The notes under the pieces were generated by a model. The model saw only the letters and a list, made by a program, of their open reading frames with translations. It did not search any database and was not told where the DNA came from. From an uncultured Bdellovibrionales bacterium (GTDB lineage Bacteria; Patescibacteriota; Minisyncoccia; Moranbacterales; UBA1568): a DNA stretch of 64,000 bases. Positions 1-64,000 of the stretch are shown here, in pieces (the stretch's first letter is position 1; every line of letters starts with the position of its first letter). The position numbers and the translations under genes are program-made. The stretch is taken from contig CAZCNN010000003.1 of assembly GCA_964500505.1 (NCBI GenBank), positions 176 to 64,175 of the forward strand, read 5' to 3'.

Positions 1-55
1 TGGAAGTCCGAGGAGCAGGGAGACAGGCTCTCTCTCGTCGGGCGACCCACGTCCG

Positions 56-859
56 GTGACGGTTGAAAAGAATAGGTACGCTATGGGTGAATTTTGGGGA
101 GAGAGGCTGTTTCGATTACTCTCACAACTGAAGCACATTTCGCGCTTTATGCCTTTTTCTCTGAGAAAGGGCTTTTCGTCATTGGCTCTCTTGTTTCTGG
201 GAGTAGGCGCCTTTCCAGCCTTGCCCATAATCGATACTAAGGAACTAGCCACTCCCGACCCTTCTGAGACGGCCGTAGCTATTGATCCTGTCGAACTCTG
301 CCGTTGGCAGAAGGACTTTTCTTTTTTTCAGGAACTTGTGGTTGGTGCGGAAAAGAAAGAAATAGAAGATTGTCACTTGGCAGTCCCAGAGGTGAGTGCG
401 ACACAAGAAGCGCCGGCTACCCCGAAGGATGGAACGCTTGAGACGACTATCGCTACTATGGCCTCAGGCTATCCACTCGAAGTGATGGCGCCGACTATTG
501 CCGAGTATGATCGAGAAGTGGCGGCACTTATCGTCGGTATTGCCAAAAAGGAGAGTAATTGGGGTAAGCGGGTCCCCGTCGATACGGCAGGAGCAGACTG
601 CTTCAACTACTGGGGATTCAAAGGAGCGGGGACTCGTGGCGTCGCTATGGGTCACGGTTGTTTCGGTAGCCCCGAAGAGGCAGTCCATGCGGTAGGCAAT
701 CGCATCGCCGAACTGGTGACGCTTCGGAAGACGAGCGAACCCAAGAACATGATTATCTGGAAGTGTGGCTCAAGTTGTGCCACGCATAGTCCCGAGAGTG
801 TCCGCAAGTGGATTGCGGACGTTGATCTCTATTACCGGCAGATTGTCGGGACGAACTAG
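56..859 (+). CDS. hypothetical secreted/membrane-anchored protein (GTG start); weak lysozyme-like ESNWG segment
   Basis: 267-aa ORF from the track. An N-terminal hydrophobic stretch LALLFLGVGAFPALPII looks like a signal peptide or TM anchor. No family is recognisable with confidence by eye. Confidence 0.4.
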   Translation: MTVEKNRYAMGEFWGERLFRLLSQLKHISRFMPFSLRKGFSSLALLFLGVGAFPALPIIDTKELATPDPSETAVAIDPVELCRWQKDFSFFQELVVGAEKKEIEDCHLAVPEVSATQEAPATPKDGTLETTIATMASGYPLEVMAPTIAEYDREVAALIVGIAKKESNWGKRVPVDTAGADCFNYWGFKGAGTRGVAMGHGCFGSPEEAVHAVGNRIAELVTLRKTSEPKNMIIWKCGSSCATHSPESVRKWIADVDLYYRQIVGTN

Positions 860-954
860 TAGGTCTGTTGAGACGTATACATATTTTTCAGGTATAATAA
901 AAAAAGACATACATAATCAAAAAGCTTGAGGCTTTTTTACTTGGCGCTTTTCAG

Positions 955-993
955 AAAAAGCTAAAAGCTAAAAGCTAAAAGCTAAAAGCTAAA
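955..993. repeat. heptanucleotide tandem repeat (AAAAGCT)x5 ending 3 nt before the ATG of the next gene
   Basis: Direct reading: aaaaagctaaaagctaaaagctaaaagctaaaagctaaa, immediately 5' of the start codon at 996. Confidence 0.9.
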
Positions 994-995
994 TT

Positions 996-1928
996 ATGAC
1001 TTGGGCCCTCGTTGCTCTCCTCGGGTATTTTTTCAGCGCCATTTCGGCTGCGTTTGATAAATTTTTGCTTTCTGATCGCATACCGACTCCGGCCGTGTAT
1101 GCTTTTTTTGTATCCTTGTTCAGTCTCTTTGCGCTCGGATTTGTGCCCTTTGGCGTGCGTTTCCTCGATCTTTCCTCCACGCTCACACTTCTCCTCTCAG
1201 GGATGACCTTTGTGTATGGTCTGGTGGCTTTTTATGCCGCGGTCAAACGCCATGAGATCTCTCGGGTGGCACCACTCGTGGGGACGATTATTTCGTTGGT
1301 CGCGTTCTCGGCCGTCTTTTTGCCTGGTATGGACGGTGCCGTAGTGGATGGCTGGTTTATCCTCGCTCTCCTCCTCCTCATTTTCGGTGGTCTCCTTATT
1401 TCCTTTGACTTGCCTCTGAGGCGGGGTGAGCATATCTCTTGGTATATTGTCCTGGCTGGTATCCTCATGGGTCTGTCGTTCCTCCTCCTCAAGGGTGGCT
1501 ATGCTAGCTCTGACTTTGTGAACGGTCTCGTCTGGTCGCGTCTCGGGATGACGCTCGCCGGACTGACACTTTTCATCGTGCCACTGTTTCGTCGGCAGAT
1601 TTTGGCCCAATTTGATGGCTTTGGGCATCGTTCCCCGCGAGCAGCGAGTACCGGAGGACTTTTTGTTTTGAACAAGGTAACGGCAGGACTCGCCACGTTT
1701 CTCGTATCCTACGCGACGTATCTCGGGTCAGTCTCTTTCGTCCAGGCCCTTTCTGGGATGCAGTACGTCTTTCTTTTGATGTTGACTTTCCCGCTTTCGT
1801 TCCGTTACCCGCAGGTCTTTGGTGAGCGACTCCATTTCTGGGATTGGATGCAGAAGGCGGTAGCGATTGGTATTATCGGTTTGGGCCTGTGGCTCGCGAC
1901 GCAAAGCGGCATATCACTGCTCATGTAA
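996..1928 (+). CDS. polytopic inner-membrane permease, DMT/EamA-like (about 10 predicted TM helices)
   Basis: 310-aa ORF. It is strongly hydrophobic with alternating helices, and its two-half architecture is typical of the drug/metabolite transporter superfamily. Confidence 0.5.
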   Translation: MTWALVALLGYFFSAISAAFDKFLLSDRIPTPAVYAFFVSLFSLFALGFVPFGVRFLDLSSTLTLLLSGMTFVYGLVAFYAAVKRHEISRVAPLVGTIISLVAFSAVFLPGMDGAVVDGWFILALLLLIFGGLLISFDLPLRRGEHISWYIVLAGILMGLSFLLLKGGYASSDFVNGLVWSRLGMTLAGLTLFIVPLFRRQILAQFDGFGHRSPRAASTGGLFVLNKVTAGLATFLVSYATYLGSVSFVQALSGMQYVFLLMLTFPLSFRYPQVFGERLHFWDWMQKAVAIGIIGLGLWLATQSGISLLM

Positions 1929-1936
1929 CTTTCCCT

Positions 1937-2947
1937 ATGAAAAAAATACTCAAATTTTTGGCCGGTACCGTTCTCTCTCTGCTCCTTATGGCGCTCCTCC
2001 TCTTTGGCTACTTCAATATGCCGGCGCCTGCCCCACGCGAGGATGTGAGTCTCGGGATGACCTTCTCGACGCGGTATGCCGAAGGGCTAGGACTCGACTG
2101 GCGAGAGACCTACCTGGCCCTTCTCGATGAGGTCGGAGTGAAGAAGATGCGTATCCCAGTGTACTGGGACCTGGTAGAAACAACCAAAGGGACCTATGAC
2201 TATGCCGATGTGGATTGGCAGGTGGCTGAGGCGGGCAAGCGGGGAGCCGAAGTCATCCTGGCGGTTGGCATCAAGGTGCCTCGTTGGCCAGAGTGTCATA
2301 TCCCCACATGGGTAGGCGACGAAAAGGAGGCCCGTCGAGCTGGTATCTTGGCTCTCATTGAGACTACCATCCGTCGCTATGAGGGCAATCCAGTGGTTAC
2401 CAAGTGGCAGGTTGAGAATGAACCCTTTTTGTCATTTGGAGTGTGTCCAGAATTTGATGTAAAGATACTCGACGAAGAGATAGCGCTGGTGAAGCGCCTC
2501 GATACTGCGCGCCCGGTGGTGGTGACGGATAGTGGCGAGCTCTCGCTCTGGGTGCATGCGGCGTCTCGAGGGGATCAGTTTGGGACGACACTCTACCGTG
2601 ATATCTATAGTCCCAAAGTGGGCGGATACTTTGAGTATCCTATTGGACCTAACTTCTTCCGTTTCAAGGAAAAAATGGTCCGTCTCTTCACTGATCAAGA
2701 GCACTTCTCGGTCATCGAGCTCCAGGCTGAGCCGTGGGCCAGTGGCTGGATCGCTGAGGTGCCACTGGAAGAACAGTTCCGAACTATGAATGAGGATCGC
2801 CTCAGGGAGAATGTCGATTATGCGAGGCAGGTCGGGTTTGAAGATATCTATCTCTGGGGTGGAGAATGGTGGTACTGGATGAAGACCAAGAAGAATTATC
2901 CGGCCGTCTGGGAGACCGCCAAGGATCTCTATCAGGAACACAAATAG
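1937..2947 (+). CDS. secreted glycoside hydrolase, clan GH-A TIM-barrel (GH5/GH113-like)
   Basis: Start taken at MKKILKF, a signal peptide inside track ORF 1844..2947. The WQVENEP motif carries the NEP acid/base catalytic Glu typical of clan GH-A. Confidence 0.5.
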   Translation: MKKILKFLAGTVLSLLLMALLLFGYFNMPAPAPREDVSLGMTFSTRYAEGLGLDWRETYLALLDEVGVKKMRIPVYWDLVETTKGTYDYADVDWQVAEAGKRGAEVILAVGIKVPRWPECHIPTWVGDEKEARRAGILALIETTIRRYEGNPVVTKWQVENEPFLSFGVCPEFDVKILDEEIALVKRLDTARPVVVTDSGELSLWVHAASRGDQFGTTLYRDIYSPKVGGYFEYPIGPNFFRFKEKMVRLFTDQEHFSVIELQAEPWASGWIAEVPLEEQFRTMNEDRLRENVDYARQVGFEDIYLWGGEWWYWMKTKKNYPAVWETAKDLYQEHK

Positions 2948-2955
2948 GAGAATGT

Positions 2956-3489
2956 ATGAAGGCACCACTCATTCTTATCCTACACGATATCCGGAGTGCA
3001 CATAATGTCGGGTCTATTTTTCGGACCGCTGATGGAGCCGGACTTGCCCGCCAAAGCTACGCGGGGAGCGTTTCGGGTGGGGGTGTGAGTATTTACCTCA
3101 CGGGATATACGCCATGCCCGCCGAAACCGGGTGCCCTCTATCTTTCTGATGCTGACAAAGCGCTTCAGAAGACCGCGCTCGGTGCTGAGACATCGGTATC
3201 CTGGAGGCAGGTGGCCTCACTTTCGCGGCTACTCACGAGACTACGCAACGAGGGATATGAGCTGGTGGCACTCGAGCAGATGCCGGGAAGTATCGACTAT
3301 CGAGAGTATCGACCTGGGAAGCGCGTGGCCCTCATCCTTGGGAATGAAGTGGGTGGGGTAGCACCTGAGATACTCAAACGCTGTGACCATGTTATCGAGA
3401 TACCGATGTATGGCGCCAAGAATTCGCTCAATGTCTCAGTCGCGACGGGCATTGCTCTCTATCAGATAATCAGTACAATGAAGGAATGA
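2956..3489 (+). CDS. SpoU/TrmH-family RNA 2'-O-methyltransferase
   Basis: Internal start MKAPLILILHDIRSAHNVGSIFRTADGAG within track ORF 2866..3489. The SPOUT-class motifs are present, including GNEVGGV and IPMYG. Confidence 0.7.
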   Translation: MKAPLILILHDIRSAHNVGSIFRTADGAGLARQSYAGSVSGGGVSIYLTGYTPCPPKPGALYLSDADKALQKTALGAETSVSWRQVASLSRLLTRLRNEGYELVALEQMPGSIDYREYRPGKRVALILGNEVGGVAPEILKRCDHVIEIPMYGAKNSLNVSVATGIALYQIISTMKE

Positions 3490-3620
3490 CATGGTTGTAT
3501 GGCTTTATTGTTGAATGGTTGGGGGACCGGATGCATTTCTAACAGTATAACCATAAAACCATGGAGCAATTTCTTTCCAGAGAGAAAAGTATCAAAAAGT
3601 AACCTGACGATTACTACAAT

Positions 3621-4340
3621 ATGTCTGTAAAAAAGAAGACCAAGATAGCCATTTTCGATATCGATGGCACTATATTCCGCAAGAACCTTCATTTTGAGCT
3701 CATCAACGAGCTGACCTGGATGAAGGTGTTTCCGCGGGAAGCGCGGGATGAGTTGGCTGATATCTATGCTGGGTGGCTCACGCATGAGGGTACCTACGAG
3801 GATTATCGTAAGGCGCTCGTCAAGCTCTACTCCGAGCACATCAAGGGGTGCTCGAAGGAGGCGGTCCTCAAAGCGAGTAAGATGCTGGTGCCTTTTCATG
3901 CCAAGCGGACCTATATCTACGCGGAGCAGCTCATCAAGAAACTGCGAGCAGAGAACTATCACCTGTTGGTTATCTCGGGATCACCCATCGAGGTGGTAGA
4001 GGAATACAATCGGCAATACCTCAAGTTTGATGGGTCTTTTGGAAGCGTCTATGCAGTGGATGCGGAGGGGAACTATACAGGCGAGGCGTCGTTTGAACCC
4101 TCCAAGAACAAGGGGAGTCTCGTAGAACAGTACCTTTATGAGCACAAGCTCTCGCTCAAGGACTCCTATGGTATCGGGGATACCGAGTCTGATACGAGTT
4201 TTCTCAAGATGGTTGAGCATCCTATAGCATTCAACCCGAATCAGAACCTCAAGGCTGCCGCCGAAGAACATGGGTGGAAAATTGTGGTCGAAAAAAAGGA
4301 CGTGATCTATGAAATCAGTGATCACTGCGCTCATCCCTAA
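3621..4340 (+). CDS. HAD-superfamily hydrolase, subfamily IB (phosphoserine-phosphatase-like)
   Basis: Motif I FDIDGT, motif III K, and GDTESD as the acidic motif IV. Confidence 0.7.
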   Translation: MSVKKKTKIAIFDIDGTIFRKNLHFELINELTWMKVFPREARDELADIYAGWLTHEGTYEDYRKALVKLYSEHIKGCSKEAVLKASKMLVPFHAKRTYIYAEQLIKKLRAENYHLLVISGSPIEVVEEYNRQYLKFDGSFGSVYAVDAEGNYTGEASFEPSKNKGSLVEQYLYEHKLSLKDSYGIGDTESDTSFLKMVEHPIAFNPNQNLKAAAEEHGWKIVVEKKDVIYEISDHCAHP

Positions 4341-4351
4341 AAAGTAAAAAT

Positions 4352-4462
4352 ATGAACCTCAACGTATCCCTCGACAATTTTCTCAAGAAGACGGTGTGGC
4401 TCTGGCTCCCGTTTTACGCCCTCTTCCACCTCATCGAAGAGTTTGGTGAGCGTAAAAAGTAG
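4352..4462 (+). CDS. small ORF (36 aa) immediately upstream of vanZ-like gene; possible small membrane protein
   Basis: ATG..TAG ORF read directly from sequence: MNLNVSLDNFLKKTVWLWLPFYALFHLIEEFGERKK. It is below the ORF-track size cutoff and ends 3 nt before the next start. Confidence 0.25.
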   Translation: MNLNVSLDNFLKKTVWLWLPFYALFHLIEEFGERKK

Positions 4463-4465
4463 TGT

Positions 4466-4879
4466 ATGCTCTTGACCCGTCTCAGCGTAGTTTGGCATTC
4501 TCGGTATACGGCTTTCACGTTGCTCCTCGTGTGGATGGCGGTTATTTTTGCTTTTTCGACGTTGCCCGGTAAAGAGATGGCTGGCCCGCCACCACTCTGG
4601 TACTTTATCGAGCGGAAGGGGGCGCACGTGGTCGAATATGCGGTCCTCACATTGCTGGCATTCCGTTTCTTCCAACTATCATTTTATCGGGAGGCGCTTG
4701 GTCGCGTTCTTCTCCTGTCCGCTCTGTTCGCACTCATGTATGGAGCGACCGATGAACTCCACCAGTATTTTGTGCCCGGTCGTGGTGCGCGATTTTCGGA
4801 TGTCGTGATTGACGGGCTCGGGGTACTCCTCTCGGCCTTCCTCATAGTACTCTTCTACCGAAACAAAAACCGCTCCTGA
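4466..4879 (+). CDS. VanZ-like family membrane protein
   Basis: 137-aa protein with 4 TM helices and the DELHQxFxPGR...DVxxD pattern typical of VanZ. Confidence 0.7.
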   Translation: MLLTRLSVVWHSRYTAFTLLLVWMAVIFAFSTLPGKEMAGPPPLWYFIERKGAHVVEYAVLTLLAFRFFQLSFYREALGRVLLLSALFALMYGATDELHQYFVPGRGARFSDVVIDGLGVLLSAFLIVLFYRNKNRS

Positions 4880-4892
4880 AGGAGCGGTTTTT
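4865..4892. terminator. bidirectional intrinsic terminator between convergent vanZ-like (+) and rplT (-)
   Basis: aaaaaccgctcc-tgaa-ggagcggttttt: a GC stem flanked by an A-run and a T-run. Confidence 0.7.
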
Positions 4893-4905
4893 AGCGAGTG
4901 CGTTC

Positions 4906-5250
4906 TTAGCGAACTGACTCAATAAACTTGGTGAAGACGGCCGGGTTCTCCATAGCGAGTTCCGAGAGGACCTTGCGATCGAGAGCGATATTCTTCTTGG
5001 CTTCGAGGGCAATGAAATCTCGGTAGACGAGCCCGTGGAGACGGAGCGCCGTGTTGAGCCGGGTAATCCAGAGACTGCGGAAGGTGCGCTTCTTGGCGCG
5101 CCGGTCACGACGGGCATACTTACCGGCCTTGATGACGGCTTCTTTGGCCTTGGTAAACAAATTCTTGCGTCCCCAGCGGTAGCCTTTGGCAGCCTTGAGC
5201 ACGTTCTTGTGGCGTTTCTTGGTCATGACGCCACGCTTGATTCTGGTCAT
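4906..5250 (-). CDS. rplT: 50S ribosomal protein L20
   Basis: MTRIKRGV...KKRHKNVLKAAKGYRWGRK is a classic L20 N-terminus. The gene ends a canonical infC-rpmI-rplT operon. Confidence 0.95.
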   Translation of the reverse strand: MTRIKRGVMTKKRHKNVLKAAKGYRWGRKNLFTKAKEAVIKAGKYARRDRRAKKRTFRSLWITRLNTALRLHGLVYRDFIALEAKKNIALDRKVLSELAMENPAVFTKFIESVR

Positions 5251-5274
5251 ATGGGTGAAAAACTGAAGGGTGAG

Positions 5275-5475
5275 TTAGAACGAGTAAGGAAGGGAAGCTT
5301 TGATATTCTTGGCGACGGCTGGGTAGACATCGTTGTCGTTGCGCTTGGAACGAGTCTCGTCTCCGGTGTTGCGGGAGTTGTAGTGGTTTTGGCCAGAGGC
5401 GCGGGTCTTTAATTTTCCGCTCCCTGTGATTTTCACTTTCTTTACAACGGACTTGCGGGTCTTGAGCTTTGGCAT
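5275..5475 (-). CDS. rpmI: 50S ribosomal protein L35
   Basis: 66-aa basic protein MPKLKTRKSVVKKVKITGSGK...LPY, sitting between infC and rplT. Confidence 0.9.
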   Translation of the reverse strand: MPKLKTRKSVVKKVKITGSGKLKTRASGQNHYNSRNTGDETRSKRNDNDVYPAVAKNIKASLPYSF

Positions 5476-5510
5476 ATCGATACGAGGTTAATGCAATTAA
5501 TGGTGAGATT

Positions 5511-5635
5511 CTAGAACTTCAGATTTTGATACAGTTCGAGGCGCAGGTGAGGAGCAGAGTAAGCGATACTGTTCAGTTATCGTGTCGAGCACCGGAGCCT
5601 GCAACGATGAAATGGGTCAAAATCTGAAGTTCTAG
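5511..5635 (-). promoter_or_regulatory. perfect 19-bp inverted repeat (ctagaacttcagattttga) enclosing 87 nt in the infC-rpmI intercistronic region; candidate L20 translational operator or processing stem
   Basis: Arms at 5511-5529 and 5617-5635 are exact reverse complements. The structure starts right after the infC stop and ends about 35 nt before the rpmI start. Confidence 0.5.
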
Positions 5636-6184
5636 TTATTCGGGGACGATCAGGGCATTGAACCCCATAGGTCCACGCTTCACCTCTTCTTCAAAACGAT
5701 GAGGAACCGTGATGCTCGTGATAAAGGCGCTCAGGTTTTCTTTGGCTTTGTCCTGCATGGCCTTTTCGCGACCACGGAGTACGATTTCGATTTTTACTTT
5801 GTTCCCCTTGGTCAGAAATTTCTCAGCCTGTGTCTTTTTGAAGAGGAGATCATGAGTATCAGTGCGGAAACCGAGACGGATGCCCTTGGTTTCAACCTTT
5901 TTCTGCTTGGCCTTCTGTTGCTGCTCCTGCTTAGCGGCCTTGTACTGGAGCTTGCCGTAGTCAGTGATTTTGCAGACAGGAGGCTTGGCCAGAGGGGACA
6001 CTTCAACGAGGTCAGCTTCTTGCTCTTGAGCGAGTAAGATAGCTGCTGAGGTATCCATGATACCGCGATTCTCGCCATTCTGGTCAATGACCATGACCTG
6101 AGGCACGAGAATCTTCTCGTTGATACGAGCATGCTCTTTGACCTGGACCTTTGGTTTCGGTCGATTGTGTCTTCGTCGTCTCAT
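5636..6184 (-). CDS. infC: translation initiation factor IF-3
   Basis: Conserved IF-3 N- and C-domains (INEKILVPQVMVIDQNGE...). The operon context is infC-rpmI-rplT. Confidence 0.9.
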   Translation of the reverse strand: MRRRRHNRPKPKVQVKEHARINEKILVPQVMVIDQNGENRGIMDTSAAILLAQEQEADLVEVSPLAKPPVCKITDYGKLQYKAAKQEQQQKAKQKKVETKGIRLGFRTDTHDLLFKKTQAEKFLTKGNKVKIEIVLRGREKAMQDKAKENLSAFITSITVPHRFEEEVKRGPMGFNALIVPE

Positions 6185-6308
6185 TTTCAGCTTTTTTAAA
6201 AAAAGTGGACCCTGTTAGAAAACTGTCAAAACCGCCTCCTAGTAATTTTCGGCTGTCAGTACCTGAGATATTCTCATATATCAAGTATCGTTGGCAGACT
6301 TCTAACGG

Positions 6309-6710
6309 GGTGGAGTTGATGGGAATTGCACCCATGTCCAGAGAAGTTTTTCCAAAATAGTCTACAAGCGTAGTCAACCTTGTGTACGGGCAGGAGGTAG
6401 AAGGGAGACAAAATCCTCAAGCGAGTTCTTCTTTTGCAATACGTTCGGAGGGTAAAAGAAAAAGAAATTCCCTGGTCACGTCTCGATAATATGACACCAG
6501 TGGTTCCTTACCGAGAATCAGGATACTGATGGCGTCGCCAGTAATTAGGCGAGCGCAAGACTGTAAGAAGGGGCAAAAGCTTGCGCGATTGCATTCTTGG
6601 TCTTTGTGATGAAGTTTGCATTTATCATCGTGAGAACGAGATTTACGACCGTGTTCTCAAGGTCGGCTTGCGTATTTTGAAAGTACAACCTGTCGAGTCT
6701 AAACAACCCC
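6309..6710 (-). ncRNA. ssrA: tmRNA (SsrA), one-piece; about 402 nt
   Basis: On the minus strand the 5' end GGGGUUGUUUAGACUCGACAGG matches the tmRNA 5' consensus (compare B. subtilis GGGGACGUUACGGAUUCGACAGGG). The 3' end carries a T-arm-like hairpin AUGGG-UGCAAUU-CCCAU, then CAACUCC-A-CC, which pairs with the 5' GGGGUUG and gives the diagnostic G3:U70 wobble. An internal tag frame GCA AAC ... CUU GCG CUC GCC UAA encodes ...SYSLALA*. The gene lies downstream of smpB. Confidence 0.7.
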
Positions 6711-6830
6711 GCCTACACTACAAACAGAGTTTGTAGAGTATGGCGGGGCTTGCCTATACCCGCCACACTTCGATTCGCGATGTGGGCGGGCCTAGCCGCC
6801 TCCATCTGCTGAAAGTGTAAGCGCGATCCT

Positions 6831-7088
6831 CTAGCGGAGGTCGCTTATGCGTCGTTTGAGGTACTGTCTACCGAAGCCCGTCTTCAACTGAAGTTCTCTT
6901 TTCAGAGCATCTCCTTTTTGATTGCAGGCTTCGTAGTACAAAAGAATGAATGGTTTTCTTTCTTTTGTTACCTCGTTTCTTCCAGCATTGTGCTCTTGGA
7001 AGCGACGTTTTAAATTATTCGTGTATCCAATGTACAGCTTCTGATCTTTGAGACTTTGTAATACGTAAACGTAGTACATACATTTCAA
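6831..7088 (-). CDS. GIY-YIG nuclease family protein (stand-alone, 85 aa)
   Basis: YVYVLQS...KLYIGYTNNLKRRFQEHN is a canonical GIY-YIG motif. The start overlaps the smpB stop. Confidence 0.8.
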   Translation of the reverse strand: MKCMYYVYVLQSLKDQKLYIGYTNNLKRRFQEHNAGRNEVTKERKPFILLYYEACNQKGDALKRELQLKTGFGRQYLKRRISDLR

Positions 7089-7549
7089 CTTGTTCGCATC
7101 GCTCGCTCTATTCGGCGCTTGGCTTCGCGGGTACCAATATCGGCCCGACGGTCATATTCCTTTTTTCCCTTGCCAATAGCAAACTCAAGCTTCACAAGTT
7201 GCTTCTTAGTATACAACCGAATCGGGACTAAAGTCAAGCCTTCCGTGCGGTATTTCCCTATGAGAGAGGCAATTTCACGCTTGCGGAGAAGGAGTTTTCG
7301 TGGTCTGCTATCTTCGTGCTTGGTGTCGCGGTGGGCTTGTTTGTAGCGGGGTATGAGGGCGTTCGTCAGGTAGAGTTCACTCCCGCGGACGGTCACATAG
7401 GCTCCCTTGAGGCTCGCATGGCCGGTTTTCACTGATTTTACTTCGGCCCCGGTCAATACCAAACCGGCCTCATAGCGTCCTAGGAGGGCATAGTCGAACC
7501 CGGCTCGTTTGTTGTGGGCAATAGTAGTCATATGCTCATACTGTCCCAC
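7085..7549 (-). CDS. smpB: SsrA-binding protein SmpB
   Basis: 154-aa protein with SmpB hallmarks (IAHNKRAGFDY, LTGAEVKS, C-terminal basic tail). Confidence 0.85.
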   Translation of the reverse strand: MGQYEHMTTIAHNKRAGFDYALLGRYEAGLVLTGAEVKSVKTGHASLKGAYVTVRGSELYLTNALIPRYKQAHRDTKHEDSRPRKLLLRKREIASLIGKYRTEGLTLVPIRLYTKKQLVKLEFAIGKGKKEYDRRADIGTREAKRRIERAMRTS

Positions 7550-7667
7550 ATTTGGCTCAAATAAGCAAGTTTTTTGATTTTACATTGACGAAGTGGCAAA
7601 AGAATGATTTACTAGCGAGTCGCATGACGATAGGGTATGCACGTAGCTTTCCAACGAGGAGAAGTCA

Positions 7668-8159
7668 ATGAACCGCTCTCTCAAGATTGTTCTGACAGTT
7701 CTGCTGCTGGCTTTGAACGGCTCAGCAGTATTTTCGCAGGACGTGGTGATTTCAGGGAGCTCTGGAAAGAACTCAAGAGATCCCGTTTTGGTCAAGCGCC
7801 AGGGAACGTCACCGATTCTTACGGTGCAGCTGAAGGCTTCGGAGGCTGATACCGAAGCGCGTGAACTTCATCGCGAGATCCTCCGGGTGTTGAGTGATGG
7901 GTACGAAGAGAGGTTTTTTCCCTTGAAGAAAGACGGTGACAACCGGATAAATCAAACAATCTGGTGCACGGTCGTTGTGGCAAGTGACCTTGTTGCTTCT
8001 TCGATTGAAGTCCGGTGCGGAAGGCGCTTTCCGCGCCAAATCTTCGTGGGACTCACTGATGCTGGCATCGGTACATCTGAGTTCAGTGCTGTTGCCAAAC
8101 GTCTCCCGGCGATGATCGATGAGTTGTATAACTTGGCCACGAAGCTGCCTGACAATTAG
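7668..8159 (+). CDS. hypothetical secreted protein (signal peptide)
   Basis: N-terminus MNRSLKIVLTVLLLALNGSAVFSQ looks like a Sec signal. No family recognised. Confidence 0.5.
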   Translation: MNRSLKIVLTVLLLALNGSAVFSQDVVISGSSGKNSRDPVLVKRQGTSPILTVQLKASEADTEARELHREILRVLSDGYEERFFPLKKDGDNRINQTIWCTVVVASDLVASSIEVRCGRRFPRQIFVGLTDAGIGTSEFSAVAKRLPAMIDELYNLATKLPDN

Positions 8160-8176
8160 ATCCACAGAGGTCAAAT

Positions 8177-8216
8177 CTGCCGAGTCCCCAAAGAGGGTGC
8201 CGGCAGTTTTTCTTTT
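8177..8216 (+). terminator. intrinsic terminator downstream of secreted hypothetical gene
   Basis: ctgccg...cggcag stem with an internal ccc/ggg pairing, followed by tttttctttt. Confidence 0.5.
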
Positions 8217-8250
8217 ATAACATAATTCCACGGTCGTGGAATTATGTTAT
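8217..8250. promoter_or_regulatory. perfect 15-bp inverted repeat ATAACATAATTCCAC-ggtc-GTGGAATTATGTTAT; candidate operator for a dimeric regulator upstream of trhO
   Basis: Exact palindrome with a 4-nt spacer, 45-80 nt upstream of the predicted start at 8295. Confidence 0.5.
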
Positions 8251-8294
8251 ATTTTTATCGCAATAACTTCACTTTTTACGAACTTTCCGATAGG

Positions 8295-9338
8295 ATGGTA
8301 TGTATGACAAATATTCCCCACCAGCTCCGCAATCACATATCCAAAGAAGAAGCTCTCAAAAAATTGTCTGAGGAGTCGTTTTCGCGTCGAGTCATTTCTT
8401 TTTACCGCTACGTTATCATTGGTGACCCGGTGGCTCTGCGGAACGAATTGTTTGCCGAATGGCAAGATCTCGGGTGTTTGGGGCGGATCTACGTGGCCAA
8501 AGAAGGGATTAATGCTCAAATGAGTGTGCCCGAGCCAAATTTTGAGAAATTTCGTGAACTACTCTATGCGCGGAAAGAGTTTACTGATGTGCCGTTCAAA
8601 GTGGGGGTAGAGCAAAATGATGAAGCCTTCTGGAAGCTGACTATCAAAGTGAAGCGTCAGATTGTGGCTGACGACCTTAAACCCGAGGACTACGATGTCA
8701 CCAATGTTGGGACACATCTGTCAGCCCGAGAATTTAATGAGCTGCTCGAAGAACCAGAGACGGTGGTGGTGGACATGCGTAACAACTATGAATCAGCTAT
8801 CGGACGCTTTGAGAAAGCGATAACGCCAAATGCTTTTACGTTTCGGGAGGAGTTACCTCTGGCAAAGGAGGTGCTTCAGGGTAAAGAGGACAAAAAAGTA
8901 CTCCTCTATTGTACTGGTGGAATTCGTTGTGAGAAGGCGAGTGCCTATCTCAAACACCACGGTTTCAAGAACGTATACCAGCTCCATGGTGGCATCATTG
9001 ACTACAAGCACCAGATAGAGCGTGAGGGCTTGCCATCGAAATTCAAGGGCAAGAATTTTGTGTTTGATGAGCGCCTCGGTGAGCGGATCACGGATGATGT
9101 CCTCGCCCACTGCTACCAGTGCGAGACGGTTTGTGATGACTATACTAACTGCGAGAATCTGGAGTGTAACCTCCTCTTCATCCAGTGTGCTTCTTGCAAA
9201 GACAAATTTTCTGGTTGCTGTAGTGTCGAATGCCAAGCCATTGTTGCTTTACCTGAGGCTGAGCAAATAAAACGACGCAAGGGTAAAGTGTTCCCCAAAA
9301 ACGCCCACGTTTTCAAGAAAAAAATTGCTCTTGTATAA
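8295..9338 (+). CDS. trhO: rhodanese-domain tRNA U34 hydroxylase TrhO (YceA/UPF0176) with Cys-rich C-terminal extension
   Basis: Rhodanese active-site loop LYCTGGIRCEKAS, plus a C-terminal CxxC-rich tail. The start is an internal Met in track ORF 8244..9338. Confidence 0.65.
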   Translation: MVCMTNIPHQLRNHISKEEALKKLSEESFSRRVISFYRYVIIGDPVALRNELFAEWQDLGCLGRIYVAKEGINAQMSVPEPNFEKFRELLYARKEFTDVPFKVGVEQNDEAFWKLTIKVKRQIVADDLKPEDYDVTNVGTHLSAREFNELLEEPETVVVDMRNNYESAIGRFEKAITPNAFTFREELPLAKEVLQGKEDKKVLLYCTGGIRCEKASAYLKHHGFKNVYQLHGGIIDYKHQIEREGLPSKFKGKNFVFDERLGERITDDVLAHCYQCETVCDDYTNCENLECNLLFIQCASCKDKFSGCCSVECQAIVALPEAEQIKRRKGKVFPKNAHVFKKKIALV

Positions 9339-9368
9339 GGAATCTTCCTTTTTTGGCTTGGTTCGGCT

Positions 9369-11018
9369 ATGCTAATAAGTATGAAACAAGCCCTTCAGAA
9401 GAAAATTGAAATGGCTCTCCAGGCGCTCCAAGAGGCAGGAGCCTTGCCTGTTTTCGTGCTTCCTCCGGTTTCGGTTGAACGACCCAAGGATGATCGGTTC
9501 GGAGAATATACGACGAACGTCGCTTTGGTCTTGTCCAAACTGGCCAAGAAGAGTCCAGTGGATATCGCGGAACTTCTGAAAGAAAAGATCCTGAATCAAC
9601 CTGCCCGAAACGCTTCGCGTAACGATGCGGGCGGGGCTCAGGATGACGAAGCGTTATTTCAAAACATTGAGATTGCTGGGCCTGGCCATCTCAACTTCTA
9701 CTTGGCGCAACATGAAATTGGAAAAGGAGTTGCTACGATTCTCAAGGAAGGGAAAGAGTATGGTGGGAGCACGCTCGGTCAGGGCATCAGAGTGAACAAT
9801 GAATTTATTTCTGCCAATCCGACGGGACCACTGACGGTAGGGAATGGTCGCGGAGGGTTTTATGCTGATAGCGTGGCACGAGTACTTCGCAAAGCAGGCT
9901 ATGAGGTGACCAACGAATACTACGTGAACGATGCTGGCGAACAGATCATGAAGCTTGGTCATAGCGTCCTTAAGGATGCCGAAGCGGTCTATGGTGGAGA
10001 CTACATCGAACAGTTAGCAGGAGCGAACCAGCAAACGGGTGTACGAGAGACGGGTGAATGGGCCGCCAACGAAGTACTGGAAAACATGATCAAGAAGTCG
10101 GTCGCAGAAAAAATGCAGATTCATTTTGATATGTGGACCTCGGAGAAGAAACTGATTGCGGATGGCTACGTCGAGCGGGCTATCAGTATCCTGAAAGAAA
10201 AAGCATTGACCTTTGAAGAGGACGGTGCCCTGTGGCTTCGGACGACAGAGTTCGGTGATGACAAGGACCGGGTGCTCGTGAAGAGTGACGGATCCAAAAC
10301 CTACTTTGCTTCTGATGCGGGCTACATTCTCCATAAGATGGAGCGGGGATTTACGGTGTTCATTGAAAGTTGGGGGGCCGATCACCATGGCTATATCAGT
10401 CGCTTCAGAGCGGTTGCACAGGCGCTCGGCTTTACTGGTGACATCCGGTTTCTCATCGTACAGCTGGTCAAGGTAGTGAAAGACGGCGTCGAAGTGAGGA
10501 TGAGTAAGCGCGCGGGCAATGTTGTGACCATAGATGAACTGATCGAGACAGTCGGGCATGATGTGGCCCGCTTCTTCTTCCTCATGTACGCCCCAGAGAC
10601 GCACATGAACTTTGATCTTGGTCTCGCCGAAGAACGCTCGCAGAAGAATCCGGTCTACTATGTGCAGTATGCGCATGCGCGACTCTCGAGTATCCTCAGG
10701 AAAGCAGAAGAGGAGGGAATTTCTGGTCGTGGTGACCCCTCGCTTCTCGTACATGTCAAAGAGCGTGAACTCATTCGGGAGCTGATGTTTTTCCCAGAGC
10801 TCGTAGAGACGGTGGCGACGGACTACTCTGTTCACAAGCTCCCTCAGTACGCGATGAAGCTGGCTGACAAGTTCCATTCGTTCTATGATGCTTGTCGAGT
10901 GATTGATAGTGAAGAGAAGGAGCTCAGTACTGCTCGATTGGAGCTGGTGCGAGCGACGCGAATCGTCCTCGCCGAGACGCTCACGCTTATGGGTATCAGT
11001 GCGCCAGAAACAATGTAA
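9369..11018 (+). CDS. argS: arginine--tRNA ligase
   Basis: Arg_tRNA_synt_N-like N-terminus, the core SANPTGPL...YYVNDAGEQ, a DALR anticodon-binding C-terminus (YVQYAHARLSSI) and a terminal Met. The class I HIGH position reads TVGN rather than HxGH (see findings). Confidence 0.85.
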   Translation: MLISMKQALQKKIEMALQALQEAGALPVFVLPPVSVERPKDDRFGEYTTNVALVLSKLAKKSPVDIAELLKEKILNQPARNASRNDAGGAQDDEALFQNIEIAGPGHLNFYLAQHEIGKGVATILKEGKEYGGSTLGQGIRVNNEFISANPTGPLTVGNGRGGFYADSVARVLRKAGYEVTNEYYVNDAGEQIMKLGHSVLKDAEAVYGGDYIEQLAGANQQTGVRETGEWAANEVLENMIKKSVAEKMQIHFDMWTSEKKLIADGYVERAISILKEKALTFEEDGALWLRTTEFGDDKDRVLVKSDGSKTYFASDAGYILHKMERGFTVFIESWGADHHGYISRFRAVAQALGFTGDIRFLIVQLVKVVKDGVEVRMSKRAGNVVTIDELIETVGHDVARFFFLMYAPETHMNFDLGLAEERSQKNPVYYVQYAHARLSSILRKAEEEGISGRGDPSLLVHVKERELIRELMFFPELVETVATDYSVHKLPQYAMKLADKFHSFYDACRVIDSEEKELSTARLELVRATRIVLAETLTLMGISAPETM

Positions 11019-11027
11019 AACAAAAAA

Positions 11028-11192
11028 ATGATCAATCGTTTGCCGAAACAGTATCGGGAAAAGTACAAGAAGAAACGTGGTTGGGATGAAGAGCTCATCA
11101 TGTTCGCTTTCAAGGTGGTCGGTTCGACGGCGCTTGTGTTTATCGTAGCGGCCGGAGTAGATGTCTATCATCTCATTCATTAAGGGTATGCC
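11028..11192 (+). CDS. small ORF (54 aa), single-TM hypothetical protein
   Basis: Read directly: MINRLPKQYREKYKKKRGWDEELIMFAFKVVGSTALVFIVAAGVDVYHLIH. It is below the track cutoff and fills the gap between argS and the next gene. Confidence 0.3.
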
Positions 11193-11754
11193 CCAGATCA
11201 CGTTTTATCTTGTGCGTCATGGCGAAGCGGAAAACAATGTGCTTCATATCTTAAATTCGGCCGGGGCTAAGAAGGAATACTCTTTGACTGAAAAGGGCCG
11301 AGCGCAGGCGAAACAAGTAGCGGCGTATTTGGCGACTGTAGGGGCCGATGCACTCTATAGTTCGCCAATCCTCCGGGCTAAAGAAACCGCCGAGGCGATT
11401 GCCGAGACGACGGGACTCTTGATCCAGTTCGATGACCGGTTGTGGGAGGTGGGAATGGGGCGTTTTAACGAGCAATCGCAGGAGGAGCTTCTCAAGAAGT
11501 ATCCCGAGCCACAGATGCGCCTCACGCCTGACACCGAGGATGAGATGGAGAGTATACTCCTGGTCCATGGTCGCCTGGGATCCTTTCTCAAGGAGATCAA
11601 GGACAAACATACTGGCCAAAAAGTAATCTTGGTATCACATGGGGACCCACTCGAACAACTGCACGGCATCCTCACTCGCGAGGGACCGGGGCGAGCAGCT
11701 GAAGGGTGGTACCCTGAGAAGGGATCTTGTACGGAAGTGGTCTGGCAATACTGA
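11188..11754 (+). CDS. histidine phosphatase family protein (phosphoglycerate-mutase-like)
   Basis: RHG catalytic motif in YLVRHGEAENN, a later H in VSHGD. Start taken at MPQITFY. Confidence 0.7.
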   Translation: MPQITFYLVRHGEAENNVLHILNSAGAKKEYSLTEKGRAQAKQVAAYLATVGADALYSSPILRAKETAEAIAETTGLLIQFDDRLWEVGMGRFNEQSQEELLKKYPEPQMRLTPDTEDEMESILLVHGRLGSFLKEIKDKHTGQKVILVSHGDPLEQLHGILTREGPGRAAEGWYPEKGSCTEVVWQY

Positions 11755-11768
11755 GAGAGGCGTCGCGG

Positions 11769-11794
11769 GACGCTTCTTTTCTTTTGCCTCTGAG
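11769..11794 (+). terminator. intrinsic terminator
   Basis: gcgtc-gcgg-gacgc hairpin followed by ttcttttctttt. Confidence 0.6.
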
Positions 11795-11838
11795 AGTGGT
11801 ACGGTTGAAGCATCTTGGCTTCTCAGAGGAGAATCACC

Positions 11839-13158
11839 ATGCAGTTCCTTATCATGCTGTTGATGGGACTCCTTACGGGGAGTGCCGTAGCGTACGAGAT
11901 GAACTCGGTACCTGACCAGTCGTTTGTGGCGCATCCGTGTGATCGCTACACCCGCTACTTTACGGAGTGCCTGCGACTGTATGAAGCAAGAGACCGAGCG
12001 CAAGCGGAGTCACTTCGCATCGTGCGGGTGGTGGATACTCGGGGTCGTGCTACTTTGGTACGCGAGTTCGTGCTCATTGCTTATGACCTCGAAGGGGAAG
12101 GATGGCACACCATCAGGCTCACGATGCCCCTGGTGGGGAATAGCACCTTTCAGCCGACGGTGCTCACGCCTGGGTATACGGTGCGTCGGATCAAGGGTCA
12201 GAGCTTCAACAAGATGTTTTTTCAGGTGACCTGGGCGGGACGTGAACTCCGGACCTATGGAGCGAAGCATCTCTCGCTTCCCGAGGACTTTCGGATCAAG
12301 CACCCGGATGCGATGACTCTCGAGGCCATAGAGGTGATCTATCTCTCGACACCCCCTCACCTCGTAAACCCCGAGTTTGTCCAAGCAGGGCAGGAGTTCG
12401 TCGTGAGGAAAACAGAAGAGGTACTGGCTGAACTTAAAGCGGAAGGAGTGCTGTCACGTGCTTATCCGGGCCGCCTCGTGTCAGCCGTCATCCATCCGTG
12501 GGTGCCACTTCACCTCGTCCTGGCTGAACAGGTTGACCCATGCCTCCTCAAGAGCCGTAGTCGCGTCTGTCAGCGGTTGATACCGGAGAACCCATTCCGA
12601 AGCGATGACGAAGTGATGCAGGCAGTGCTGACCGAGTTTGTCGTGAATGGCGAAGACGCCTTTCGCTATCTTGTCTCGAGTGGCAAGGCTCGGGGAGCGC
12701 TCCAATTCACCAACACCTATCGGGGCACAGCTCCCGGGACCTATGACATAGTGCGTCTTGCCTATCCACAGGCAGTGCTCGATCCTGATTTCCGGAGCGG
12801 GACTGAGGATTTTCGGAATAGCCTCAAGATGGCCATCCTCTTGATAGACATGGAGCTCGCGTATGGGAGCACACCAGCGTGGGTGCGCCAGGCGTTCCTC
12901 GAGGACTATCGACTGGGACTCCTCTGTCCGGCCGCCGCCTACAACGGTGGGGCGCAACAGTGTCGCAAGTTTGGGACACTGGTCGCTGAGTACCGGAGAG
13001 CACGGAGTCTCAGGGAAGTGACGTTTCATACGCTCACTGATGGCCATTTTCTCTCTTGGGTGGCACGGAGTCCCTGGGCCTTCAATCCGGAAACACACGT
13101 ATATCTCGAGAAGATTCTCCAGGTCTTCGGATCGGGACTCCTCCGAGAGACCAAGTAG
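11839..13158 (+). CDS. hypothetical secreted protein, GC-rich and Arg-rich, no recognisable domain
   Basis: Start at MQFLIMLLMGLLTGSAVA (signal peptide) preceded by a gaggag RBS. Local GC is visibly higher than in neighbouring genes. Confidence 0.5.
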   Translation: MQFLIMLLMGLLTGSAVAYEMNSVPDQSFVAHPCDRYTRYFTECLRLYEARDRAQAESLRIVRVVDTRGRATLVREFVLIAYDLEGEGWHTIRLTMPLVGNSTFQPTVLTPGYTVRRIKGQSFNKMFFQVTWAGRELRTYGAKHLSLPEDFRIKHPDAMTLEAIEVIYLSTPPHLVNPEFVQAGQEFVVRKTEEVLAELKAEGVLSRAYPGRLVSAVIHPWVPLHLVLAEQVDPCLLKSRSRVCQRLIPENPFRSDDEVMQAVLTEFVVNGEDAFRYLVSSGKARGALQFTNTYRGTAPGTYDIVRLAYPQAVLDPDFRSGTEDFRNSLKMAILLIDMELAYGSTPAWVRQAFLEDYRLGLLCPAAAYNGGAQQCRKFGTLVAEYRRARSLREVTFHTLTDGHFLSWVARSPWAFNPETHVYLEKILQVFGSGLLRETK

Positions 13159-13225
13159 GACACGCGGTTTTGTCACTGACAGACCGCTTTTTTCTTGCCC
13201 AAATTGCCCATGGTATGATGGGGGT

Positions 13226-14296
13226 ATGAATACGATCATCAAAGAAACTTTGGACCTGCTCCCGGGCGGACTCCTCATCACAGACTTGGATTCTCGGGTC
13301 CTCTATGCCAGTGCGGCGCTCGAACGTCGGACAGGTTTTGCGGTAGCGGAAATCGTCGGAAAAAAGCCAGGCGAGCTCTGGGGTGGTCGGATGCGGAAGC
13401 AGTTTTATACAGCACTCTGGCACACCATCGGCGGTGAGTGTCAGCCCTTTGTCGGTGAAGTAGCGAACACCCGGAAGAATGGCGCCAAGCATGACGAGCA
13501 CATCTATATCCTCCCTATCCGCGATGGTAGAGGCACTACCCGATACTTTGCCGAGGTCCATCCTGAACTCACCTCGAGAGAGAGCGAGCTCATGTTTGCT
13601 CATGAATTTCTCGGCCGGACCAAGGGTCAGTCTCAAGACGCTCCATTTTTCGACTGGCTGTTCACCCGTCTCGCTCGGAGAGAAAATGGGGAAACACGAT
13701 CATTCCCTGCGCTTGGTACCGATACGCTCATTGATCCCGCGACCTTTCTCTATCAGTCATTGATCCTCCCGACCGAACAGTTGTATGCTCGGCGACGTGA
13801 TGACGCACTCCTCATCGCTCGAGCCAAGGAAGACCCAGAGCAGTTCTCGGCCCTCTACAAGAAGTATGCCCCTTCGCTTCGAGAATATTTCTTGAAGCGT
13901 CTCTCTGGAGAGCGGATCTTGGCTGAGGATCTTCTCCAAGAGACGTTTCTCCGGGCCTTTCGTTATCTCCCGACGTTTCGCTCGGCCAATGCTTCGTACT
14001 ATACCTATCTCCTCCGGGTGGCGCACAGCGTCCTCGTCAATCAATTTCGGAAGGAACGATATGAAACGGTAGCGCTCACTGGGAACGAAGAAGAGAGAGT
14101 GGCTGAGGAAGGTCGGGTGTGGCCAGACCTCGAGTCTCTCCTCCTCAACCTGTCACCGCTTGAGCGTGAGATTATGCTCATGAAGTACCGAGATGGGCTC
14201 AAGGTGCGAGCTATCGCCACGGAGGTCGGGAAAAGCGAGAATGCGGTCAAATTGATTCTTTCCCGGACCCGGAAAAAGCTAAGAGTAAGGAGCTAG
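13226..14296 (+). CDS. PAS-domain / ECF-type sigma-70 fusion protein (N-terminal PAS, C-terminal sigma regions 2 and 4)
   Basis: The N-terminal roughly 120 aa has a PAS-like pattern (LLITDLDSRVLYASAALERRTGFAVAEIVGKKPGELW). The C-terminus has sigma region 2 (EDLLQETFLRAFRYL) and region 4 HTH (LSPLEREIMLMKYRDGLKVRAIATEVGKSENAVKLILSRTRKKLR). Confidence 0.7.
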   Translation: MNTIIKETLDLLPGGLLITDLDSRVLYASAALERRTGFAVAEIVGKKPGELWGGRMRKQFYTALWHTIGGECQPFVGEVANTRKNGAKHDEHIYILPIRDGRGTTRYFAEVHPELTSRESELMFAHEFLGRTKGQSQDAPFFDWLFTRLARRENGETRSFPALGTDTLIDPATFLYQSLILPTEQLYARRRDDALLIARAKEDPEQFSALYKKYAPSLREYFLKRLSGERILAEDLLQETFLRAFRYLPTFRSANASYYTYLLRVAHSVLVNQFRKERYETVALTGNEEERVAEEGRVWPDLESLLLNLSPLEREIMLMKYRDGLKVRAIATEVGKSENAVKLILSRTRKKLRVRS

Positions 14297-14324
14297 ACTC
14301 TCGGCGTCGGACAAGCTAATAGGT

Positions 14325-14355
14325 AAGGTGTCATGATGACACCTTTTTTGCTTTT
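14325..14355 (+). terminator. intrinsic terminator after sigma-fusion gene
   Basis: aaggtgtcatgatgacacctt hairpin followed by ttttgcttttt. Confidence 0.7.
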
Positions 14356-14408
14356 TGGTGTTTCATAAGGAGCAAGTCACAGTTTACAAAATGTAATAGC
14401 AAAGCACT

Positions 14409-16523
14409 ATGCCACTCTACAAAGTCCAGAAGCGGAACGGCTCCATTGTCGACTTTGAGCTCGAGAAGATACATGATGCCATAACCAAAGCGGCGGAGGC
14501 AGTGGGGAATCTCGATAAAGCGGTGCCCGAGGCTCTCCTTATGGAGACCGAGGTCACCCTCGAAGAACTCTATGGAGAGGAAATCCCAACGGTCGAGCAG
14601 ATCCAGGACGTTGTCGAGGACGTCCTTATCCGGTTTGACTACGCTGAGATGGCCAAGGCCTACATCCTGTACCGAGAGAAGCGTCGAGAAGTTAGGGCGG
14701 ACAAGAACGTGGTGGTGGAGGTACAAAAGACCATCGATGAGTACCTGGGCAAGCTCGACTGGCGCGTCAATGAAAATGCCAATCAGGGGTATTCGCTTGG
14801 GGGGCTCATCTTGAATACGGCCGGGAACGTGGTCGCCAACTACTGGCTGTCCCATATCTACCCCAAAAATGTCGGTGAAGCTCATCGCAATGGTGACTAT
14901 CATATCCACGACCTCGCTATGTTTTCGGGTTACTGCGCCGGCTGGAGTCTCCGGGCGCTCCTCGAAGAAGGATTCAATGGGGTACCAAACAAGATAGAGT
15001 CAGCACCACCCAAGCACTTGTCTTCGGCTGTTTCTCAGATGGTGAATTTCCTCGGGACACTCCAGAACGAATGGGCGGGTGCCCAGGCATTTTCGAGCTT
15101 CGACACCTACATGGCACCGTTCGTGAAGAAGAAAGAGCTAGAGCTCCGAGAGAAGATCGCCAAGTATCATATTACCTTTGCCGGGAAAAAGGCCAAGGAG
15201 CAGTACATCGCCGATGAGGTGTACAACTATGTCTATCAGAACCTCCAGTCATTTGTCTTCAACCTGAACATCCCGTCACGCTGGGGTACCCAGACGCCCT
15301 TTACCAACATTACGCTTGATTGGGACTGCCCAGCGGATATGAAGGACAAACGTCTCCTCCTCGGAGGCCAACCGTTTGAGTATACCTTTGGCGAACTCCA
15401 AAACGAGATGGATATTGTCAATCGCGCCTTTATCGAGGTGATGTCGCGAGGCGACGCCAAAGGGCGGACCTTTACCTTTCCGATCCCGACTTACAACATC
15501 GGCAAGGACTTTGATTGGGAGAGTGAGAAGAATCTGCCACTCTTTGAGATGACCGCCAAATATGGCACACCGTACTTCCAGAACTTCGTCAATTCTGAGC
15601 TCAATCCGAGTGATGTCCGCTCCATGTGTTGTCGGCTCCAGCTCGATCTCCGTGAACTGCGGAAGCGGGGTGGGGGACTCTTTGGGTCGGCGGAGATGAC
15701 GGGCTCAATCGGGGTGGTGACGATCAATGCTGCCCGTATCGGCTACCTCGCCAAGGGCGACAAGGACAAATTCTTTGCCCAGGTGGATCGACTCATGGAA
15801 CTGGCCAAAACCTCGCTTGAGATAAAGCGTAAAGAAATTCAGAAGTGGATTGATGCCGGACTGTTCCCGTATACCAAGCGCTACCTCGGCTACCTCAAGA
15901 ATCACTTTTCGACTATCGGGGTGAATGGCCTAAACGAAGCAATCCGAAATTTTACCGACGACCAAGAAAACATCACGACGGACTGGGGTCATGACTTTGC
16001 CCTTGAGGTGCTCACGCACATGCAGGAAAAGATTAAGTCGTTCCAGGAGGAGACACACAACTTCTACAACCTCGAGGCGACACCAGCTGAGGGCACAACA
16101 AATCGCTTTGCCAAGGAAGACAAGAAGCGCTTCCCGGATATCCTCCAGGCTGGGACCCCTGACGCTCCCTACTACACCAACTCTTCCCAAGTACCGGTTG
16201 GCTATACGGACGATGTCTTTGAGGTACTCGACCTCCAGGATGACCTCCAGACCAAGTACACCGGGGGCACAGTCCTTCACTGTTATATGAACGAGCGGAT
16301 ATCGACGCCGGAGGCCTGTCGCAATCTGGTCAAAAAAATCCTGACCCACTATCGACTACCGTACATCACTATCACTCCGACGTTTTCGATCTGTCCCAAG
16401 CATGGCTACCTTTCAGGCGAACACGACTTTTGTCCGAAGTGTGACACCGAGCTCGGTATCACCGGCGAACGCTACGACGAAAGCTATCGGAAGACGTACG
16501 CGAGCGATACTGCCCACAAGTAA
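14409..16523 (+). CDS. nrdD: anaerobic ribonucleoside-triphosphate reductase (class III RNR) large polypeptide, lacking the glycyl-radical domain
   Basis: ATP-cone-like N-terminus and an NrdD core. It ends inside the C-terminal Zn-ribbon (CPKHGY...CPKC), so the RVxGY glycyl-radical motif is absent from this ORF. Confidence 0.85.
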   Translation: MPLYKVQKRNGSIVDFELEKIHDAITKAAEAVGNLDKAVPEALLMETEVTLEELYGEEIPTVEQIQDVVEDVLIRFDYAEMAKAYILYREKRREVRADKNVVVEVQKTIDEYLGKLDWRVNENANQGYSLGGLILNTAGNVVANYWLSHIYPKNVGEAHRNGDYHIHDLAMFSGYCAGWSLRALLEEGFNGVPNKIESAPPKHLSSAVSQMVNFLGTLQNEWAGAQAFSSFDTYMAPFVKKKELELREKIAKYHITFAGKKAKEQYIADEVYNYVYQNLQSFVFNLNIPSRWGTQTPFTNITLDWDCPADMKDKRLLLGGQPFEYTFGELQNEMDIVNRAFIEVMSRGDAKGRTFTFPIPTYNIGKDFDWESEKNLPLFEMTAKYGTPYFQNFVNSELNPSDVRSMCCRLQLDLRELRKRGGGLFGSAEMTGSIGVVTINAARIGYLAKGDKDKFFAQVDRLMELAKTSLEIKRKEIQKWIDAGLFPYTKRYLGYLKNHFSTIGVNGLNEAIRNFTDDQENITTDWGHDFALEVLTHMQEKIKSFQEETHNFYNLEATPAEGTTNRFAKEDKKRFPDILQAGTPDAPYYTNSSQVPVGYTDDVFEVLDLQDDLQTKYTGGTVLHCYMNERISTPEACRNLVKKILTHYRLPYITITPTFSICPKHGYLSGEHDFCPKCDTELGITGERYDESYRKTYASDTAHK

Positions 16524-16546
16524 TATAAACATTCACACACACTGTT

Positions 16547-16735
16547 ATGAGCCAGGAAGCAAACAATGAGAAGCGCACCCGCTGTGAAATCTGGACGCGC
16601 GTCATGGGCTATCATCGCCCCGTCTCGCACTTCAATATCGGCAAAAAGGCGGAGCACTATTCACGGAAGCACTTTGAGGAATGCGTCGCAGACAATACGT
16701 CTTTTGAGGCGCGCTATGGTGAACAAGCGGCCTGA
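16547..16735 (+). CDS. stand-alone NrdD C-terminal glycyl-radical domain (62 aa)
   Basis: TRVMGYHRPVSHFNIGKKAEHY matches the NrdD glycyl-radical signature RVxGYxRPVxxxNxGK. It sits 23 nt downstream of the nrdD stop, in a different frame, with stops in between. Confidence 0.65.
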   Translation: MSQEANNEKRTRCEIWTRVMGYHRPVSHFNIGKKAEHYSRKHFEECVADNTSFEARYGEQAA

Positions 16736-16741
16736 TCAATC

Positions 16742-17449
16742 TTGATGAAGCTCTCAGCTATCCAACGGTTCACGATGCTCGACTACCCCGACAGGGTGGC
16801 CTGTATCGCGTTTACTCCCGGATGCAGTATGCGTTGTGGCTTCTGTCACAACCCCGAGTTTGTGGTGCCGGAGCAGATTCGAGCGCTTGAGTCGGGGTTC
16901 ATCGCGACAGAGACGTTTTTCAATTTTCTCGACCAGCGTAGCGGACTCCTCGAGGGAGTAGTGGTCTCTGGTGGCGAACCGACTATCTGGCCGGACCTCC
17001 CTGATTTCATGCGGGAGATCCAGGCCCGAGGCTTTCTCACCAAACTCGATACCAATGGACGACACCCGGAGATGCTCGAGCGACTCCTCAGCGAGGGACT
17101 CGTTGATTATGTCGCCATGGATGTCAAAACATCGCTCTCAGAATATCCCAAGTTAGTCGGCGGTGGCGTCACCGGGGAGCAGATCATGAGAAGTATCGAG
17201 CTTTTGAAGACAGCAGGAATTCCCTATGAGTTTCGCACCACCCTTATCAAAGAAGTGCATACAGTGGAGGTGCTCGAGGATATGGCCGAGCTCCTCACCG
17301 GCGCCGAGCGTTACTATCTTCAGACCTTTCGTCCGGGACACACGCTTCATCCAACCTTTGCCAAGTACCATCCATTTTCGCGCGCTCTGATGGAAAAGTG
17401 GTGTCTCATGCTTGCTCCGCGGGTGGGCCAGGTGATGATTCGGGACTAG
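16742..17449 (+). CDS. nrdG: anaerobic ribonucleotide reductase activating protein (radical SAM)
   Basis: CxxxCxxC radical-SAM cluster motif CSMRCGFCHN, directly after the nrdD pieces. Confidence 0.85.
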   Translation: MMKLSAIQRFTMLDYPDRVACIAFTPGCSMRCGFCHNPEFVVPEQIRALESGFIATETFFNFLDQRSGLLEGVVVSGGEPTIWPDLPDFMREIQARGFLTKLDTNGRHPEMLERLLSEGLVDYVAMDVKTSLSEYPKLVGGGVTGEQIMRSIELLKTAGIPYEFRTTLIKEVHTVEVLEDMAELLTGAERYYLQTFRPGHTLHPTFAKYHPFSRALMEKWCLMLAPRVGQVMIRD

Positions 17450-17493
17450 GGAGGATGAGAAAGGAGAATATGCGTCACTCATAATACAATCCT

Positions 17494-17901
17494 ATGGTAG
17501 CGATCGAATGGAGCAAGAAGTACAGTGTCGGTGTGGAGATGTTTGACGAACAACACAAGGTGTTTTTTGGTATCATCAATGATCTCTATGCCTCGATCAT
17601 GGAGCGCAAAGAACGAGCGGTGCTCGGTGATATCTTTGATCAGTTGCTCAAGTACACGGATTTTCATTTTGAATCCGAAGAGCGTTACTTCGATGAGTTT
17701 CACTATGAGCATGCGGTCGAGCACAAAGAGGCACATCGACTTTTGACCGAGCGACTCCTCGCGCTCAAGGCACGCTGGGACGATGACGCGCTCGATAATC
17801 CCTATGAGCTCCTCGATTTTCTCGAAGACTGGCTGGTAGAACACATCATGGGTATGGACCGGCAGTATCACGAGTGCTTTCATACTCATGGTCTGAAATA
17901 G
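17494..17901 (+). CDS. hemerythrin-like (bacteriohemerythrin) protein
   Basis: His/Glu/Asp diiron ligand pattern of the HHE cation-binding domain: H...HFxxEE...H...H...D. Confidence 0.8.
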   Translation: MVAIEWSKKYSVGVEMFDEQHKVFFGIINDLYASIMERKERAVLGDIFDQLLKYTDFHFESEERYFDEFHYEHAVEHKEAHRLLTERLLALKARWDDDALDNPYELLDFLEDWLVEHIMGMDRQYHECFHTHGLK

Positions 17902-18260
17902 CCAGGGACGCTTGATTTTTGCGTTTTTGGATGGTATCCTCTCACTACAAGCGCTGAAGGAGACCCGTTCGAATTGGTCGGCATCACTCCCTCGTCACCG
18001 TCGCTCGCGAGCGACGTGACTAGCCCCAAGAAGAAAATCATTGCGATGAGTAGAACTTGGCGGGATACCCTCCCACAGTGCTTTGCACAGTGTGGCGGGC
18101 AGGGGCCCGTAATAGCCCACGAATAAGGTTCACTGCAAGGTGGACGAAGCAAGGTGGTACCGTCCCGAGCAATAGTCGAGGGGCCCTTAGCACAGTTTTT
18201 GTGTTAAGGATTTTTTTATTTTCATGGTCAAATTGATGTATTGATTCATTGTTATAAACT

Positions 18261-18638
18261 ATGACTCAAGAGTATCTTACTTTGAACAAGATTAGTTCAT
18301 ACAAGAAAGCCTTTGCGCTTTCCAATGTGGTTTGGGACATTGTGACGTTGTGGGAAGTATTCGCACGTCAGACAGTTGGTTCACAGTTTGCCCGAGCGAT
18401 TGACTCGGTATCGGCAAATATTGCCGAAGGATTCGGGAGATATGGGAAGAAGGATAAGGTATTCTTCTATCGAATTGCCCGAGCCTCTGTATATGAGTCG
18501 CTTGATTGGCTCGAAAAATCCAAGAGGCGGAATCTTATAGAAGAAAAAGATTACGAGTATATCTTCAAAAGCTTGAAGGAGCTACCAAAAGATATCAATA
18601 CATTGATTAAATATACAAACGACCATTTGAGTGACTAG
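18261..18638 (+). CDS. four-helix-bundle protein (TIGR02436 / 23S rRNA intervening-sequence protein family)
   Basis: 125-aa protein with the family pattern ...SVSANIAEGFGR...FYRIARASVYESLDWLE. Confidence 0.7.
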   Translation: MTQEYLTLNKISSYKKAFALSNVVWDIVTLWEVFARQTVGSQFARAIDSVSANIAEGFGRYGKKDKVFFYRIARASVYESLDWLEKSKRRNLIEEKDYEYIFKSLKELPKDINTLIKYTNDHLSD

Positions 18639-18664
18639 CCATAAAACAGTTTAGCAATAAAGCC

Positions 18665-21600
18665 ATGAAAACTTTCAAAAAGGTAGAGTCGCAGGTGAGT
18701 TTTCCGAAGATGGAGGAAGAGATCCTCAAGTTTTGGGACGCGGAAAAAATCTTTCAGAAATCTATCGACCAACGACCGGCTGATAAGTTGTATAGCTTTT
18801 ACGATGGCCCACCGTTTGCCACAGGGACACCGCACTATGGCCATATCGTGGCGAGCGCCATCAAGGACACTGTCCCGCGTTACTTCACCATGAAGGGCTA
18901 CCGAGTAGAGCGCAAATGGGGCTGGGATTGTCATGGTTTGCCTATTGAGAATATTGCTGAGAAGGAGCTCGGGATTACACACAAGAAGCAGATTGAAGAA
19001 CTCGGGGTGGCCAAGTTCAATGAGATCTGTCGTTCCAAGGTGCTCGAGTATGTCGCTGAATGGAAGAAAGTGATCGGTCGTTTCGGCCGGTGGGCCGATA
19101 TGGAGCATCCCTACAAGACCATGGACCGTGACTTTATGGAGTCCGTCTGGTGGGTGTTCAAGGAACTTTGGGACAAGGGTCTCGTCTACGAGAGCTATCG
19201 CACCATGCATATCTGTCCGCGCTGTGAGACAACCCTTTCTCAGTCGGAAGTGGCCGAGGGGTACAAAGATGTGAAGGACCTGGCCGTGACAGCAGAATTT
19301 GCACTGCTCGGGGAACCAGTGAAGACTTCAGTTCTGGCCTGGACGACGACTCCGTGGACTTTGCCAGGGAACGTGGCGCTCGCGGTCAATGAAAACCTGG
19401 ACTACGTCACGATTGAGAAGAAAGATGAAGGTACTGGTGAGCTAGTACGATTTATTGTTGCCAAAGCACTGCTTTCAAAAATCTTTGGTGAAGAAGGGTA
19501 CACAGTAGTGGAAGAATACAAAGGCGCAAAGCTCGTAGGAAAATCCTACAAGCCACTCTTTGACTATTATTCAAAACAGTGTGAAGTGATTGGGGAGAAT
19601 GCCGCGCCCGCAACGCTTTCGCGTAGCGAATGCGGGCGGGGCTGGAAGATTTACCATGCCGATTTTGTCACGACTGACATGGGAACGGGCATCGCCCATG
19701 AAGCCCCGGCCTTTGGTGAGGACGACATGCAGCTCGGCAAAACCAACAACTTACCCTGGGTCCAGCATGTGAACATGGACGGGACGATGAAACCTGAAGT
19801 GACGGACTTCGCCGGGCGACAGGTCAAACCGACCGAGAATCCACAAGAGATGGATGTAGAAATTATCAAGCATCTGGCCAAGGAGGGGACGCTCTTTGCC
19901 AAGGAAAAATATGAGCACAGCTACCCACACTGCTGGCGTTGTGATACGCCACTTCTGAACTACGCGACGTCATCGTGGTTCGTCCGGGTGACCGAGATCA
20001 AGCCCGAGATGCTCGAGCTCGCCAAGAGCATTCATTGGTCCCCGGAGCACATCAAAGATGGTCGCTGGGGCAAGTGGCTCGAGGGTGCGCGGGATTGGTC
20101 CATCAGCCGCCAGCGTTACTGGGCTTCTGTCATGCCGCTTTGGAAGTGTACCTGTGGTGAGCTGAAAGTGATTGGATCGGTCGCTGAACTCGAATCACTG
20201 TCTGGGCAGAAGGTGGAGGATCTCCACAAACACATCGTCGATGAGGTGACGTTTCCGTGCGAGAAATGTGGCGAAACGATGCATCGCATCCCGGACGTGC
20301 TCGATACGTGGTTTGATAGTGGCTCGATGCCGTACGCTCAGAATCATTATCCGTTTGAGCACAAGGAGCAATTTGAGCAAACTTTCCCGGCTAATTTTAT
20401 TGCTGAGGGAGTGGATCAGACACGGGCCTGGTTCTACTATCAGCATGTGATTGGGACAGGGATCAAACACAGTAACGCTTTTCAGAATGTGATCGTAAAC
20501 GGCATCGTCCTCGCCGAGGATGGTAAGAAGATGTCGAAGCGCCTCAAGAACTATCCAGACCCGATGGACATTCTCAATAAGTACGGAGCTGATGCTCTCC
20601 GTTACTATCTCCTTTCGTCGCCAGTAGTGGCCGCTGAGAATCTCAATTTTTCTGAGCGTGACCTCTCCGACATCGTCCGCAATGTCTTCCGCATGCTCTG
20701 GAACTCGTACTCGTTTTTCACGACCTATGCGAGTATCGACAACTGGACGCCCAAGACGGATGCCAAGCCGTCGGATAATCTGATGGACCGCTGGATTCTC
20801 TCGGAACTCCAGCTCCTGATACAGGAAGTGGATGGTGCCATGGAGCAGTACGAACTAAACAAAGCAACACGTGCCTTTGCGCCATTTGTCGATAATCTCT
20901 CCAACTGGTACATCCGACGTGGACGCAAGCGTTTCTGGAAGAGTGAAGATGATGGTGATAAAGAACAGGCCTACCAGACCCTCTATACCGTCCTTGTCAC
21001 GCTCTCGAAATTGATGGCGCCATTCACGCCGTTTCTTGCTGAGGAAATTTACAAGAATTTAACAGGTGAAAGTTCTGTTCATCTTGCGGATTATCCGGTG
21101 GCTGATGAGGCCTTGATAGACGTGGATGTTATTAACCAGATGATTACAGCTAGAGAAGCAGTTAAGCAAGGGTTGGCGGTTCGTTCTGAAAAGAAAATAA
21201 AAGTTAGGCAACCACTTGCTGACGCGTTTGTTCTAACAACAGTAGATTTATCGAATGATGTTCGAGAAATTATTGAAGATGAATTGAATGTAAAAAAAGT
21301 TACCCTGTTTAAAGATAGAGATCTTTTTGTACAGGAGATTCTAAAAGAGTTTGGAGGAAATCGTAAACACTTCGTGGCTGAAGATGACGAGAGAGAACTT
21401 GATAGATTGGTTGCTGGAACTGCTTTAAATGTTGAAATCACTCCCGAGTTGAAACTCGAAGGAGAGATGCGGGAAGTGGTACGGGCTATCCAAGAGGGTC
21501 GCAAGAAGGCCAAGTTCAATGTGGAGGACCGCATCATCCTCGGCTACATCGGCAAGGATGAAGTCTTCGCCAAGTTCGAAACCGAAATCGCTCATGAAGT

Positions 21601-21703
21601 CCTCGCCACAACTGTACAAAAAGGCGCTCTCACCGATGCCGAGTATCAAGAAACCGTTACTCTCGATGACGAAGAATTTACTTTGAGTCTCAGACGAGTA
21701 TGA
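18665..21703 (+). CDS. ileS: isoleucine--tRNA ligase (type 2, about 1012 aa)
   Basis: HYGH (HIGH) and KMSKR (KMSKS) motifs and an editing-domain insertion. The length is typical of IleRS. Confidence 0.95.
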   Translation: MKTFKKVESQVSFPKMEEEILKFWDAEKIFQKSIDQRPADKLYSFYDGPPFATGTPHYGHIVASAIKDTVPRYFTMKGYRVERKWGWDCHGLPIENIAEKELGITHKKQIEELGVAKFNEICRSKVLEYVAEWKKVIGRFGRWADMEHPYKTMDRDFMESVWWVFKELWDKGLVYESYRTMHICPRCETTLSQSEVAEGYKDVKDLAVTAEFALLGEPVKTSVLAWTTTPWTLPGNVALAVNENLDYVTIEKKDEGTGELVRFIVAKALLSKIFGEEGYTVVEEYKGAKLVGKSYKPLFDYYSKQCEVIGENAAPATLSRSECGRGWKIYHADFVTTDMGTGIAHEAPAFGEDDMQLGKTNNLPWVQHVNMDGTMKPEVTDFAGRQVKPTENPQEMDVEIIKHLAKEGTLFAKEKYEHSYPHCWRCDTPLLNYATSSWFVRVTEIKPEMLELAKSIHWSPEHIKDGRWGKWLEGARDWSISRQRYWASVMPLWKCTCGELKVIGSVAELESLSGQKVEDLHKHIVDEVTFPCEKCGETMHRIPDVLDTWFDSGSMPYAQNHYPFEHKEQFEQTFPANFIAEGVDQTRAWFYYQHVIGTGIKHSNAFQNVIVNGIVLAEDGKKMSKRLKNYPDPMDILNKYGADALRYYLLSSPVVAAENLNFSERDLSDIVRNVFRMLWNSYSFFTTYASIDNWTPKTDAKPSDNLMDRWILSELQLLIQEVDGAMEQYELNKATRAFAPFVDNLSNWYIRRGRKRFWKSEDDGDKEQAYQTLYTVLVTLSKLMAPFTPFLAEEIYKNLTGESSVHLADYPVADEALIDVDVINQMITAREAVKQGLAVRSEKKIKVRQPLADAFVLTTVDLSNDVREIIEDELNVKKVTLFKDRDLFVQEILKEFGGNRKHFVAEDDERELDRLVAGTALNVEITPELKLEGEMREVVRAIQEGRKKAKFNVEDRIILGYIGKDEVFAKFETEIAHEVLATTVQKGALTDAEYQETVTLDDEEFTLSLRRV

Positions 21704-22227
21704 GTCGAGTGATTATTTTCTGCGGGTTGCCAGCGTCAGGGAAGACAACGCTAGCCAAAGAAATCTCAAGGAGGCTGAACATTTTTTGCCTGCACAAAGA
21801 TGCCATGAAAGAAAGGATGTATACACTGCTTGAGGGCAAAACACTCGAAGACAGTCACCGGTATGGAGAGTGTGTTATTAAAATGATGATTGCTTTGGGT
21901 GAGGACTCAATTGAGAACGGTATTGATGTTATGTTAGAGGGTCCGTTCAATCATCCTGATAATCCCAAGCGATTCCAAGAATGGTTAGAAAAGTACGATA
22001 TAGACCTTCGGATGATCATTTGCTCCATTGATGAGGAAGAACGGAAACGTCGTCATGAGACGCGTGCTCGGCATCCTGGGCATCATGATCAGGAGAGGCT
22101 GAATTTGCACCCTTTTAATCCTGGATCGTTCGACTATACACAGATGCCAGGGAGGAAACTGTTTCTTGAGACCAATAAGCCCACGGAGGAACTCGCGAAA
22201 ACAGTCATCGAATTTCTCCAATCATAA
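21700..22227 (+). CDS. P-loop NTPase / AAA-family kinase-like ATP-binding protein
   Basis: Walker A GLPASGKTT in a 175-aa protein. The start overlaps the ileS stop. Confidence 0.55.
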   Translation: MSRVIIFCGLPASGKTTLAKEISRRLNIFCLHKDAMKERMYTLLEGKTLEDSHRYGECVIKMMIALGEDSIENGIDVMLEGPFNHPDNPKRFQEWLEKYDIDLRMIICSIDEEERKRRHETRARHPGHHDQERLNLHPFNPGSFDYTQMPGRKLFLETNKPTEELAKTVIEFLQS

Positions 22228-22260
22228 ATCAAAAATTGTAAATCTTGATTCATCTCCAGA

Positions 22261-22983
22261 GTGGAACTCCGCTATAACGCTATTGTGCTCAGGAAGAAAG
22301 AGGTTGGTGAGACGGATCGGCTCTATACGCTGTATACCGAATCGGCCGGCAAATTGCAGTTGGTCGCGAAGGGCGTACGCAAGCCCGAGGCCAAGCTCGC
22401 CGGTCAGCTCGAGACCCTCATGCAGGGTCTGGTCATCGTGGTGAAGGGGCGGGGGGCTGGCAAGATCGCCGGAGCTGTGGCTGAAAAAAGTTACATCCAC
22501 CTCCGGAACAACCTCGATATCCTCCGCCGGACGATGGAGGCGGTGAGTATCTTTGAGCGCCTCGTGGGCTGGGAAGAACAGGACAAGGTTCTCTTTACTC
22601 TCCTTGGTGAGTACCTCGATATCGTGAATGATCTGGCGAAGGAGGGGAAAACTGACAAGGTTCTCCTCGTGACGGAGGGTTTCCTCTTTCAACTCTACGC
22701 CCATCTCGGCTACGAAATCGAGACGGGGATATGTGTAGTATCAGGGGAAAAACTCTCCACGGGGGAGCGGCACTTTTTTAGTCCGAGCGCCGGAGGCATC
22801 CTCAGGAGTGAGCACGCCCATACGACCCATGGTGCCCTCCCAGTGAGCGAGAGTGTGATCAAACTCATTCGACTGTTTCTCAAAAACAAATTGGTCACGC
22901 TTCCCAAGGTAGCGGTGTCGGCGGAGGATGTCCGTGAGGCACGGCGGGTAGCGACACGCTTTTTTCAGTGGATTGAGAGCTAG
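22261..22983 (+). CDS. recO: DNA repair protein RecO
   Basis: RecO N-terminal OB-fold signature (AIVLRKKEVGETDRLYTLYTESAGKLQLVAKGVRK). Length 240 aa. Confidence 0.8.
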   Translation: MELRYNAIVLRKKEVGETDRLYTLYTESAGKLQLVAKGVRKPEAKLAGQLETLMQGLVIVVKGRGAGKIAGAVAEKSYIHLRNNLDILRRTMEAVSIFERLVGWEEQDKVLFTLLGEYLDIVNDLAKEGKTDKVLLVTEGFLFQLYAHLGYEIETGICVVSGEKLSTGERHFFSPSAGGILRSEHAHTTHGALPVSESVIKLIRLFLKNKLVTLPKVAVSAEDVREARRVATRFFQWIES

Positions 22984-24973
22984 TTTCTTGCTACAATGGA
23001 AGAAACAAACCCCTATGGGACTCACCGAACTCAATGACAGACTGCATAGTCGAGACCTCCATCTCGATCGCACCCGCAAGCCGGACACTTTTCGTCCGGA
23101 GAGTGCTGTCGCCGATACTGATACCCTCGCTCAGTTTCAGAAGACCGAAGGCTGGGGCAATGAATCTTTGCCGTCCAAAGTCGACCTCGTGATTCCTGAA
23201 CCGGTGGAGGCCATCATCTCCTCCGATGATCGCGCCCGCAAGCGTCGCAAGACCCTGGCGATAGTCTTGGGTGGTGTGGCCGCGCTCCTTCTCATCGGAG
23301 GTATCCTCATGAAACTCCGGGCCAATATCTTTTCCCAGGACAACATCACACTCGAATTTACTGGTCCAGCTGATGTGGCTGGAGCCGAGCTCAGTACGTT
23401 TGATCTCGAGTACGCCAACACGAACTGGATGGGTATCGAAAACGCGACTCTCGTCTTTGAGTATCCGGAGACCTTTCGTCCAGAGCCGGCCCTCGGTCTC
23501 GATATCAAAAAGTCGCGAGCGGAACTCGCCGTAGGTGACGTCGCTTCCAATGCCCGGGTCAAAACCAAACTCTCCGGCAAGTTTTATGGCGCCAAAGGGG
23601 ACGAAGTCAAAATCGCCGTGACGCTCCGCTATAGTCCGAACAATATCTCGAGTAGTTATGAAAAGAAGGCAGAGCGCTCGGTCCGTATCGTCTCGTCGCC
23701 GATATTCTTTGAGATTGATGCTCCGTTTGAACTGACCTCCGACCAAGAAATTCAGTATGACATCCGCTATGGTAACCCGGGCGACATCCCATTTTCTGGT
23801 CTCAAGATAAAGCTTGAGTATCCAGCGGGGTTCATCTTTACCGGAGCGACCCCTCGTTCGACTGATCAGAAAAACGTCTGGGATATCGGAGCTCTGCCAC
23901 CTGGTGCAGAAGGTACCATAGCCGTGAGAGGCAGACTCACCGGATCACGTGATGAACAGAAATTAATCGAAGGAGGCATCGGAATCATTCAAGGCGATGG
24001 GACATTTGTCGCTTACGGTGAGAATCAGCGCAAGACCAAGATGGTGGCGTCGCCATTTTCTATCCGACAGTCTGTGAACGGTGCGACTGAGGGGGATGCC
24101 AACCCAGGTGAACCACTCCGCTATGATATTGAGTACCGCAATGATGGCAACGTCGGTATCCGTGATGCCATCGTGACCGTCGAGCTCGACTCACCGTTTC
24201 TTGATCTCGGGACGCTCCAGTTTGAAAATGACAACGTCAAAGGTGCCTATAGTCAGTCCCGCAAGTCGATTATCTGGAAGGCATCCGATGTGCCCTCACT
24301 CGCTCGCGTCGATCCGGGTCAGACGGGACGCCTCGCTTTTAGTGTAAAGACCTATCCCAACCCGGAGCAGGGTGTCGCCGGCGCGCGCAATCCCGTCGTC
24401 CGATCCATCGCCAAGATAGACAGTCCTGATATCCCGGCAATCGTCGGTGTGACCAAAGTCGTTGCGAGCAACACGCTTATCGTAAAGTTAAACACGATGC
24501 TCTCGAGTGACCTCCGGGGTTACTATCAGGATGCTCTCATCCCAAATACTGGTCCGATACCGCCACTCGTCGATCAAGAAACTACCTATACCCTCCATTT
24601 GGTCCTCGCCAATTCCTCAAACGAAATCAAGGACAGTCGTATGAGTGTCCTTCTCCCGAGTGGTATCCGCTATACCGGACAGACCAATGCTCCTGGCGAA
24701 AAGCTCTCCTTCAATGAACGGACCAATGAATTGGTGTGGGATATGGGGACGTTTGCCCCTGGTATCACCCGGCAGATTGTCTTCCAGGTGGGTGCGACAC
24801 CCGATGCCTCACTCGTCAACAAAGAAGTGACGTTCGTGAGCAAGATGGTGTTTACCGGCAAGGACGTATTTACTGAACGGGACCTCCGACTTGAAAAAGC
24901 TGGGAAAACGAGTAGTATTCCTGAGGATGCCTCGGTCCCTGACAGCGGGTACCGCGTCCGAGCCACCCCTTAG
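22973..24973 (+). CDS. membrane-anchored large protein with DUF11/CARDB-like beta repeats (cell-surface)
   Basis: One TM (LAIVLGGVAALLLIGGILM) followed by repeated segments of the pattern ...RYDIEYRNDGNVGIRDAIVTVELD... / ...TYTLHLVLANSSN... The start may be the internal Met at 23015. Confidence 0.5.
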   Translation: MRASFLLQWKKQTPMGLTELNDRLHSRDLHLDRTRKPDTFRPESAVADTDTLAQFQKTEGWGNESLPSKVDLVIPEPVEAIISSDDRARKRRKTLAIVLGGVAALLLIGGILMKLRANIFSQDNITLEFTGPADVAGAELSTFDLEYANTNWMGIENATLVFEYPETFRPEPALGLDIKKSRAELAVGDVASNARVKTKLSGKFYGAKGDEVKIAVTLRYSPNNISSSYEKKAERSVRIVSSPIFFEIDAPFELTSDQEIQYDIRYGNPGDIPFSGLKIKLEYPAGFIFTGATPRSTDQKNVWDIGALPPGAEGTIAVRGRLTGSRDEQKLIEGGIGIIQGDGTFVAYGENQRKTKMVASPFSIRQSVNGATEGDANPGEPLRYDIEYRNDGNVGIRDAIVTVELDSPFLDLGTLQFENDNVKGAYSQSRKSIIWKASDVPSLARVDPGQTGRLAFSVKTYPNPEQGVAGARNPVVRSIAKIDSPDIPAIVGVTKVVASNTLIVKLNTMLSSDLRGYYQDALIPNTGPIPPLVDQETTYTLHLVLANSSNEIKDSRMSVLLPSGIRYTGQTNAPGEKLSFNERTNELVWDMGTFAPGITRQIVFQVGATPDASLVNKEVTFVSKMVFTGKDVFTERDLRLEKAGKTSSIPEDASVPDSGYRVRATP

Positions 24974-24983
24974 TTTTCTTCGC

Positions 24984-26147
24984 ATGAGCCATTGGCGAGA
25001 TCGCACCGAGCACGATGGGCGTCGCATCGGTCATATACAGACCAGAAAAGGGAGTCTCGCGACGCCCTTTTTTATGCCGGACGCCACGCGCGCGACGGTG
25101 CGTGGTTTGACGCGCGAGGATCTGGAGCGAGCCGGTGTCGAGGCGCTCGTGGTGAATACCTATCATCTTTTTCTACAACCTGGTGAAGCACTCATCCGGG
25201 ATGTCGCAGAGCTCGCCCGACATAACTACGGTGAAGGCGTTGTGGTCGGGGGTATTCACGAATTTATGGACTGGCCACATCCTGTCCTCTCTGATTCGGG
25301 CGGCTACCAGGTCTACTCACTTATTCACCAGAATCCCGACCTCGGACGAATCACCGAAGAAGGAGCGGAGTTTCGTTCGGTCCTCGATGGTTCCAAGCAC
25401 CTCCTCACTCCAGAACGTTCTATCCAGGTCCAGTTTGATCTCGGGGTGGATATGATGGTGGTGCTCGATGATCCGCGCCCGAATGATGCCTCCGAGGAGG
25501 ACATTGTCTCGGCAGTGGACCGGACCCTCCGCTGGGCCAAGCGTTGTCGAGAGGAGTATGATCGACAGGTAGGAGCACGAGGACTGACTGACCAGAACCG
25601 GCCACTCATCTTTGGCGTGGTGCAGGGTGGCAAGATGCTCTCGGAACGAAAGCGCTGTGCCGAGGGGCTCGTCGCTATCGGGTTTGATGGCTATGGTCTC
25701 GGTGGGCGCCATATCGATACCGACGGGACATTTCTTGAGGACATTATCACAGCCATTCCGACGTATCTCCCCGAAGACAGTATCCGCTTTGCCCTCGGTG
25801 TGGGGACGCCGGATGACATTGTACGCTTCCATCGGGTGGGTTGGGATATGTTTGATTGTGTTATCCCGACCAGGGAAGGAAGGCATGGTCGTCTTTTTAT
25901 TTGGAAAAGCGAAATGCCGGAGTTATCGGAAGATTTTTATGAAACAATTAATATCAAAAACGAGCAGTTTACGAGTGATTTCACTCCCGTCGATCCGACC
26001 TGCGACTGCACGCTCTGTACTCGCTACACGAGGAGCTATCTCAAACATCTTTTGAAAGTGGGCGAACCCCTCGCCCTCCGCCTCGCGTCCGAGCACAACC
26101 TGCGTTTCTATATGCGTCTCATGGAGCGACTCCGCGCTGAGGCATAA
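24984..26147 (+). CDS. tgt: queuine tRNA-ribosyltransferase
   Basis: TGT core with the Zn site CDCTLCTRY...H. Start is an internal Met (MSHWRDR) of track ORF 24891..26147. Confidence 0.85.
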   Translation: MSHWRDRTEHDGRRIGHIQTRKGSLATPFFMPDATRATVRGLTREDLERAGVEALVVNTYHLFLQPGEALIRDVAELARHNYGEGVVVGGIHEFMDWPHPVLSDSGGYQVYSLIHQNPDLGRITEEGAEFRSVLDGSKHLLTPERSIQVQFDLGVDMMVVLDDPRPNDASEEDIVSAVDRTLRWAKRCREEYDRQVGARGLTDQNRPLIFGVVQGGKMLSERKRCAEGLVAIGFDGYGLGGRHIDTDGTFLEDIITAIPTYLPEDSIRFALGVGTPDDIVRFHRVGWDMFDCVIPTREGRHGRLFIWKSEMPELSEDFYETINIKNEQFTSDFTPVDPTCDCTLCTRYTRSYLKHLLKVGEPLALRLASEHNLRFYMRLMERLRAEA

Positions 26148-26156
26148 ATTTGAGTA

Positions 26157-26193
26157 TGAAAAAAGCGCGGCCGGATTGGTTCTCCGTACGCGC
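26157..26193 (-). terminator. intrinsic terminator for the minus-strand small-protein pair
   Basis: On the minus strand: cgcgcg-loop-cgcgc followed by tttttt. The + strand reading has no T-run. Confidence 0.55.
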
Positions 26194-26224
26194 GTGATTG
26201 TGGCCTACTTGAGCTCGGTTGGCC

Positions 26225-26428
26225 CTACTTGTGCTGTTTGTGGTGCCGAGCCATGTCTTCCTCCGTCATGACCTGCAACGTGCAACCGCACGGACCGTGG
26301 CCGGCCAGAGGAGTGACGTTGCCGTCACAGGGACACTGCGTGACCCCTCTCCTTGCCCTCAACAGCATCTTGCAGATGAGAAGAGCAGGTACGCCGACGA
26401 TGACAACGATGATGAGGATGTTCAGCAT
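26225..26428 (-). CDS. small Cys/His-rich single-TM protein B (67 aa)
   Basis: ATG start with an aggggt RBS-like sequence, a TM segment LNILIIVVIVGVPALLI, then CPCDGN...HGPCGC and a His-rich tail. A paralogue lies immediately upstream. Confidence 0.45.
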   Translation of the reverse strand: MLNILIIVVIVGVPALLICKMLLRARRGVTQCPCDGNVTPLAGHGPCGCTLQVMTEEDMARHHKQHK

Positions 26429-26436
26429 GCTGACCC

Positions 26437-26685
26437 CTAATTCATCTTGATCGTGCGGGCAGGATCGGCTGGTTGGCAGTCATCAACCGCCCAGACATGA
26501 TGACAGGCCCAGCACTGGTAGCGCCGGCGTCCCGTCATGTCGGGTCCAAGCTGGTCGGATTCCGAACAGCCACACTCAGGGACGGGACAGCTGGGACTCT
26601 TGGTCCGGAACACCCAGTACAAGAATGCAACCACCATGAGGAAGATTGCCAACTTGGCCAAAACTTCCCACGCGATGCTCTCCAT
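26437..26685 (-). CDS. small Cys-rich single-TM protein A (82 aa from internal ATG; track ORF extends to 26727 with TTG)
   Basis: gaggag RBS before the ATG at 26685, a TM segment IAWEVLAKLAIFLMVVAFLYWVF, then CPVPECGC...QCWACHH...C. Confidence 0.45.
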   Translation of the reverse strand: MESIAWEVLAKLAIFLMVVAFLYWVFRTKSPSCPVPECGCSESDQLGPDMTGRRRYQCWACHHVWAVDDCQPADPARTIKMN

Positions 26686-26802
26686 GACGTTCTCCTCGGG
26701 CGATATGCCCTTCTTGGGTTGAAACAACAGGCGTTTGCCTGTACACTGAAAATGTCAAACAACTTGTATACTATACAGGAGAATATTACTTTTGTCAACC
26801 AT

Positions 26803-28149
26803 ATGGCTGAGACCAAAAACGATTTGATGGAGAAAATAGTGTCGCTCTGTAAGCGCCGAGGTTTTGTGTTTCCCGGAAGTGATATCTACGGTGGCCTCGC
26901 CAACAGCTGGGACTTTGGTCCTTACGGTTCTCAAATGAAAAAAAACATCCGTGACCATTGGTGGAGATTTTTTGTGGAGAGTCGCGAGGATGTCGTTGGC
27001 ATCGATGCTGCGCTCATCATGAATCCCAAGGTATGGGAAGCGAGCGGACATGTCGGAAATTTCTCGGATCCTCTCGTAGAGTGTAAGCAGTGTCATGCGC
27101 GCTTCCGAGCGGATCATCTTGGTTTTACGGATGGGACTGGTAAGCCGACTGGCAGAACAGATATGAGTTGTCCTGAGTGTGGCAAAAATGACTGGACAGA
27201 AACTCAGCAGTTCAATACGATGCTCAAGACTTTTCTTGGTCCCGCTGAAGAAAGTGCCAACGTGGCATACCTTCGTCCTGAAACTGCCCAAGCGATGTTT
27301 GTGAATTTCGTGCAGGTCCAGCAGACCAGTCGCAAGAAGTTACCGTTTGGTATCGCGCAAAATGGTCGGGCCTTCCGCAATGAGATTACTCCCGGGAATT
27401 TCATTTTTCGGACACGAGAATTTGATCTGATGGAGTTTGAGTATTTCTTTGATCCGAAGAAGTCTAATTGGGAAGAAATTTTTGAGTTTTGGAAGAAAGA
27501 AATGGAGCAGTGGATGAGCGAGGTGGGTATTGATGTCAAGAAGACGCATGCGGTGGATATCCCAGATGGAGAACGGGCCCATTATAGTAAACGGACTATT
27601 GATTTCGAATTTGATTTTCCATTTGGTCAGAAGGAATTATTTGGATTGGCCTATCGCGGAGACTTTGATTTGGAGCAACACGAGAAAGCGAGCGGTCAGG
27701 AACTTCGCTTTATGGATGCGGAGACGAATGAGAAGATTCGTCCACATGTCATCGAACCGGCATTTGGTGCAGATCGTGCGATGCTCGCTATCCTTGCTTC
27801 GGCGTTTGAAGATCAAAAACTGGATGGTGACGATGTTCGGACAGTGCTTCATCTGAAGCCGGTAATTGCCCCAGTGCAAGTTGCTGTGTTTCCACTCATG
27901 AAGAACAAGCCAGAGCTCGTAGAAAAGGCGAGAGAGATATTTGCGACGCTCAAGAAGGACTTCCGCTGTGAGTTTGATGACAATGGTAACGTCGGCAAGC
28001 GTTATCGTCGCCAGGACGAAATCGGGACGCCGTACTGCGTAACGGTCGACTTCGATACCCTCACCGATGGCGCCGTCACCGTCCGCGACCGCGATACGAT
28101 GCAGCAAGAGCGAGTGAAGATTGACGAACTTCATAAGTATCTTTCGTAA
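26803..28149 (+). CDS. glyQS: glycine--tRNA ligase (alpha2 dimeric type)
   Basis: Class II core (FPGSDIYGGLANSWDFGPYG, ...RAFRNEITP...). Start at MAETKND; the upstream part of track ORF 26473..28149 is antisense to the small-protein pair. Confidence 0.9.
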   Translation: MAETKNDLMEKIVSLCKRRGFVFPGSDIYGGLANSWDFGPYGSQMKKNIRDHWWRFFVESREDVVGIDAALIMNPKVWEASGHVGNFSDPLVECKQCHARFRADHLGFTDGTGKPTGRTDMSCPECGKNDWTETQQFNTMLKTFLGPAEESANVAYLRPETAQAMFVNFVQVQQTSRKKLPFGIAQNGRAFRNEITPGNFIFRTREFDLMEFEYFFDPKKSNWEEIFEFWKKEMEQWMSEVGIDVKKTHAVDIPDGERAHYSKRTIDFEFDFPFGQKELFGLAYRGDFDLEQHEKASGQELRFMDAETNEKIRPHVIEPAFGADRAMLAILASAFEDQKLDGDDVRTVLHLKPVIAPVQVAVFPLMKNKPELVEKAREIFATLKKDFRCEFDDNGNVGKRYRRQDEIGTPYCVTVDFDTLTDGAVTVRDRDTMQQERVKIDELHKYLS

Positions 28150-28158
28150 GCCTCTCCA

Positions 28159-28187
28159 AGATTCTAGATTCAAGATTCTAAATTCTA
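28159..28187. repeat. heptamer tandem array (AGATTCT-like x4) ending 5 nt before start codon
   Basis: agattctagattcaagattctaaattcta, read directly. Confidence 0.8.
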
Positions 28188-28192
28188 TCCAC

Positions 28193-29464
28193 ATGAAATA
28201 CCAGAAACACACCCTGAAGAATGGACTCCGGATTTTGCTCGCGCCGATGCAAGAGACCCAGACGGCGACAGTGATCGTCATGACCGGGGTAGGGTCACGC
28301 TATGAGACGCGGGCTGAGAATGGTCTGGCGCATTTCCTCGAGCACATGTTCTTCAAGGGGACAGCCAAGCGTCCGACGGCGATGGATATCTCTAAGGAAC
28401 TCGATGCCATCGGCGCCGAGTACAATGCCTATACCGGCAAAGATCGCACCGCCTACTATGCCAAAGTCGAGGCTCATCACTGGGACACAGCACTGGATGT
28501 GGTCAGTGATCTGTTTCTCAATGCCAAGATTGAGCAAGAAGAAATCGACCGTGAGCGCGGACCAGTTCTCCAAGAGCTCAATATGTACGAGGATATGCCC
28601 ATGCGCCATATCGGTGACCTCTGGGAGCTCCACCTCTATGGGGATACGCCGCTTGGCTGGGAGATCATCGGCCCCAAGGAAAACCTCAAGCGGTTTCAGA
28701 GGCGTGACTTTATCAAGTACCTCAATCGTGGTTATGTCGCCGAAAACGTGGTGATTGGCGTCGCTGGCAAGATTGATCCCAAGGTGGTGAAGAAAGAAAT
28801 CGAAAAGCACTTTGCGGGTATCAGAACCGGCAAGAAACCCGTGTTCAAGAAAAACACTAAGAAGCAGTCAGTCCCCGAGGTCTACGTCCAGAACAAGAAA
28901 ACTGACCAGACTCAGCTCATCCTCGGCGTCCGGTCGTACGATATGTATCACCCGGACCGCTATGTGCTCGCAGTCCTCTCGACCCTCCTCGGGGGCGGGA
29001 TGTCGAGCCGACTCTTTATGGCGGTGCGGGAACGGCGCGGACTGGCCTATAATGTCCACACCATGACCGAGAGCTATCATGACGCTGGCTATCTCGCTAC
29101 CCAGGCAGGAGTGGAGCACGAGAACCTGGAGCAGACTATCACGGTCATCCTCGATGAGTACCGGAAAATCGCGACCGAAAAAGTGGATACGGAGGAACTC
29201 AAGAAAGCCAAAGAATATATCAAGGGCAAGCTCGCTATGGGCCTCGAGGGCTCGGACGACGTGGTGGAGTATCTCGTCAGTCAGGAGACCATCCGCGGTG
29301 AGATCACCCTCCCCGAAGAAAAGCGGAAGCACATTGATCGTGTGACGGCCGACGACATTCTCCGCGTGGCTCAGGATATCTTCGTAAATAAGAAGTTGAA
29401 CTTGGCAGTAATAGGACCAAAGGCATCCGAAGCTAAGCTTCGGAGAATGTTGAATGTTGAATGA
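28193..29464 (+). CDS. M16-family zinc metallopeptidase (pitrilysin/insulinase-like)
   Basis: Inverted zinc motif HFLEH near the N-terminus. Two-domain length of 424 aa. Confidence 0.8.
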   Translation: MKYQKHTLKNGLRILLAPMQETQTATVIVMTGVGSRYETRAENGLAHFLEHMFFKGTAKRPTAMDISKELDAIGAEYNAYTGKDRTAYYAKVEAHHWDTALDVVSDLFLNAKIEQEEIDRERGPVLQELNMYEDMPMRHIGDLWELHLYGDTPLGWEIIGPKENLKRFQRRDFIKYLNRGYVAENVVIGVAGKIDPKVVKKEIEKHFAGIRTGKKPVFKKNTKKQSVPEVYVQNKKTDQTQLILGVRSYDMYHPDRYVLAVLSTLLGGGMSSRLFMAVRERRGLAYNVHTMTESYHDAGYLATQAGVEHENLEQTITVILDEYRKIATEKVDTEELKKAKEYIKGKLAMGLEGSDDVVEYLVSQETIRGEITLPEEKRKHIDRVTADDILRVAQDIFVNKKLNLAVIGPKASEAKLRRMLNVE

Positions 29465-29493
29465 AGATGTCGATTCAACAGTGGATGTAGCCT

Positions 29494-29523
29494 ATATTCA
29501 AAATTCTACATTCTAAATTCATC
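29494..29523. repeat. heptamer tandem array (ATTCTA-type) ending 6 nt before start codon
   Basis: tatattcaaaattctacattctaaattcatc. Confidence 0.75.
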
Positions 29524-29529
29524 ACACAT

Positions 29530-30561
29530 ATGACTGTAAACGAACACGTCGAAGTAGGGACGAGGGTGCTCATTCGAGCCGCACTTCTCTTGGCAGTGGC
29601 CTATGTCCTCTATCTCCTCCGAGATGTGGTCGTCTTGGTGCTCCTTGCTGTGCTCACGTCTGCGGCCCTGGTCCCGGCAATCGCCCGACTTCAGAAATTT
29701 GGCCTGTCTCGGACGGCCTCGGTCGTCATCTCGTACTCGCTCCTCTTTTTTGCAGGAGTACTCCTTTTGGCAGTGTTCTTCCCGCTCTTTTTCTCGGAAA
29801 TTAAACAGTTTCTCTTGAATTGGCCGGAGTATGCCAAGCGCCTTGATAGCTTTATGAGTGGACTCCAGAGCTATGCCCAAAGTATTGGAGTCGAGTTCCG
29901 TCAGGATGAGTTCTCGCAGAATATCGAGGGCAACATCTCGCAGTGGTTTACTCAGATTTTCTCGACCACTCTCGATCTTTTCCAGAGCTTTATCCACTTC
30001 ATTGGATACTTCTTCCTCGCTCTCTATCTGTCACTTGAAGAAAAGGGTATCGAAAAATTTTTCCTCCTCATGACTCCCAAGGAGTATCATGCTCAGGCTC
30101 TCTCGATTGCTAGTCGCATGCAGGGCAAGGTCAGTCAGTGGCTCTTTGGTCAGATGCTCCTCATGCTCATCGCGTTCGGAATTTACTACATCGGACTTTC
30201 ACTCCTCGGTGTGCCGTATGCGCTCGCCATCGCTCTCTTCGGGGGGCTGATGGAGATCCTCCCGTATGTCGGCCCAGTCCTCGCTGCCGTCCCAGCCATT
30301 GTCATCGGGCTCCTCTCTTCACCAGTCCTCGGTGCCTCGGCCCTCGCCTTTTATATCGTGGCCCATCAGGTAGAAGCTCATATCGTCGCCCCTCAGGTGA
30401 TGAAGCACTCGGCTGGTCTCAATCCGGTGGCTCTTATCGTCGCTATCCTCATTGGGCTCGAGCTCGGTGGTCCAATCGGTATCATCCTCGCGGTGCCTAT
30501 CACGATGATCCTCTCGGTGTTCGTGGAAGACCTCCTCCTCAAGAAAAGCAATCAGGCCTAA
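29530..30561 (+). CDS. AI-2E family transporter (PerM/UPF0118)
   Basis: 343 aa with about 8 TM helices and the architecture typical of AI-2E permeases. Confidence 0.7.
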   Translation: MTVNEHVEVGTRVLIRAALLLAVAYVLYLLRDVVVLVLLAVLTSAALVPAIARLQKFGLSRTASVVISYSLLFFAGVLLLAVFFPLFFSEIKQFLLNWPEYAKRLDSFMSGLQSYAQSIGVEFRQDEFSQNIEGNISQWFTQIFSTTLDLFQSFIHFIGYFFLALYLSLEEKGIEKFFLLMTPKEYHAQALSIASRMQGKVSQWLFGQMLLMLIAFGIYYIGLSLLGVPYALAIALFGGLMEILPYVGPVLAAVPAIVIGLLSSPVLGASALAFYIVAHQVEAHIVAPQVMKHSAGLNPVALIVAILIGLELGGPIGIILAVPITMILSVFVEDLLLKKSNQA

Positions 30562-30565
30562 TACT

Positions 30566-31252
30566 ATGGATGCTGGAATTTTGTACATCGTCGCGACTCC
30601 TATCGGCAACCTCGGCGATATCACCCTCCGCGCCTTGGAGACACTCAAGAGCGTAGATACGGTGCTTTCCGAAGATACGCGCGTGACTGGGAATCTCCTC
30701 CGGCACTTTGAAATCTCAAAGCCCCTCGTTTCGTTTCATGAGCACACCGAGACTGACAAAGCCGGCAAGCTCATCGCCCGGATGCTCGCGGGTGAGAGTA
30801 TGGCCCTCGTGACGGACGCTGGCACTCCAGGGATATCTGATCCCGGGAATGTCCTGGTAGCCTTGGCGATCGAGTCAGGTGTCCGAGTGGTGCCGATACC
30901 GGGAGCGAATGCTCTCGGGGCCATCGTCAGTGTAGCGGGGATTGATATGCGGGAGTTTGCGTTCCTCGGGTTTCCGCCTCACAAGAAAGGTCGGGAGACA
31001 TTCTTCCGGGGTGTGGCCGAGACTACGATGCCGGTCATCTATTATGAGTCTCCTCACCGGGTGATCAAGAACCTCGAGCTCCTGATGGAACTCGGTCCCA
31101 ACAAAAAACTCGTCCTAGGACGAGAGCTAACCAAAATATTTGAAGAAGTGGTGCGCGGGAGCGTCAGTGAAGTAAAGAGGTATCTTGAGAGTAAAGCAGG
31201 GAAAATGAAGGGGGAGTTTACGATAGTAGCGTATGAAGAAAGAAGAATGTAG
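30566..31252 (+). CDS. rsmI: 16S rRNA (cytidine1402-2'-O)-methyltransferase
   Basis: Tetrapyrrole-methylase fold with the N-terminal motif YIVATPIGNLGDITLRALETL. Confidence 0.85.
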   Translation: MDAGILYIVATPIGNLGDITLRALETLKSVDTVLSEDTRVTGNLLRHFEISKPLVSFHEHTETDKAGKLIARMLAGESMALVTDAGTPGISDPGNVLVALAIESGVRVVPIPGANALGAIVSVAGIDMREFAFLGFPPHKKGRETFFRGVAETTMPVIYYESPHRVIKNLELLMELGPNKKLVLGRELTKIFEEVVRGSVSEVKRYLESKAGKMKGEFTIVAYEERRM

Positions 31253-31323
31253 AATGTGGAATGTCGGACAGAACGTTTAAAAATGACGCGGACCCGACTG
31301 CGTTTGCAATCAGGTCCGGGGGC

Positions 31324-31653
31324 CTAGCGGGGAGTCAGCCACTCCCGTACGCCGGGGCTGAACTGGCCGGCCAGCAGAAGGGCGGTGGAGCCAGCGATGA
31401 TGACCAGCATCACTCCGAGGGCGATAGTGGCCGTACGCGAGTGAATCGCGCGGTCGACCAGGTTGGAAAACCTGGTCCAGCCTTGGAGGATGGCTCGTCC
31501 AACGGCCCGATCAGTCTTGCTCCAGACACTGGAGCCAGCCAACCAGACAGTCAGCTGGACGGTCCAGGTAAATAGCTGGACAAAAGCAAGTCCGATGACC
31601 AGGATGGCCCATTCAGGACCGGAGAATTCCTCTTCGATGATGGGGGCGTCCAT
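31324..31653 (-). CDS. small membrane protein (110 aa, 3 TM), hypothetical
   Basis: Start at an ATG preceded by a ggaggt RBS. Strongly hydrophobic; the competing + strand ORFs lack any features. Confidence 0.45.
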   Translation of the reverse strand: MDAPIIEEEFSGPEWAILVIGLAFVQLFTWTVQLTVWLAGSSVWSKTDRAVGRAILQGWTRFSNLVDRAIHSRTATIALGVMLVIIAGSTALLLAGQFSPGVREWLTPR

Positions 31654-31754
31654 GGGACCTCCTGTTGGGGGGGAACTGACAGCACCGGCGGCACTGTTCA
31701 ATGCAGTATACACCATAAATCCAGTTTTGTCAATAATAATCACTAAAAAATGCC

Positions 31755-33185
31755 ATGAACAAGCCATTTTTTATCACTACGGCTATCGACTATGTGAACG
31801 CGGCGCCCCATGTCGGCCATGCCGTCGAGAAGGTATTGACCGACGTCGTGGCTCGCTATGCCCGCCAGTCACGTCCGACCTACTTCCTTACTGGTTCGGA
31901 CGAGAATAGCCTCAAAAACGTCCAGGCAGCGGAAAAGGCTGGCCGTGAGACGGCTGAGTTTGTAGCCGAAAATGCCGAGGCATTCAAGGCACTGGCTCAG
32001 TCGCTCGATCTTTCATTTGATCAGTTCATTCGGACGACCGAAGAGCGTCACTTTGTTGGGGCTCAAAAGATGTGGTCCGCTTTCAAACCCGAGGACGTGT
32101 ACAAGAAAACATACCGCGGGCTCTACTGTGTCGGCTGTGAAGAATTCAAAAATGAAAAAGACTTGGTGGACGGCAAGTGTCCCGACCATCTGAAGGAACC
32201 AGAAGTCGTTGAAGAAGAGAACTGGTTCTTCAAATTGTCGAACTATGGCGACCGACTCCTCGCCTTGATCGAGAGTGGTGACCTCGCGATCTATCCTGAC
32301 TACCGCAAGAACGAAGTCCTCTCATTTATCAACATGGGACTCGAGGACTTCTCTATCTCGCGCTCGGTGGCTCGCGCTCGGAACTGGGGCGTGCCTGTCC
32401 CAGGGGATGAGTCGCAGATCATGTATGTGTGGGTAGACGCGCTCTCGAACTACATCACGGCGCTGGATTACGCCACAGGCGGGGATTTGTATCAGCAATT
32501 TTGGGCAAATGGGGGGGATAGGGTCCATGTCATCGGCAAGGGCATCCTTCGTTTCCATGCTATCTACTGGCCGGCGATGCTCCTCTCGGCCAACCTCCCA
32601 CTCCCGACCACTATCTACGCCCATGAATACTTGACCATCAATGGTCAGAAAATGTCCAAGTCCCTGGGGAATGTCATCTATCCGAGTGACCTGGTCGCGA
32701 AATACGGTATCGATGGGACGCGCTATCTCCTCCTCACCGCGCTCCCGTATACTCGCGATGGTGATCTGTCATGGGACAAGATGACTGAGAAGTACAATGC
32801 GGACCTCGCCAATGGCCTGGGGAACCTGGTCTCACGTATCGTGAAGCTCAGCGAGAAACTCACGACCGAAGAGGCGAAGCAGATTGAAGTATCCGAAGAG
32901 GGGGTGTCGGGTGCACTCGCACCATTCTTTGCCAAGTTTGATCTCTCGAGTGCCCTCGTCCATATCTGGACCAGCGTCCAGATGCTCAATGAATACCTCG
33001 GCAAAGAAGAACCATGGAAACTTGAGCCGGACACGGAGAAGTTTGTCGAAGTGATGAAGTATGCCAGGCACCAGCTCGCCCAGATCAGTGCTGAGGTGCG
33101 TCCATTTCTCCCCGGGACGTCAGACAAGATAGCGACTGCTCTCGTGACAGGCAAAGTCGAGCCGCTCTTTCAACGAATTGTATGA
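31755..33185 (+). CDS. metG: methionine--tRNA ligase
   Basis: HVGH and KMSKS motifs (KMSKSLGNV). 476 aa. Confidence 0.9.
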   Translation: MNKPFFITTAIDYVNAAPHVGHAVEKVLTDVVARYARQSRPTYFLTGSDENSLKNVQAAEKAGRETAEFVAENAEAFKALAQSLDLSFDQFIRTTEERHFVGAQKMWSAFKPEDVYKKTYRGLYCVGCEEFKNEKDLVDGKCPDHLKEPEVVEEENWFFKLSNYGDRLLALIESGDLAIYPDYRKNEVLSFINMGLEDFSISRSVARARNWGVPVPGDESQIMYVWVDALSNYITALDYATGGDLYQQFWANGGDRVHVIGKGILRFHAIYWPAMLLSANLPLPTTIYAHEYLTINGQKMSKSLGNVIYPSDLVAKYGIDGTRYLLLTALPYTRDGDLSWDKMTEKYNADLANGLGNLVSRIVKLSEKLTTEEAKQIEVSEEGVSGALAPFFAKFDLSSALVHIWTSVQMLNEYLGKEEPWKLEPDTEKFVEVMKYARHQLAQISAEVRPFLPGTSDKIATALVTGKVEPLFQRIV

Positions 33186-33727
33186 AGCTCTCAAAGGAAA
33201 ATTTTGCTTTCGGCGTCCAAGTAGTCATCAAGCAGGGGAACCAGGTATTGCTCACCAAGCGTGAGGATTTTGAGGTCTGGTGTTTGCCTGGAGGGAGTCT
33301 CAATTCACATGAGACGTTTGTTGAGGCAGCGGTCCGCGAAGTTCGTGAAGAAACAGGATTGGAAGTGCGAGTCACCCGTTTGATTGGCGTCTATTCGCGA
33401 CCAAATGAAAATTGCTACAATATGGCGTTTGAGGCAGAGATCGTGAGTGGTACACTTCAGACCTCGAGAGAAGTTATTGAGCTAGACTTTTTTGATCCGA
33501 TGACCTTGCCGGATTACACCATTCACTTTTACCAGAGGATGATAGCGGATGCATTTAGTGGTACAGAGGCGCCGACTGCGTGGAAACTTATTACCCCTGC
33601 GCCATTCGGAGCCATGCATTACCTAGAGCTCTATGCTTTGCGGGATGCTTCGGGTTTGTCGCGCAAGGATTTCTATATGAAACACTTTGGCAATTCGGAT
33701 GAGTACCAAGAGATTCGAGAAGTCTAG
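33182..33727 (+). CDS. NUDIX hydrolase
   Basis: Nudix box GGSLNSHETFVEAAVREVREETGL. Confidence 0.8.
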   Translation: MKLSKENFAFGVQVVIKQGNQVLLTKREDFEVWCLPGGSLNSHETFVEAAVREVREETGLEVRVTRLIGVYSRPNENCYNMAFEAEIVSGTLQTSREVIELDFFDPMTLPDYTIHFYQRMIADAFSGTEAPTAWKLITPAPFGAMHYLELYALRDASGLSRKDFYMKHFGNSDEYQEIREV

Positions 33728-33786
33728 GTGGTAGAAAATGAAAAACGACCGTGGTTCCGGTCGTGAGTGGGTGACACGAGGCTGAC

Positions 33787-33927
33787 TTAGCGCCACATGC
33801 CGGCGAGAGTCTCGCCAATCTCCTGCCAGTAGAACGTTGGGGCAATCAGGCCGACAGCGATGAGCACGACGGAACCCAACAGAAAGTGCAGAATGGCCTT
33901 GGCTCCAAACCTGAGAATTTCTTCCAT
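33787..33927 (-). CDS. small ORF (46 aa) single-TM hypothetical protein
   Basis: Read directly: MEEILRFGAKAILHFLLGSVVLIAVGLIAPTFYWQEIGETLAGMWR. A gggag RBS-like sequence precedes it, and it sits in a 280-bp gap between + strand genes. Confidence 0.3.
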   Translation of the reverse strand: MEEILRFGAKAILHFLLGSVVLIAVGLIAPTFYWQEIGETLAGMWR

Positions 33928-34009
33928 GGGTACTCCCATATGGTTGGTGCCGACATCCTAGCAGAGAAGTATTGTCACCGCAACCCTTTCCCATAAGCCA
34001 ATCCGCCAG

Positions 34010-34939
34010 ATGGCGGACTATAAGCTATCAGCTATGCATGACATCCACACTCACCTCTACTGGCAATCGTACGACACGGATCGGGACGAGGTGGTTCGGC
34101 GTGCCCGCGAGGCCGGGGTGGACAAGATGCTCGTCATCGGCTGTACGGTAGAGGAGAGTCGGCAGGCGATCACGGTGGCAGAGCAGTACCCACAGGTATA
34201 TGCTTCTGTTGGTATCCACCCAAGCTTTTTTAACGAACTGGTTGAAAAATCACCAACGACCAAAATCCAAGATACAAATAATCACCAATCACCAATATCC
34301 AATCTCAAAGGGCTCACGAGTGAGCTACGGGAAATGGCCAAGCACGAGAAAGTAGTGGCGATAGGGGAGTGCGGGTTGGAATATTACGCACATAACTCGG
34401 AACAACCCATTACTGAAGCGCAGAAAGCTGCTCAAAAAGCAGGATTATTGGCTCAGATAGCCCTGGCTGAAGAGCTAGAGCTCCCGATGATCCTTCATTG
34501 TCGTGCCTCTACCGGCAGTGCTGATGCCTACGAGGACCTCTTCGAAATCCTTAGTAATCAACATTCTATATTCGATATTCAACATTCTTCCTGTATCCTC
34601 CACTGCTACATGGGCGATACCGAGGTGACGGAGAGGTTCCTGTCTCTCCCCAATGTTTACTTCTCCTTTACCGGCAACATCACCTATCCGGTGAAGCAGG
34701 TCGTTGTGGGGACGAGGGATGATTTGACCGAAACAGTGAAGATGATTCCGCTTGAGCGGATATTTACCGAGACGGATTGTCCATTTCTCACCCCCCAGTC
34801 CCATCGAGGGGAGCGGAACGAGCCGGCCTATGTGGCCGAGGTACTCGAGTGTATTGCCAGGCTCCACGGGGTCGAGCCAAAAGTGGTCGAACAGTTGACA
34901 GAATCAAATTTCAAAAAGGTCTTTCCCATGGTACAATAG
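34010..34939 (+). CDS. TatD-family metal-dependent hydrolase (DNase)
   Basis: HTHL at the N-terminus and the conserved HCR/HCY metal ligands. It contains a low-complexity insert and an in-frame copy of the intergenic ATTCTA repeat. Confidence 0.8.
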   Translation: MADYKLSAMHDIHTHLYWQSYDTDRDEVVRRAREAGVDKMLVIGCTVEESRQAITVAEQYPQVYASVGIHPSFFNELVEKSPTTKIQDTNNHQSPISNLKGLTSELREMAKHEKVVAIGECGLEYYAHNSEQPITEAQKAAQKAGLLAQIALAEELELPMILHCRASTGSADAYEDLFEILSNQHSIFDIQHSSCILHCYMGDTEVTERFLSLPNVYFSFTGNITYPVKQVVVGTRDDLTETVKMIPLERIFTETDCPFLTPQSHRGERNEPAYVAEVLECIARLHGVEPKVVEQLTESNFKKVFPMVQ

Positions 34940-35030
34940 GGGCACAAACAAGCCTCAATTGTTACCTTGACTTTTACACTAAAAAGGTGTATAATAACAA
35001 GAAGTATTAAGTCTATCTTTCTATAAATCT

Positions 35031-35531
35031 ATGAGCGAGACTGAACTATTAGAACGACAAGGGGTTAAGAAGTCAGTAGATGCAGGTGTTGCGGATGCCT
35101 TACTCCAAGGCCAGCAAGTAGGTGTGGCCGAAGCGAGAGCAAAGCGTGAGGAACAAGAGGCGCGAGAGCGCGCCGAGGTACAGGAGAAACTGGAGTCGTT
35201 TCCGGAAGTAGTTGAGCGAATAAATAAAGAAATCGCACAGGTCAAAGTTGACTTGTTAGATCTCAAGAAGAGAGGCGAGGCTCTTAAGGATCAGATTGAG
35301 AGTAATAATGATCGAATGACTGGTATGAGGGCAGCTCTTGAGAAGCTCGGGAAAAATAAGATTGACTCTCAGGTGGTTGAAGAACACACGAAAACACAAG
35401 AAGCTTTGACTGCGGAGGCTTGGAAGATTAAGGCTGGTTTTGATGCCAAAAGAAAACAATTTGAAGCATTAAGCCAAGAGTTGGCGGATGCTAAGGCTTT
35501 TCAAGAAGCAGTAGAGGGCTCAGGTCAATAA
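35031..35531 (+). CDS. coiled-coil hypothetical protein
   Basis: 166 aa, charged, heptad-like composition (EARAKREEQEARERAEVQEKLE). Confidence 0.45.
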   Translation: MSETELLERQGVKKSVDAGVADALLQGQQVGVAEARAKREEQEARERAEVQEKLESFPEVVERINKEIAQVKVDLLDLKKRGEALKDQIESNNDRMTGMRAALEKLGKNKIDSQVVEEHTKTQEALTAEAWKIKAGFDAKRKQFEALSQELADAKAFQEAVEGSGQ

Positions 35532-35574
35532 TTGATTAAAAATGTTCCCTCAATAATTATTCACACGCAGAACT

Positions 35575-36261
35575 ATGAATCACGCTGAGCAGGCATTTTT
35601 GAAGCCATCAGTAGCGAAACCAACCGAAAAATCTCTCAAGGATGCTACGCTTGTGGCTCTTTCTCTCGAGAAACAGGCAGCGGTAACTGGTGGGCTCTCG
35701 GATAATCAGAAGGATGCCATTGTAAAGAGGCTCGCCGAACAGAATAGGGCGGGTCTGTACGCAGAGGCAAATGGAGGCGATGTGATTGATACAGATTTTG
35801 ATTCATTGTCGGACGAAGAAAAGTTGGCCCAGTTCGATATGGCCAGCGCGGTTTTTCAGGAAGTAGTAGTACCAACGAGTCTTGAGACTAAACAGGCGGG
35901 AGATGAGCAAGTATTAAATCAAATGAATCGTGCGCAGGAGATTTTGAACTTGGATCCGGAAAAACTGAAGTTCGCAAGGGATACCATCCGAACCTATCGT
36001 GAAAAAATAGTCACGGCAGAGGCTGCCGCGCAGAAATCTTTTGAGCGGATACAGCAATTGCAAGCACAGCATGCTCAGGCTGTAGAAAGTAACAGTCCAG
36101 ATGCAGGAAAGATCGATGCACAACTCTCAGCTGAAATCATCAATAACGAGGCATTAGACGCAGCAGTGAGGCGACATGAAACATTTGTTGCTGCGGCTGA
36201 AGTTGCATTTGAAAAGGCATTTAATATCCCGTCTGGAAGCACGACCAAAGAAAAGGCGTAA
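35575..36261 (+). CDS. hypothetical protein, acidic/coiled-coil
   Basis: 228-aa ORF. No family recognised. Confidence 0.45.
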   Translation: MNHAEQAFLKPSVAKPTEKSLKDATLVALSLEKQAAVTGGLSDNQKDAIVKRLAEQNRAGLYAEANGGDVIDTDFDSLSDEEKLAQFDMASAVFQEVVVPTSLETKQAGDEQVLNQMNRAQEILNLDPEKLKFARDTIRTYREKIVTAEAAAQKSFERIQQLQAQHAQAVESNSPDAGKIDAQLSAEIINNEALDAAVRRHETFVAAAEVAFEKAFNIPSGSTTKEKA

Positions 36262-36395
36262 AATTTTTGAAATTTTCAGGGTTTGACCCCGCACCTTTCT
36301 TTGGGAAAATACGCTCTATTTCGAACTTGAGCCAATAGGCGACTGCGTCTTGTGGCGTGACTTGAACAGAGACTTCCTTGGAAAAAGTGCGGGGT

Positions 36396-36424
36396 TTGAC
36401 CTTTCGGAATTTCACTGATACAAT
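36396..36424 (+). promoter_or_regulatory. sigma-70-type promoter of the ATP synthase operon (-35 TTGACC, 17-nt spacer, -10 TACAAT)
   Basis: TTGACC at 36396-36401 and TACAAT at 36419-36424 with exact 17-nt spacing, about 35 nt upstream of the atpB start. It is followed by a GGCGC-tgtaaa-GCGCC-TTTTTT hairpin in the 5' UTR (36427-36449). Confidence 0.45.
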
Positions 36425-36458
36425 AGGGGCGCTGTAAAGCGCCTTTTTTGTTATCAAA

Positions 36459-37211
36459 ATGGAAATATCAATTGCTGCGGAAAAATTGTTTAGTATCGGG
36501 GCGATGCCTGTGACCAATGCTCTTCTCATTGGTGTGATGGTAAGCGCCCTCCTCATCTGGGTCATCACTCGGGCGACGCGAAATCGCACGCTTGTGCCAC
36601 GAGGCGTGCAGAACGTGATCGAGATCGTCTTTGAAGCACTCCTCAATCTCGTGGAGAGCGTCACTCAGGACAAGAAGCAAGCCCGCCAGTTTTTCCCTCT
36701 CATCGCGACGATATTTCTCTTTGTCCTCATCTCGAATTGGGCGGGACTCCTCCCGGGCCTCGGGACCGTCGGCGTCTACGGTGAGCACAATGGTCACCAC
36801 ACCATCATCCCGTTTCTTCGGAGTACCTCGGCCGACCTCAACTTTACCCTGGCGCTCTCACTCATCGCGGTATTGTCAGTACAGTTTGCTGGGATCGCCG
36901 CTCTCGGAATCATGAAGTATGGCAAAAAGTTCTTGATCAGTCCGTTTCACAAGCCCTATGGCATCGGGACGGCGGTCGGAATCCTCGAGCTCATCTCTGA
37001 GATAGGCAAGATCATCTCCTTTACCTTTCGTCTCTTTGGGAACGTCTTTGCGGGGGAAGTCCTCCTCACCGTCATGCTCCACCTGGTACCCTATTTCTTG
37101 CCCCTGCCGTTTATGTTCCTCGAGGTGTTCGTGGGGTTCATCCAGGCGGTGGTATTTGCCATGCTGACTCTGGTGTTCCTCAAGATGGCGACGCTCGAGC
37201 CAGAACATTAG
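36459..37211 (+). CDS. atpB: F0F1 ATP synthase subunit a
   Basis: 250 aa, polytopic, with the conserved essential Arg region (...FRLFGNVFAGEVLL...). Confidence 0.9.
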   Translation: MEISIAAEKLFSIGAMPVTNALLIGVMVSALLIWVITRATRNRTLVPRGVQNVIEIVFEALLNLVESVTQDKKQARQFFPLIATIFLFVLISNWAGLLPGLGTVGVYGEHNGHHTIIPFLRSTSADLNFTLALSLIAVLSVQFAGIAALGIMKYGKKFLISPFHKPYGIGTAVGILELISEIGKIISFTFRLFGNVFAGEVLLTVMLHLVPYFLPLPFMFLEVFVGFIQAVVFAMLTLVFLKMATLEPEH

Positions 37212-37272
37212 GGAAAGTAGACAAAAGTGCGATTTCGGTGTAGAATAGGTCAGTTTCATCAAGAAGAATTAA

Positions 37273-37521
<249 letters not shown>

Positions 37522-37562
37522 ACGAACTCACAACTGACAACGAACAACCAACAACGAAAGGA
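37522..37562. repeat. heptamer tandem array (NACAACN x5) between atpE stop and 4HB gene start
   Basis: acgaact cacaact gacaacg aacaacc aacaacg, read directly. It is the inverse complement of the array downstream of the 4HB gene. Confidence 0.8.
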
Positions 37563-37564
37563 AT

Positions 37565-37924
37565 ATGAATAAGTTCCGATTTCTTGAGTGGAAAGTGTAC
37601 AAGGATGCACAAGGGTTGTTTCTCGTAATAGTAGAGATTCTGAAGAGGCTCTCAAGAGAACAAAGATACGAGTTAGGAAGCCAAGTGAGTCGATCATCTC
37701 TATCAGTTGTGCTCAACATTGCAGAAGGAAGCGGAAAGACTTCGGATAAAGAGATGAATCGCTATTTCGAAATTTCACTCGGTTCTTTGTATGAAACACT
37801 GGCAGCTATTGATACACTGAAACAGATGAAAGTGGTGAGTGAATCAGAATGGTCGATAGTCTATGAGAAAGTCGAAGAAATAGCACGTCAACTGGGTGGT
37901 TTTAAGAAAAAGTTGAACAAGTAA
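37565..37924 (+). CDS. four-helix-bundle protein (TIGR02436 family) inserted inside the atp operon
   Basis: Same family pattern as 18261..18638 (...SLSVVLNIAEGSGK...YFEISLGSLYETLAAID...). Confidence 0.7.
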   Translation: MNKFRFLEWKVYKDAQGLFLVIVEILKRLSREQRYELGSQVSRSSLSVVLNIAEGSGKTSDKEMNRYFEISLGSLYETLAAIDTLKQMKVVSESEWSIVYEKVEEIARQLGGFKKKLNK

Positions 37925-37926
37925 AA

Positions 37927-37974
37927 GGTTTAAGTTGTAGGTTGTAGGTTGTAAGTTAATGGTTGTAGGTTAAC
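37927..37974. repeat. heptamer tandem array (GTTGTAG x6) between 4HB gene stop and atpF start
   Basis: ggtttaa gttgtag gttgtag gttgtaa gttaatg gttgtag gttaacg. Confidence 0.85.
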
Positions 37975-37977
37975 GAT

Positions 37978-38463
37978 ATGGAAGTGCTCGCAAAACTCGG
38001 TGTTGATTGGAAACTCCTCCTCGCGCAGGCAGTGAACTTTGCTATTCTTTTTTGGGTGCTCCGTCGCTATGCGTATCAGCCGATGCTCGACTTTCTTGAG
38101 AAGCGGACAGCCCGTATCGAGCAGGGACTGAAAGACGCTGAGGCAGCCACGGCCAAGCTCTCAGAGGTCGCAGCCAAAGAAGAGACCGTGCTCATGACTG
38201 CCCGGAAAGAAGCCAAAGCCATCATCGCTTCGGCTGAGGCGGGAGCCAAAAAGCGTGACGCCGAGCGAGCGGAGGAGACCGAGGCCAAAGTAAAGCAGCT
38301 CCTCACTGAAGCAGAGGCAAAGATTCGTGAAGAAAAGGAGAAAGCCATGATGAGTGCCAAAGCGGAAATCGGCGAGCTCGTCATGCTTTCGGTCGAAAAA
38401 ATCCTCAAGGAGAAGATAGATTCAGCCAAAGAAAAGGAGCTTTTGGATAAAATAGCTCGGTAG
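37978..38463 (+). CDS. atpF: F0F1 ATP synthase subunit b
   Basis: N-terminal TM then a long charged helix. Its operon position is standard. Confidence 0.85.
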   Translation: MEVLAKLGVDWKLLLAQAVNFAILFWVLRRYAYQPMLDFLEKRTARIEQGLKDAEAATAKLSEVAAKEETVLMTARKEAKAIIASAEAGAKKRDAERAEETEAKVKQLLTEAEAKIREEKEKAMMSAKAEIGELVMLSVEKILKEKIDSAKEKELLDKIAR

Positions 38464-38493
38464 CTTTGGAAATTGTAATTTGGAGTTTGGTGT

Positions 38494-38904
38494 TTGATTG
38501 GTAGTATGCATCCGACTGTCACGCAATACGCACAAGCGCTCGAGGAGCTCTCACTCGGGACATCGCCATCGCCTTTGACACTGGTGAAGAATTTGGTGCG
38601 GTTGCTCAAGCGTGATGGTCGATCTTCACTTCTCCCCGCTATCCTCGGAGCGCTCGAATCTCGTGAAGCGGAGCACAGTGGAGTGCTCGCGGTCCGGATC
38701 GTCACAGCACACACAGCAGATGGTACCACCGAGAAACTCCTCAGGAAGAAGGCAGAGGCGCTCTTCTCGGGGAAAAAGATAGTGGCTACGTTTGGAGTGG
38801 ACCCATCAGTCATCGGTGGCGTGCGCTTTGAGACGGAGGAAGCGGTGTATGACGCGACGGTTGCGACAGAACTCGCCAAATTGAGGAAGAGTATAAGCAA
38901 ATAA
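38494..38904 (+). CDS. atpH: F0F1 ATP synthase subunit delta (OSCP)
   Basis: Operon position between atpF and atpA. Short delta-like protein. Confidence 0.7.
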   Translation: MIGSMHPTVTQYAQALEELSLGTSPSPLTLVKNLVRLLKRDGRSSLLPAILGALESREAEHSGVLAVRIVTAHTADGTTEKLLRKKAEALFSGKKIVATFGVDPSVIGGVRFETEEAVYDATVATELAKLRKSISK

Positions 38905-38907
38905 TGT

Positions 38908-38975
38908 ATTAGAATCTATAATTTGGAATGTTGGTTTCAAAATTCCACATTCGACATTCTAATCCGAACATCTTA
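38908..38975. repeat. imperfect inverted pair of heptamer arrays (TAGAAT / ACATTC type) in atpH-atpA spacer
   Basis: attagaatctataatttggaatgttgg ... ccacattcgacattctaatcc. The arms are reverse-complementary. Confidence 0.7.
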
Positions 38976-38980
38976 TCACT

Positions 38981-40480
<1,500 letters not shown>

Positions 40481-40502
40481 TATTTTTTGAGAATTTCAAA
40501 CG

Positions 40503-40580
40503 AAGAATGTTGAATGTAGAATGAAGAATGTAGGTTTCGATGCATTTCTCAATATTCTATATTCGAAATTCAAGATTCAA
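40503..40580. repeat. inverted pair of heptamer arrays (GAATGTA x4 / ATTCTAT-type) in atpA-atpG spacer
   Basis: aagaatgttgaatgtagaatgaagaatgtagg ... aatattctatattcgaaattcaagattcaa. Confidence 0.75.
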
Positions 40581-40585
40581 TTGTT

Positions 40586-41512
40586 ATGGCAAGTGCACGA
40601 GACATCAGGAGACGCATCAAAGGCGTGAAAGGCACGGGTAAGATTACCCGGGCCATGGAGATGATTTCGGCTGTCAAAATGCGCAAAGCTGTAGGGAACG
40701 TCCTTGCTATTCGTCCATATGCACAGAGTGCTATCGAACTCCTCCGTCAGCTCGACCGAGCCGTCGGCGAAGAGCGTCATCCGCTCGTGACTGAGCGTCC
40801 GGTGAAGAAGGAACTCTACGTAGTAGTGACGAGCAATCGTGGACTCTGTGGGGCGTTTAATGCTCAGATCGTGAAGCGCCTGCGTCAGGTACTGAAAGAA
40901 GATGAAGGTCGGGAGCGCGCGTTTATCACCATCGGCAAGAAGGGCGAGAACGCGGTCCGGCGGATGAATGGTGAAATCGTCGCTTCATTCCCAGATGTTC
41001 TCACGTCACCGACCGCCGAGGGGATGCGCGGAGTAGCACACGTCATTATGGATGAATTCACCTCACTTCGAGTGGATCGTGTCGTGGTTATCTACACTGA
41101 CTTTATCTCGATGCTTTCCCAGGAGGTCAAAGTGCGAGCGCTCCTCCCGGTGGCCCTCAGTGATACCAAGAAGGCCATGCATGAAATCACGTCGCTCACG
41201 AGCGACGGTGACGAGATGAGACAGAACAATAGTAGGGGTACCACTGAAACATCGGAGTATACGATAGAACCATCCCCACAGAGCGTACTCGAGCAGATGA
41301 TCCCGCGCTTGATTGAGATGGAGCTCTACCATGCTATTCTCGAGTCCAATGCCTCGCAGGAGTCGGCTCGCATGATGGCGATGCGGAACGCGACAGATGC
41401 CGCCAAGGATATGGTGTCTGACCTGACGCTTGCCTACAACCAGCTCCGCCAGGGCAAGATTACTCAGGAAATTGCTGAGCTCTCAGCTGGTATGGCAGCA
41501 GTGCAAAAGTAG
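40586..41512 (+). CDS. atpG: F0F1 ATP synthase subunit gamma
   Basis: MASARDIRRRIKGVKGT... is a gamma N-terminus. 308 aa with an insertion. Confidence 0.9.
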   Translation: MASARDIRRRIKGVKGTGKITRAMEMISAVKMRKAVGNVLAIRPYAQSAIELLRQLDRAVGEERHPLVTERPVKKELYVVVTSNRGLCGAFNAQIVKRLRQVLKEDEGRERAFITIGKKGENAVRRMNGEIVASFPDVLTSPTAEGMRGVAHVIMDEFTSLRVDRVVVIYTDFISMLSQEVKVRALLPVALSDTKKAMHEITSLTSDGDEMRQNNSRGTTETSEYTIEPSPQSVLEQMIPRLIEMELYHAILESNASQESARMMAMRNATDAAKDMVSDLTLAYNQLRQGKITQEIAELSAGMAAVQK

Positions 41513-41582
41513 AATGTAGAATTTTGAATTTAGAATTTTGGAACCCAAAACCGACATTCTGCATTCTAAATTCTATATTCTT
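41510..41582. repeat. inverted pair of heptamer arrays (TAGAATT x4 / NCATTCT x4) in atpG-atpD spacer
   Basis: tagaatgtagaattttgaatttagaattttgg-aacccaaaacc-gacattctgcattctaaattctatattctt. Confidence 0.8.
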
Positions 41583-41612
41583 CAAGGAAAGAGGAAGGGG
41601 ATATGTAATTGA

Positions 41613-43043
<1,431 letters not shown>

Positions 43044-43045
43044 GT

Positions 43046-43492
43046 ATGATTAAGCTCAAAGTCGTAACTCCCGAAAAGATGGTGGTGGAGCAGGACGTCT
43101 ATCAGGCGACTCTGCCGGTTCTCCATGGCGAGGTGACGCTTCTCCCGAACCATGTGCCGTATATCGGCGCTCTTTCGGCTGGGGAGATTATGCTCCGATC
43201 CGAACCAAATGGGCCCGAGACGAGTCTCGCGACCTCGGGTGGCTTTGTGGAGTTTCATGACAATGTCCTTTCGATTCTCGCTGATACGGCCGAACGCGCC
43301 GAAGATATTGACGTCACACGTGCCGAAGAGGCTCGCAAACGTGCCGAGGACTTGAAGAAAGAACGAGTCACTATGGACGATGAAGAGTATGCTCGGACCG
43401 CGGCTATGATCGAGAAAGAGATGGCTCGGGTCAAGGTCGCTCGTCGTCACCAGGCCCGTCGTGGACTGAGTCCCGAGAGTTTGGGGCAGTAG
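43046..43492 (+). CDS. atpC: F0F1 ATP synthase subunit epsilon
   Basis: Beta-sandwich plus C-terminal helices. It is the last gene of the operon. Confidence 0.85.
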   Translation: MIKLKVVTPEKMVVEQDVYQATLPVLHGEVTLLPNHVPYIGALSAGEIMLRSEPNGPETSLATSGGFVEFHDNVLSILADTAERAEDIDVTRAEEARKRAEDLKKERVTMDDEEYARTAAMIEKEMARVKVARRHQARRGLSPESLGQ

Positions 43493-43564
43493 AGGTATTT
43501 TGTGAGAATATTCAAAACTCATCTTTCCACGGTCGTGAGAGGATGGGTTTTTTTGTTGAGATTG

Positions 43565-43647
43565 GTGCGGGGTTGACCCCGTTAGAGAACGCTGCGCCCT
43601 TGGCGCGACTTCAGTCGCTCCTAGCGACTTTTCTCTAACGGGGTTGA
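43565..43647 (+). repeat. structured repeat element copy 1 (about 80 nt): 13-bp outer inverted repeat CCCCGTTAGAGAA/TTCTCTAACGGGG enclosing two small hairpins; preceded by GCGGGGTTGACCCC motif
   Basis: Read directly. A second copy lies at 53878..53968 with compensatory changes in the first inner hairpin. Confidence 0.8.
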
Positions 43648-43697
43648 AAAAATCGCTTGTTTAAAGTACAGTGGGGAGGTAACGACCAGAAAATACT

Positions 43698-46133
43698 ATG
43701 AAAAATGGCTACGAACCGAAGAAAATCGAAGGGAAATGGCAGAAGTACTGGGAGAAAAATGGTACCTATCGCCAGTACAAGCGGTCCAAGAAACAGTATG
43801 TTTTGGATATGTTTCCGTATCCTTCCGGGGCGGGACTCCATGTGGGTCATCCCAAGGGCTATATTGCGTCGGATGTCTATGCCCGTTTCAAACAACTGGA
43901 AGGGTATGGTGTGCTCCATCCAATGGGCTGGGACGCCTTTGGGCTCCCTGCCGAGCAGTATGCCATCAAGAACAAAGTGCATCCGAGTGTCGCGGTCAAG
44001 AAAAACATCGCGACGTTCAAAAAACAATTGGAAAAAATTGGCTTTACCTATGATTGGGATCGGGAAATCAATACGACCGATCCAGAGTACTACCGTTGGA
44101 CGCAGTGGATATTCCTCCAGATGTACCACAAGGGCCTGGCCTATCAATCTTTTGATCCGATTAACTGGTGTCCATCATGTCAGACGGGACTGGCCAACGA
44201 AGACTTGGAGCAGGGTCACTGTGAGCGCTGTGGCACTCTCGTAGAAAAGCGTCCGATGCGCCAGTGGGTGCTCAAGATTACAGCCTATGCTGACAAGATG
44301 CTCCGAGATCTCTCGAAACTGGATTGGCCGGAGGGGATCAAAGAAGCCCAGCGGAACTGGATTGGCCGTTCCGAGGGGATGGTGTTCACTTCGCCCGTGA
44401 AAGATACCAAGCTCAAGATAGAAACGTTCAGTGCACATTTTGAGGCCTTTGCGGCTGACACCTTTGTGGTGATTGCTCCTGATCATCCACTCCTCCCGAA
44501 ACTGCTCGACGGTATCGCTGAAAAGGAAGTAATTCTGAAGCAGTGTGAGGAGATGGTGCGCAAGCGAGAAGCGGCGGGGTACGAGACAGAAAAGGAATCT
44601 GAGGGCATTTTTACTGGCCGTTACACGATTGACCCGGTGGGCAATGGCGAGCTCCCGATATGGGTCGCGAGCTATGCGTTGGCGGACTATGGTACCGGTA
44701 TCGTCAAATGTTCGGCCCATGACGAGCGCGATTTTGCTTTTGCTAAGAAATACGGTATTCGATTGAAGCCGGTTTTGTTTCCGGAGGATCAGGCTAAACG
44801 AGAGCAAGTGAAAAATCTCGAATACTGCTACACCGATATGGAGGCGGGTATCCTCATGGAGCCTGCTGCTTTCCAGGGGAAAAAATCAGGAGAAAGTCGT
44901 AAGGATATCATAGCCTATCTGGTCAAGAACAAACTGGCACGCAAGAAAACCACCTATAAGATGCGGGATTGGGTATTCTCTCGTCAGCGGTATTGGGGTG
45001 AGCCCATCCCGATTATTCATTGTGAAGCGTGTGGCGTGGTACCAGTGCCTGAGAAAGATTTGCCAGTGATGCTCCCCAAAGTGAAAGCCTACGAGCCCGC
45101 TGGTACTGGTGAGTCACCACTCGCTACAATCGCTTCATGGGTCAATGTGAAGTGTCCCAAGTGCAAGGGTCCGGCCAAAAGAGAAACCAACACCATGCCT
45201 CAGTGGGCTGGGTCGTCTTGGTACTATCTGCGATTTATTGATACCGAGAACCAGAAGGCACTCGTCGATAAGAAGAAAGAAGAGAAGATGATGCCAGTGG
45301 ATGTCTATGTCGGTGGCGATCATGCAACACGGCATCTTATCTATGCCCGGTTTTGGCATAAATTTCTCTATGACCAGGGGAGAGTGAGTACACCCGAGCC
45401 ATTTAAGCGTCTGGAATTCCTTGGTCTTATCCTAGCATCGGACGGTCGTAAGATGTCCAAGCGCTGGGGGAATGTCATCAATCCGAACGACGTGATTGAT
45501 CAGTTTGGGGCCGATGCCTTCCGTCTGTACGAGATGTTCATGGGACCGTTTACTCAGCACATTGCCTGGAATACAGATGGTGTAGTGGGGACACGGCGGT
45601 TTTTGGAGAAAGTATGGCGATTGCAGGAGAAAGTAGTAGGGAGTAAGCAGAAGGGTGTAAGCGAAGACAAAAATATCGAGAGCCTGCTCCATCAGACCAT
45701 CAAGAAAGTGGGGGAGGATATTGAAGAGTTCAAGTTTAATACTGCCATCAGTAGTCTGATGATACTAGTGAATGCTCTTGAGAAAGAGACCGAGATTCAA
45801 AAAGCTAGATTCGAAACTCTCCTCATTCTCCTCAGTCCCTTTGCTCCACACATGACCGAAGAACTGTGGACCGGGATGGGAGAGAAGAAGTCTATCTTTC
45901 TTGCAGAGTGGCCCAAGTATGACAAGAAAAAAATCGTGGCCGAGTCAGTCAATGTCGCGGTCCAGGTGAATGGCAAAGTACGGGCCGTCCTCGCTATCGA
46001 GAGTGGTATGAATGAAGACGAAGTGAAGGCCATGGCTCTCGCTGATGCCAATGTCCAAATCTATCTCGCTGGTAAATCAGTCCGCAAGATTATCTACGTC
46101 CCTGGTAAAATCGTGAGTATTGTGGTCGGATAA
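43698..46133 (+). CDS. leuS: leucine--tRNA ligase
   Basis: HVGH and KMSKR motifs. 811 aa with a CP1 editing domain. Confidence 0.95.
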   Translation: MKNGYEPKKIEGKWQKYWEKNGTYRQYKRSKKQYVLDMFPYPSGAGLHVGHPKGYIASDVYARFKQLEGYGVLHPMGWDAFGLPAEQYAIKNKVHPSVAVKKNIATFKKQLEKIGFTYDWDREINTTDPEYYRWTQWIFLQMYHKGLAYQSFDPINWCPSCQTGLANEDLEQGHCERCGTLVEKRPMRQWVLKITAYADKMLRDLSKLDWPEGIKEAQRNWIGRSEGMVFTSPVKDTKLKIETFSAHFEAFAADTFVVIAPDHPLLPKLLDGIAEKEVILKQCEEMVRKREAAGYETEKESEGIFTGRYTIDPVGNGELPIWVASYALADYGTGIVKCSAHDERDFAFAKKYGIRLKPVLFPEDQAKREQVKNLEYCYTDMEAGILMEPAAFQGKKSGESRKDIIAYLVKNKLARKKTTYKMRDWVFSRQRYWGEPIPIIHCEACGVVPVPEKDLPVMLPKVKAYEPAGTGESPLATIASWVNVKCPKCKGPAKRETNTMPQWAGSSWYYLRFIDTENQKALVDKKKEEKMMPVDVYVGGDHATRHLIYARFWHKFLYDQGRVSTPEPFKRLEFLGLILASDGRKMSKRWGNVINPNDVIDQFGADAFRLYEMFMGPFTQHIAWNTDGVVGTRRFLEKVWRLQEKVVGSKQKGVSEDKNIESLLHQTIKKVGEDIEEFKFNTAISSLMILVNALEKETEIQKARFETLLILLSPFAPHMTEELWTGMGEKKSIFLAEWPKYDKKKIVAESVNVAVQVNGKVRAVLAIESGMNEDEVKAMALADANVQIYLAGKSVRKIIYVPGKIVSIVVG

Positions 46134-46215
46134 GCCCCAGCTTATAGCTGATAGGGAATAGCTCATAGAAAAATTCAGGGTACCCATTCGACAGGCTTAG
46201 AGTTGTCTGCTGACA

Positions 46216-46254
46216 AGAAAGAAGCCCCGGCGCGGTTGTGCGCAAGGGCGGGGT
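46216..46254 (-). terminator. intrinsic terminator for minus-strand small membrane protein gene
   Basis: Minus-strand ccccgccc...gcgccgggg stem followed by cttctttctt. Confidence 0.5.
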
Positions 46255-46263
46255 TGTGGGGGG

Positions 46264-46446
46264 TCAGAAGGCCCGGAAGTAGAGCTTGGCTCCGCTGGTC
46301 AGGAACAGGCCACCCAAGATGAGCGCCAAGGGCGACCACACAGGTACTGAAGCGAATGCTCCAGCGAGAATGAGGAACACGCCAATGCCGGCGACGATGG
46401 CGCTAGACGCCAAGTACCCTGCTATCTGTGGGTCGATACGAGTCAT
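46264..46446 (-). CDS. small membrane protein (60 aa, 2 TM)
   Basis: aggaggg RBS before the ATG. MTRIDPQIAGYLASSAIVAGIGVFLILAGAFASVPVWSPLALILGGLFLTSGAKLYFRAF. Confidence 0.55.
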   Translation of the reverse strand: MTRIDPQIAGYLASSAIVAGIGVFLILAGAFASVPVWSPLALILGGLFLTSGAKLYFRAF

Positions 46447-46631
46447 GATGACCCTCCTGTTGTGTGCCAGAATCTGGCACGGGGTGAATTTTTAAGGCAC
46501 TGGTAACGACCCATTATAGCAGAAAAATGATAAAAAGTCAAGTGTCGATGTTCAGCAAGGAAAAGTGCTAGAATACGGGTAAGAATGGATTTAACCTAAA
46601 AGCTATAAGCTAACTCCTAATTCCTACCCCT

Positions 46632-48461
46632 ATGTGTGGCATCGTTGGCTATATCGGCAAGCGTCAGGCGAAGGATCTCTTGATCGAGGGATTGCATCGG
46701 TTGGAGTATCGTGGCTACGACAGTGCTGGCGTGGCGCTCGTTGGTGGTAACAAACTGAAACGAGTGCGTGCCTTGGGGAAAGTAGGAGAGCTCGAAAAGA
46801 AAACAGAGGGGATGACACTCGATGCGACGCTCGGTATTGCCCATACGCGTTGGGCCACACATGGCAAGCCGTCTGAGAAGAACGCTCACCCGCATGCTGA
46901 CTGCGCCGGGGCGATTTCACTCGTCCACAATGGGATCATCGAAAACTATACTGAACTGAAAGATGAACTGACCAAGAAGGGTCACCGTTTCTCATCCGAG
47001 ACCGATACCGAGGTAGTAGCCCATCTCATCGAAGAACATACGAAGAAGAGTCAGGATATGGAAGAAGCTTTTGCGCGCACGCTCAAGGATCTCCGGGGGA
47101 CGTACGGCATCGCCATGGTCGCCGTGGCCGAACCAGAACGGCTCTATGTGGCCCGGATGGGGAGTCCACTCCTTATCGGCGTCGGCAAGGACGAATATTT
47201 CGTGGCGTCTGATGTCTCAGCTATCCTCGCTCATACCAAAAAGGTGGTGTATCTCGAAGACGGTGAGCGCGCCGTCATCACCCGTGACGGCTATGTCGTC
47301 CGGTCGGGCCAGGTAGTGCAGAAGAAGACTGTCTCGGATATCGAATGGTCCGAGAAAGAGGCTAAGCGGGGTGGCTTTCCGCATTTTATGCTCAAGGAAA
47401 TATTTGATCAGCCGGAGAGCTTTGCTGATGCGCTCCGCGGGCGACTCCTCCCAGATGAGGGGTCAGTTCGGCTCGGTGGACTGCGCGCCGTAGCAAAGCG
47501 TTTGGAGGGTATACGGCGTATTGTGATCGTGTCATGTGGTACGTCGTACCACGCGGGCCTGGTCGGTGAGTATATGCTCGAGGAATACGCAGGGATCCCG
47601 GTCGAAGTCGAGTACGCTTCGGAGTTTCGCTACCGCAAACCACTCCTCGATAAATACACCGCGGTGCTCGCGCTCTCGCAGTCAGGAGAAACCGCCGATA
47701 CCCTGGCCGCTATCCGTGAGGCCAAGAACAAAGGGGCGCTTGCCCTCGGCATCGTGAACGTCGTCGGCTCGACTATCGCTCGGGAGACTGACGCTGGTGT
47801 CTACAATCATGCAGGGCCAGAGGTGTCGGTGGCATCGACCAAGGCCTTTACCTCGCAACTCGCCGTGCTCTCGCTCCTCGCCCTCTATCTCGGTCGCAAG
47901 CGTGGCATGTCACTCGTCACGGGTCAGCGGATTGCGCGGGAGCTCCTCAAATTGCCACGCCTCATGGAACGGATATTTGAACAGTCCGGTACGATCAAGA
48001 AGCTGGCCAAAAAGTATGCCAATCGCAAGAATTATCTCTACCTGGGACGGAAGTACAATTTCCCGATTGCTTTTGAAGGAGCCCTCAAGGTAAAAGAAAT
48101 CGCCTATGTGTCAGCCCAAGGGTATCCGACCGGTGAGATGAAGCATGGTCCGATCGCCCTCATTGATCGAGAAGCACTCGCGCTCTTTATCATGCCGGTT
48201 GATAGCGTCTACGAGAAAAGCGTGAGTGGTCTCGAGGAGATCAAAGCGCGTGGAGGAACCGTGCTCGCTATCACGACGGAGGGCAACACGGCGCTCGAGA
48301 AGAAGGCTGATGCGGTAGTGTATATTCCGAAGACCCTCGAGATGCTTACCCCTATCCTCTCTGTTATCCCGCTTCAGCTCTTTGCCTACCACATGAGTGT
48401 CGCACTCGGCTACGAGGTGGATCGGCCGCGAAATCTGGCAAAGAGCGTGACGGTGGAATGA
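46632..48461 (+). CDS. glmS: glutamine--fructose-6-phosphate aminotransferase
   Basis: N-terminal MCGIVGY (Ntn Cys), two SIS domains, C-terminal ...TVE. Confidence 0.95.
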   Translation: MCGIVGYIGKRQAKDLLIEGLHRLEYRGYDSAGVALVGGNKLKRVRALGKVGELEKKTEGMTLDATLGIAHTRWATHGKPSEKNAHPHADCAGAISLVHNGIIENYTELKDELTKKGHRFSSETDTEVVAHLIEEHTKKSQDMEEAFARTLKDLRGTYGIAMVAVAEPERLYVARMGSPLLIGVGKDEYFVASDVSAILAHTKKVVYLEDGERAVITRDGYVVRSGQVVQKKTVSDIEWSEKEAKRGGFPHFMLKEIFDQPESFADALRGRLLPDEGSVRLGGLRAVAKRLEGIRRIVIVSCGTSYHAGLVGEYMLEEYAGIPVEVEYASEFRYRKPLLDKYTAVLALSQSGETADTLAAIREAKNKGALALGIVNVVGSTIARETDAGVYNHAGPEVSVASTKAFTSQLAVLSLLALYLGRKRGMSLVTGQRIARELLKLPRLMERIFEQSGTIKKLAKKYANRKNYLYLGRKYNFPIAFEGALKVKEIAYVSAQGYPTGEMKHGPIALIDREALALFIMPVDSVYEKSVSGLEEIKARGGTVLAITTEGNTALEKKADAVVYIPKTLEMLTPILSVIPLQLFAYHMSVALGYEVDRPRNLAKSVTVE

Positions 48462-48480
48462 AAGAGGAGAATGGGTTAGA

Positions 48481-49188
48481 ATGGGTAATAGACAGAAATT
48501 TAATGCTGTGCGTATGCTTCGTAGTACCATCCCTGACTATCTCCCGCTTGACCGGCCGCTCATCATCTTTGACCTCGAAACGACGGGATTGTCGAGTGGG
48601 GAAGACAAGATAGTCGAGCTTGCCTATGAGAAAATCATGCCGAGTGGCGAGGTTATCGCCTACTGCGAACGGATCAACCCAGGGATGCCGATGCCGGAGG
48701 ATGCCAGTCGTATCAATGGCATCTATGATAAAGACCTCGTTGATTGCCCGAGTTTTGCCAAGCTCTCGTACGAACTCTGGAACATGTTTGATGGGTCAGA
48801 TGTCGGGGGATTCAACATCACGGGGTTTGACCTGCCATTTTTGCGGGGAGAGTTCGCCAGTGTCGGCAAGAACTTTGACTATACCAAGAAGAAGGTGCTT
48901 GATGCCAAGATCCTCTATCACAAGATGACGGCCAAAAACATGTTTGCACCGCGCAATCTCTCGGCTGCCTACAAGCTCTACTTTGGTAAAGAGCATACGA
49001 CGGCCCATACTGGGGCTGGGGATGTGCGGGTCACGGTAGAAATCCTCGAGAAGCAACTGGAGCAACATCCGGAATTCCGAAATTGGGAGTACCTCGCTGA
49101 GCTCCACGGGAACAAAAAACTCCTAGAGTCCGCCAAAACCGAGCACGCCCCACTCATCACTTCTCAATCAGCCGGAACACTTTTTTAA
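48481..49188 (+). CDS. 3'-5' exonuclease, DnaQ/DEDDh family (DNA Pol III epsilon-like)
   Basis: Exo I FDLETTGL and Exo III HxxxxD (HTGAGD). Confidence 0.75.
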   Translation: MGNRQKFNAVRMLRSTIPDYLPLDRPLIIFDLETTGLSSGEDKIVELAYEKIMPSGEVIAYCERINPGMPMPEDASRINGIYDKDLVDCPSFAKLSYELWNMFDGSDVGGFNITGFDLPFLRGEFASVGKNFDYTKKKVLDAKILYHKMTAKNMFAPRNLSAAYKLYFGKEHTTAHTGAGDVRVTVEILEKQLEQHPEFRNWEYLAELHGNKKLLESAKTEHAPLITSQSAGTLF

Positions 49189-49192
49189 ATCT

Positions 49193-49687
49193 ATGGAACA
49201 ATTGATTATTTTTGGTGCCGAATATCTCTACCTGGCAGTAGTCATCTTGGCTCTTTTCTATCTCCTTATCGTGCCGAAGAAGCAGTCGTCGGAGGTGATT
49301 GTGGCGGCACTCATCGCACTCCCACTCACGTATCTTGTCGCCAAGGGATTGAGCGCGCTCTACTATGATCCGCGACCGTTTGTGGTCGGGCAGTTTGTAC
49401 CACTTATCCCACACGCACCAGACAATGGCTTCCCATCAGATCACACCCTCTTTGTCTCAGCGATCGCAGCGGTAATTTTTGCTTTTGAGCGGCGGCTCGG
49501 CACAGCACTCTTTGTCATTGCCTTCTTGGTGGGGTGGTCTCGGGTCGGGGCTGGCGTCCATCACCTGACGGATATCTTGGGGAGTATGGTCATTGCGAGC
49601 GTGGTGACGTACATTGTCGTCCGTCTGGTACTTTCTCGAGTGTGGCGTCATATGCCACGCGCTCTCAATCATTTTCTCACGCACTAA
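49193..49687 (+). CDS. PAP2-family membrane phosphatase
   Basis: PSDH, SRV and GVHHxxD motifs. 164 aa, polytopic. Confidence 0.7.
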   Translation: MEQLIIFGAEYLYLAVVILALFYLLIVPKKQSSEVIVAALIALPLTYLVAKGLSALYYDPRPFVVGQFVPLIPHAPDNGFPSDHTLFVSAIAAVIFAFERRLGTALFVIAFLVGWSRVGAGVHHLTDILGSMVIASVVTYIVVRLVLSRVWRHMPRALNHFLTH

Positions 49688-49688
49688 C

Positions 49689-50522
49689 ATGGCGCTGCTC
49701 TCAGGAAAATTGATAGCCGAGCGCATTCTTGCTGATACCAAGGAGCGGATAGCTTCATCTCATGTGACTCCGGGTCTGGCGGTCATCCTCGTTGGTGACT
49801 ATATCGAATCACAGAAGTACGTGGCGCTCAAGGAAGAACGGGCCAAAGAAGTAGGAATCCTCTTTGAAAAGCAGGTATTCCCCACGACGGTAAGTCACGG
49901 TGAACTCATTTCGGCCATCTCAGCCTTCAATGATCGACCGGATATCCATGGTATCATCGTCCAGCTCCCGCTCCCCGCTGGGATGCCGACGGATGAAATT
50001 ATCGCTCAGATTGATCCAAAGAAGGACACGGATGGTTTTCATGAGGAAACACTCAAGCGCTTTCTCGGGGGTGATGCCACGGCCTGCCCAGTTTTCCCGC
50101 GAGCGATCGTCGAGCTCATCCGTGAGACAGAGATCGCTTTTCATGGCGAAAAGGCGATTGCGGTTGTGAACTCCAATATCATCGGGCGAGTGCTCGCTTT
50201 TGCACTGTCACTTGAAGGTCTCAAGAGTAAGTACATTCTCCGCGCTGAGGGGAAAGAGGCTATTACTCATGAAATCAAGGAGGCACGAGTGGTGGTGACG
50301 GCCTGTGGTATCCCGGATCTCATCACGGCCGAGATGCTCAGTCCTGACGCTATCGTCATAGATGGAGGCAATGTCCATGTTGATGGCAAGGTGCAGGGCG
50401 ATGTGGCGCGAGCGACAGTAGAACCGAAGATAGCGTATCTCTCACCGGTCCCTGGTGGAGTCGGTCCAGTCACTGTCGCGACCCTCCTCGCTCGTGTCAC
50501 CGATGCCGCGTTGACAAAGTGA
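49689..50522 (+). CDS. folD: bifunctional 5,10-methylene-THF dehydrogenase / cyclohydrolase
   Basis: FolD N- and C-domains (VILVGDYIESQKYV...PVPGGVGPVTVA). Start at MALLSGK. Confidence 0.85.
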   Translation: MALLSGKLIAERILADTKERIASSHVTPGLAVILVGDYIESQKYVALKEERAKEVGILFEKQVFPTTVSHGELISAISAFNDRPDIHGIIVQLPLPAGMPTDEIIAQIDPKKDTDGFHEETLKRFLGGDATACPVFPRAIVELIRETEIAFHGEKAIAVVNSNIIGRVLAFALSLEGLKSKYILRAEGKEAITHEIKEARVVVTACGIPDLITAEMLSPDAIVIDGGNVHVDGKVQGDVARATVEPKIAYLSPVPGGVGPVTVATLLARVTDAALTK

Positions 50523-50569
50523 GGGTGATTCCCTATGCTTCTTTTGTGTTCTTTTGGGATGAGAAATAG

Positions 50570-50652
50570 GCCGAGGTGGTGGAATGGTAGACACACGGGA
50601 CTCAAAATCCCGCGATAGCAATATCATGAGGGTTCAAGTCCCTCCCTCGGCA
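50570..50652 (+). tRNA. tRNA-Leu (anticodon CAA), long variable arm, CCA not encoded
   Basis: Acceptor GCCGAGG/CCTCGGC, anticodon stem CGGGA/TCCCG with loop CTCAAAA, a long variable arm, T-arm GAGGG-TTCAAGT-CCCTC, discriminator A. Confidence 0.85.
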
Positions 50653-50743
50653 CTGGGAATTAACGGAAAACAGGCATTTCGAAGCCTGTTTTTTGTATGA
50701 AAAATTGATAATCAGGGGTCAATGGACTATAATAGAAGCAATG

Positions 50744-50818
50744 GAATTGGGAATATCGAATGGAGAATTTCGAATGAAAAATTCTACCCTATATTCAACA
50801 TTCTATATTCAACATTCT
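50744..50818. repeat. inverted heptamer arrays incl. direct 14-mer TATATTCAACATTC x2, ending 10 nt before parA start
   Basis: gaattgggaatatcgaatggagaatttcgaatg ... attctaccctatattcaacattctatattcaacattc. Confidence 0.75.
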
Positions 50819-50827
50819 TGCAAACAA

Positions 50828-51619
50828 ATGGCCAAGGTGATCGGATTCGTCAATCAGAAAGGTGGCGTGGGTAAAACCACGTCGACTATTAACGTCGCCA
50901 CGTATCTTGCCGAAGCTGGAAAAAAAGTACTCCTGGTGGACCTCGACCCGCAGGGCAATGCTTCATCGGGCCTCGGGATTGATGCGAGGCGACTTGAGAA
51001 GAATCTCTACCACGCCATGATCCTCGGCCTCCCGACGCAAGAGCTCATCCTCCGGACCGAGACGGAAAGACTTCATATCGTACCGGCTGCTCAGGATTTG
51101 GCCGGGGCTGAGATTGAGATGGTGCATATCGAGAATCGTGAATTTCGTCTGCATAATGCTCTTCGCCAGGTTCGTCCCTACTACGACTATATCCTGATCG
51201 ATAGTCCACCGTCACTTGGTCTCCTCACTGTGAATGGGCTCGTCGCATCGGACGAAGTCATTATCCCTGTCCAGACCGAATACTATGCGCTTGAGGGACT
51301 TTCTCAGCTCCTGGGGACCATCGAGCTCGTCAGGGAGCATCTCCAGCCCAATCTGAAAATTGGCGGGGCGCTCCTCACGCTTTTTGATCGGCGCAACCGT
51401 TTGGCGCGCCAGGTGGTGTCCGAAGTCCGCTCGCATTTTCCCGGACCCGTATTTGAAAACGTGGTGCCACGCTCCGTCCGACTCGCTGAGGCGCCGTCGT
51501 TTGGTAAGTCCATCCTCGATTTTGATGCCTTTTCGAAAGGTGCTCGGGCCTACAAGGGGGTAGTGAAGGAGATCCTCGCTCGTGAGGAAGAGGAGAAGAA
51601 AAAACCGAAAGTTTTGTAA
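50828..51619 (+). CDS. parA: chromosome partitioning ATPase ParA/Soj
   Basis: Deviant Walker A KGGVGKTT. Start is an internal Met of track ORF 50693..51619. Confidence 0.9.
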   Translation: MAKVIGFVNQKGGVGKTTSTINVATYLAEAGKKVLLVDLDPQGNASSGLGIDARRLEKNLYHAMILGLPTQELILRTETERLHIVPAAQDLAGAEIEMVHIENREFRLHNALRQVRPYYDYILIDSPPSLGLLTVNGLVASDEVIIPVQTEYYALEGLSQLLGTIELVREHLQPNLKIGGALLTLFDRRNRLARQVVSEVRSHFPGPVFENVVPRSVRLAEAPSFGKSILDFDAFSKGARAYKGVVKEILAREEEEKKKPKVL

Positions 51620-51630
51620 TTTTTATACTT

Positions 51631-52584
51631 ATGGCATCACAACAGTACGGGCTCGGTCGGGGATTGGCATCGCTCATTCCACCCAAAAAAACAGGGACGA
51701 CTCCAAATGGAGCAGGAACTTCACCGTTTGTCATCAATCCCATTTCGCAGGGAGGTCAAACTCACGAGGCTCCTGTAGCGACTGAAGCGCCGATACCGAC
51801 CAGTACGACTCCCTCGGGACTCACTGAGATCCCGGTCGGGAGCATTGTGCCCAATCCGCACCAGCCCCGCCTTCATTTTGATGAAGTGAAACTCCAGGAA
51901 TTGGCTGATTCGATCAAAGAGCATGGCATCCTCCAGCCGATTGTAGTGAGTAAAAACGGTGAGCAGTATGAGATTATCGCTGGTGAGCGGCGGTTTCAGG
52001 CGGCCAAGCGGATTGGCCTCGCCACTGTACCTGTAGTCATCCGTGATGTCACGGAGCAACAAAAACTCGAGCTCGCCATCATCGAAAACGTTCAGCGTCA
52101 CAACTTGAATCCTATCGAAGAAGCCAAAGCGTACCTCCGTCTCGTCGATGAATTTAGCCTGTCTCAGGAGGGCGTGGCCGAGAAAATGGGCAAGAGTCGC
52201 AGTGTGGTAGCGAATACTCTCCGTCTCCTCCAGCTCCCGATCGAGATCCAGCGGGCCGTCGCTGAGGGCAAGATCAGTGAAGGACATGCCAAAGCGCTCC
52301 TCGCTATCGAAAATCCCGAGAAGCAACGCGCGGTTTTTGATCTCATTATCAAAGAGGAGCTCACCGTCCGGGAAACGGAGCAGAAAGTACGCAGTATCAG
52401 TGTCAAACCCTATGTACGAAGTGCAGTCTCACTCAATCCTGAGATTCTCGAGCGGACAGAGCATCTGACCCAGGTGCTCGGGACGAAAGTCAAAATCGCT
52501 CCCTCAGGTAAGGGCGGCAAGGTTATCATCGAGTACTATGCGCCAGAGGATCTCGATGGACTTCTTCGGAGGCTAGAAGATTAA
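51631..52584 (+). CDS. parB: chromosome partitioning protein ParB/Spo0J
   Basis: GLGRGLASLIP box and the ParB HTH. It follows parA. Confidence 0.9.
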   Translation: MASQQYGLGRGLASLIPPKKTGTTPNGAGTSPFVINPISQGGQTHEAPVATEAPIPTSTTPSGLTEIPVGSIVPNPHQPRLHFDEVKLQELADSIKEHGILQPIVVSKNGEQYEIIAGERRFQAAKRIGLATVPVVIRDVTEQQKLELAIIENVQRHNLNPIEEAKAYLRLVDEFSLSQEGVAEKMGKSRSVVANTLRLLQLPIEIQRAVAEGKISEGHAKALLAIENPEKQRAVFDLIIKEELTVRETEQKVRSISVKPYVRSAVSLNPEILERTEHLTQVLGTKVKIAPSGKGGKVIIEYYAPEDLDGLLRRLED

Positions 52585-52614
52585 TATTTATGACAGATAC
52601 TTTCTCTTTTTTAT

Positions 52615-52644
52615 CAAAAAATCACTGAGACGAGTGATTTTTTG
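52615..52644. terminator. bidirectional intrinsic terminator between convergent parB (+) and manC-like (-)
   Basis: aaaaaa-tcactgagacgagtga-tttttt. Confidence 0.75.
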
Positions 52645-52655
52645 ATACACAGTGT

Positions 52656-53768
52656 TTAGAGGTAGGATTCTTCTTTGTTTTCTTTCAATTGCTCAATCAA
52701 TTTCTTGATGTCGCCAGAGACTTGGTCACGTCGGGCGACAAGGAGAGCATCATCGGTATCGATGATGACAAGGTCTTCGACTCCGATCGTCGCTATGAGG
52801 CGATGTTCACTCTGAATGAGCAAATTTTTGCTTCCGAGGTCGATGTGTTTGCCGTGGATGACCGAATGAGTACCAGATTTCTCTGCGAGAAATTCGTAGA
52901 GGGTGCCCCAGCTCCCGACATCACTCCATTTGAGGGGAGAGGGGATGACCAGTCGGTGCTCACGATCAAGTTTCTCGACGATCAGGGGTTCGATTGGCTG
53001 ACTTTCTGCTTGGGCATAGATGGTGGTGAGAGTGGCCTCATCGAGGGTACCGAGAGCGATAGACTCGGTGATTTCGGCCATCACGGCGTGAAGTGTTGGC
53101 GCATACGTCGCAGTCCAGGTAGCAAAGGTGGCAGCGGAAAAGATGAAGTAACCAGCGTTCCAGAGGTAGTCCCAGGAGGCAAGGTATTGTTCGGCGGTTG
53201 TTCGATCAGGTTTTTCTTTGAACGCATCGACCTCAAAAATTCGCTTCTCTGCGATAGTTCCGAACTCCTGACCCATCTTGATATACCCGAGGCCCGTATC
53301 GGGCTTGGTGGGGTTAATTCCTATCGTTACGAGCTTGTCAGGATGAGCATCTATGGTCGCTAAAGCCGCGGAAATAGTAGCTCGAAATTCGTCGGGATTG
53401 TCGATGGCGTGGTCGGAGGCGATGGTAGCAATCACGGCCTCCGGATCGAGGATGCGGAGGGTGGTCGCAACGAGCGCAATAGCAGGGGCAGTATTCCGGG
53501 CTTCGGGCTCCACAATGATACATTCTTCCTTTATTTCAGGGATCTTTTCGAGTACCAAGGAGCGATAACTCTCGGTCGTGGAGACAAAAATATGCCCCTC
53601 TGGGACAAGGGATTTGACCCGGTCATAGGTCTCCTCAATCATAGTTTTTTCGGAGACAAACGACTGAAATTGTTTGGGTCGCGACTTGCGTGACAGGGGC
53701 CAGAGACGGGTGCCGGAACCGCCGGCCATGATGACGATGTAGTGGTGGTCTGAACGAGCTTCGTTCAT
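52656..53768 (-). CDS. mannose-1-phosphate guanylyltransferase (GDP-mannose pyrophosphorylase)
   Basis: N-terminal nucleotidyltransferase motif IVIMAGGSGTRLWPLSR. 370 aa. Confidence 0.8.
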   Translation of the reverse strand: MNEARSDHHYIVIMAGGSGTRLWPLSRKSRPKQFQSFVSEKTMIEETYDRVKSLVPEGHIFVSTTESYRSLVLEKIPEIKEECIIVEPEARNTAPAIALVATTLRILDPEAVIATIASDHAIDNPDEFRATISAALATIDAHPDKLVTIGINPTKPDTGLGYIKMGQEFGTIAEKRIFEVDAFKEKPDRTTAEQYLASWDYLWNAGYFIFSAATFATWTATYAPTLHAVMAEITESIALGTLDEATLTTIYAQAESQPIEPLIVEKLDREHRLVIPSPLKWSDVGSWGTLYEFLAEKSGTHSVIHGKHIDLGSKNLLIQSEHRLIATIGVEDLVIIDTDDALLVARRDQVSGDIKKLIEQLKENKEESYL

Positions 53769-53877
53769 AGAATTCTTGAGTCAAAGTTAAATTTTAGTAT
53801 AGCAAAAGAAAATCATTTCGACAATTTTTTTATCTCCGTTAGAACATATACTCTAGCGGAGTAAGTAACTTTTTTGC

Positions 53878-53968
53878 GAGGGTTTTGACGCGGTGGACCC
53901 CGTTAGAGAACGCTGTGCCTTCGGCACGACTTCAGTCGCTGGGAGCGACTTTTCTCTAACAGGGTGGA
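53878..53968 (+). repeat. structured repeat element copy 2 (same family as 43565..43647)
   Basis: accccgttagagaacgctgtgccttcggcacgacttcagtcgctgggagcgacttttctctaacaggg: same architecture, with covarying base pairs. Confidence 0.8.
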
Positions 53969-54078
53969 TAACTCGGATTGCTGAGTTTCTTTATAGAGTA
54001 TTTCGTGGTAAAATAAAACTGTGCTGAAAGAGAAACAAAAGACCTCTTTTGAGGCCCTATCAAGACTCAAATTGCTTT

Positions 54079-54792
54079 ATGGCAGGAGGGGAAAATTTTG
54101 AAATATTCGCCCCCGAAACGGAGAAGGGCTGGCTCCAAAAAATCGGGCGGAAAAATATCATCATCCTTGTCGTAATCTTACTCCTCTTGGGGGGAGGGGG
54201 GTATGCTTTTTTTTCTTGGAACCAGAACCGTGGGAGCGTCGTGGAAACTCCCCAGGTAGCGACACCAACGACCAAAACCAGCCTGCTCCAGGGGAGCACA
54301 CCGGAACAGACGACGAGTCCTGAGGTCGCTCTCTTTGGTGACGCCAATTTCCAGAGTGAAAACTTCCGGGTCGGTGATATCTCCATCGGAGGTGAAGCCG
54401 AGTTCCTCCTCTCCGAAGACAATCCGGATCCGCTCGAAGTGAGTTCGATCAGAGGTGAGGCCTTTACGGAAAAAAACAAGCAGGAGGTCAAGCTCGTGGT
54501 GAGTTGGCGGACCAATAAACTGGCCAAGTCGACCATTTTGTATTCGAAGGGTGTGGGTCAGGCCAAAAAGAGTGTTTCGGAAGAGGATTACAGCCTGAAT
54601 CACAGCATTATCATCCCGGGTCTCGATCAGGCTTCGACCTATGTCTACGAGATCGTTTCCGAAGACCGCTACGGGAGCCAGGTGACGAGTGAATCGCATG
54701 CGGTGTACACGGGCTCGAGATCAGTGTCACTCTTTGATTTGATTGCCAATGCCGTAGGTGAAGTTTTTGGCTGGGCTGTAACGAAAAAATAG
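54079..54792 (+). CDS. hypothetical membrane-anchored protein
   Basis: One TM (IIILVVILLLLGGGGYAFF) then a Ser/Thr-rich extracytoplasmic region. It lies immediately upstream of the giant gene. Confidence 0.45.
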   Translation: MAGGENFEIFAPETEKGWLQKIGRKNIIILVVILLLLGGGGYAFFSWNQNRGSVVETPQVATPTTKTSLLQGSTPEQTTSPEVALFGDANFQSENFRVGDISIGGEAEFLLSEDNPDPLEVSSIRGEAFTEKNKQEVKLVVSWRTNKLAKSTILYSKGVGQAKKSVSEEDYSLNHSIIIPGLDQASTYVYEIVSEDRYGSQVTSESHAVYTGSRSVSLFDLIANAVGEVFGWAVTKK

Positions 54793-54848
54793 CTTGGGAA
54801 ATACGCAAGATTATGATAAAATATAAGAGATATTCGGTGTAAAAAGTC

Positions 54849-57800
54849 ATGCCGTTATATGTAAAAAACAAAAAACGAAAAACAGCATATAGCTCTTTGG
54901 CCACCGCACTGGTGGTAGGGGCGCTCGTACTAGGGTGGTTAGATCTACGACCCAGTTTTGCGCAGTCCACGGTCAACCAAATCGAGCAAATTAGCCTCTC
55001 CGCATCGCTTTTTGGCAAGGATAATCGCATTATCAAGAACGGTACCTACCAGGTGCGTTTTGTTATCTACGCGACTGATCGCGCTACCGCGGATCCTTAC
55101 CCATCGAACACCGACACTCGCATTTGGGAGGAAACACAGGAAGTGACGGTGAAGGGCGGTATGTTCCGCACCTTTCTCGGGTCCGTGACGCCACTGCCGG
55201 CGAGTCTCAACTTTGAAACGGGGAGCTACTACGTCGGTATCCGTATCGGGACGGATTCGGAAATGGTTCCTCGGAAAAAATTGGGATCAGTGCCGCGAGC
55301 TATCAATTCGCAATTTTTGCAGGGACGGAGTATCGGGACCAAACTAGGAGATATACCGCTACTCGGTAAGGGTGGCAAAGTAGATATCAAAAACCTACCG
55401 ACTGGAACAGGTCCGAAGCAGTTGGTCCTGGGCAATGACTCGCGGCTTGGTGATGCTCACCAACAAAACACGGACATTGGGACTGATTCAGAAGTGTTCA
55501 ACATCGGCTCGGGAACAGCGCTCTCTGGGACCAACTTTGATCTCACGGTATCAAGCGCTGCGACTGCTCCGGCCCTTCGCTTCAATGGCACGACTCAGGC
55601 CTGGCAGTTGTCAAACGACGGGACGACGTTTACCGACATTGGCTCTGGCAGTAGTGGACCGATTACTCTCGGGACGGATACGGATGGGAACTATGTGGCG
55701 AGTGTCGCTGATGGCGACGGCATCTCCGGTGGTTCAGCTGGGAGTGAGGGGGCAGCGCTGACCCTTGGTATCGACCTCCTCGATTCTGCCGATGGCACCG
55801 GAGCCACTTCAAGTAACTCGGGCTTCGAGTTTGGTGGTGCCGGCTCGGATGAACTCGCTCTTCTCCAAGGGTGTTCCAATGGTCAGGGTATCGCTTGGAA
55901 TGACACGACCAATGTGTGGGAGTGCACCAGTTTTTCAGCTGGCTTGGCAGGGAGTGGGAGTACCGGTTATGCCACCTACTGGAGTGGCACGAGCGCTCTC
56001 GGGTCCGAAGCCTATCTCCATCCGGTCCGTGGCGGTACCGGACTCGATGCCTCTTCGGCCAGTAATGGTTCGCTACTCATCGGCAACGGGAGTGGCTTTA
56101 GCTTGAACACTTTGGCTGGTGGGACAGGTGTCTCGGTCACCAATGGTTCTGGTGTTATCACTCTCGGTATCGATGCGACCACGAGCGGGACGACGGCGGT
56201 CACCTCGTCAAACTCTGGTATCGAAGCAACCGCGAGTGGCATCCGGCTCCTCGGTGGGTGTAGCAATGATCAGGTACTCGCATGGAATTCGGGATCGAGT
56301 GTTTGGGTCTGTTCTAACAAGAGTGGCGGGACGAGTGACTGGACTAGTACTGGATCGCTCACTTACCTCACCGATGTCAATGATGATCTCGTCATCGGTG
56401 GTACAGCGGTGGACGAGGGATTTGTCTTTGATGTTTCGGCTGGGACACTGTCGTTTGAGGGTAGTTCAGCCAATGGTTTTGAGACGGCTATCGGTGTCAT
56501 CAACCCGACCGCGGACAATGCTATCAATTTCCCAGATGTTTCTGGGACGGTGGTGACGACCGGCAACCTCACTGACATCACGGCCGTCGGGACGATTGCG
56601 TCAGGTACGTGGAACGGCTCGGTAATCGGGACGACCTATGGTGGGACTGGTGCGAGCTCGCTTAATAACTTGATTGCGCTCGGGACACACACCACTGGGA
56701 ACTATGTCGCCTCTGTCGGAAACGGGAACGGTATCACTGGTGGGGCCACTGGTTCTGAAGGAGGAACACTGACTCTTGGTATCGACCTCCTCGACAGTGC
56801 CGATGGCACAGGGAGTACCTCAAATAACTCTGGTCTTGAATTTCAGGGGGCTGGCTCAAATGAACTCGCTCTGCTTCAGGGTTGTGCCAACAACGAAGTC
56901 CTCTCATGGAATGATGGCTCTAGCGTATGGCAGTGTGCGTCGGTGACGGGTGTTGGTGGTATCGACGGGACTGGCTCAGCCAATGCGGTCGCGTATTGGA
57001 CCGACTCGAATACCCTTACGTATGAAGCAGAGCTCTCCGTCTCCCGTGGTGGTACCGGTATCGGCTCCTACACCATCGGTGATCTCCTCTATGCCTCAGG
57101 GAGTGGTACTCTCTCAGCACTCGCTGATGTGGCAACAGGTAACGTCCTCATCTCAGGAGGCGTCGGTATCGCTCCATCATGGGGTAAGGTCAACCTCACT
57201 ACCGCAGTCTCAGGAACGCTCCCAGTCGGAAACGGTGGTACGGGAGCCACTTCGCTCAATGATCTCATTACCCTCACGACTCACACCACCGGTAACTACG
57301 TCCAGTCCATCACCAATGGTTCTGGTATCTCAGGAGGCGATGGTGGCAGTGAAGGAGCAGCTCTCACTCTCGCCCTTGGCGCACTCTCCGCTGACTGGAA
57401 CCAAACCGGTGCGTTTGATATCTCTCTTAACAATGCCTCCTCAGAACTCAAGATTCTCGAATCAGCCGGAGCCACCTTCTTCGGTATCTTTGATGTGGCA
57501 GACCTCTCCAGTGCTGATAAGACGTATACGTTTCCGAATGCCTCTGGTACCGTTATCACTACTGGTAACCTCACTGATATCACGACGGTAGGAACAGTCG
57601 TCTCTGGTACTTGGAATGGTACGGCTATCGGAGCTCAGTATGGTGGGACGGGGATCAATACTTCTGCTTCAACAGGGGTGCCAGTTATCTCCTCTGGTAC
57701 ATGGAGCGTCGCTTCGCAACTAGGTGTTGCTCAAGGTGGGACCGGAGCAGCAACACTCACCAGTAACGGTGTCCTCTATGGCAATGGTACGAGTGCCATC

Positions 57801-60800
57801 CAAGCGACGACCGCCGGGACTGATGCTCAACTCCTCGTCGCCAATGGTAGTGGTGTCCCTGTCTTTGTCTCAATGAGTGGCGATATCACTATTACCAACG
57901 CAGGTGTGACGACGATTGGTGCCAATACGGTGGCTCTCACGACGGATACGACGGGGAACTATGTGGCTTCGGTCGGCAATGGTAATGGTATTACCGGTGG
58001 CGCTGCTGGGTCAGAGGGCGCAACTCTTACCCTAGGTCTTGATCTCCTCGACAGTGCTGACGGCACAGGCGGTACTTCTTCAAATTCAGGTCTCGAGTTC
58101 CAGGGGGCTGGCTCAAATGAACTCGCTCTGCTTCAGGGTTGTGCTAACAATGATGTGCTCGCGTGGGTAGATGCCTCCAATACCTGGGCCTGTACCAGCG
58201 TCGGGGGTGTGGGAGCTGGTGACATCACCGCTATCGGTGATGTGACGAGCGGCGCTGCTTTCGATGGGACGCAGGGGACGCAACTTATATTCAATGATGT
58301 TGATGGCGACGGCACACTCACGATAGCGAACCTCTCAGCTATCCGCACGTGGACCCTCCCTGACACAACAGGGACGCTGATTACCACGGGGGACACTGGC
58401 ACGGTGACGGGGACAATGATTGCTGATAACACTATTGAAGAAGTTGATTTTGAAGCCACGAATAGTCCAACCAATGGCTATATATTGTCATATGACAATA
58501 CCACGGGAGGCTTTACCTGGATTTCCAATACAGGCGGATCTGGGTCGTCCAAGTTTACTGACTCGGGGACAATTACCTATCTCACTGACACGACTGACGA
58601 CCTCGCTATTGGTGGCTCCACCTCGAATGCCTCCAAGTTCTTCTTTGATGTGAACACGGGTAACCAGATTATCTTTGAGGGCACTGGGGCTGATGATGCC
58701 AATGAGACAACGCTGGTGATTACCAACCCGACGACTGATAAAACGATTACTTTTGCAGATGCTTCTGGAACCGTTATCCTCTCTGGCCATACCTTTTCGA
58801 GTGATGTGACGGGGACACTTGGGTCCGGTGGGTCCACAGCTCTGACCATAGCATCTGATAGTGTAGCGCTTGGGACCGATACTACCGGGAACTATGTCTC
58901 CTCCGCTACCTCAAACGGTGGCCTCACCCTCACTGGCACCGAAGGAGCCTCTCTCGGTATCCTCCTCCCATCCGCTACTAATGGTCTCTCTGCCACGACC
59001 TCCTCTGGCTCAGGTCTTGAACTGACCTCAAGTGGCCTCTCACTCCTCCAGGGTTGTGCTGACAATGAAGTCCTCTCATGGGATGAAGCGGCTGACGTCT
59101 GGAAGTGTAACAGTGTGGGTGGTGTCGGTGCCGGTGATATCACCGCGGTAGGTAACGTCACGAGTGGTGCCGCCTTTGATGGTACCGCTGGTACTGAGCT
59201 GTACTTTAATGATGTGGATGGTGATGGTCTCCTCACGATTGCTAATCTCTCAGCCGCTCGGACGTATACATTGCCTGACGCTTCTGGTACCGTCGCGACG
59301 ATTAACGGCGGCCAGACGTTTACCAGTGCTACATGGAATGCGACGACTATCGCGGTCGCGTATGGTGGTACCGGTGCTACCACTCTCACCAGTAACGGTG
59401 TCCTCTATGGCAATGGTACGAGTGCCATCCAAGCGACGACCGCCGGGACTGATGCTCAACTCCTCGTCGCCAATGGTAGTGGTGTCCCTGTCTTTGTCTC
59501 AATGAGTGGCGATATCACTATTACCAACGCAGGTGTGACGACGATTGGTGCCAATACGGTGGCTCTCACGACGGATACGACGGGGAACTATGTGGCGAGT
59601 ATCACTGCAGGGAGTGGTGTCTCCGGGACAGTGGCAAGTGAAGGTGCTACGCCGACACTCGATGTGGATCTCCTCGACTCGGCTGATGGAACCGGTGGTA
59701 CCTCGAGTAACTCTGGTCTTGAATTTCAGGGGTCAGGAAGTGATGAACTGACTTTGCTTCAGGGATGTTCAAACAATCAGCTTCTTCTCTGGAATGACAG
59801 TACCAATGTCTGGTACTGTGGTTCTGTTTCTGGTGCGGGCGGTATCGATGGTGCTGGGGCGACTGGTCAGGTGGCCTACTTTACCGATGCCGATACTCTT
59901 TCATCCGAAGCAGAGCTCTCCGTCTCCCGTGGTGGTACCGGTATCGGCTCCTACACCATCGGTGATCTCCTCTATGCCTCAGGGAGTGGTACTCTCTCAG
60001 CACTCGCTGATGTGGCAACAGGTAACGTCCTCATCTCAGGAGGCGTCGGTATCGCTCCATCATGGGGTAAGGTCAACCTCACTACCGCAGTCTCAGGAAC
60101 GCTCCCAGTCGGAAACGGTGGTACGGGAGCCACTTCGCTCAATGATCTCATTACCCTCACGACTCACACCACCGGTAACTACGTCCAGTCCATCACCAAT
60201 GGTTCTGGTATCTCAGGAGGCAATGGTGGCAGTGAAGGAGCTGCTCTCATTCTCGCGCTTGGCGCACTCTCCGCTGACTGGAACCAAACCGGTGCGTTTG
60301 ATATCTCTCTTAACAATGCCTCCTCAGAACTCAAGATTCTCGAATCAGCCGGAGCCACCTTCTTCGGTATCTTTGATGTGGCAGACCTCTCCAGTGCTGA
60401 CAAGACGTATACGTTTCCGAATGTTTCGGGCACAGTAGCTACGATTGATGGTGGTCAGACCTTTACTAGTGCTACGTGGAATGCCTCCACGCTCACGGTC
60501 GCCTATGGCGGTACGGGTGCCACCACTCTCACCCCGAATGGTGTCCTCTACGGTAATGGCACGGGTGCGGTGCAGGCGACGAGCGCTGGTACCAATGGCC
60601 AGCTTCTCCTCGGTGTCTCGTCGAGCGCCCCAGTGTTCGCGACGATGTCCGGTGACGCTACCATCAATAATTCTGGAACAGTGACGATTGCCAGTAACGC
60701 TGTTGCCCTGACTACCGATACGACCGGGAACTATGTCTCTTCCGCTACGAGTAACGGCGGTCTCACCCTCACTGGTACCGAAGGTGCCTCTCTCGGCATC

Positions 60801-63800
60801 CTCCTCCCAGCCGCAACGGACGCTCTCTCATCGACGACCTCCTCTGGATCGGGTCTCGAGCTGACCTCAAGTGGCCTCTCGCTCCTCCAGGGTTGTGGTA
60901 ATAATGAAGTGCTTTCCTGGAATGAGACCTCTGATGTCTGGGCCTGCTCTTCTGTTTCTGGAGTGGGAGGTGTGACCGGGACTGGTGCTACCAATCAGGT
61001 GGCGTACTGGACCGGTACGTCGACACTGGCTGGCGAGAATCAGTTGAGTGTGTCACGAGGAGGGACCGGAGCAGCCACACTCACCAGTAACGGTGTCCTC
61101 TATGGCAATGGTACGAGTGCCATCCAAGCGACGACCGCCGGGACTGATGCTCAGGTGCTGGTCGCCAATGGTAGCGGTGTCCCTGTCTTTGTCTCGTTGA
61201 GTGGTGATGTCACTATCACCAATGCTGGTGTGGCAACTATTGGTGCCAATACCGTGGCTCTCGGTACTGATACCACCGGGAACTATGTGGCAACGCTCAC
61301 CTCCGGAAATGGTATCTCAGCAACTGCGACTGGTGAAGGCTCAACCCCGACTATCGCTCTTGGCGCACTCTCCGCTGACTGGAACCAAACCGGTGCGTTT
61401 GATATCTCTCTCAACAATGCTTCCTCAGAACTCAAGATTCTCGAATCATCTGGAGCGACCTACTTCGGTATCTTGGATGCTGGTGATCTCTCAGCAGATC
61501 GGACTTATACGCTGCCTGATGCAAGTGGTACAGTTGCCCTAACCTCTGATATTCACAGTGCCGTGACATTGTCCGGAGAGAACTATCTCTCGCTTGCTGG
61601 TCAGGTCATCACAGCTAATGCGGTCAATCTCTCTGGAACCAATGTAGCCGGAACACTGGCAGCTGCTCGTTTTGGGACGCTTACGGGAGATGTGACGACT
61701 GCAGGAGGGAGCTATGCGACAACTATTGCAGCAGATGCGGTCGCGCTCGGGACTGATACGACTGGGAACTACGTCTCTTCCGCTACGAGTAACGGCGGTC
61801 TCACCCTCACTGGTACCGAAGGTGCCTCTCTCGGTATCCTCCTCCCATCGGCAACAGACGCTCTTTCATCGTCGACTTCCTCTGGATCGGGTCTCGAGCT
61901 TCTCTCGGCAGGACTGACACTCCTTCAGGGTTGTGCTAATGATCAGGTTCTCGCGTGGAATGAGACGGCAGATACGTGGGCCTGTTCTGACAAGACCGGT
62001 GGAACCAGTAACTTTACTGATAGTGGTACGGTGACGTATCTCACTTCGACGACGGATGACTTTGCACTCGGTGGGACTGGCGTCGATGTATCATCGTACT
62101 TCTTCGATGTCTCTGCCGGGACAATTCAATTTGAAGGTACGAGTGCCGACGCTAATGAAACCACCCTGGTCGTGACCAATCCGACAGCTGACCAGACCAT
62201 AACCTTTGCAGACGCTTCCGGTACCGTTATCCTCTCTGGACATACTTTCTCTGGTGATGTGACTGGTACTCTCGGAACCGGTGGGACCACCGCTCTCACC
62301 ATTGCTTCCGACAGTGTGGCGCTTTCTACTGATACCACCGGTAACTACGTCCAGTCCATCACCAATGGTTCTGGTATCTCAGGAGGCAATGGTGGCAGTG
62401 AAGGAGCTGCTCTCATTCTCGCGCTTGGCGCACTCTCCGCTGACTGGAACCAAACCGGTGCGTTTGATATCTCTCTTAACAATGCCTCCTCAGAACTCAA
62501 GATTCTCGAATCAGCCGGAGCCACCTTCTTCGGTATCTTTGATGTGGCTGACCTCTCCAGTGCTGACAAGACGTATACGTTTCCGAATGCCTCTGGTACC
62601 GTTATCACTACTGGTAACCTCACTGATATCACGACGGTAGGAACAGTCGTCTCTGGTACTTGGAATGGCACGGCTATCGGAGCTCAGTATGGTGGGACGG
62701 GGTTGAATGGCTCTTCCGCCGCCAACGGTACGCTCCTTATCGGCAACGGAAGCGGTTATACGCTCGCCACCTTAACCGATGGAACGGGTATTACTATCAC
62801 TGAGGGATCAGGTACGATTTCGATTGCTTCTACTCTCGGAACAGACATCTCCGGATCAGAAATTGTTGACGGTACTATTGAAGAAGTAGACCTCGAAGTG
62901 ACCAATTCACCAGTGGGTGGATATGTCCTCACCTATGACTCAGGTACTGCCGGCTTTACCTGGGTAGATGGTGGAGGACTTGGTAATTCCAAATTCACTG
63001 ACTCCGGAACCTTTACCTATCTCACCAACACAGGCGATGACTTGGGTATCGGTGGTTCAACACTTACCTCTGCTCGTTACGTGTTTGATGTGAGTACCAC
63101 TGGTAATACCATCTCCTTTGAGGGCACTGGTGCTGATGATGCCAATGAAACAGCCCTCGTGGTGACTAACCCGACGGGAGACCGGACGATTACACTGCCG
63201 GATTCCTCCGGTACGGTCCTCCTTACTGGTGGTACCCTCCTCACTCTCGCTGGTACGAGCGGTTCTAACCAAACCATCTCTCAGGGTGACACGATTACTA
63301 TCGCCGCTGGGACCGGTATCACCACAACGGGTGGCACGACGGATACGGTAACCATCGCCAGTACTCTCGGCACTGCTATCGATACGACTGAAATTACTGA
63401 TGGCACGATTCTTGAAGTTGATCTGAATGCCACCAATGCCCCCGTTGATACCTATATCCTTTCGTACGATAACGCGTCTGGAGGCTTTACCTGGATATCG
63501 AATACCGGTGGTTCAGGGGCGTCCAAATTCACCGACTCTGGCACCATTACCTATCTGACCAATACAACTGATGATCTCGCTATTGGTGGCTCCACCTCGA
63601 ATGCCTCCAAGTTCTTCTTTGATGTGAACACGGGTAACCAGATTATTTTCGAAGGTACCGGTGCTGATGATGCCAATGAGACAACGCTGGTGATTACCAA
63701 TCCGACTGCCGATCGAACGCTCACTCTTCCGAACCTGACTGGCACGATTGCGACCATCGATGGAGCACAGACCTTTACCTCTGCTACTTGGAATGGTACG

Positions 63801-64000
63801 GCTATCGGGGCACAGTACGGTGGGACAGGGATCAATACCTCGGCCTCGACCGGTGTCCCAACCATTTCCTCGGGAACGTGGAGTGTCTCGGCTCAGCTCT
63901 CAGCTCTTCGTGGTGGCACCGGTGTGGATGGGTCGGCAGCGTCAAACGGTACTCTCCTCATCGGGAATGGCTCTGGCTATACGCTTGCCAATCTCACCGG
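54849..64000 (+). CDS. giant modular cell-surface protein, partial (>3050 aa, open at window end); Gly/Thr/Ser-rich repeats with conserved two-Cys module
   Basis: Frame 0 is open from the ATG at 54849 to the window end, which is why the ORF track misses it (it has no stop). N-terminal TM or signal MPLYVKNKKRKTAYSSLATALVVGALVLGWL. Repeated units of the form ...TDTTGNYVAS...SEGAxLTLGxDLLDSADGTG.TSSNSGLEFQGAGSxELALLQGCxNNxVLxWN...VWxC... A spot-check of the frame at 58128 and at 63900 gave consistent repeat peptides. Confidence 0.8.
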   Translation, partial: MPLYVKNKKRKTAYSSLATALVVGALVLGWLDLRPSFAQSTVNQIEQISLSASLFGKDNRIIKNGTYQVRFVIYATDRATADPYPSNTDTRIWEETQEVTVKGGMFRTFLGSVTPLPASLNFETGSYYVGIRIGTDSEMVPRKKLGSVPRAINSQFLQGRSIGTKLGDIPLLGKGGKVDIKNLPTGTGPKQLVLGNDSRLGDAHQQNTDIGTDSEVFNIGSGTALSGTNFDLTVSSAATAPALRFNGTTQAWQLSNDGTTFTDIGSGSSGPITLGTDTDGNYVASVADGDGISGGSAGSEGAALTLGIDLLDSADGTGATSSNSGFEFGGAGSDELALLQGCSNGQGIAWNDTTNVWECTSFSAGLAGSGSTGYATYWSGTSALGSEAYLHPVRGGTGLDASSASNGSLLIGNGSGFSLNTLAGGTGVSVTNGSGVITLGIDATTSGTTAVTSSNSGIEATASGIRLLGGCSNDQVLAWNSGSSVWVCSNKSGGTSDWTSTGSLTYLTDVNDDLVIGGTAVDEGFVFDVSAGTLSFEGSSANGFETAIGVINPTADNAINFPDVSGTVVTTGNLTDITAVGTIASGTWNGSVIGTTYGGTGASSLNNLIALGTHTTGNYVASVGNGNGITGGATGSEGGTLTLGIDLLDSADGTGSTSNNSGLEFQGAGSNELALLQGCANNEVLSWNDGSSVWQCASVTGVGGIDGTGSANAVAYWTDSNTLTYEAELSVSRGGTGIGSYTIGDLLYASGSGTLSALADVATGNVLISGGVGIAPSWGKVNLTTAVSGTLPVGNGGTGATSLNDLITLTTHTTGNYVQSITNGSGISGGDGGSEGAALTLALGALSADWNQTGAFDISLNNASSELKILESAGATFFGIFDVADLSSADKTYTFPNASGTVITTGNLTDITTVGTVVSGTWNGTAIGAQYGGTGINTSASTGVPVISSGTWSVASQLGVAQGGTGAATLTSNGVLYGNGTSAIQATTAGTDAQLLVANGSGVPVFVSMSGDITITNAGVTTIGANTVALTTDTTGNYVASVGNGNGITGGAAGSEGATLTLGLDLLDSADGTGGTSSNSGLEFQGAGSNELALLQGCANNDVLAWVDASNTWACTSVGGVGAGDITAIGDVTSGAAFDGTQGTQLIFNDVDGDGTLTIANLSAIRTWTLPDTTGTLITTGDTGTVTGTMIADNTIEEVDFEATNSPTNGYILSYDNTTGGFTWISNTGGSGSSKFTDSGTITYLTDTTDDLAIGGSTSNASKFFFDVNTGNQIIFEGTGADDANETTLVITNPTTDKTITFADASGTVILSGHTFSSDVTGTLGSGGSTALTIASDSVALGTDTTGNYVSSATSNGGLTLTGTEGASLGILLPSATNGLSATTSSGSGLELTSSGLSLLQGCADNEVLSWDEAADVWKCNSVGGVGAGDITAVGNVTSGAAFDGTAGTELYFNDVDGDGLLTIANLSAARTYTLPDASGTVATINGGQTFTSATWNATTIAVAYGGTGATTLTSNGVLYGNGTSAIQATTAGTDAQLLVANGSGVPVFVSMSGDITITNAGVTTIGANTVALTTDTTGNYVASITAGSGVSGTVASEGATPTLDVDLLDSADGTGGTSSNSGLEFQGSGSDELTLLQGCSNNQLLLWNDSTNVWYCGSVSGAGGIDGAGATGQVAYFTDADTLSSEAELSVSRGGTGIGSYTIGDLLYASGSGTLSALADVATGNVLISGGVGIAPSWGKVNLTTAVSGTLPVGNGGTGATSLNDLITLTTHTTGNYVQSITNGSGISGGNGGSEGAALILALGALSADWNQTGAFDISLNNASSELKILESAGATFFGIFDVADLSSADKTYTFPNVSGTVATIDGGQTFTSATWNASTLTVAYGGTGATTLTPNGVLYGNGTGAVQATSAGTNGQLLLGVSSSAPVFATMSGDATINNSGTVTIASNAVALTTDTTGNYVSSATSNGGLTLTGTEGASLGILLPAATDALSSTTSSGSGLELTSSGLSLLQGCGNNEVLSWNETSDVWACSSVSGVGGVTGTGATNQVAYWTGTSTLAGENQLSVSRGGTGAATLTSNGVLYGNGTSAIQATTAGTDAQVLVANGSGVPVFVSLSGDVTITNAGVATIGANTVALGTDTTGNYVATLTSGNGISATATGEGSTPTIALGALSADWNQTGAFDISLNNASSELKILESSGATYFGILDAGDLSADRTYTLPDASGTVALTSDIHSAVTLSGENYLSLAGQVITANAVNLSGTNVAGTLAAARFGTLTGDVTTAGGSYATTIAADAVALGTDTTGNYVSSATSNGGLTLTGTEGASLGILLPSATDALSSSTSSGSGLELLSAGLTLLQGCANDQVLAWNETADTWACSDKTGGTSNFTDSGTVTYLTSTTDDFALGGTGVDVSSYFFDVSAGTIQFEGTSADANETTLVVTNPTADQTITFADASGTVILSGHTFSGDVTGTLGTGGTTALTIASDSVALSTDTTGNYVQSITNGSGISGGNGGSEGAALILALGALSADWNQTGAFDISLNNASSELKILESAGATFFGIFDVADLSSADKTYTFPNASGTVITTGNLTDITTVGTVVSGTWNGTAIGAQYGGTGLNGSSAANGTLLIGNGSGYTLATLTDGTGITITEGSGTISIASTLGTDISGSEIVDGTIEEVDLEVTNSPVGGYVLTYDSGTAGFTWVDGGGLGNSKFTDSGTFTYLTNTGDDLGIGGSTLTSARYVFDVSTTGNTISFEGTGADDANETALVVTNPTGDRTITLPDSSGTVLLTGGTLLTLAGTSGSNQTISQGDTITIAAGTGITTTGGTTDTVTIASTLGTAIDTTEITDGTILEVDLNATNAPVDTYILSYDNASGGFTWISNTGGSGASKFTDSGTITYLTNTTDDLAIGGSTSNASKFFFDVNTGNQIIFEGTGADDANETTLVITNPTADRTLTLPNLTGTIATIDGAQTFTSATWNGTAIGAQYGGTGINTSASTGVPTISSGTWSVSAQLSALRGGTGVDGSAASNGTLLIGNGSGYTLANLT

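Follow-up and report, generated by a model that had tools for sequence, protein, structure and literature searches.

The closest described counterpart of the RNA gene reported here is the standard one-piece tmRNA (RF00023), which works with SmpB in ribosome rescue. The gene lies on the minus strand at 6309..6710 of the window, by which we mean the whole 64-kb stretch of DNA that was analysed. It is like the standard tmRNA in matching the full covariance model, in its acceptor stem with a G3:U pair and a discriminator A, in a pseudoknot (PK1) placed before an alanine resume codon, in a tag that ends in ..ALA, in its downstream pseudoknots and T-arm, and in adjoining smpB. It differs in the tRNA-like corner, where the standard tmRNA has the T-loop UUCRAUU and a GG in the D-loop and the window tmRNA has UGCAAUU and AG, and also in its long tag (24 residues), in the lack of an encoded CCA and in a PK3/PK4 region that fits the RF00023 model poorly.

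T-loops of the type seen here are known from riboswitches, for which the consensus (UGHAA)UU has been given in contrast to the tRNA-type UUCRA (bioRxiv 10.1101/2022.12.26.521914). The window loop fits this consensus exactly and in this respect resembles the UGNRA-type T-loops of the FMN and cobalamin riboswitches described there. The riboswitch loops dock on a T-loop receptor, whereas the window loop lies in a tRNA-like domain and its putative docking partner is the D-loop analogue. Our literature search on CPR tmRNA and on tertiary pairs between the tmRNA T-loop and D-loop found nothing addressing these.

The gene between smpB and the tmRNA encodes a small GIY-YIG protein. Like the UPF0213/Slx1-like proteins (1zg2 BH0048, 1ywl EF2693; Dunin-Horkawicz et al., 2006, PMC1564403), it consists of a lone GIY-YIG domain, which in those proteins spans about 80-100 aa, and its sequence similarity to the solved UPF0213 members is low (E about 1e-6). 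For prokaryotic GIY-YIG proteins of the Slx1-like kind a function in RNA metabolism has been suggested, and fusions or shared operons with proteins of the RNA methyltransferase type are on record (PMC1564403). Neither a position between smpB and ssrA nor a trailing GC-rich hairpin is described in the UPF0213 literature that we found. GIY-YIG ORFs are also carried by non-intron insertions in CPR rRNA genes, where they were described as sparse and probably horizontally acquired (PMC11270868), and T4-like phages have free-standing GIY-YIG homing genes (PMC2988022). The likeness to these is that of a small, probably selfish nuclease gene, patchily distributed in or beside conserved, highly expressed host loci, and one homologue of the window gene (L142) is itself located in 23S rRNA. 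The window gene differs from them in standing beside a tmRNA gene and not in an rRNA gene, with no intron and no flanking inverted repeat. Furthermore, the phage Seg enzymes have a DNA-binding domain that the window protein lacks. In the literature searched for GIY-YIG proteins with tmRNA, we found nothing on adjacency to tmRNA or tRNA genes.

At the other end of the tmRNA gene there is an element that shares with bacterial MITEs its perfect terminal inverted repeats (TIRs), the absence of an ORF, 4-bp duplications, occurrence in many contexts and presence/absence polymorphism. It differs from them in that only about 20 nt per end are conserved between subfamilies, and in having landed within the final 4 nt of a tmRNA gene, with the RNA unaltered.

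The tmRNA gene and its neighbourhood

ARAGORN reported a one-piece tmRNA at 6309..6710 (-), with the tag ANFITKTKNAIAQAFAPSYSLALA followed by a stop, and in a search with RF00023 the whole model (374 of 374 positions) was matched by 6710..6308 with E 2.9e-39 and 103.3 bits, compared to a gathering score of 47, a result well outside what chance would give. The initial annotation had called a tmRNA on the minus strand at 6309-6710 and had proposed both of these searches, with the lack of a covariance-model hit counting against the call; both returned the gene, and when the sequence was re-read all the elements that had been quoted were found in their places on the minus strand. The ORFs 6084..6377 (-) and 6151..6360 (+), which it had judged spurious, are indeed mechanical ORFs only and overlap the RNA gene. 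A second tmRNA is absent from the window, where 6710..6309 is the sole copy.

Covariation in relatives supports the same gene. We aligned 29 Moranbacteria-type tmRNAs and evaluated a helix set that combined the nested RNAalifold helices with the second stems of PK1 and PK2, which we added. Over the 65 pairs of this set 94.8% of the cells were paired, compared to 39-50% when the 3′ partners were slid by 1-3 columns. Compensatory changes, affecting both sides of a pair, were found in 39 of the 65 pairs, and the observed covariation was reached in 0 of 500 shuffles. At the ends of the molecule, GGGGUUG (6710-6704, minus strand) and CAACUCC (6318-6312, minus strand) form a 7-bp acceptor stem, as expected from the end-pairing check that had been suggested, and the discriminator A follows at 6311. 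The stem includes the alanylation pair given initially as G3:U70, here G3(6708):U(6314), which is invariant in 29/29 aligned tmRNAs, and acceptor pair 5 covaries (UA/AU/CG/GU). The T-arm (minus strand) consists of AUGGG (6335-6331), the loop UGCAAUU (6330-6324) and CCCAU (6323-6319), with three covarying pairs in its 5-bp stem.

The pseudoknots were examined in the same alignment. PK1 (6632..6665, minus strand) lies just 5′ of the resume codon; its stem 1, CGAC/GUCG (6665-6662 with 6649-6646), had all four pairs changed on both sides, and its stem 2, GAGAAC/GUUCUC (6658-6653 with 6637-6632), five of six. PK2 (6481..6531, minus strand), made of an outer helix, an inner hairpin and a loop-to-downstream helix, is likewise supported by covariation: its helices (8, 9 and 10) were paired in 100%, 88% and 98%, with 4, 4 and 5 pairs, respectively, changed on both sides. 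PK3/PK4 could be resolved only partly due to poor alignment in that region, and a single covarying helix was seen there (6409-6373).

The tag frame (6545..6619, minus strand) runs over 24 codons from the GCA resume codon to a UAA stop. It is the frame GCA AAC ... GCC UAA that had been proposed as a candidate (6619-6545), and ARAGORN gave the same tag. The frame has no start codon, its resume codon specifies alanine, and the C-terminus of the encoded peptide is hydrophobic, with ..LALA before the UAA. Alignment with the relatives, suggested as a further check, showed that frame, resume codon and stop are kept in all 29. The entropy summed by codon position was 14.3, 8.7 and 28.1, that is, variation falls mainly at third positions, and this excess is the signature expected of a translated tag frame.

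The neighbouring genes agree with this identification. smpB (7085..7549, minus strand; 154 aa) was recognized by Pfam SmpB (E 4.6e-50) and by the NCBIfam equivalog PRK05422 (180 bits; cut-off, 130), and infC, encoding IF-3 (5636..6184, minus strand; Pfam IF3_N and IF3_C), heads infC-rpmI-rplT 3′ of ssrA. According to Pfam and NCBIfam, the order on the minus strand is smpB, the GIY-YIG gene, the tmRNA, infC, rpmI and rplT. The position of ssrA downstream of smpB, noted at the outset, is confirmed both by these protein matches and by orthologous loci. smpB-ssrA-infC synteny is kept across Patescibacteria, the order infC-rpmI-rplT is kept in relatives, and at nearly all related loci a tmRNA comes directly after smpB, detected at many by ARAGORN and at about 20 that ARAGORN missed by Rfam. 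The SmpB relatives in species-representative genomes belong to Candidatus Moranbacteria/Moraniibacteriota and other Patescibacteria, and several records among them, titled 'uncultured Bdellovibrionales' or 'Gammaproteobacteria', are probably mislabelled. A promoter and terminator scan of 5400-7700 gave nothing usable near the tmRNA, with counts not above those of shuffled sequence, and a sigma-70-like promoter was not found in the spacer 6711..6830.

Sequence, structure and selection all fit a functional tmRNA. We consider it very likely that 6710..6309 (-) is a single intact one-piece tmRNA gene of a Candidatus Moranbacteria (CPR/Patescibacteria) bacterium and that it works as a ribosome-rescue RNA. 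From the established tmRNA-SmpB pathway, and with the identity elements and the adjacent smpB both intact, we infer its processing, alanylation, SmpB binding and action in rescue. The 5′ end of the transcript would be trimmed at G1, presumably by RNase P, and the 3′ end after the discriminator A6311, followed by CCA addition, which is required as CCA is not encoded in the gene; the mature tmRNA thus probably spans 6710..6311, with CCA added later. AlaRS would charge it via the G3:U pair, and together with SmpB, encoded about 375 nt upstream, it would enter stalled ribosomes, where translation would resume on the GCA at 6619 and append ANFITKTKNAIAQAFAPSYSLALA as a proteolysis tag. Such a tmRNA is ordinary in kind, a fresh example of a known family that can be found with routine tools. 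The unusual points are a compensated base change in the tRNA-like corner and the small, probably selfish DNA elements on both sides of the gene.

The tRNA-like elbow

In the T-loop of the window tmRNA, position 2 (base 6329) is a G, and U1 and A5 are kept. In the D-loop analogue UUUAGACUCGAC (6703-6692, minus strand), A6700 replaces the usual first G of the GG and G6699 is retained. The initial annotation had singled out the T-loop as non-canonical. This is real, but it is not an oddity of the window gene, being clade-wide and compensated in the D-loop. We compared the two loops in 63 tmRNAs: 23 combined a D-loop GG with a U at T-loop position 2, 38 combined the absence of GG (UAG, AUAA, UAAA and others) with a G, two with odd T-loops had neither the GG nor the G, retaining the U, and the combination of GG with G was not encountered (0/63). 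The association was highly significant (Fisher's test on unique combinations, p = 4e-11). The two states interleave on an SmpB neighbour-joining tree, with at least nine joint switches as counted on this approximate, single-gene tree.

We take these positions, based on general tRNA knowledge, to be those of the elbow contacts G18:psi55 and G19:C56. Where the T-loop is of the UGU type, the D-loop tends to have AA, a hint that a change to A:U is possible for the neighbouring G19:C56-type pair as well. The sole tRNA of the window has an ordinary UUCAAGU loop, indicating that the T-loop change is specific to the tmRNA. Taken across these genes, the pattern is that of a compensated tertiary change common to many CPR lineages and not peculiar to the window gene. 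A consensus for riboswitch T-loop receptors (YNANA) was also tried on the tmRNA D-loops, and it was dropped for its inconsistent fit.

The element inserted at the tmRNA 3′ end

Immediately after the discriminator the window carries a 101-nt element (6310-6210), followed by a second copy of TCCA (6209-6206; together 6206..6310, minus strand); the first TCCA copy (6314-6311) constitutes the final 4 nt of the tmRNA gene. The element is bounded by TIRs (CCCCGUUAGAAG... and ...UUCUAACAGGG) of at least 11 nt, its ends read CCCCGTTAGAAG... and ...TTCTAACAGGG, and it has no ORF. For strain-level comparison we used seven same-species metagenome contigs with identical SmpB. In the same-species contigs L001, L002, L004 and L005, and also in L008, the sequence reads ...CAACUCCA-CUUUUUUU without the element, to which the window adds 105 bases. 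A scan for the 20-nt TIR found it in 70 metagenome contigs, from which 37 different complete copies, 60-135 nt long, were obtained in contexts unrelated to one another. Duplications of 4 bp, e.g., TCAA, TTGA, CATA, TAAG and CAGA, accompany most of these. A second member, of 67 nt and with the duplication TTGA, is located in the window itself (43577-43643). By its sequence, then, the 101-nt element is a member of a multi-copy MITE family, and it is no component of the rescue system.

Several other identities for the element were considered and rejected. A genomic island or phage integrated at the tmRNA 3′ end does not fit an insert of just 101 nt with infC directly next to it. An integron attC site was suggested by the resemblance of GTTAGAA/TTCTAAC to core sites, and it was set aside as most copies have 4-bp target duplications. 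A Tn3-type derivative would have a duplication of 5 bp, not 4 bp, and ends in GGGG, not CCCC. Lastly, we considered that the MITE might be an ORF-less derivative of a transposon in which a GIY-YIG gene lies between two TIRs, and this was not established. The idea had been prompted by three loci, namely L128, in which a TIR is followed by a decayed GIY-YIG ORF, L098 and L142. Against it, the repeat of L142 is the stem of an insertion within 23S rRNA, the window GIY-YIG gene has no flanking repeat, and no intact GIY-YIG copy with CCCCGTTAGAAG ends was found among the MITE copies and GIY-YIG loci examined.

The insertion bears on how the 3′ end of the tmRNA gene is to be read. The gene continues as A-CCCC, and CCA is not encoded; from the discriminator on, the sequence is ACUUU in MITE-free alleles, ACCA in some relatives and ACCCC in the window. 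From the string CAACUCC-A-CC, as it was read initially, the acceptor strand and the discriminator stand, whereas the C residues after them belong to the inserted MITE and not to the ancestral gene. The TCCA duplication restores ...UCCA, and hence the mature tmRNA sequence is unchanged. The MITE hairpin folds with -31 kcal/mol, and the U-run that came after the tmRNA gene is now 3′ of this hairpin.

Both the elbow and the insertion could be taken to mean that the tmRNA of the window strain is crippled. The T-loop does lack the U that is normally modified to pseudouridine, and the 101-nt hairpin that now lies 3′ of a discriminator with no encoded CCA could in principle slow 3′ maturation. We regard this as highly improbable. 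Dozens of species have the T-loop variant as their fixed state, invariably with compensation in the D-loop; selection acts on all helices and on the tag frame, and smpB is intact. As to the 3′ end, the gene still reads ...CAACUCCA owing to the duplicated TCCA, and the MITE-free alleles likewise have no CCA (ACUUUUUUU), such that trimming and CCA addition are needed with or without the MITE. Moreover, the tmRNA gene of a further species, represented by L011, has this MITE in the same place. At the identical site, L023 carries a different hairpin element of 52 nt, also with TCCA duplicated.

The GIY-YIG gene between smpB and ssrA

A stand-alone GIY-YIG gene is present between smpB and ssrA (6831..7079, minus strand; Pfam PF01541, UPF0213/Slx1-like minimal type), in agreement with the initial annotation; the length of 85 aa and the overlap with the smpB stop that were claimed with it had to be revised. 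The 85-aa version is due to a mechanical TTG start at 7088, while homologues and gene callers place the start at the ATG at 7079 (MYYVYV...), 5 nt 3′ of the smpB TGA, leaving a protein of 82 aa. PF01541 covers residues 1-71 (E 1.1e-18), there is no second domain, and the Pfam search found no DNA-binding domain in the 82 aa. The motifs YVYVL, LYIGYT, RR..EH and YYE are intact, and among solved structures the UPF0213 proteins 1zg2 and 1ywl come closest. No second GIY-YIG copy was found in the window, and no TIR, target duplication or other flanking repeat was found around the gene. RNA folding revealed that the spacer separating it from the tmRNA (6711..6830, minus strand) is GC-rich and strongly structured (-51.5 kcal/mol, z -3.95; 0/200 shuffles as good). 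Within this spacer are the hairpin CCCGCCCACA..UGUGGCGGG and, immediately before the tmRNA G1, a leader hairpin, CUACAAAC..GUUUGUAG. Downstream of the GIY-YIG ORF, every other carrier lineage has a related GC-rich hairpin (GCCCGCCCGCAnCGC...GCGnUGCGGGC), whether the host is AT-rich or GC-rich, and in five lineages it adjoins the tmRNA G1.

We examined the contigs of 11 homologues. Seven of them (88-59% identical) occupy the same smpB|ssrA junction, followed by the tmRNA and infC; with the window species and L014 this makes nine lineages, in eight of which the gene has the same orientation and starts 1-12 nt 3′ of smpB. About 20 interleaved lineages, with SmpB 75-94% identical to that of the window, have no GIY-YIG gene at this junction. 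Two other homologues follow a tRNA-Glu gene at distances of 87 and 226 nt, and the fetched flanks of two more (L098 and L099) contain no stable-RNA gene. Altogether 9/11 examined homologues are within 250 nt of a stable-RNA gene. Beyond these, homologues were seen on the 5′ side of tRNA-Lys, flanked by two tRNA-Ser genes, directly next to tRNAs and just after a tmRNA. A perfect 21-nt inverted repeat encloses the homologue of L142, which is situated within a 23S rRNA gene, and a 13-nt inverted repeat encloses one from Algoriphagus, which interrupts a protein gene. L092 has an extra GIY-YIG copy, which is missing from L091. In two of the same-species contigs (L002 and L005) the gene is frameshifted by a 1-nt deletion.

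The identity of the GIY-YIG proteins does not follow that of their hosts. GIY-YIG identity and the identity of SmpB, IF3 and L20 taken together were uncorrelated (Spearman rho 0.16); at equal host divergence GIY-YIG identity was anywhere from 65% to 88%, and between the most distant hosts the GIY-YIG proteins were 69% identical, versus 44-46% for the housekeeping proteins (SmpB+IF3+L20). Between most lineages the GIY-YIG identity is flat at 59-74%, which could also reflect a constraint plateau of a short domain and not transfer. The label of homing endonuclease was not applied to this protein of 82 aa and one domain, with no DNA-binding module. The gene does share with homing genes its presence or absence at one conserved site (nine lineages versus about 20) and an identity decoupled from that of the host.

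The reading that we favour, with some confidence, is that the GIY-YIG gene and its trailing GC-rich hairpin form a selfish cassette that rides on stable-RNA loci, and on the present sequence comparisons the gene is most likely not part of the rescue system. It is doubtful, in comparison, that the smpB-ssrA spacer of Parcubacteria-type lineages has housed the gene since long ago, with vertical inheritance and repeated loss and no mobility at present. The site is always identical, there is neither a flanking TIR or target duplication nor a DNA-binding domain, strong constraint on a short domain could produce the plateau of about 60-74% identity between lineages, and the frameshift can be viewed as loss in progress. 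Yet a gene lost some 20 times is dispensable, and as such should not exceed SmpB+IF3+L20 in conservation, whereas between the most distant hosts the GIY-YIG protein lies 23-27 points above them. Nor does its identity go with that of the hosts in pairwise comparisons with the window: with L088 the hosts are 74% and the GIY-YIG proteins 88% identical, with L097 76% and 65%, respectively. The extra copy in L092, not shared by L091, and the demonstrable insertion of the same protein family elsewhere also speak against purely vertical inheritance.

Still less probable, in our view, is an accessory role of the protein in trans-translation or in the metabolism of tRNA-like RNA, for which the gene would be retained as part of an smpB-GIY-ssrA operon; as a nuclease, the protein might then remove damaged mRNA or assist in pre-tmRNA processing. 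Catalytic motifs that are intact, a constant junction and orientation shortly after smpB, homologues that repeatedly adjoin tRNA genes and the published association of Slx1-like GIY-YIG domains with RNA methyltransferase-type proteins would all be in keeping with such a role. In Bacillus, too, a ribonuclease, RNase R, is encoded beside smpB-ssrA. What weighs against an accessory is that most close relatives have smpB-ssrA loci that lack the gene and are intact in all other respects, and that it is frameshifted in the two same-species contigs. Its identity is, in addition, uncorrelated with host divergence, and homologues that sit in 23S rRNA insertions or split a protein gene behave as mobile genes do. 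The tight, operon-like placing after smpB would be equally expected of a functional partner.

Three features of this locus go beyond the routine, namely an elbow variant, compensated and common to many CPR lineages, a GIY-YIG cassette that recurs by stable-RNA genes and a MITE placed exactly on the tmRNA 3′ end; the identity of the locus is not affected by them. We tentatively advance a wider, two-part proposal, which we hold with less confidence than the selfish cassette taken by itself. The CPR family of domain-only GIY-YIG proteins of about 82 aa may be a specialised parasite of stable-RNA loci, found at smpB|ssrA with its own GC-rich hairpin, adjacent to tRNAs and in 23S rRNA, that moves between distant hosts, possibly in concert with CCC...GGG-ended hairpins like the MITE; at the same time, the elbows of CPR tmRNAs may have switched at least about nine times between a tRNA type (G:U) and a riboswitch type (A:G). 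Neither pattern was found in the searchable literature.

The tmRNA gene by itself merely closes an annotation gap, and CPR genomes annotated by ARAGORN alone may wrongly seem to have no ssrA. The compensated change of D-loop and T-loop amounts to a clean experiment of nature on the tRNA elbow: it suggests that a UGNRA-type T-loop, lacking the U that is normally pseudouridylated, can serve in a tRNA-like domain that has to be accepted by AlaRS, SmpB, EF-Tu and the ribosome. If a census bears it out, the association of GIY-YIG genes with genes for tmRNA, tRNA and rRNA would widen our knowledge of selfish genes in streamlined CPR genomes, and it would offer a testable clue to what the uncharacterised UPF0213 proteins do.

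Hairpin insertions and strain variation around ssrA

The MITE at the 3′ end of the tmRNA is not the only one of its kind in the window. A second element with CCCCGTTAGA ends, 67 nt long, occupies an intergenic position at 43577-43643, where its perfect ends of 13 nt are bounded by a 4-bp duplication, TTGA (43573-43576 and 43644-43647), and its predicted fold is very stable (-42.8 kcal/mol, z -7.0). We also found a hairpin element of 125 nt in the infC-rpmI spacer (5511-5635), with inverted ends of 19-27 nt (CTAGAACTTCAGATTTTGA) and a fold z of -6.6. As this spacer measures only ~18 nt in the same-species contigs L001, L002, L004 and L005, the element is, after the MITE, the second hairpin to have inserted into this operon in a strain-specific manner.

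Strain variation extends to the genes next to the tmRNA. The GIY-YIG gene is frameshifted in two of these contigs by a 1-nt deletion within an A-run (L002 ~6590 and L005 ~1517, corresponding to ~6957 of the window), and in both of them it was left uncalled by gene callers. On the plus strand of the window, between the rhodanese-type gene and smpB, lies an ORF of 163 aa (7668-8159) without a family match, which was found in the comparison contigs L002, L003, L005, L006 and L007 and is missing in L001; in L002 the arginyl-tRNA synthetase and rhodanese-type genes are separated by an additional ORF of 165 aa. L007, another contig of the species, matches the window exactly in smpB and in the GIY-YIG gene, but the tag region of its tmRNA (~1460-1556) has diverged, reading ANFITKAKNAFAQAFAPSFASATA*. 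Either a recombination breakpoint within ssrA or a chimeric assembly would account for this divergence.

GIY-YIG genes, inverted repeats and tRNA neighbors

Homologs of the GIY-YIG gene were also encoded inside other genes. One, 48% identical to that of the window, lies within the 23S rRNA gene of locus L142 (5798-6090, inside an Rfam LSU match spanning 5374-8251) and the two arms of a perfect 21-nt inverted repeat, CCCAGCACCTAACAAGCTTTA, mark its borders; L164 shows the same arrangement. Another, in the Bacteroidota genome of Algoriphagus sp. A40 (L098, 2485-2767), shows 58% identity to the window's, interrupts a gene of the 23S_rRNA_IVP family and has ACCCTGTGAAATA inverted repeats at both sides. 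The same repeat, ACCCTGTGAAATA, bounds a 52-nt insert without an ORF at the tmRNA 3′ end of a Moranbacteria locus (L023, 4918-4968), where TCCA is duplicated, as it is at the window's own tmRNA-end MITE. On the minus strand of locus L128 (~5620-5480) a single CCCCGTTAGAAGTCTGCCAA end stands 10 nt before a decayed GIY-YIG frame, which reads WYVYLL*..YIDLTRDLQKRILKHNSGK; an antitoxin/toxin-like gene pair comes next, and the vicinity contains no right end to match. The arrangement in L128 is a hint, though no proof, that the MITE ends and GIY-YIG genes are connected.

Small GIY-YIG genes were further located less than 250 nt from tRNA genes, in shared orientation, at L030 (2139-2587), L086 (6374-6704), L092 (974-1253), L125 (1389-1872), L173 (1838-2252) and L174/L175 (1701-2288). 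In L030 the stop codon of the GIY-YIG gene is followed by an 18-nt copy of the 5′ end of tRNA-Ser, and in L175 a unit of GIY-YIG and MORN-repeat genes is repeated in tandem. The single-cell genome L055 holds two copies each of the tmRNA, a GIY-YIG gene and tRNA-Asp (500-6560), in mirror orientation and with identical scores. Either a large segment was duplicated in inverted form or the assembly is faulty at this place.

The tmRNA locus in related genomes

Long imperfect palindromes occupy the ssrA-infC spacer in L014, L016, L018, L019, L028, L029 and L034, and the smpB-ssrA spacer in L011, L013 and L019. Short units in tandem, AGCTTNN or GGAAATTAGAAATT for example, make up these palindromes, which are different in each species. 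Several records (L008-L010, L012, L014, L015 and others) are titled ‘uncultured Bdellovibrionales bacterium’ or ‘uncultured Gammaproteobacteria bacterium’. The smpB-ssrA-infC loci of these assemblies nest among Moranbacteria/Patescibacteria, and the taxonomy given in the titles is probably wrong.

In L013, L023-L027, L031, L045, L046, L048, L050-L055, L063, L073, L078, L088 and L093, full-length tmRNAs escaped ARAGORN and were detected by Rfam RF00023, with scores of 47-142 bits. Annotating CPR genomes by ARAGORN alone would leave ssrA under-called.

Follow-up and report, generated by a model that had tools for sequence, protein, structure and literature searches.

A PAS-ECF sigma factor fusion of Patescibacteria and its predicted control of a class III ribonucleotide reductase operon

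The second gene of the region under study encodes a PAS domain and an ECF sigma factor in a single polypeptide, and its conserved functional partner appears, from gene order and promoter conservation, to be the nrdD-nrdG(-hemerythrin) operon downstream, which had been overlooked in an earlier note on this DNA. We consider it probable that the protein is a one-component sensor-sigma factor, in which a flavin-type PAS domain senses redox state or O2 and directs RNA polymerase to the nrdD operon promoter; the sigma gene would have its own promoter, and the gene upstream of it (gene 1) would be unrelated. Coordinates are collected in Table 1 and refer to the window, i.e. the whole 64-kb stretch of DNA that was analyzed.

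Table 1. Features of the region around the PAS-sigma gene, with their basis.
Feature	Position	Strand	Basis
Terminator-like hairpin with T-run, 3' of the histidine-phosphatase gene	11753..11780	+	Terminator scan; His_Phos_1 assignment
Gene 1, putatively secreted 439-aa protein	11839..13158	+	ORF and RBS; no Pfam match; SLT-positive homologues, motif alignment
Probable gene 1 terminator, hairpin GCGGT...ACCGC then TTTTTT	13164..13193	+	Sequence; centroid hairpin
Extended -10 promoter of the sigma gene, TGG TATGAT	13211..13219	+	TGGTATGAT conserved upstream of the sigma gene in relatives
PAS-ECF sigma factor, 356 aa	13226..14296	+	Pfam/NCBIfam profiles, homologues, AF2 model
PAS domain	Residues 9-118 = 13250-13579	+	Profile match
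PAS_9	Residues 15-110		34.9 bits (Pfam cut-off 27)
PAS_4	Residues 9-118		32.5 bits (Pfam cut-off 23.1)
Helical linker, ~80 residues	Residues ~118-202
Sigma region 2	Residues 210-278 = 13853-14059	+	Profile match
Sigma70_r2 (PF04542)	Residues 210-278		46.2 bits (Pfam cut-off 24)
Sigma region 4	Residues 302-352 = 14129-14281	+	Profile match
Sigma70_r4_2 (PF08281)	Residues 302-352		44.4 bits (Pfam cut-off 25.7)
Terminator hairpin of the sigma gene, AAGGTGTCA-TGA-TGACACCTT with T-run	14325..14345	+	Terminator scan
ECF-type promoter before nrdD, TGACACCTTTT-N10-GTGTTTC	14337..14364	+	Motif and PWM scans, conservation
nrdD large part (ATP-cone and NRDD), 704 aa	14409..16523	+	Profile match; synteny
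Small nrdD ORF, 62 aa, C-terminal glycyl-radical motif CEIWTRVMGYHRPV	16547..16735	+	PF13597 profile
nrdG, radical-SAM activase of NrdD	16742..17449	+	Profile match; synteny
Hemerythrin	17494..17901	+	Profile match; 44 nt after nrdG

The fusion of a PAS domain to sigma regions 2 and 4, read from the sequence in the earlier note, was borne out by Pfam, as PAS_9, PAS_4, Sigma70_r2 and Sigma70_r4_2 all scored above their cut-offs. Matches were also obtained to Pfam PAS (24.5 bits, cut-off 22.6), to TIGR00229 (37.2 bits, cut-off 22.9) and to the sigma70-ECF family TIGR02937 (72.1 bits, cut-off 42.9). ECF sigma factors lack region 3 and have at most 50 residues between sigma2 and sigma4 (PMC7826278). 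Here, no Sigma70_r3 match was found at E <= 0.1 and only 23 residues separate position 278 from 302, which places the protein among the ECF sigma factors. In the AF2 model (pLDDT 87.9, pTM 0.67) residues 282-298 are just a disordered loop. About 100 full-length homologues were retrieved, as were over 110 clusters (50% identity) of proteins that are all 330-385 aa long and align end to end, and all named sources are CPR/Patescibacteria. No second sigma factor or PAS paralogue was detected in the window.

ECF sigma factors are normally restrained by separate anti-sigma factors. An anti-sigma gene next to the sigma gene is absent from the window, as the earlier note had it, and likewise from relatives; upstream there is a His_Phos gene or gene 1, and downstream nrdD. 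Two traits that are typical of ECF sigma factors without defining them, co-encoding of an anti-sigma factor and promoter autoregulation, are thus both missing. Given a single-polypeptide PAS-ECF sigma factor with no partner anti-sigma factor, the direct coupling of signal perception to promoter choice suggested in that note is plausible.

The sigma gene would be transcribed from its own extended -10 promoter TGGTATGAT, which precedes it in the window and in nine related loci. It looks housekeeping-type and not autoregulated, and its position 6 nt ahead of the ATG implies that the sigma mRNA is leaderless or nearly so. This element was seen only by comparing relatives, a sigma-70 promoter scan of 11000-14600 having returned 0 sites, and no ECF motif was found upstream of the sigma gene in motif and PWM scans of the window. 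Since the gene is apparently not autoregulated and no anti-sigma factor accompanies it, control would have to be post-translational, via the fused PAS domain. At the other end of the gene, the 3' arm of the terminator hairpin also serves as the nrdD promoter's -35 element, so that nrdD would be expressed from its own promoter and not by read-through.

The neighborhood was compared across 80 species-level loci with the sigma gene. At 69 of them nrdD lies downstream on the same strand, at a distance of less than 400 nt (58 loci), 400-1000 nt (five) or more than 1 kb (six); one locus has nrdD on the opposite strand and at another the contig ends. The linkage reaches members of the Uhrbacteria in which sigma identity is only 32-35%. 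Nine of the 80 loci have no nrdD within the 7-kb flank, and these count against a link between the two genes. As the sigma gene almost always stands directly upstream of the ribonucleotide reductase (RNR) operon, with a conserved promoter in front of the latter, it probably switches this operon on. The large part of nrdD is predicted to be the first gene of the sigma-dependent operon. In almost all loci it is separate from the small nrdD ORF, which covers PF13597 profile positions 532-562 of 562. Hemerythrin is found in the window and in eight related loci and is probably the last operon gene in the window's lineage.

The promoter in question has the family motif TGACACCTTTT-N10-GTGTTTA. In the window it consists of a -35 element TGACAC (14337-14342) and a -10 element TGTTTC (14359-14364) with a 16-nt spacer, and it ends 44 nt before the nrdD ATG. 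The motif is unique in the 64-kb window at up to 3 mismatches (expected 0.01), and in a PWM scan of the window the nrdD site scored 45 bits and all else at most 8 bits. The N10 gap is fixed in 58 of 62 intergenic regions, and at 63 of 69 loci the motif is found no more than 450 nt ahead of nrdD. At two loci with 5 kb between the sigma gene and nrdD the motif stays with nrdD, and at five loci another copy stands ahead of the small nrdD ORF and nrdG. An unbiased scan of 241 million metagenome records for the exact motif returned 56 sites; nrdD or the small nrdD ORF follows directly at 30 of them, and at least 34 have a PAS-sigma gene immediately before them. Further copies precede a copper nitrite reductase gene, nirK, in L018 (TIGR02376, 332.6 bits), a D-2-hydroxyacid dehydrogenase gene at four loci and hsp20 at three. 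We infer that the PAS-sigma factor reads this motif: in its permissive state it would bring RNA polymerase to TGACACCTTTT-N10-GTGTTTA just past its own stop codon, and this promoter would drive the oxygen-sensitive class III RNR operon, i.e. the split nrdD, nrdG and, in the window's lineage, hemerythrin.

It is improbable, in our view, that the motif has another reader, be it a PAS-less ECF or housekeeping sigma factor, a dimeric repressor using it as an operator (an ACAC-N17-GTGT dyad) or an RNA terminator or attenuator, with the PAS-sigma gene near nrdD for some other reason. Among PAS-less ECF proteins, the closest paralogues (42-47% identity) are found upstream of htrA and hsp20, and a nearly identical motif, TGACACCTTT-N10/11-(G/T)TGTTAT, precedes hsp20 at three of the four paralogue loci examined, with a degenerate variant in L144; it thus looks like the promoter class of this sigma clade. 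Because the paralogues apparently use a near-identical -35 element, cross-recognition or even reading by the paralogue alone could occur. A repressor or an RNA element would fit the weak inverted repeat within the motif and the upstream complementary arm with which, at 43 of 73 unique motif sites, it forms a hairpin that has a T-run behind it. At the other 30 sites, however, the motif is kept without the arm. Moreover, the two blocks are asymmetric (11 and 7 nt) and fixed in their spacing, and as in ECF promoters a T-tract comes after the -35 element TGAMAC, while a spacer of 16 nt leads to a short -10 element, which lacks A2 and T6 of TATAAT. No conserved transcription factor gene was found near nrdD, the sole conserved regulator gene of the neighborhood being the sigma gene. 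A constraint by RNA pairing or dyad symmetry between ACACC and GGTGT is unsupported: three lineages have TGAAACC in the -35 block, and in L053 and L070 this C-to-A change is uncompensated in the -10 block, where GTGTTT is kept. The spacing and asymmetry also argue against a NrdR box or FNR box. An Rfam scan of the window returned only one tmRNA and one tRNA and nothing in the nrdD leader, and no Rfam family was found in the hsp20 leaders of the paralogue loci.

The PAS-sigma factor starts with a PAS domain of the NifL/MmoS type, which a helical linker of 80 residues joins to the ECF core of regions 2 and 4. By sequence and fold, the closest solved relatives of its PAS domain are the flavin sensors NifL, MmoS, Aer and LOV, with the FAD-binding redox domains MmoS PAS-A (3EWK; E = 1.4e-14) and NifL PAS1 (2GJ3; E = 1.9e-11, target TM-score 0.84, 30% identity) as best matches. 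NifL residues were mapped onto the sigma factor by an ungapped HMMER alignment. The equivalents of the NifL flavin-contact positions W87 and N102 are kept in the PAS-sigma family as the nearly invariant W65 and the invariant N81. At the position of E70, the signaling residue of NifL, the family differs in having an invariant proline (P48), and it has an invariant signature of its own, GKKPGELWGG.M (P48, W52, G53, M56). Relatives and contact positions are those of a flavin PAS domain, whereas the NifL glutamate and the LOV adduct cysteine are missing. A LOV photoreceptor was rejected for lack of this cysteine, and a heme or Fe-S PAS domain was rejected as the domain has no invariant His or Cys. 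By similarity to these relatives, a non-covalently bound flavin is the putative cofactor.

The signal is most likely the cellular redox state or O2, because the targets comprise the O2-sensitive NrdD/NrdG, hemerythrin, nirK (in L018) and 2-hydroxyacid dehydrogenase, and because the PAS relatives are flavoproteins. The PAS domain presumably gates sigma activity, and the protein would be active in the reduced or anoxic cell. The link between sigma factor and nrdD could also be right while the PAS domain senses a metabolite or nucleotide pool or general stress, or serves only dimerization or stability. The missing NifL E70 and LOV cysteine, the family's own signature, the hsp20 genes among the motif targets and a sister sigma clade governing htrA and hsp20 would all suit such a reading, which we nevertheless regard as unlikely: the close solved PAS relatives are all flavin redox or light sensors, the W87/N102 equivalents are kept, and NrdD/NrdG, hemerythrin, NirK and the fermentative dehydrogenase share a low-oxygen theme. 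The hsp20 targets themselves are compatible with a general stress regulon as much as with a low-oxygen regulon.

Gene 1 appears, by its sequence motifs, to encode a secreted and very divergent SLT-type lytic transglycosylase, a cell-wall enzyme. An RBS (GAGGAG, 7 nt before the start) and a hydrophobic N-terminus that ends at AVA-Y and reads as a signal peptide agree with the signal-peptide protein described earlier, except that the encoded length is 439 and not 440 aa. Its supposed lack of any recognizable domain holds at the Pfam threshold, since Pfam and NCBIfam profile searches with the protein gave zero matches and PF01464 (SLT) was not found at E <= 0.1; it does not hold for the family, as PF01464 is matched by 7 of 33 aligned homologues (best E = 4.9e-09). 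In BLASTP, gene 1 aligns with the SLT-positive homologue P0150 across the SLT motifs (E = 3e-22). The catalytic Glu, GLMQ-like and AYNxG motifs of family 1 lytic transglycosylases are represented by E230, S280..G286..Q289 and AAYNGG (366-371); E230, S280, A284, G286, Q289 and G371 are invariant in the family alignment and A366-G370 nearly so. The protein comprises the N-terminal signal peptide, a beta-rich domain (~61-146) and an SLT-like domain (~225-375). Fold comparison (AF2 model, pLDDT 90.6) gave weak hints only, to MltF and phage LT_GEWL proteins, and a PDB profile search with the family gave nothing meaningful. Gene 1 thus resembles the family 1 enzymes (SLT PF01464; Slt70, MltE, MltF) in the invariant Glu, the S-x-A-x-G-x-x-Q block, AAYNGG, the signal peptide and these weak fold hints, but it is itself below Pfam detection, has Q or H and not S after the Glu, and carries the beta-rich domain as an N-terminal extra. 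The family is restricted to few CPR lineages.

The earlier note saw in gene 1 and the sigma gene a GC-rich two-gene module and took the compositional shift to suggest horizontal acquisition; in the full form of this model the genes would be co-regulated, and the secreted protein would be a target or partner of the sigma factor. The two genes are indeed on the same strand and 67 nt apart, gene 1 is patchy in occurrence, and its GC content (0.571 vs a window mean of 0.519; z = 1.9) is in the top 0.3% of 1320-nt sliding windows, no 1.3-kb stretch of the window being richer. Such a module is nonetheless contradicted already and very unlikely. Gene 1 is present at only 5 of 80 related species-level loci, and at the 75 others the sigma gene keeps the same neighbors (His_Phos and nrdD). 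Between the two genes stand a terminator-like hairpin with a T-run and the conserved promoter of the sigma gene; with neither conserved co-occurrence nor freedom from internal signals, the two do not form one unit. The hairpin 3' of the histidine-phosphatase gene marks the start boundary of the gene 1 transcription unit. In relatives without gene 1, an analogous hairpin with T-run follows His_Phos. An ECF promoter motif, expected upstream of gene 1, was not found there; the sole match in the 64 kb is the one downstream of the sigma gene, before nrdD.

The compositional argument for horizontal acquisition did not stand either. The GC3 of gene 1, 0.650, is normal (mean 0.582, sd 0.068, 52 crude ORFs; z ~1; nrdD 0.678, nrdG 0.648), the excess sitting at codon positions 1 and 2 and not 3, and the sigma gene is ordinary (GC 0.543, z = 0.86; GC3 0.602). 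An offset of +4 to +7 points recurs for gene 1 at three further loci (L001, L018, L021) in hosts differing in genome GC and is therefore a trait of the protein family, seen in each lineage with gene 1. Neither of the marks of a genomic island, anomalous synonymous-site composition and flanking mobility genes, was found, the flanks of the gene 1/sigma region being argS, His_Phos and nrdD. Gene 1 is an insertion specific to one Moranbacteria-like sub-lineage, where it separates the histidine-phosphatase gene from the sigma gene, and it is unrelated to the sigma system. Its proper annotation is a divergent lytic transglycosylase without link to the sigma factor.

The genomes of CPR/Patescibacteria are tiny and encode few regulators, and there is hardly any genetics for these organisms. 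More tentatively, we propose that throughout this group a redox/O2-sensing flavin-PAS-ECF sigma factor may form the whole signal-to-promoter path in one 356-aa protein, serving the class III RNR operon and, in some lineages, nirK and fermentative genes, in place of FNR/NrdR. If true, the ECF family would have its simplest sensor-to-transcription device in a PAS-sigma factor with a one-operon regulon and a sharp promoter, and this factor could be an attractive orthogonal switch. The proposal gives a concrete testable model for the oxygen response and the control of dNTP supply in these bacteria, and the regulon can be annotated in metagenomes by means of TGACACCTTTT-N10-GTGTTTA.

To our knowledge, known ECF sigma factors carry their fused extensions mostly at the C-terminus, and none of these extensions is a classical ligand-binding sensor domain. 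The PAS-sigma factor resembles ECFs with C-terminal (ECF41, ECF42, CorE/ECF44) or N-terminal extensions (BldN/ECF121, SigC/ECF36) in its minimal sigma2-sigma4 core, the absence of a separate anti-sigma factor and a fused domain that is presumed to take over regulation. It differs in that its extension is N-terminal, about 200 aa long and a genuine PAS sensor domain, and in showing no sign of autoregulation and a regulon of apparently about one operon, nrdDG. N-terminal ECF extensions are rarer and generally shorter, and only that of BldN is well described (PMC7826278). Full-text literature searches and papers on ECF classification turned up neither a PAS-ECF fusion nor a sigma-controlled nrdD, and the PAS-sigma proteins may lie inside an existing unnamed ECF group.

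With NifL and MmoS the protein would share a putative flavin, but its output is a sigma factor on the very chain that carries the PAS domain, whereas NifL acts via NifA binding and MmoS via a kinase. PAS-HTH one-component proteins and the partner-switching RsbP-sigmaB system likewise turn a cytoplasmic PAS input into a change in transcription; in the PAS-sigma factor, however, the output is sigma itself, and neither a DNA-binding activator nor a kinase, phosphatase or anti-sigma factor stands in between. Among model bacteria, E. coli has its nrdDG activated anaerobically by FNR; NrdR represses RNR operons by ATP-cone sensing. The proposed regulator would differ from both in being a promoter-specificity subunit and not an Fe-S activator or a repressor, and the nrdD motif resembles neither the 16-bp NrdR box nor the FNR box (TTGAT-N4-ATCAA). 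As with FNR and NrdR, class III RNR would be made only under suitable (anoxic) conditions.

The start of the sigma gene was set at the ATG at 13226 by the conserved N-terminus of about 100 homologues, rather than at 13040, where a mechanical ORF listing began, and the encoded protein (PAS-sigma) is 356 aa long. Pfam models of the PAS domain and of sigma regions 2 and 4 matched above their curated cut-offs, as did the NCBIfam ECF superfamily model TIGR02937. Regions 2 and 4 are only 23 residues apart and region 3 is absent, in agreement with the operational ECF definition quoted in PMC7826278. The domain matches and the fit to this definition demonstrate that the PAS-ECF fusion in one polypeptide is real, and wherever this can be tested, PAS-sigma qualifies as an ECF sigma factor. 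AF2 gave a compact model of it with good confidence (pLDDT 87.9, pTM 0.67). No anti-sigma gene was found beside the sigma gene, either in the window or in relatives. The core observation of the earlier note, a PAS-ECF fusion without separate anti-sigma factor, was thus correct and is more interesting than first stated.

Positions of features in the window and in the two encoded proteins
Feature	Position	Strand	Remarks
tmRNA gene	6308-6710	-	Rfam scan, 103 bits
Gene 1 (secreted protein)	11839-13158	+	439 aa; GAGGAG ribosome-binding site 7 nt 5' of ATG
Gene 1 hallmark, invariant Glu	E230
Gene 1 hallmark, S..A.G..Q block	residues 280-289
Gene 1 hallmark, AAYNGG	residues 366-371
Hairpin and T-run	13164-13193		between gene 1 and sigma gene
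Extended -10 promoter TGGTATGAT	13211-13219		3' of hairpin 13164-13193, 5' of sigma gene
Sigma gene	13226-14296	+	PAS-sigma
PAS_9, PAS_4, PAS	residues 9-118 of PAS-sigma		above curated cut-offs
Sigma70_r2	residues 210-278 of PAS-sigma		above curated cut-off
Sigma70_r4_2	residues 302-352 of PAS-sigma		above curated cut-off
Sigma gene terminator hairpin	14325-14345
Promoter-like motif	14337-14364
nrdD, large part	14409-16523		704 aa
Small nrdD ORF	16547-16735		62 aa
Hemerythrin gene	17494-17901		directly 3' of nrdG, same strand
23S rRNA intervening-sequence protein family ORF	18261-18638		125 aa; PF05635, 81 bits
tRNA gene	50570-50652	+	Rfam scan

The family to which PAS-sigma belongs is large and extends across the CPR, and a clear promoter and regulon can be predicted for it. 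Clustering at 90% left about 100 full-length proteins, and at 50% identity more than 110 clusters were obtained, all of 330-385 aa and matching end to end. Where the source names an organism, the host is always CPR/Patescibacteria (Moranii-, Magasanik-, Uhr-, Peri-, Gracili-, Nomura- and Paceibacteria). Several TPA_asm MAG records (L007, L008 and others; loci of relatives are numbered with L) are labelled "uncultured Bdellovibrionales", "Gammaproteobacteria" or "Planctomycetia", and their loci are syntenic with and closely related to those of Candidatus Moraniibacteriota or other CPR; L007 shares 97% identity with the window. The taxonomic names given to these third-party assemblies appear untrustworthy. 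In three homologous proteins of 526-560 aa (P0236, P0261 and P0285) the match to PAS begins at about residue 180-210, which points to variants that carry a further domain at the N-terminus, perhaps another PAS.

To locate nrdD relative to the sigma gene, 80 species-level loci were surveyed by tblastn. At 58 loci nrdD lies on the same strand less than 400 nt downstream, at five it follows at 400-1000 nt and at six at more than 1 kb. It is on the opposite strand at one locus, the contig ends at another, and none was found within 7 kb of the sigma gene at nine. The linkage holds down to 32-35% sigma identity (Uhrbacteria). The gene order conserved among relatives is argS, a 51-aa ORF, the histidine-phosphatase gene His_Phos, PAS-sigma, nrdD, the small nrdD ORF, nrdG, sometimes hemerythrin, and ileS. 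In the window nrdD is split: the large ORF stops just past the first half of the C-terminal Zn-ribbon, and the small ORF, in another frame after a 23-nt gap, bears the glycyl-radical motif RVMGY (PF13597 profile positions 532-562 of 562). Almost all related CPR loci have nrdD divided in this way. Such a stand-alone NrdD radical domain recalls GrcA/YfiD, the spare part of pyruvate formate-lyase, and a literature search returned no description of a split nrdD of this kind. The hemerythrin gene is restricted to this lineage (window, L001-L004, L007, L008, L010 and L024), and its product may protect against oxygen or aid its sensing.

The sigma-nrdD intergenic regions have the element TGACACCTTTT-N10-GTGTTTA in common, with a gap of 10 nt that is invariant in 58 of 62. 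It was read as a putative promoter with TGAcAC as -35, a T-tract behind it, and TGTTTA as -10 after a spacer of 16 nt. ECF promoters are exemplified by that of sigmaW (TGAAAC-N16-CGTA), and the motif has the same layout of -35, spacer and short -10, whereas it lacks A2 and T6 of the sigma-70 -10 element and is hence unlike it. Within the 64 kb of the window a single site was found with up to three mismatches (0.01 expected by chance); with a PWM built from 63 unique sites it scored 45 bits and every other window position 8 or less. At 63 of 69 loci the motif occurs no more than 450 nt before nrdD, and it stays with nrdD where this is 5 kb away from the sigma gene (L038, L041). An additional copy is found ahead of the small nrdD ORF and nrdG in L053, L063, L071, L075 and L110. 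An unbiased exact-pattern scan of 241 million metagenome records yielded 56 sites. At 30 of these, nrdD or the small nrdD ORF follows immediately, and at least 34 have a PAS-sigma gene a short distance upstream. The remaining sites include Hsp20 genes (L103-L105) and four DegV-family genes without nearby PAS-sigma (L093, L094, L116, L129). The DegV sites, exact copies of the 18-base motif 64-66 nt upstream of the gene on short metagenome contigs, either mark additional members of the regulon or are coincidental matches within a single related lineage.

The 3' arm of the sigma gene terminator hairpin is formed by the -35 block, both in the window and in many relatives. The 5' arm is absent at 30 of the 73 unique motif sites, and in Uhrbacteria the TGA stop codon of the sigma gene provides the first bases of the motif; therefore the conserved feature is the bipartite motif and not the hairpin. 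Between motif and nrdD ATG a conserved 120-135-nt leader is present in several lineages (L045, L051, L052, L054, L065, L066, L083), and in Uhrbacteria (L078-L086) a conserved hairpin GGTACGGAG..CCGTACC abuts the nrdD start codon. Both may add a layer of post-transcriptional control.

The nearest ECF proteins without a PAS domain are 42-47% identical over the sigma part. At each of the four loci examined their genes are located upstream of hsp20, and three of these loci have htrA (Trypsin_2-PDZ) between the two genes. The sequence TGACACCTTT(T)-N10/11-(G/T)TGTTAT lies ahead of the hsp20 leader in three of the four, and L144 carries it in degenerate form. That two sister sigma clades are each found beside a target with the same kind of motif strengthens the promoter reading; cross-recognition between PAS-sigma and its PAS-less paralogue may occur. 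In L142 (5955..), L143 (5927..) and L145 (3747..) a long leader of about 350-500 nt, partly conserved and in places GC-rich, separates the motif from hsp20. Rfam gave no match for the hsp20 leader of the PAS-less loci, which could be an undescribed structured leader or an RNA thermometer.

The PAS domain is the best-conserved part of PAS-sigma (family signature GKKPGELWGG.M). By sequence its nearest solved relatives are MmoS (3EWK), NifL PAS1 (2GJ3) and LOV-type FMN proteins, and by fold NifL PAS1 (target TM-score 0.84, 30% identity), LOV domains and Aer, all of which are flavoproteins. Roles have been assigned to W87, N102 and E70 of NifL. In an ungapped alignment W87 corresponds to the nearly invariant W65 and N102 to the invariant N81 of PAS-sigma, whereas E70 is replaced by an invariant proline, P48. 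The LOV cysteine is missing, and neither a His nor a Cys is invariant in the family alignment of the PAS domain, which speaks against a PAS domain of the heme or Fe-S type. O2 destroys the glycyl-radical enzyme system made up of NrdD and NrdG. In L018 (5658-6939) a copper nitrite reductase gene, nirK (TIGR02376, 332.6 bits), lies between gene 1 and the PAS-sigma gene and is preceded by TGACACCTTTT-N11-GTGTTTC, which suggests that the regulon reaches denitrification in some Moranbacteria-like genomes. A D-2-hydroxyacid dehydrogenase gene is found 3' of the motif in L062, L069, L073 and L141. NrdD/NrdG, hemerythrin, NirK and this dehydrogenase share a low-oxygen theme. Taken together, the flavoprotein relatives, the conserved positions and the low-oxygen targets favor flavin-based redox or O2 sensing by PAS-sigma, to which we would give about an even chance.

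Gene 1, described earlier as a signal-peptide protein without recognisable domain, has an N-terminus (MQFLIMLLMGLLTGSAVA|YE) resembling a Sec signal peptide, its homologues start at the same aligned position, and Pfam and NCBIfam searches of the protein gave no match. The second part of that description did not hold at the family level. A search of 5.8 billion proteins yielded 35 homologues, the most distant of which bear PF01464 SLT; seven of 33 aligned members match SLT by themselves, and all three hallmarks of family 1 lytic transglycosylases are in register between these and gene 1. The AF2 model is confident (pLDDT 90.6), and Foldseek gave weak hints alone, to MltF and phage LT_GEWL proteins. 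Gene 1 is best read as a predicted lytic transglycosylase, secreted and strongly divergent, with an extra N-terminal beta-rich domain, and the sequence evidence supports the SLT prediction well.

The earlier note had further interpreted gene 1 and the sigma gene as a GC-rich, horizontally acquired two-gene module, which proved wrong. Gene 1 is indeed rich in GC (0.571 versus 0.519 for the window; z = 1.9, the highest of any 1.3-kb stretch), but its GC3 of 0.650 is about 1 sd above the mean (0.582, sd 0.068; 52 crude ORFs) and is exceeded by that of nrdD (0.678). The excess therefore sits in codon positions 1 and 2 and reflects amino-acid composition. Because orthologues in L001, L018 and L021 have the same offset of +4 to +7 points despite differing genome GC, the offset is a trait of the gene family and no mark of recent transfer. 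The composition of the sigma gene is ordinary (GC 0.543, z = 0.86). The ORF of the 23S rRNA intervening-sequence protein family, with a markedly low GC of 0.407, deviates more strongly in composition than gene 1 does. Gene 1 is inserted between His_Phos and the sigma gene in some relatives, is often absent there and is present at only five of the 80 species-level loci. In the window the two genes are separated by a hairpin with T-run and by the extended -10 promoter, which is kept before the sigma gene whether gene 1 or His_Phos sits upstream, arguing against a module. This -10 ends 6 nt 5' of the ATG, so the sigma transcript is leaderless or nearly so.

In the proposed mechanism, the sigma gene would be transcribed from this housekeeping-type promoter and transcription would stop at the sigma gene terminator hairpin. 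The PAS domain and a helical linker would hold PAS-sigma inactive or active; under permissive conditions, which are probably reducing or anoxic, it would bind core RNAP and initiate at the TGACACCTTTT-N10-GTGTTTA element, yielding mRNA for nrdD, the small nrdD ORF, nrdG and hemerythrin. Beside the anatomy, synteny and motif specificity demonstrated here, we regard the link from sigma to nrdD by itself as quite likely and the model with redox or O2 as the signal as moderately so.

Database records name these proteins merely "sigma-70 family RNA polymerase sigma factor", and full-text literature searches turned up neither a PAS-sigma fusion nor control of nrdD by a sigma factor. Neither a review of non-canonical ECFs (PMC8999054) nor one on how ECFs evolved (PMC7671368) mentions PAS fusions; these proteins may already be included in an unnamed ECF group. 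According to the ECF reclassification (PMC7826278), N-terminal extensions are rarer and generally shorter, that of BldN being the sole well-described one. Among ECFs, PAS-sigma is atypical in three respects: both an anti-sigma factor and autoregulation are lacking, and the PAS extension at the N-terminus is long.

Follow-up and report, generated by a model that had tools for sequence, protein, structure and literature searches.

Short, AT-rich tandem arrays with a 7-nt period recur in the gene spacers of a 64,000-nt stretch of patescibacterial DNA (hereafter the window), many of them directly ahead of start codons and several within the ATP synthase (atp) operon. What are these arrays, and what keeps them there? 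That they are real and non-random, as a preliminary description had held, is borne out by a self-match scan: 10 period-7 segments reached at least 17 of 21 matches, while none did so at the other periods from 4 to 13 and five did so at period 14, the double of 7. Fifty 100-nt block shuffles gave on average 0.02 such period-7 segments, and at a looser threshold period 7 yielded 18 segments versus 0–3 for other periods. Tandem Repeats Finder reports period-7 repeats at 956–993 (AAAAGCT × 5.4, matches 100%), 28159–28187, 29445–29463, 29492–29520, 31233–31264, 34280–34304, 34558–34587, 37537–37558, 37926–37971, 40504–40533, 40549–40581, 41510–41538, 41563–41581, and 50789–50818, as well as a period-14 repeat at 50752–50783. 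An assembly artefact can be ruled out as their source because the arrays recur base for base in independent assemblies of other samples.

At least six unit types occur within the 64 kb (GAAT, ACAAC, TTTGG, CTTATAG, AAAAGCT, and AATCACC). Of the heptamers listed earlier, GAATGTA, TAGAATT, and AGATTCT are not separate units: they form a single family in which a GAAT core with three variable bases is kept across at least eight loci. A typical arm counts about four units (median 4.3, quartiles 3.6–4.6), and arms from different loci are 80–90% alike over 30 nt and have a common GG junction between arm and loop. Arrays start between −23 and +22 nt relative to the upstream stop codon; the downstream ATG follows their end after 2–14 nt, or in one case after 45 nt. 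Inverted pairs fold, as proposed, into long imperfect hairpins (−14 to −27 kcal/mol, z-scores −1.4 to −2.7), and none of the folded pairs was called terminator-like.

Outside the atp operon, the elements come in several states. The direct AAAAGCT array (956–993) stops 2 nt short of the start codon (ATG at 996) of a gene for a 310-aa membrane protein, and its left partner is one unit only (GCTTTT, about 946–951). Single arms are found at 28159–28187, where four ATTC-type units fill the GlyRS/M16-peptidase spacer (9 nt past the stop and 5 nt ahead of the ATG), and at 31235–31266, where about four GAAT-type units overlap the TP_methylase stop codon. ORF-less hairpins lie between the M16 peptidase and AI-2E genes (29442–29524) and, in GAAT/ATTC form, 9 nt ahead of a ParA-type ATPase gene whose ATG is at 50828 (hairpin 50744–50818). 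In the former, the left arm (GAATGTT × 3) overlaps the final codons and stop of the peptidase gene; a 28-nt centre then leads to an ATTC-type arm, which stops 5 nt short of the AI-2E ATG. A wider pair consists of a CTNATAG-type arm directly after the LeuRS stop (46140–46167) and its inverted CTAWAAG-type partner ending 5 nt ahead of the GlmS ATG (46596–46626); the roughly 430 nt between them hold a 60-aa membrane ORF on the minus strand (46264–46446) with its own promoter-like site. Even the protein-coding sequence of tatD is affected. The in-frame, plus-strand ATTC-type array reported there (34555–34592, translated HSIFDIQH) is confirmed and matches the atpA/atpG hairpin's right arm at 90% identity across 30 nt, but it is not the only copy: an AATCACC-type array (34279–34309, plus strand) sits in-frame in a variable loop of TatD, where relatives have other heptamer-derived inserts. 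This array, the 46140–46167 and 46596–46626 pair, and the array at 38465–38500 (see below) were absent from the preliminary description.

That description placed an array in every atp spacer, which proved too broad, as five of the seven are occupied: atpB/atpE (37212–37293) has no array and atpD/atpC measures only 2 nt. The complete element separates atpE from atpF. Its left arm (37522–37562, ACAACNA-type, about 4.4 units) begins 1 nt past the atpE stop, and its reverse-complementary right arm (37927–37974, TNGTTGT-type, about 6 units) ends 3 nt before the atpF ATG. The pairing of these arms had been recognized, but the ORF that they enclose had been overlooked: a plus-strand ORF of 119 aa (37565–37924) without a promoter of its own, belonging to PF05635/TIGR02436, the four-helix-bundle family of 23S rRNA intervening-sequence proteins. 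In the predicted fold of 37515–37985, both arms pair around it. Further downstream, a single direct TTTGGNN-type array fills atpF/atpH (38465–38500), and ORF-less GAAT/ATTC hairpins occupy atpH/atpA (38908–38966), atpA/atpG (40503–40580, 4 + 4 units, −24.5 kcal/mol), and atpG/atpD (41509–41582, −26.8 kcal/mol), the first unit of the last one overlapping the atpG stop codon. A second PF05635/TIGR02436 gene in the window (18261–18638, plus strand, 125 aa) is flanked by a weak inverted repeat only, with no clear period-7 array, and may be a decayed copy.

The comparison with related genomes, for which the preliminary description had called, reveals arrays that are missing, replaced, or altered in 7-nt steps. 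In close relatives (AtpE 100% identical, AtpA 92–94% identical), the same spacers are either empty and 2–12 nt long or hold a hairpin made from a different heptamer. At atpE/atpF, the window clade has ACAAC-type arms with the PF05635 ORF, relatives L081 and L083 have an ORF-less ACAAC-type hairpin, and L001 and L089 have 10–12 nt. The atpF/atpH spacer shrinks to 12 nt in L001, and its array measures 42 versus 35 nt between strains, that is, one 7-nt unit. At atpH/atpA, L081 has 15 nt without an array and L090 has 25 nt; strains L082 and L084 carry a very different GAAT/ATTC hairpin despite flanking proteins that are 96–100% identical. The atpA/atpG spacer spans 105 nt in the window versus 3 nt in L001, and hairpins of unrelated heptamers take its place in L081, L083, L089, and L090. 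Conversely, atpD/atpC is 2 nt in the window versus 115–118 nt in L085 and L081. The gain in strain L085 suggests recombination with a lineage that bears hairpins, given that codons in the flanks differ too. Differences between strains are exact one-unit indels, as in L192, which lacks exactly one unit of the right arm next to atpF. The PF05635 ORF is dispensable, since it is truncated in L085 and L087, and arrays persist where it is truncated. The window's own PF05635 protein occurs in 16 contigs and lies between atpE and atpF in all 10 with gene order shown; this copy has therefore not moved recently. A comparison of filled with empty sites showed neither a transposase nor a target-site duplication nor any other sign of mobility.

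The link between arrays and PF05635 genes extends well beyond the window. In L090, a PF05635 ORF lies exactly inside the loop of the M16/AI-2E GAAT/ATTC hairpin that is ORF-less here. Among 70 metagenomic PF05635 loci searched within 130 nt, a period-7 array was present upstream in 48, downstream in 44, and on both sides in 31, with control periods (5, 6, and 8–10) giving 0–3. Array density amounts to 5.8/kb adjoining the gene versus 0.28/kb at more than 300 nt, a 20-fold difference. In 37 of 71 loci, the two flanks are reverse-complementary with scores above any obtained by shuffling. The neighbouring gene upstream runs in the same direction in 58 of 64 loci, and none of the 40 loci checked was inside an rRNA gene. 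The same architecture is found in Nostocales, Calothrix, Geminocystis, Riemerella, and Azospirillum plasmids and at one acidobacterial and one Bacillota atp locus, and plasmids of Cyanobacteria, Bacteroidota, and alphaproteobacteria display the same link. Nostocales cassettes, with GGAGTCA-type arrays, are 81–84% identical between the outer array edges in three different gene contexts; the similarity stops at these edges, and the sequence beyond is unrelated. Exceptions among the cyanobacterial copies are one with direct arrays and one with period-8/9 repeats. Cargo other than PF05635 also occurs between arrays, namely a MazG-like ORF (L040) and the small membrane ORF of the window. PF05635 proteins have a relative in the DGR protein Avd, which binds nucleic acid. 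The family's only solved homologue is 2GSC (X. campestris XCC0516), with five chains in the entry.

Taken as a whole, we consider it probable, though far from certain, that the arrays are the arms of palindromic insertion elements of the intervening-sequence (IVS) type, with or without an ORF, residing in mRNA spacers. The complete form would be the one at 37522–37974, whose inverted arrays of about 4–6 units directly adjoin the promoterless PF05635 ORF at its start and stop codons; ORF-less forms have the same kind of arm only 9–28 nt apart, and single arms would be half or decayed copies. ORF-less copies may have arisen by loss of the ORF or by spread of their own, and where sites with and without the ORF correspond, it may have entered a hairpin or dropped out of a cassette. 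Located at stop/start junctions between co-directional genes, an element would be included in the host-operon transcript, where its arms would form an imperfect stem some 25–30 bp long. RNase III probably cleaves this stem, as it does in the analogous 23S rRNA intervening sequences of Coxiella, Leptospira, and Salmonella, which would neutralize or excise the insert at the RNA level and leave the adjacent cistrons functional; no rnc gene is present in the sequence examined. At the DNA level, arrays would change by 7-nt slippage, and copying between arrays together with recombination between lineages would bring about their fast gain, loss, and replacement. The elements are then best read as selfish or near-neutral passengers rather than conserved ATP synthase regulators. 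Of the roles suggested earlier, remnants of a small mobile element come closest to the evidence, in that the arrays form the arms of discrete cassettes, which some close relatives have and others lack. The 7-nt unit size itself is not accounted for by this IVS-type reading.

Could the hairpins instead be intercistronic RNA signals for processing, stability, or translation, under selection because they fix the subunit stoichiometry of ATP synthase? Their presence in five atp spacers, 2–14 nt ahead of start codons, and stems long enough for RNase substrates speak for it. An effect on expression is also plausible once hairpins are present. In Nostoc, heptamers upstream of recF and recO changed reporter output (bioRxiv 10.1101/2022.06.06.494920). 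However, this role, proposed in the preliminary description, is contradicted by the relatives with 2- or 3-nt spacers (2–12 nt overall) or unrelated hairpins, by the divergent atpH/atpA hairpins between near-identical proteins, and by the same elements at non-atp junctions and in-frame in tatD. Nor are stem mismatches biased to G-U in the sense RNA: G-U wobbles versus A-C mismatches number 40 versus 41 in stems around PF05635 genes and 49 versus 28 as printed in ORF-less hairpins (35 versus 27 by hand count minus duplicates), none of which is significant. Already weakened, as far as comparative sequence data can tell, this explanation appears very unlikely. Ordinary long simple sequence repeats (SSRs), born from per-site polymerase slippage favouring 7-nt units, with neither an identity as elements nor a link to any gene, strike us as slightly more improbable still. 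Exact 7-nt indels between strains fit slippage, and heptanucleotide repeats reportedly make up the largest class of long SSRs in many prokaryotes, with slippage as the proposed cause (Mrazek 2007, as summarised in PMC4679880). It leaves unexplained, however, the reverse-complementary partners that beat every shuffle, the 20-fold enrichment beside PF05635 genes, cassette similarity that stops at array edges in different contexts, and the inter-locus likeness of arms with their GG junction. Slippage is thus contradicted as a complete explanation, yet it is a likely source of unit-number changes.

A third possibility, doubtful but clearly less so than these two, is that the arrays are putative sites for an oligomeric nucleic-acid-binding protein, one heptamer per subunit, which would control, protect, or propagate the elements and is compatible with the insertion-element reading. 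Such a protein would most obviously be the linked PF05635 product, next to a cold-shock or S1-type protein as another candidate. The constant core with three variable bases, which Xanthomonas units share (GGGANTN), the four-unit arms, likewise the rule in most Xanthomonas arrays, the physical tie to PF05635 genes in several phyla, the five chains of 2GSC, and the kinship with Avd all point in this direction. On the other hand, at least six unit types face only two visible PF05635 genes in the 64 kb, arrays persist where the ORF is truncated, and S23p was not detected in Coxiella (PMC4990558). For the binding-array role suggested earlier, the linked four-helix-bundle protein now provides a concrete candidate.

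The view that the arrays belong to no described repeat class does not hold, as heptamer arrays have been published (PMC4692102, PMC4679880, PMC4990558). REP/BIME and REPIN-RAYT systems are similar in that short intergenic palindromes are spread across the genome, and in REPtrons a gene is bounded by inverted copies of its associated repeat. The window elements, however, have arms of tandem heptamers of several unit types rather than one fixed palindrome and lack a tyrosine (HUH-type) transposase; the associated gene encodes a four-helix bundle of 120 aa that is not known to catalyse any reaction. Another parallel is the TAACTGA direct repeats described in marine Beggiatoaceae, cyanobacteria, and Bacteroidetes by MacGregor (2015, PMC4679880), with arrays of 2–6 units a few nucleotides before start codons, inside ribosomal-protein and other essential operons, missing from orthologous spacers of close relatives and varying by 7-nt-step indels. 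They differ in being almost all direct (one inverted set is reported), in having one dominant unit sequence, and in their interpretation as binding sites of a translational regulator.

The STRR of heterocystous cyanobacteria and the GGGAATC/GGGGAYT repeats reported for Xanthomonas and Nostoc (Rehm 2015, PMC4692102) likewise consist of 7-nt units in which a core is conserved and other positions vary. They mostly have four units per array, are about 90% intergenic, frequently form convergent, stem-loop-capable inverted pairs, and vary in length and sequence between close relatives. The window units differ in sequence, AT-richness, absence of G-quadruplex potential, and host. As far as it could be searched, the literature on STRR and heptameric SSRs makes no connection to PF05635 genes; the Nostocales PF05635 cassettes carry arrays of this type, and the best reading is that the window elements and these repeats are the same phenomenon. 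Finally, the 23S rRNA IVS of Coxiella burnetii and Leptospira offers a close parallel in architecture: a same-family S23p/PF05635 ORF inside the loop, a stem of about 28 bp made by the terminal inverted repeats, and sporadic occurrence among relatives with a dispensable, decaying ORF. In Coxiella, two to three tandem GACAGAT units, strain-variable in number, directly precede the S23p start codon, and RNase III cleaves at the first repeat (PMC4990558). Whereas those insertions occupy rRNA helices 9, 25, or 45, the window elements lie in mRNA spacers and even inside a protein gene, most copies are ORF-less, and cleavage by RNase III is presumed by analogy.

Tandem Repeats Finder recovered essentially all of the heptanucleotide arrays that the preliminary description had claimed for the window. 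In a self-match scan of the same sequence, ten segments reached at least 17 of 21 matches at period 7 and five at its double, period 14, with none at the other periods from 4 to 13. Block-shuffled versions of the window gave a mean of 0.02 period-7 segments at this threshold, and a looser threshold returned 18 segments at period 7 versus 0-3 at other periods. Identical arrays occur in independent assemblies from other samples, thus excluding an assembly artefact. With tandem 7-nt units in at least three copies, a mostly intergenic location and statistical over-representation, they have the properties of heptanucleotide long SSRs.

The units are of at least six types (GAATNNN, ACAACNA, TTTGGNN, CTTATAG, AAAAGCT, and AATCACC). 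GAATGTA, TAGAATT, and AGATTCT, previously listed as separate units, turned out to be one family with a GAAT core and three variable bases. Further arrays are located at 34279-34309 and 38465-38500, together with an additional inverted pair at 46140-46167 and 46596-46626. The perfect 5.4-copy array at 956-993 has the unit AAAAGCT, the same heptamer that flanks a gene of the PF05635 family in Pseudanabaena (locus L176) in about 13 copies, which may be a coincidence.

Pfam matches establish the gene order atpB-atpE-[PF05635 gene]-atpF-atpH-atpA-atpG-atpD-atpC and likewise confirm TatD. As proposed, the arrays lie just 5' of ATG codons. The distance from array end to ATG is 2-14 nt in all cases but one (45 nt), and overlap with the stop codon of the preceding gene is frequent. 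An array in every spacer of the ATP synthase operon was not found. Only five of the seven spacers are occupied, as atpB|atpE has no array and atpD|atpC measures 2 nt. On the other hand, the inverted pairs can indeed form long imperfect hairpins (predicted folds of -14 to -27 kcal/mol), and the in-frame array inside tatD was borne out, the variable loop of TatD containing heptamer-derived inserts.

The most complete element is found between atpE and atpF, where the ACAAC-type and GTTGT-type arms at 37522-37562 and 37927-37974 enclose an ORF of 119 aa (37565-37924). This ORF matches PF05635 with 88.8 bits (cut-off 33.8) and TIGR02436 with 85.1 bits, and thus encodes a "23S rRNA intervening-sequence protein", alias four-helix bundle protein. 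In both the minimum-energy and the centroid fold predicted for 37515-37985, the two arms pair with each other. Tandem heptamers stand directly before the start codon and vary in copy number between strains, as in the 23S rRNA intervening sequence (IVS) of Coxiella. The cassette is located in an atp spacer instead of helix 9, 25, or 45 of 23S rRNA, and Rfam at gathering thresholds detected no rRNA in the window, matching only a tmRNA gene (6308-6710, minus strand, tag peptide ANFITKTKNAIAQAFAPSYSLALA) and tRNA-Leu(CAA) (50570-50653, about 90 nt upstream of the hairpin at 50744-50818). The cassette would therefore act in the manner of an IVS without being an rRNA IVS in the strict sense. The ORF is missing from the other, ORF-less hairpins of the window, which for that reason are only derivatives or relatives of IVS-type elements. 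No recent movement of this PF05635 copy was seen, since all 10 shown of the 16 contigs with an identical protein have it in the atp context. In two strains the gene is truncated while both arms are intact (L085, 10416-10631; L087, 10461-10631). Another locus has atpD called as two ORFs (L081, 14307-15698), which points to a frameshift, pseudogene, or assembly error.

The association of PF05635 genes with heptamers extends well beyond this genome. A metagenome scan with an alignment of two PF05635 proteins as query returned 80 loci, 70 of them with both flanks available. A period-7 array lies within 130 nt upstream of the gene in 48 of these 70, within 130 nt downstream in 44, and on both sides in 31; the identical flank test at periods 5, 6, 8, 9, and 10 gave 0-3 loci each. 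Array density amounts to 5.8 per kb next to the gene versus 0.28 per kb at more than 300 nt, with a median of 4.3 units per arm. The flanks are reverse-complementary in 37 of 71 loci, with a score reached by no shuffle. Usually, the upstream array ends with the start codon as its last triplet, and the downstream array opens with the stop codon. The upstream neighbour is co-directional in 58 of 64 loci, which fits a promoterless cistron riding on host transcripts. As Rfam detected no rRNA near the gene in any of the 40 loci checked, nor in the window, these elements are not rRNA-embedded.

Similar arrangements occur in the atp loci of other phyla, with an inverted heptamer pair around a PF05635 gene in, for example, Pyrinomonadaceae (L029) and Bacillota (L040), and ORF-less heptamer hairpins in Blastocatellia, Thermomicrobiales, Nitrospirota, and Methylomirabilales. 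A protein search of plasmids yielded 29 records, mostly from Nostocales and other cyanobacteria and also from Riemerella and Azospirillum. In 11 of the 12 plasmid loci examined, a period-7 array borders the gene on one or both sides (inverted arrays: Calothrix, Geminocystis, Riemerella, and Azospirillum; direct arrays: Pseudanabaena). Aulosira, Trichormus, and Nostoc punctiforme harbour the cassette in three different gene contexts. Identity between these copies is 81-84% over the whole stretch bounded on the left by the GGAGTCA array and on the right by the TGACTCC array, both included, and the flanking sequences are unrelated; since identity ends at the outer array edges, the arrays belong to the cassette. 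Three of the 12 plasmid genes are situated inside CRISPR-cas operons (L176, Pseudanabaena; L182, Anabaena sp. 90; L181, Picosynechococcus), twice as cas6-ORF-cas4 and once as cas10-ORF-cmr3, which could reflect chance or a preferred niche.

PF05635 is not the only gene found between arms. In the window, inverted CTTATAG/CTATAAG arrays (46134-46631) surround a minus-strand ORF for a predicted membrane protein of 60 aa (46264-46446). This cargo other than PF05635 has no Pfam match and is preceded by a near-consensus promoter-like site (46541-46513, 11 of 12 matches, with an upstream TG). In the Bacillota atp locus (L040, 1076-1588), a 103-aa MazG-like ORF (PF03819, 26.5 bits) lies between a heptamer hairpin and a further array; arms can therefore bracket small genes besides PF05635. 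A second class of small G+C-rich palindromes (CCTGCCCG...CGGGCGGG, TCCGCCAACTGGCGGA) is nested in heptamer arrays at L082 7385-7450, at L089 6642-6710, in atpH|atpA of L083, and upstream of the PF05635 gene of L104. The L082 copy forms a 12-aa in-frame insertion in TatD. These palindromes bear a resemblance to the small dispersed repeats within heptamer repeats of Nostoc.

Close relatives show how quickly the spacers change. Among contigs representing one genome per species, the closest AtpA is that of L001 (94% identical), followed by matches of about 71% in Patescibacteria/Paceibacter genomes. Looking up the exact AtpE sequence gave ten syntenic loci of 14-20 kb from the same clade, comprising five near-identical strains and five more distant ones with AtpA 92-94% identical. 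The atpA|atpG spacer measures 105 nt in the window versus 3 nt in L001 and holds hairpins of other heptamers in L081 (AATTTCT), L083 (GAATAGG), L089 (TTTTCAA), and L090 (AAATCAT). The atpD|atpC spacer is "GT" in the window, L082, L084, and L001 versus a hairpin of 115-118 nt in L085 and L081; the gain in L085 looks like recombination. Very different GAAT/ATTC hairpins occupy atpH|atpA in strains with 96-100% identical flanking proteins. An ORF-less hairpin with the same unit type as the arms of the cassette occupies atpE|atpF in L081 and L083, half a hairpin is found there in L090, and L001 and L089 have 10-12 nt. Conversely, the GAAT/ATTC hairpin between the M16 and AI-2E genes, which is ORF-less in the window (29442-29524), carries a divergent PF05635 gene exactly in its loop in L090. 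Heptamer-derived in-frame inserts in the variable loop of TatD also differ between lineages. Finally, unit number is polymorphic in 7-nt steps, as is typical of heptanucleotide SSRs: atpF|atpH differs by exactly one unit between strains (42 versus 35 nt), and L192 has exactly one unit fewer in the cassette's right arm. Comparison of filled and empty sites revealed no target-site duplications, and no transposase was seen in connection with the spread of the elements. The records of L001 (CAZIZG010000007.1) and L004 (CAYVOI010000001.1) are titled "Bdellovibrionales" and "Gammaproteobacteria", respectively. AtpA identity (94% and 69%) groups both with the window and Patescibacteria genomes, and the gene order of L001 agrees; these labels are probably binning or labelling errors.

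Some other features of the window deserve mention. A 102-nt repeat with nested G+C-rich stems is present at 43549-43650 and 53870-53971 (79% identical), one of them following atpC and the other lying upstream of the gene at 54049. It shows compensatory differences between copies (GCGCCCTTGGCGCG versus GTGCCTTCGGCAC; GTCGCTCCTAGCGAC versus GTCGCTGGGAGCGAC), has no Rfam match, and could represent either a structured RNA not described before or an element resembling a terminator. The atpB|atpE spacer (37212-37293) is conserved across the clade and contains TAGACA-17-TAGAAT (37218-37246), which resembles a promoter. In the spacer preceding atpB (36262-36458), about 55 nt form a block of 82-95% conservation with a promoter-like site at 36396-36424 and, immediately after it, a terminator-like hairpin at 36425-36446. 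The operon may have internal promoters or a leader. Lastly, dense direct repeats of 140-300 nt (families D1-D14, 62-98% identical) fill 55600-64000, in a very large repetitive coding region that probably encodes a surface protein.

Taken together, we consider it rather probable that the heptamer arrays are the arms of IVS-type hairpin elements and not regulatory RNA of the atp operon. A discrete cassette of arms and ORF exists, and the same sites also have forms that lack the ORF or consist of a single arm. The elements are rapidly gained, lost, and replaced, slip in steps of 7 nt, and are tolerated between stop and start codons and within the loop of a protein. The proposal that they set ATP synthase subunit stoichiometry failed on the same comparison: the corresponding spacers are empty or differently filled in close relatives, so a conserved role of this kind is ruled out. 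Intrinsic terminators were rejected as well, given that the stems are rich in A+T and lack a T run, and that none of 21 terminator-like sites (28000-47000) is a heptamer hairpin. The same applies to a MITE, as loops differ between copies, only the heptamer units and a GG arm-loop junction are common, and target-site duplications are lacking. In an all-against-all BLAST, non-orthologous spacers shared only matches of 83-92% over 27-59 nt, a suggestive result that is not decisive given the low complexity of the sequence. By analogy with the rRNA IVS, the arms would pair within the transcript and the stem would be cut by RNase III; an RNase III motif search found no rnc gene in all sequence collected. 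The compact stem would bring the upstream stop and downstream start close together, and we propose this as the reason why insertions are tolerated where relatives have spacers of 2-12 nt. Stem mismatches comprise 40 G-U versus 41 A-C around PF05635 ORFs and 35 versus 27 in ORF-less hairpins (non-redundant, hand count). This test for RNA-level selection reveals no bias of G-U over A-C, and complementarity therefore looks DNA-level in origin and then decaying, rather than a maintained structure of the sense-strand RNA.

A bolder, and in our eyes unlikely, idea assigns the PF05635 protein a direct role as trans-acting partner of the arrays. Probably an Avd-like pentamer, it would bind, protect, or propagate arms of 4-5 units with about one heptamer per subunit. 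The conserved 4-base core at 7-nt spacing, the typical arm of about four units, and the physical tie between gene and arrays across phyla are compatible with such a reader, as are the five chains in the entry of the sole solved homologue (2GSC, X. campestris) and the family's relation to the DGR protein Avd. However, at least six unit types coexist within 64 kb, arrays persist in strains with a truncated ORF, and other cargo is possible (the MazG-like ORF of L040 and the minus-strand membrane ORF of the window). If the idea were true, the protein and the ORF-less hairpins would constitute a REP/RAYT-like system across many phyla, explaining the heptanucleotide excess in prokaryotes (STRR, Xanthomonas, Beggiatoa, and candidate phyla radiation (CPR) bacteria) and giving a function to a very common "hypothetical" gene family.

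Returning to the reading of the arrays as arms of IVS-type elements, its significance lies in connecting two things that were described apart from each other, and left unexplained, over about 30 years, namely the excess of heptanucleotide repeats (STRR etc.) and the small ORF of 23S rRNA IVSs, which many genome annotations now call "four helix bundle protein". Our results indicate that both are parts of one element type, with inverted arrays as arms and the gene as usual cargo, whose ORF-less hairpins can occupy the junctions between stop and start codons within essential operons of a reduced Patescibacteria genome. Both old questions thereby become testable: operon mRNAs should be cleaved by RNase III at the hairpins, the PF05635 protein should bind heptamer arrays, and PF05635 gene copy number and array counts should covary across genomes. 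Such spacers should not be taken for conserved regulatory RNAs; they are hotspots of strain-level variation and in-frame protein insertions.

The arrays had not been recognised as a described repeat class (REP, BIME, HIP1), a view we revise, as they belong to a known kind, the heptanucleotide repeats. The canonical STRR1-3 units, reportedly given by Mazel in 1990 as CCCCAGT, TTGGTCA, and CAACAGT, were not matched among the window arrays, which are thus the same kind of repeat as STRR from different sequence families. STRR are also said to have been found in RNase P RNA by Vioque in 1997, and Elhai reportedly described small dispersed repeats in Nostoc heptamer arrays in 2008. REP/REPIN-RAYT systems are associated with an IS200/IS605-like tyrosine transposase (RAYT); the gene between the repeats here is PF05635 and not a transposase. 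According to Mrazek 2007, as relayed in PMC4679880, no long simple repeats are more over-represented in many prokaryotes than heptanucleotide repeats, polymerase slippage being the proposed cause. The GGGANTN arrays of Xanthomonas mostly have four units, are about 90% intergenic, form convergent pairs in 70 of 186 cases, and vary between close species (PMC4692102). TAACTGA arrays of Beggiatoaceae, cyanobacteria, and Bacteroidetes lie just upstream of start codons and are missing from orthologous spacers of relatives (PMC4679880), and heptamers in front of recF and recO have an effect on the output of a reporter in Nostoc (bioRxiv 10.1101/2022.06.06.494920). The Coxiella IVS (428 nt, terminal stem of 28 bp) encodes an S23p (PF05635) ORF, whose start codon directly follows a tandem array of GACAGAT with two or three units according to strain; the first repeat is the RNase III cut site, the ORF is in decay, and its protein is apparently not produced (PMC4990558). 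Aside from this case, the literature searched, of which coverage is incomplete, yielded no general link of PF05635 with heptamers or tie to STRR-type repeats. What appears to go beyond earlier descriptions is that the elements live in mRNA spacers, that hairpins lacking the ORF abound in a Patescibacteria genome, and that the association with PF05635 cassettes is quantified and holds across phyla.
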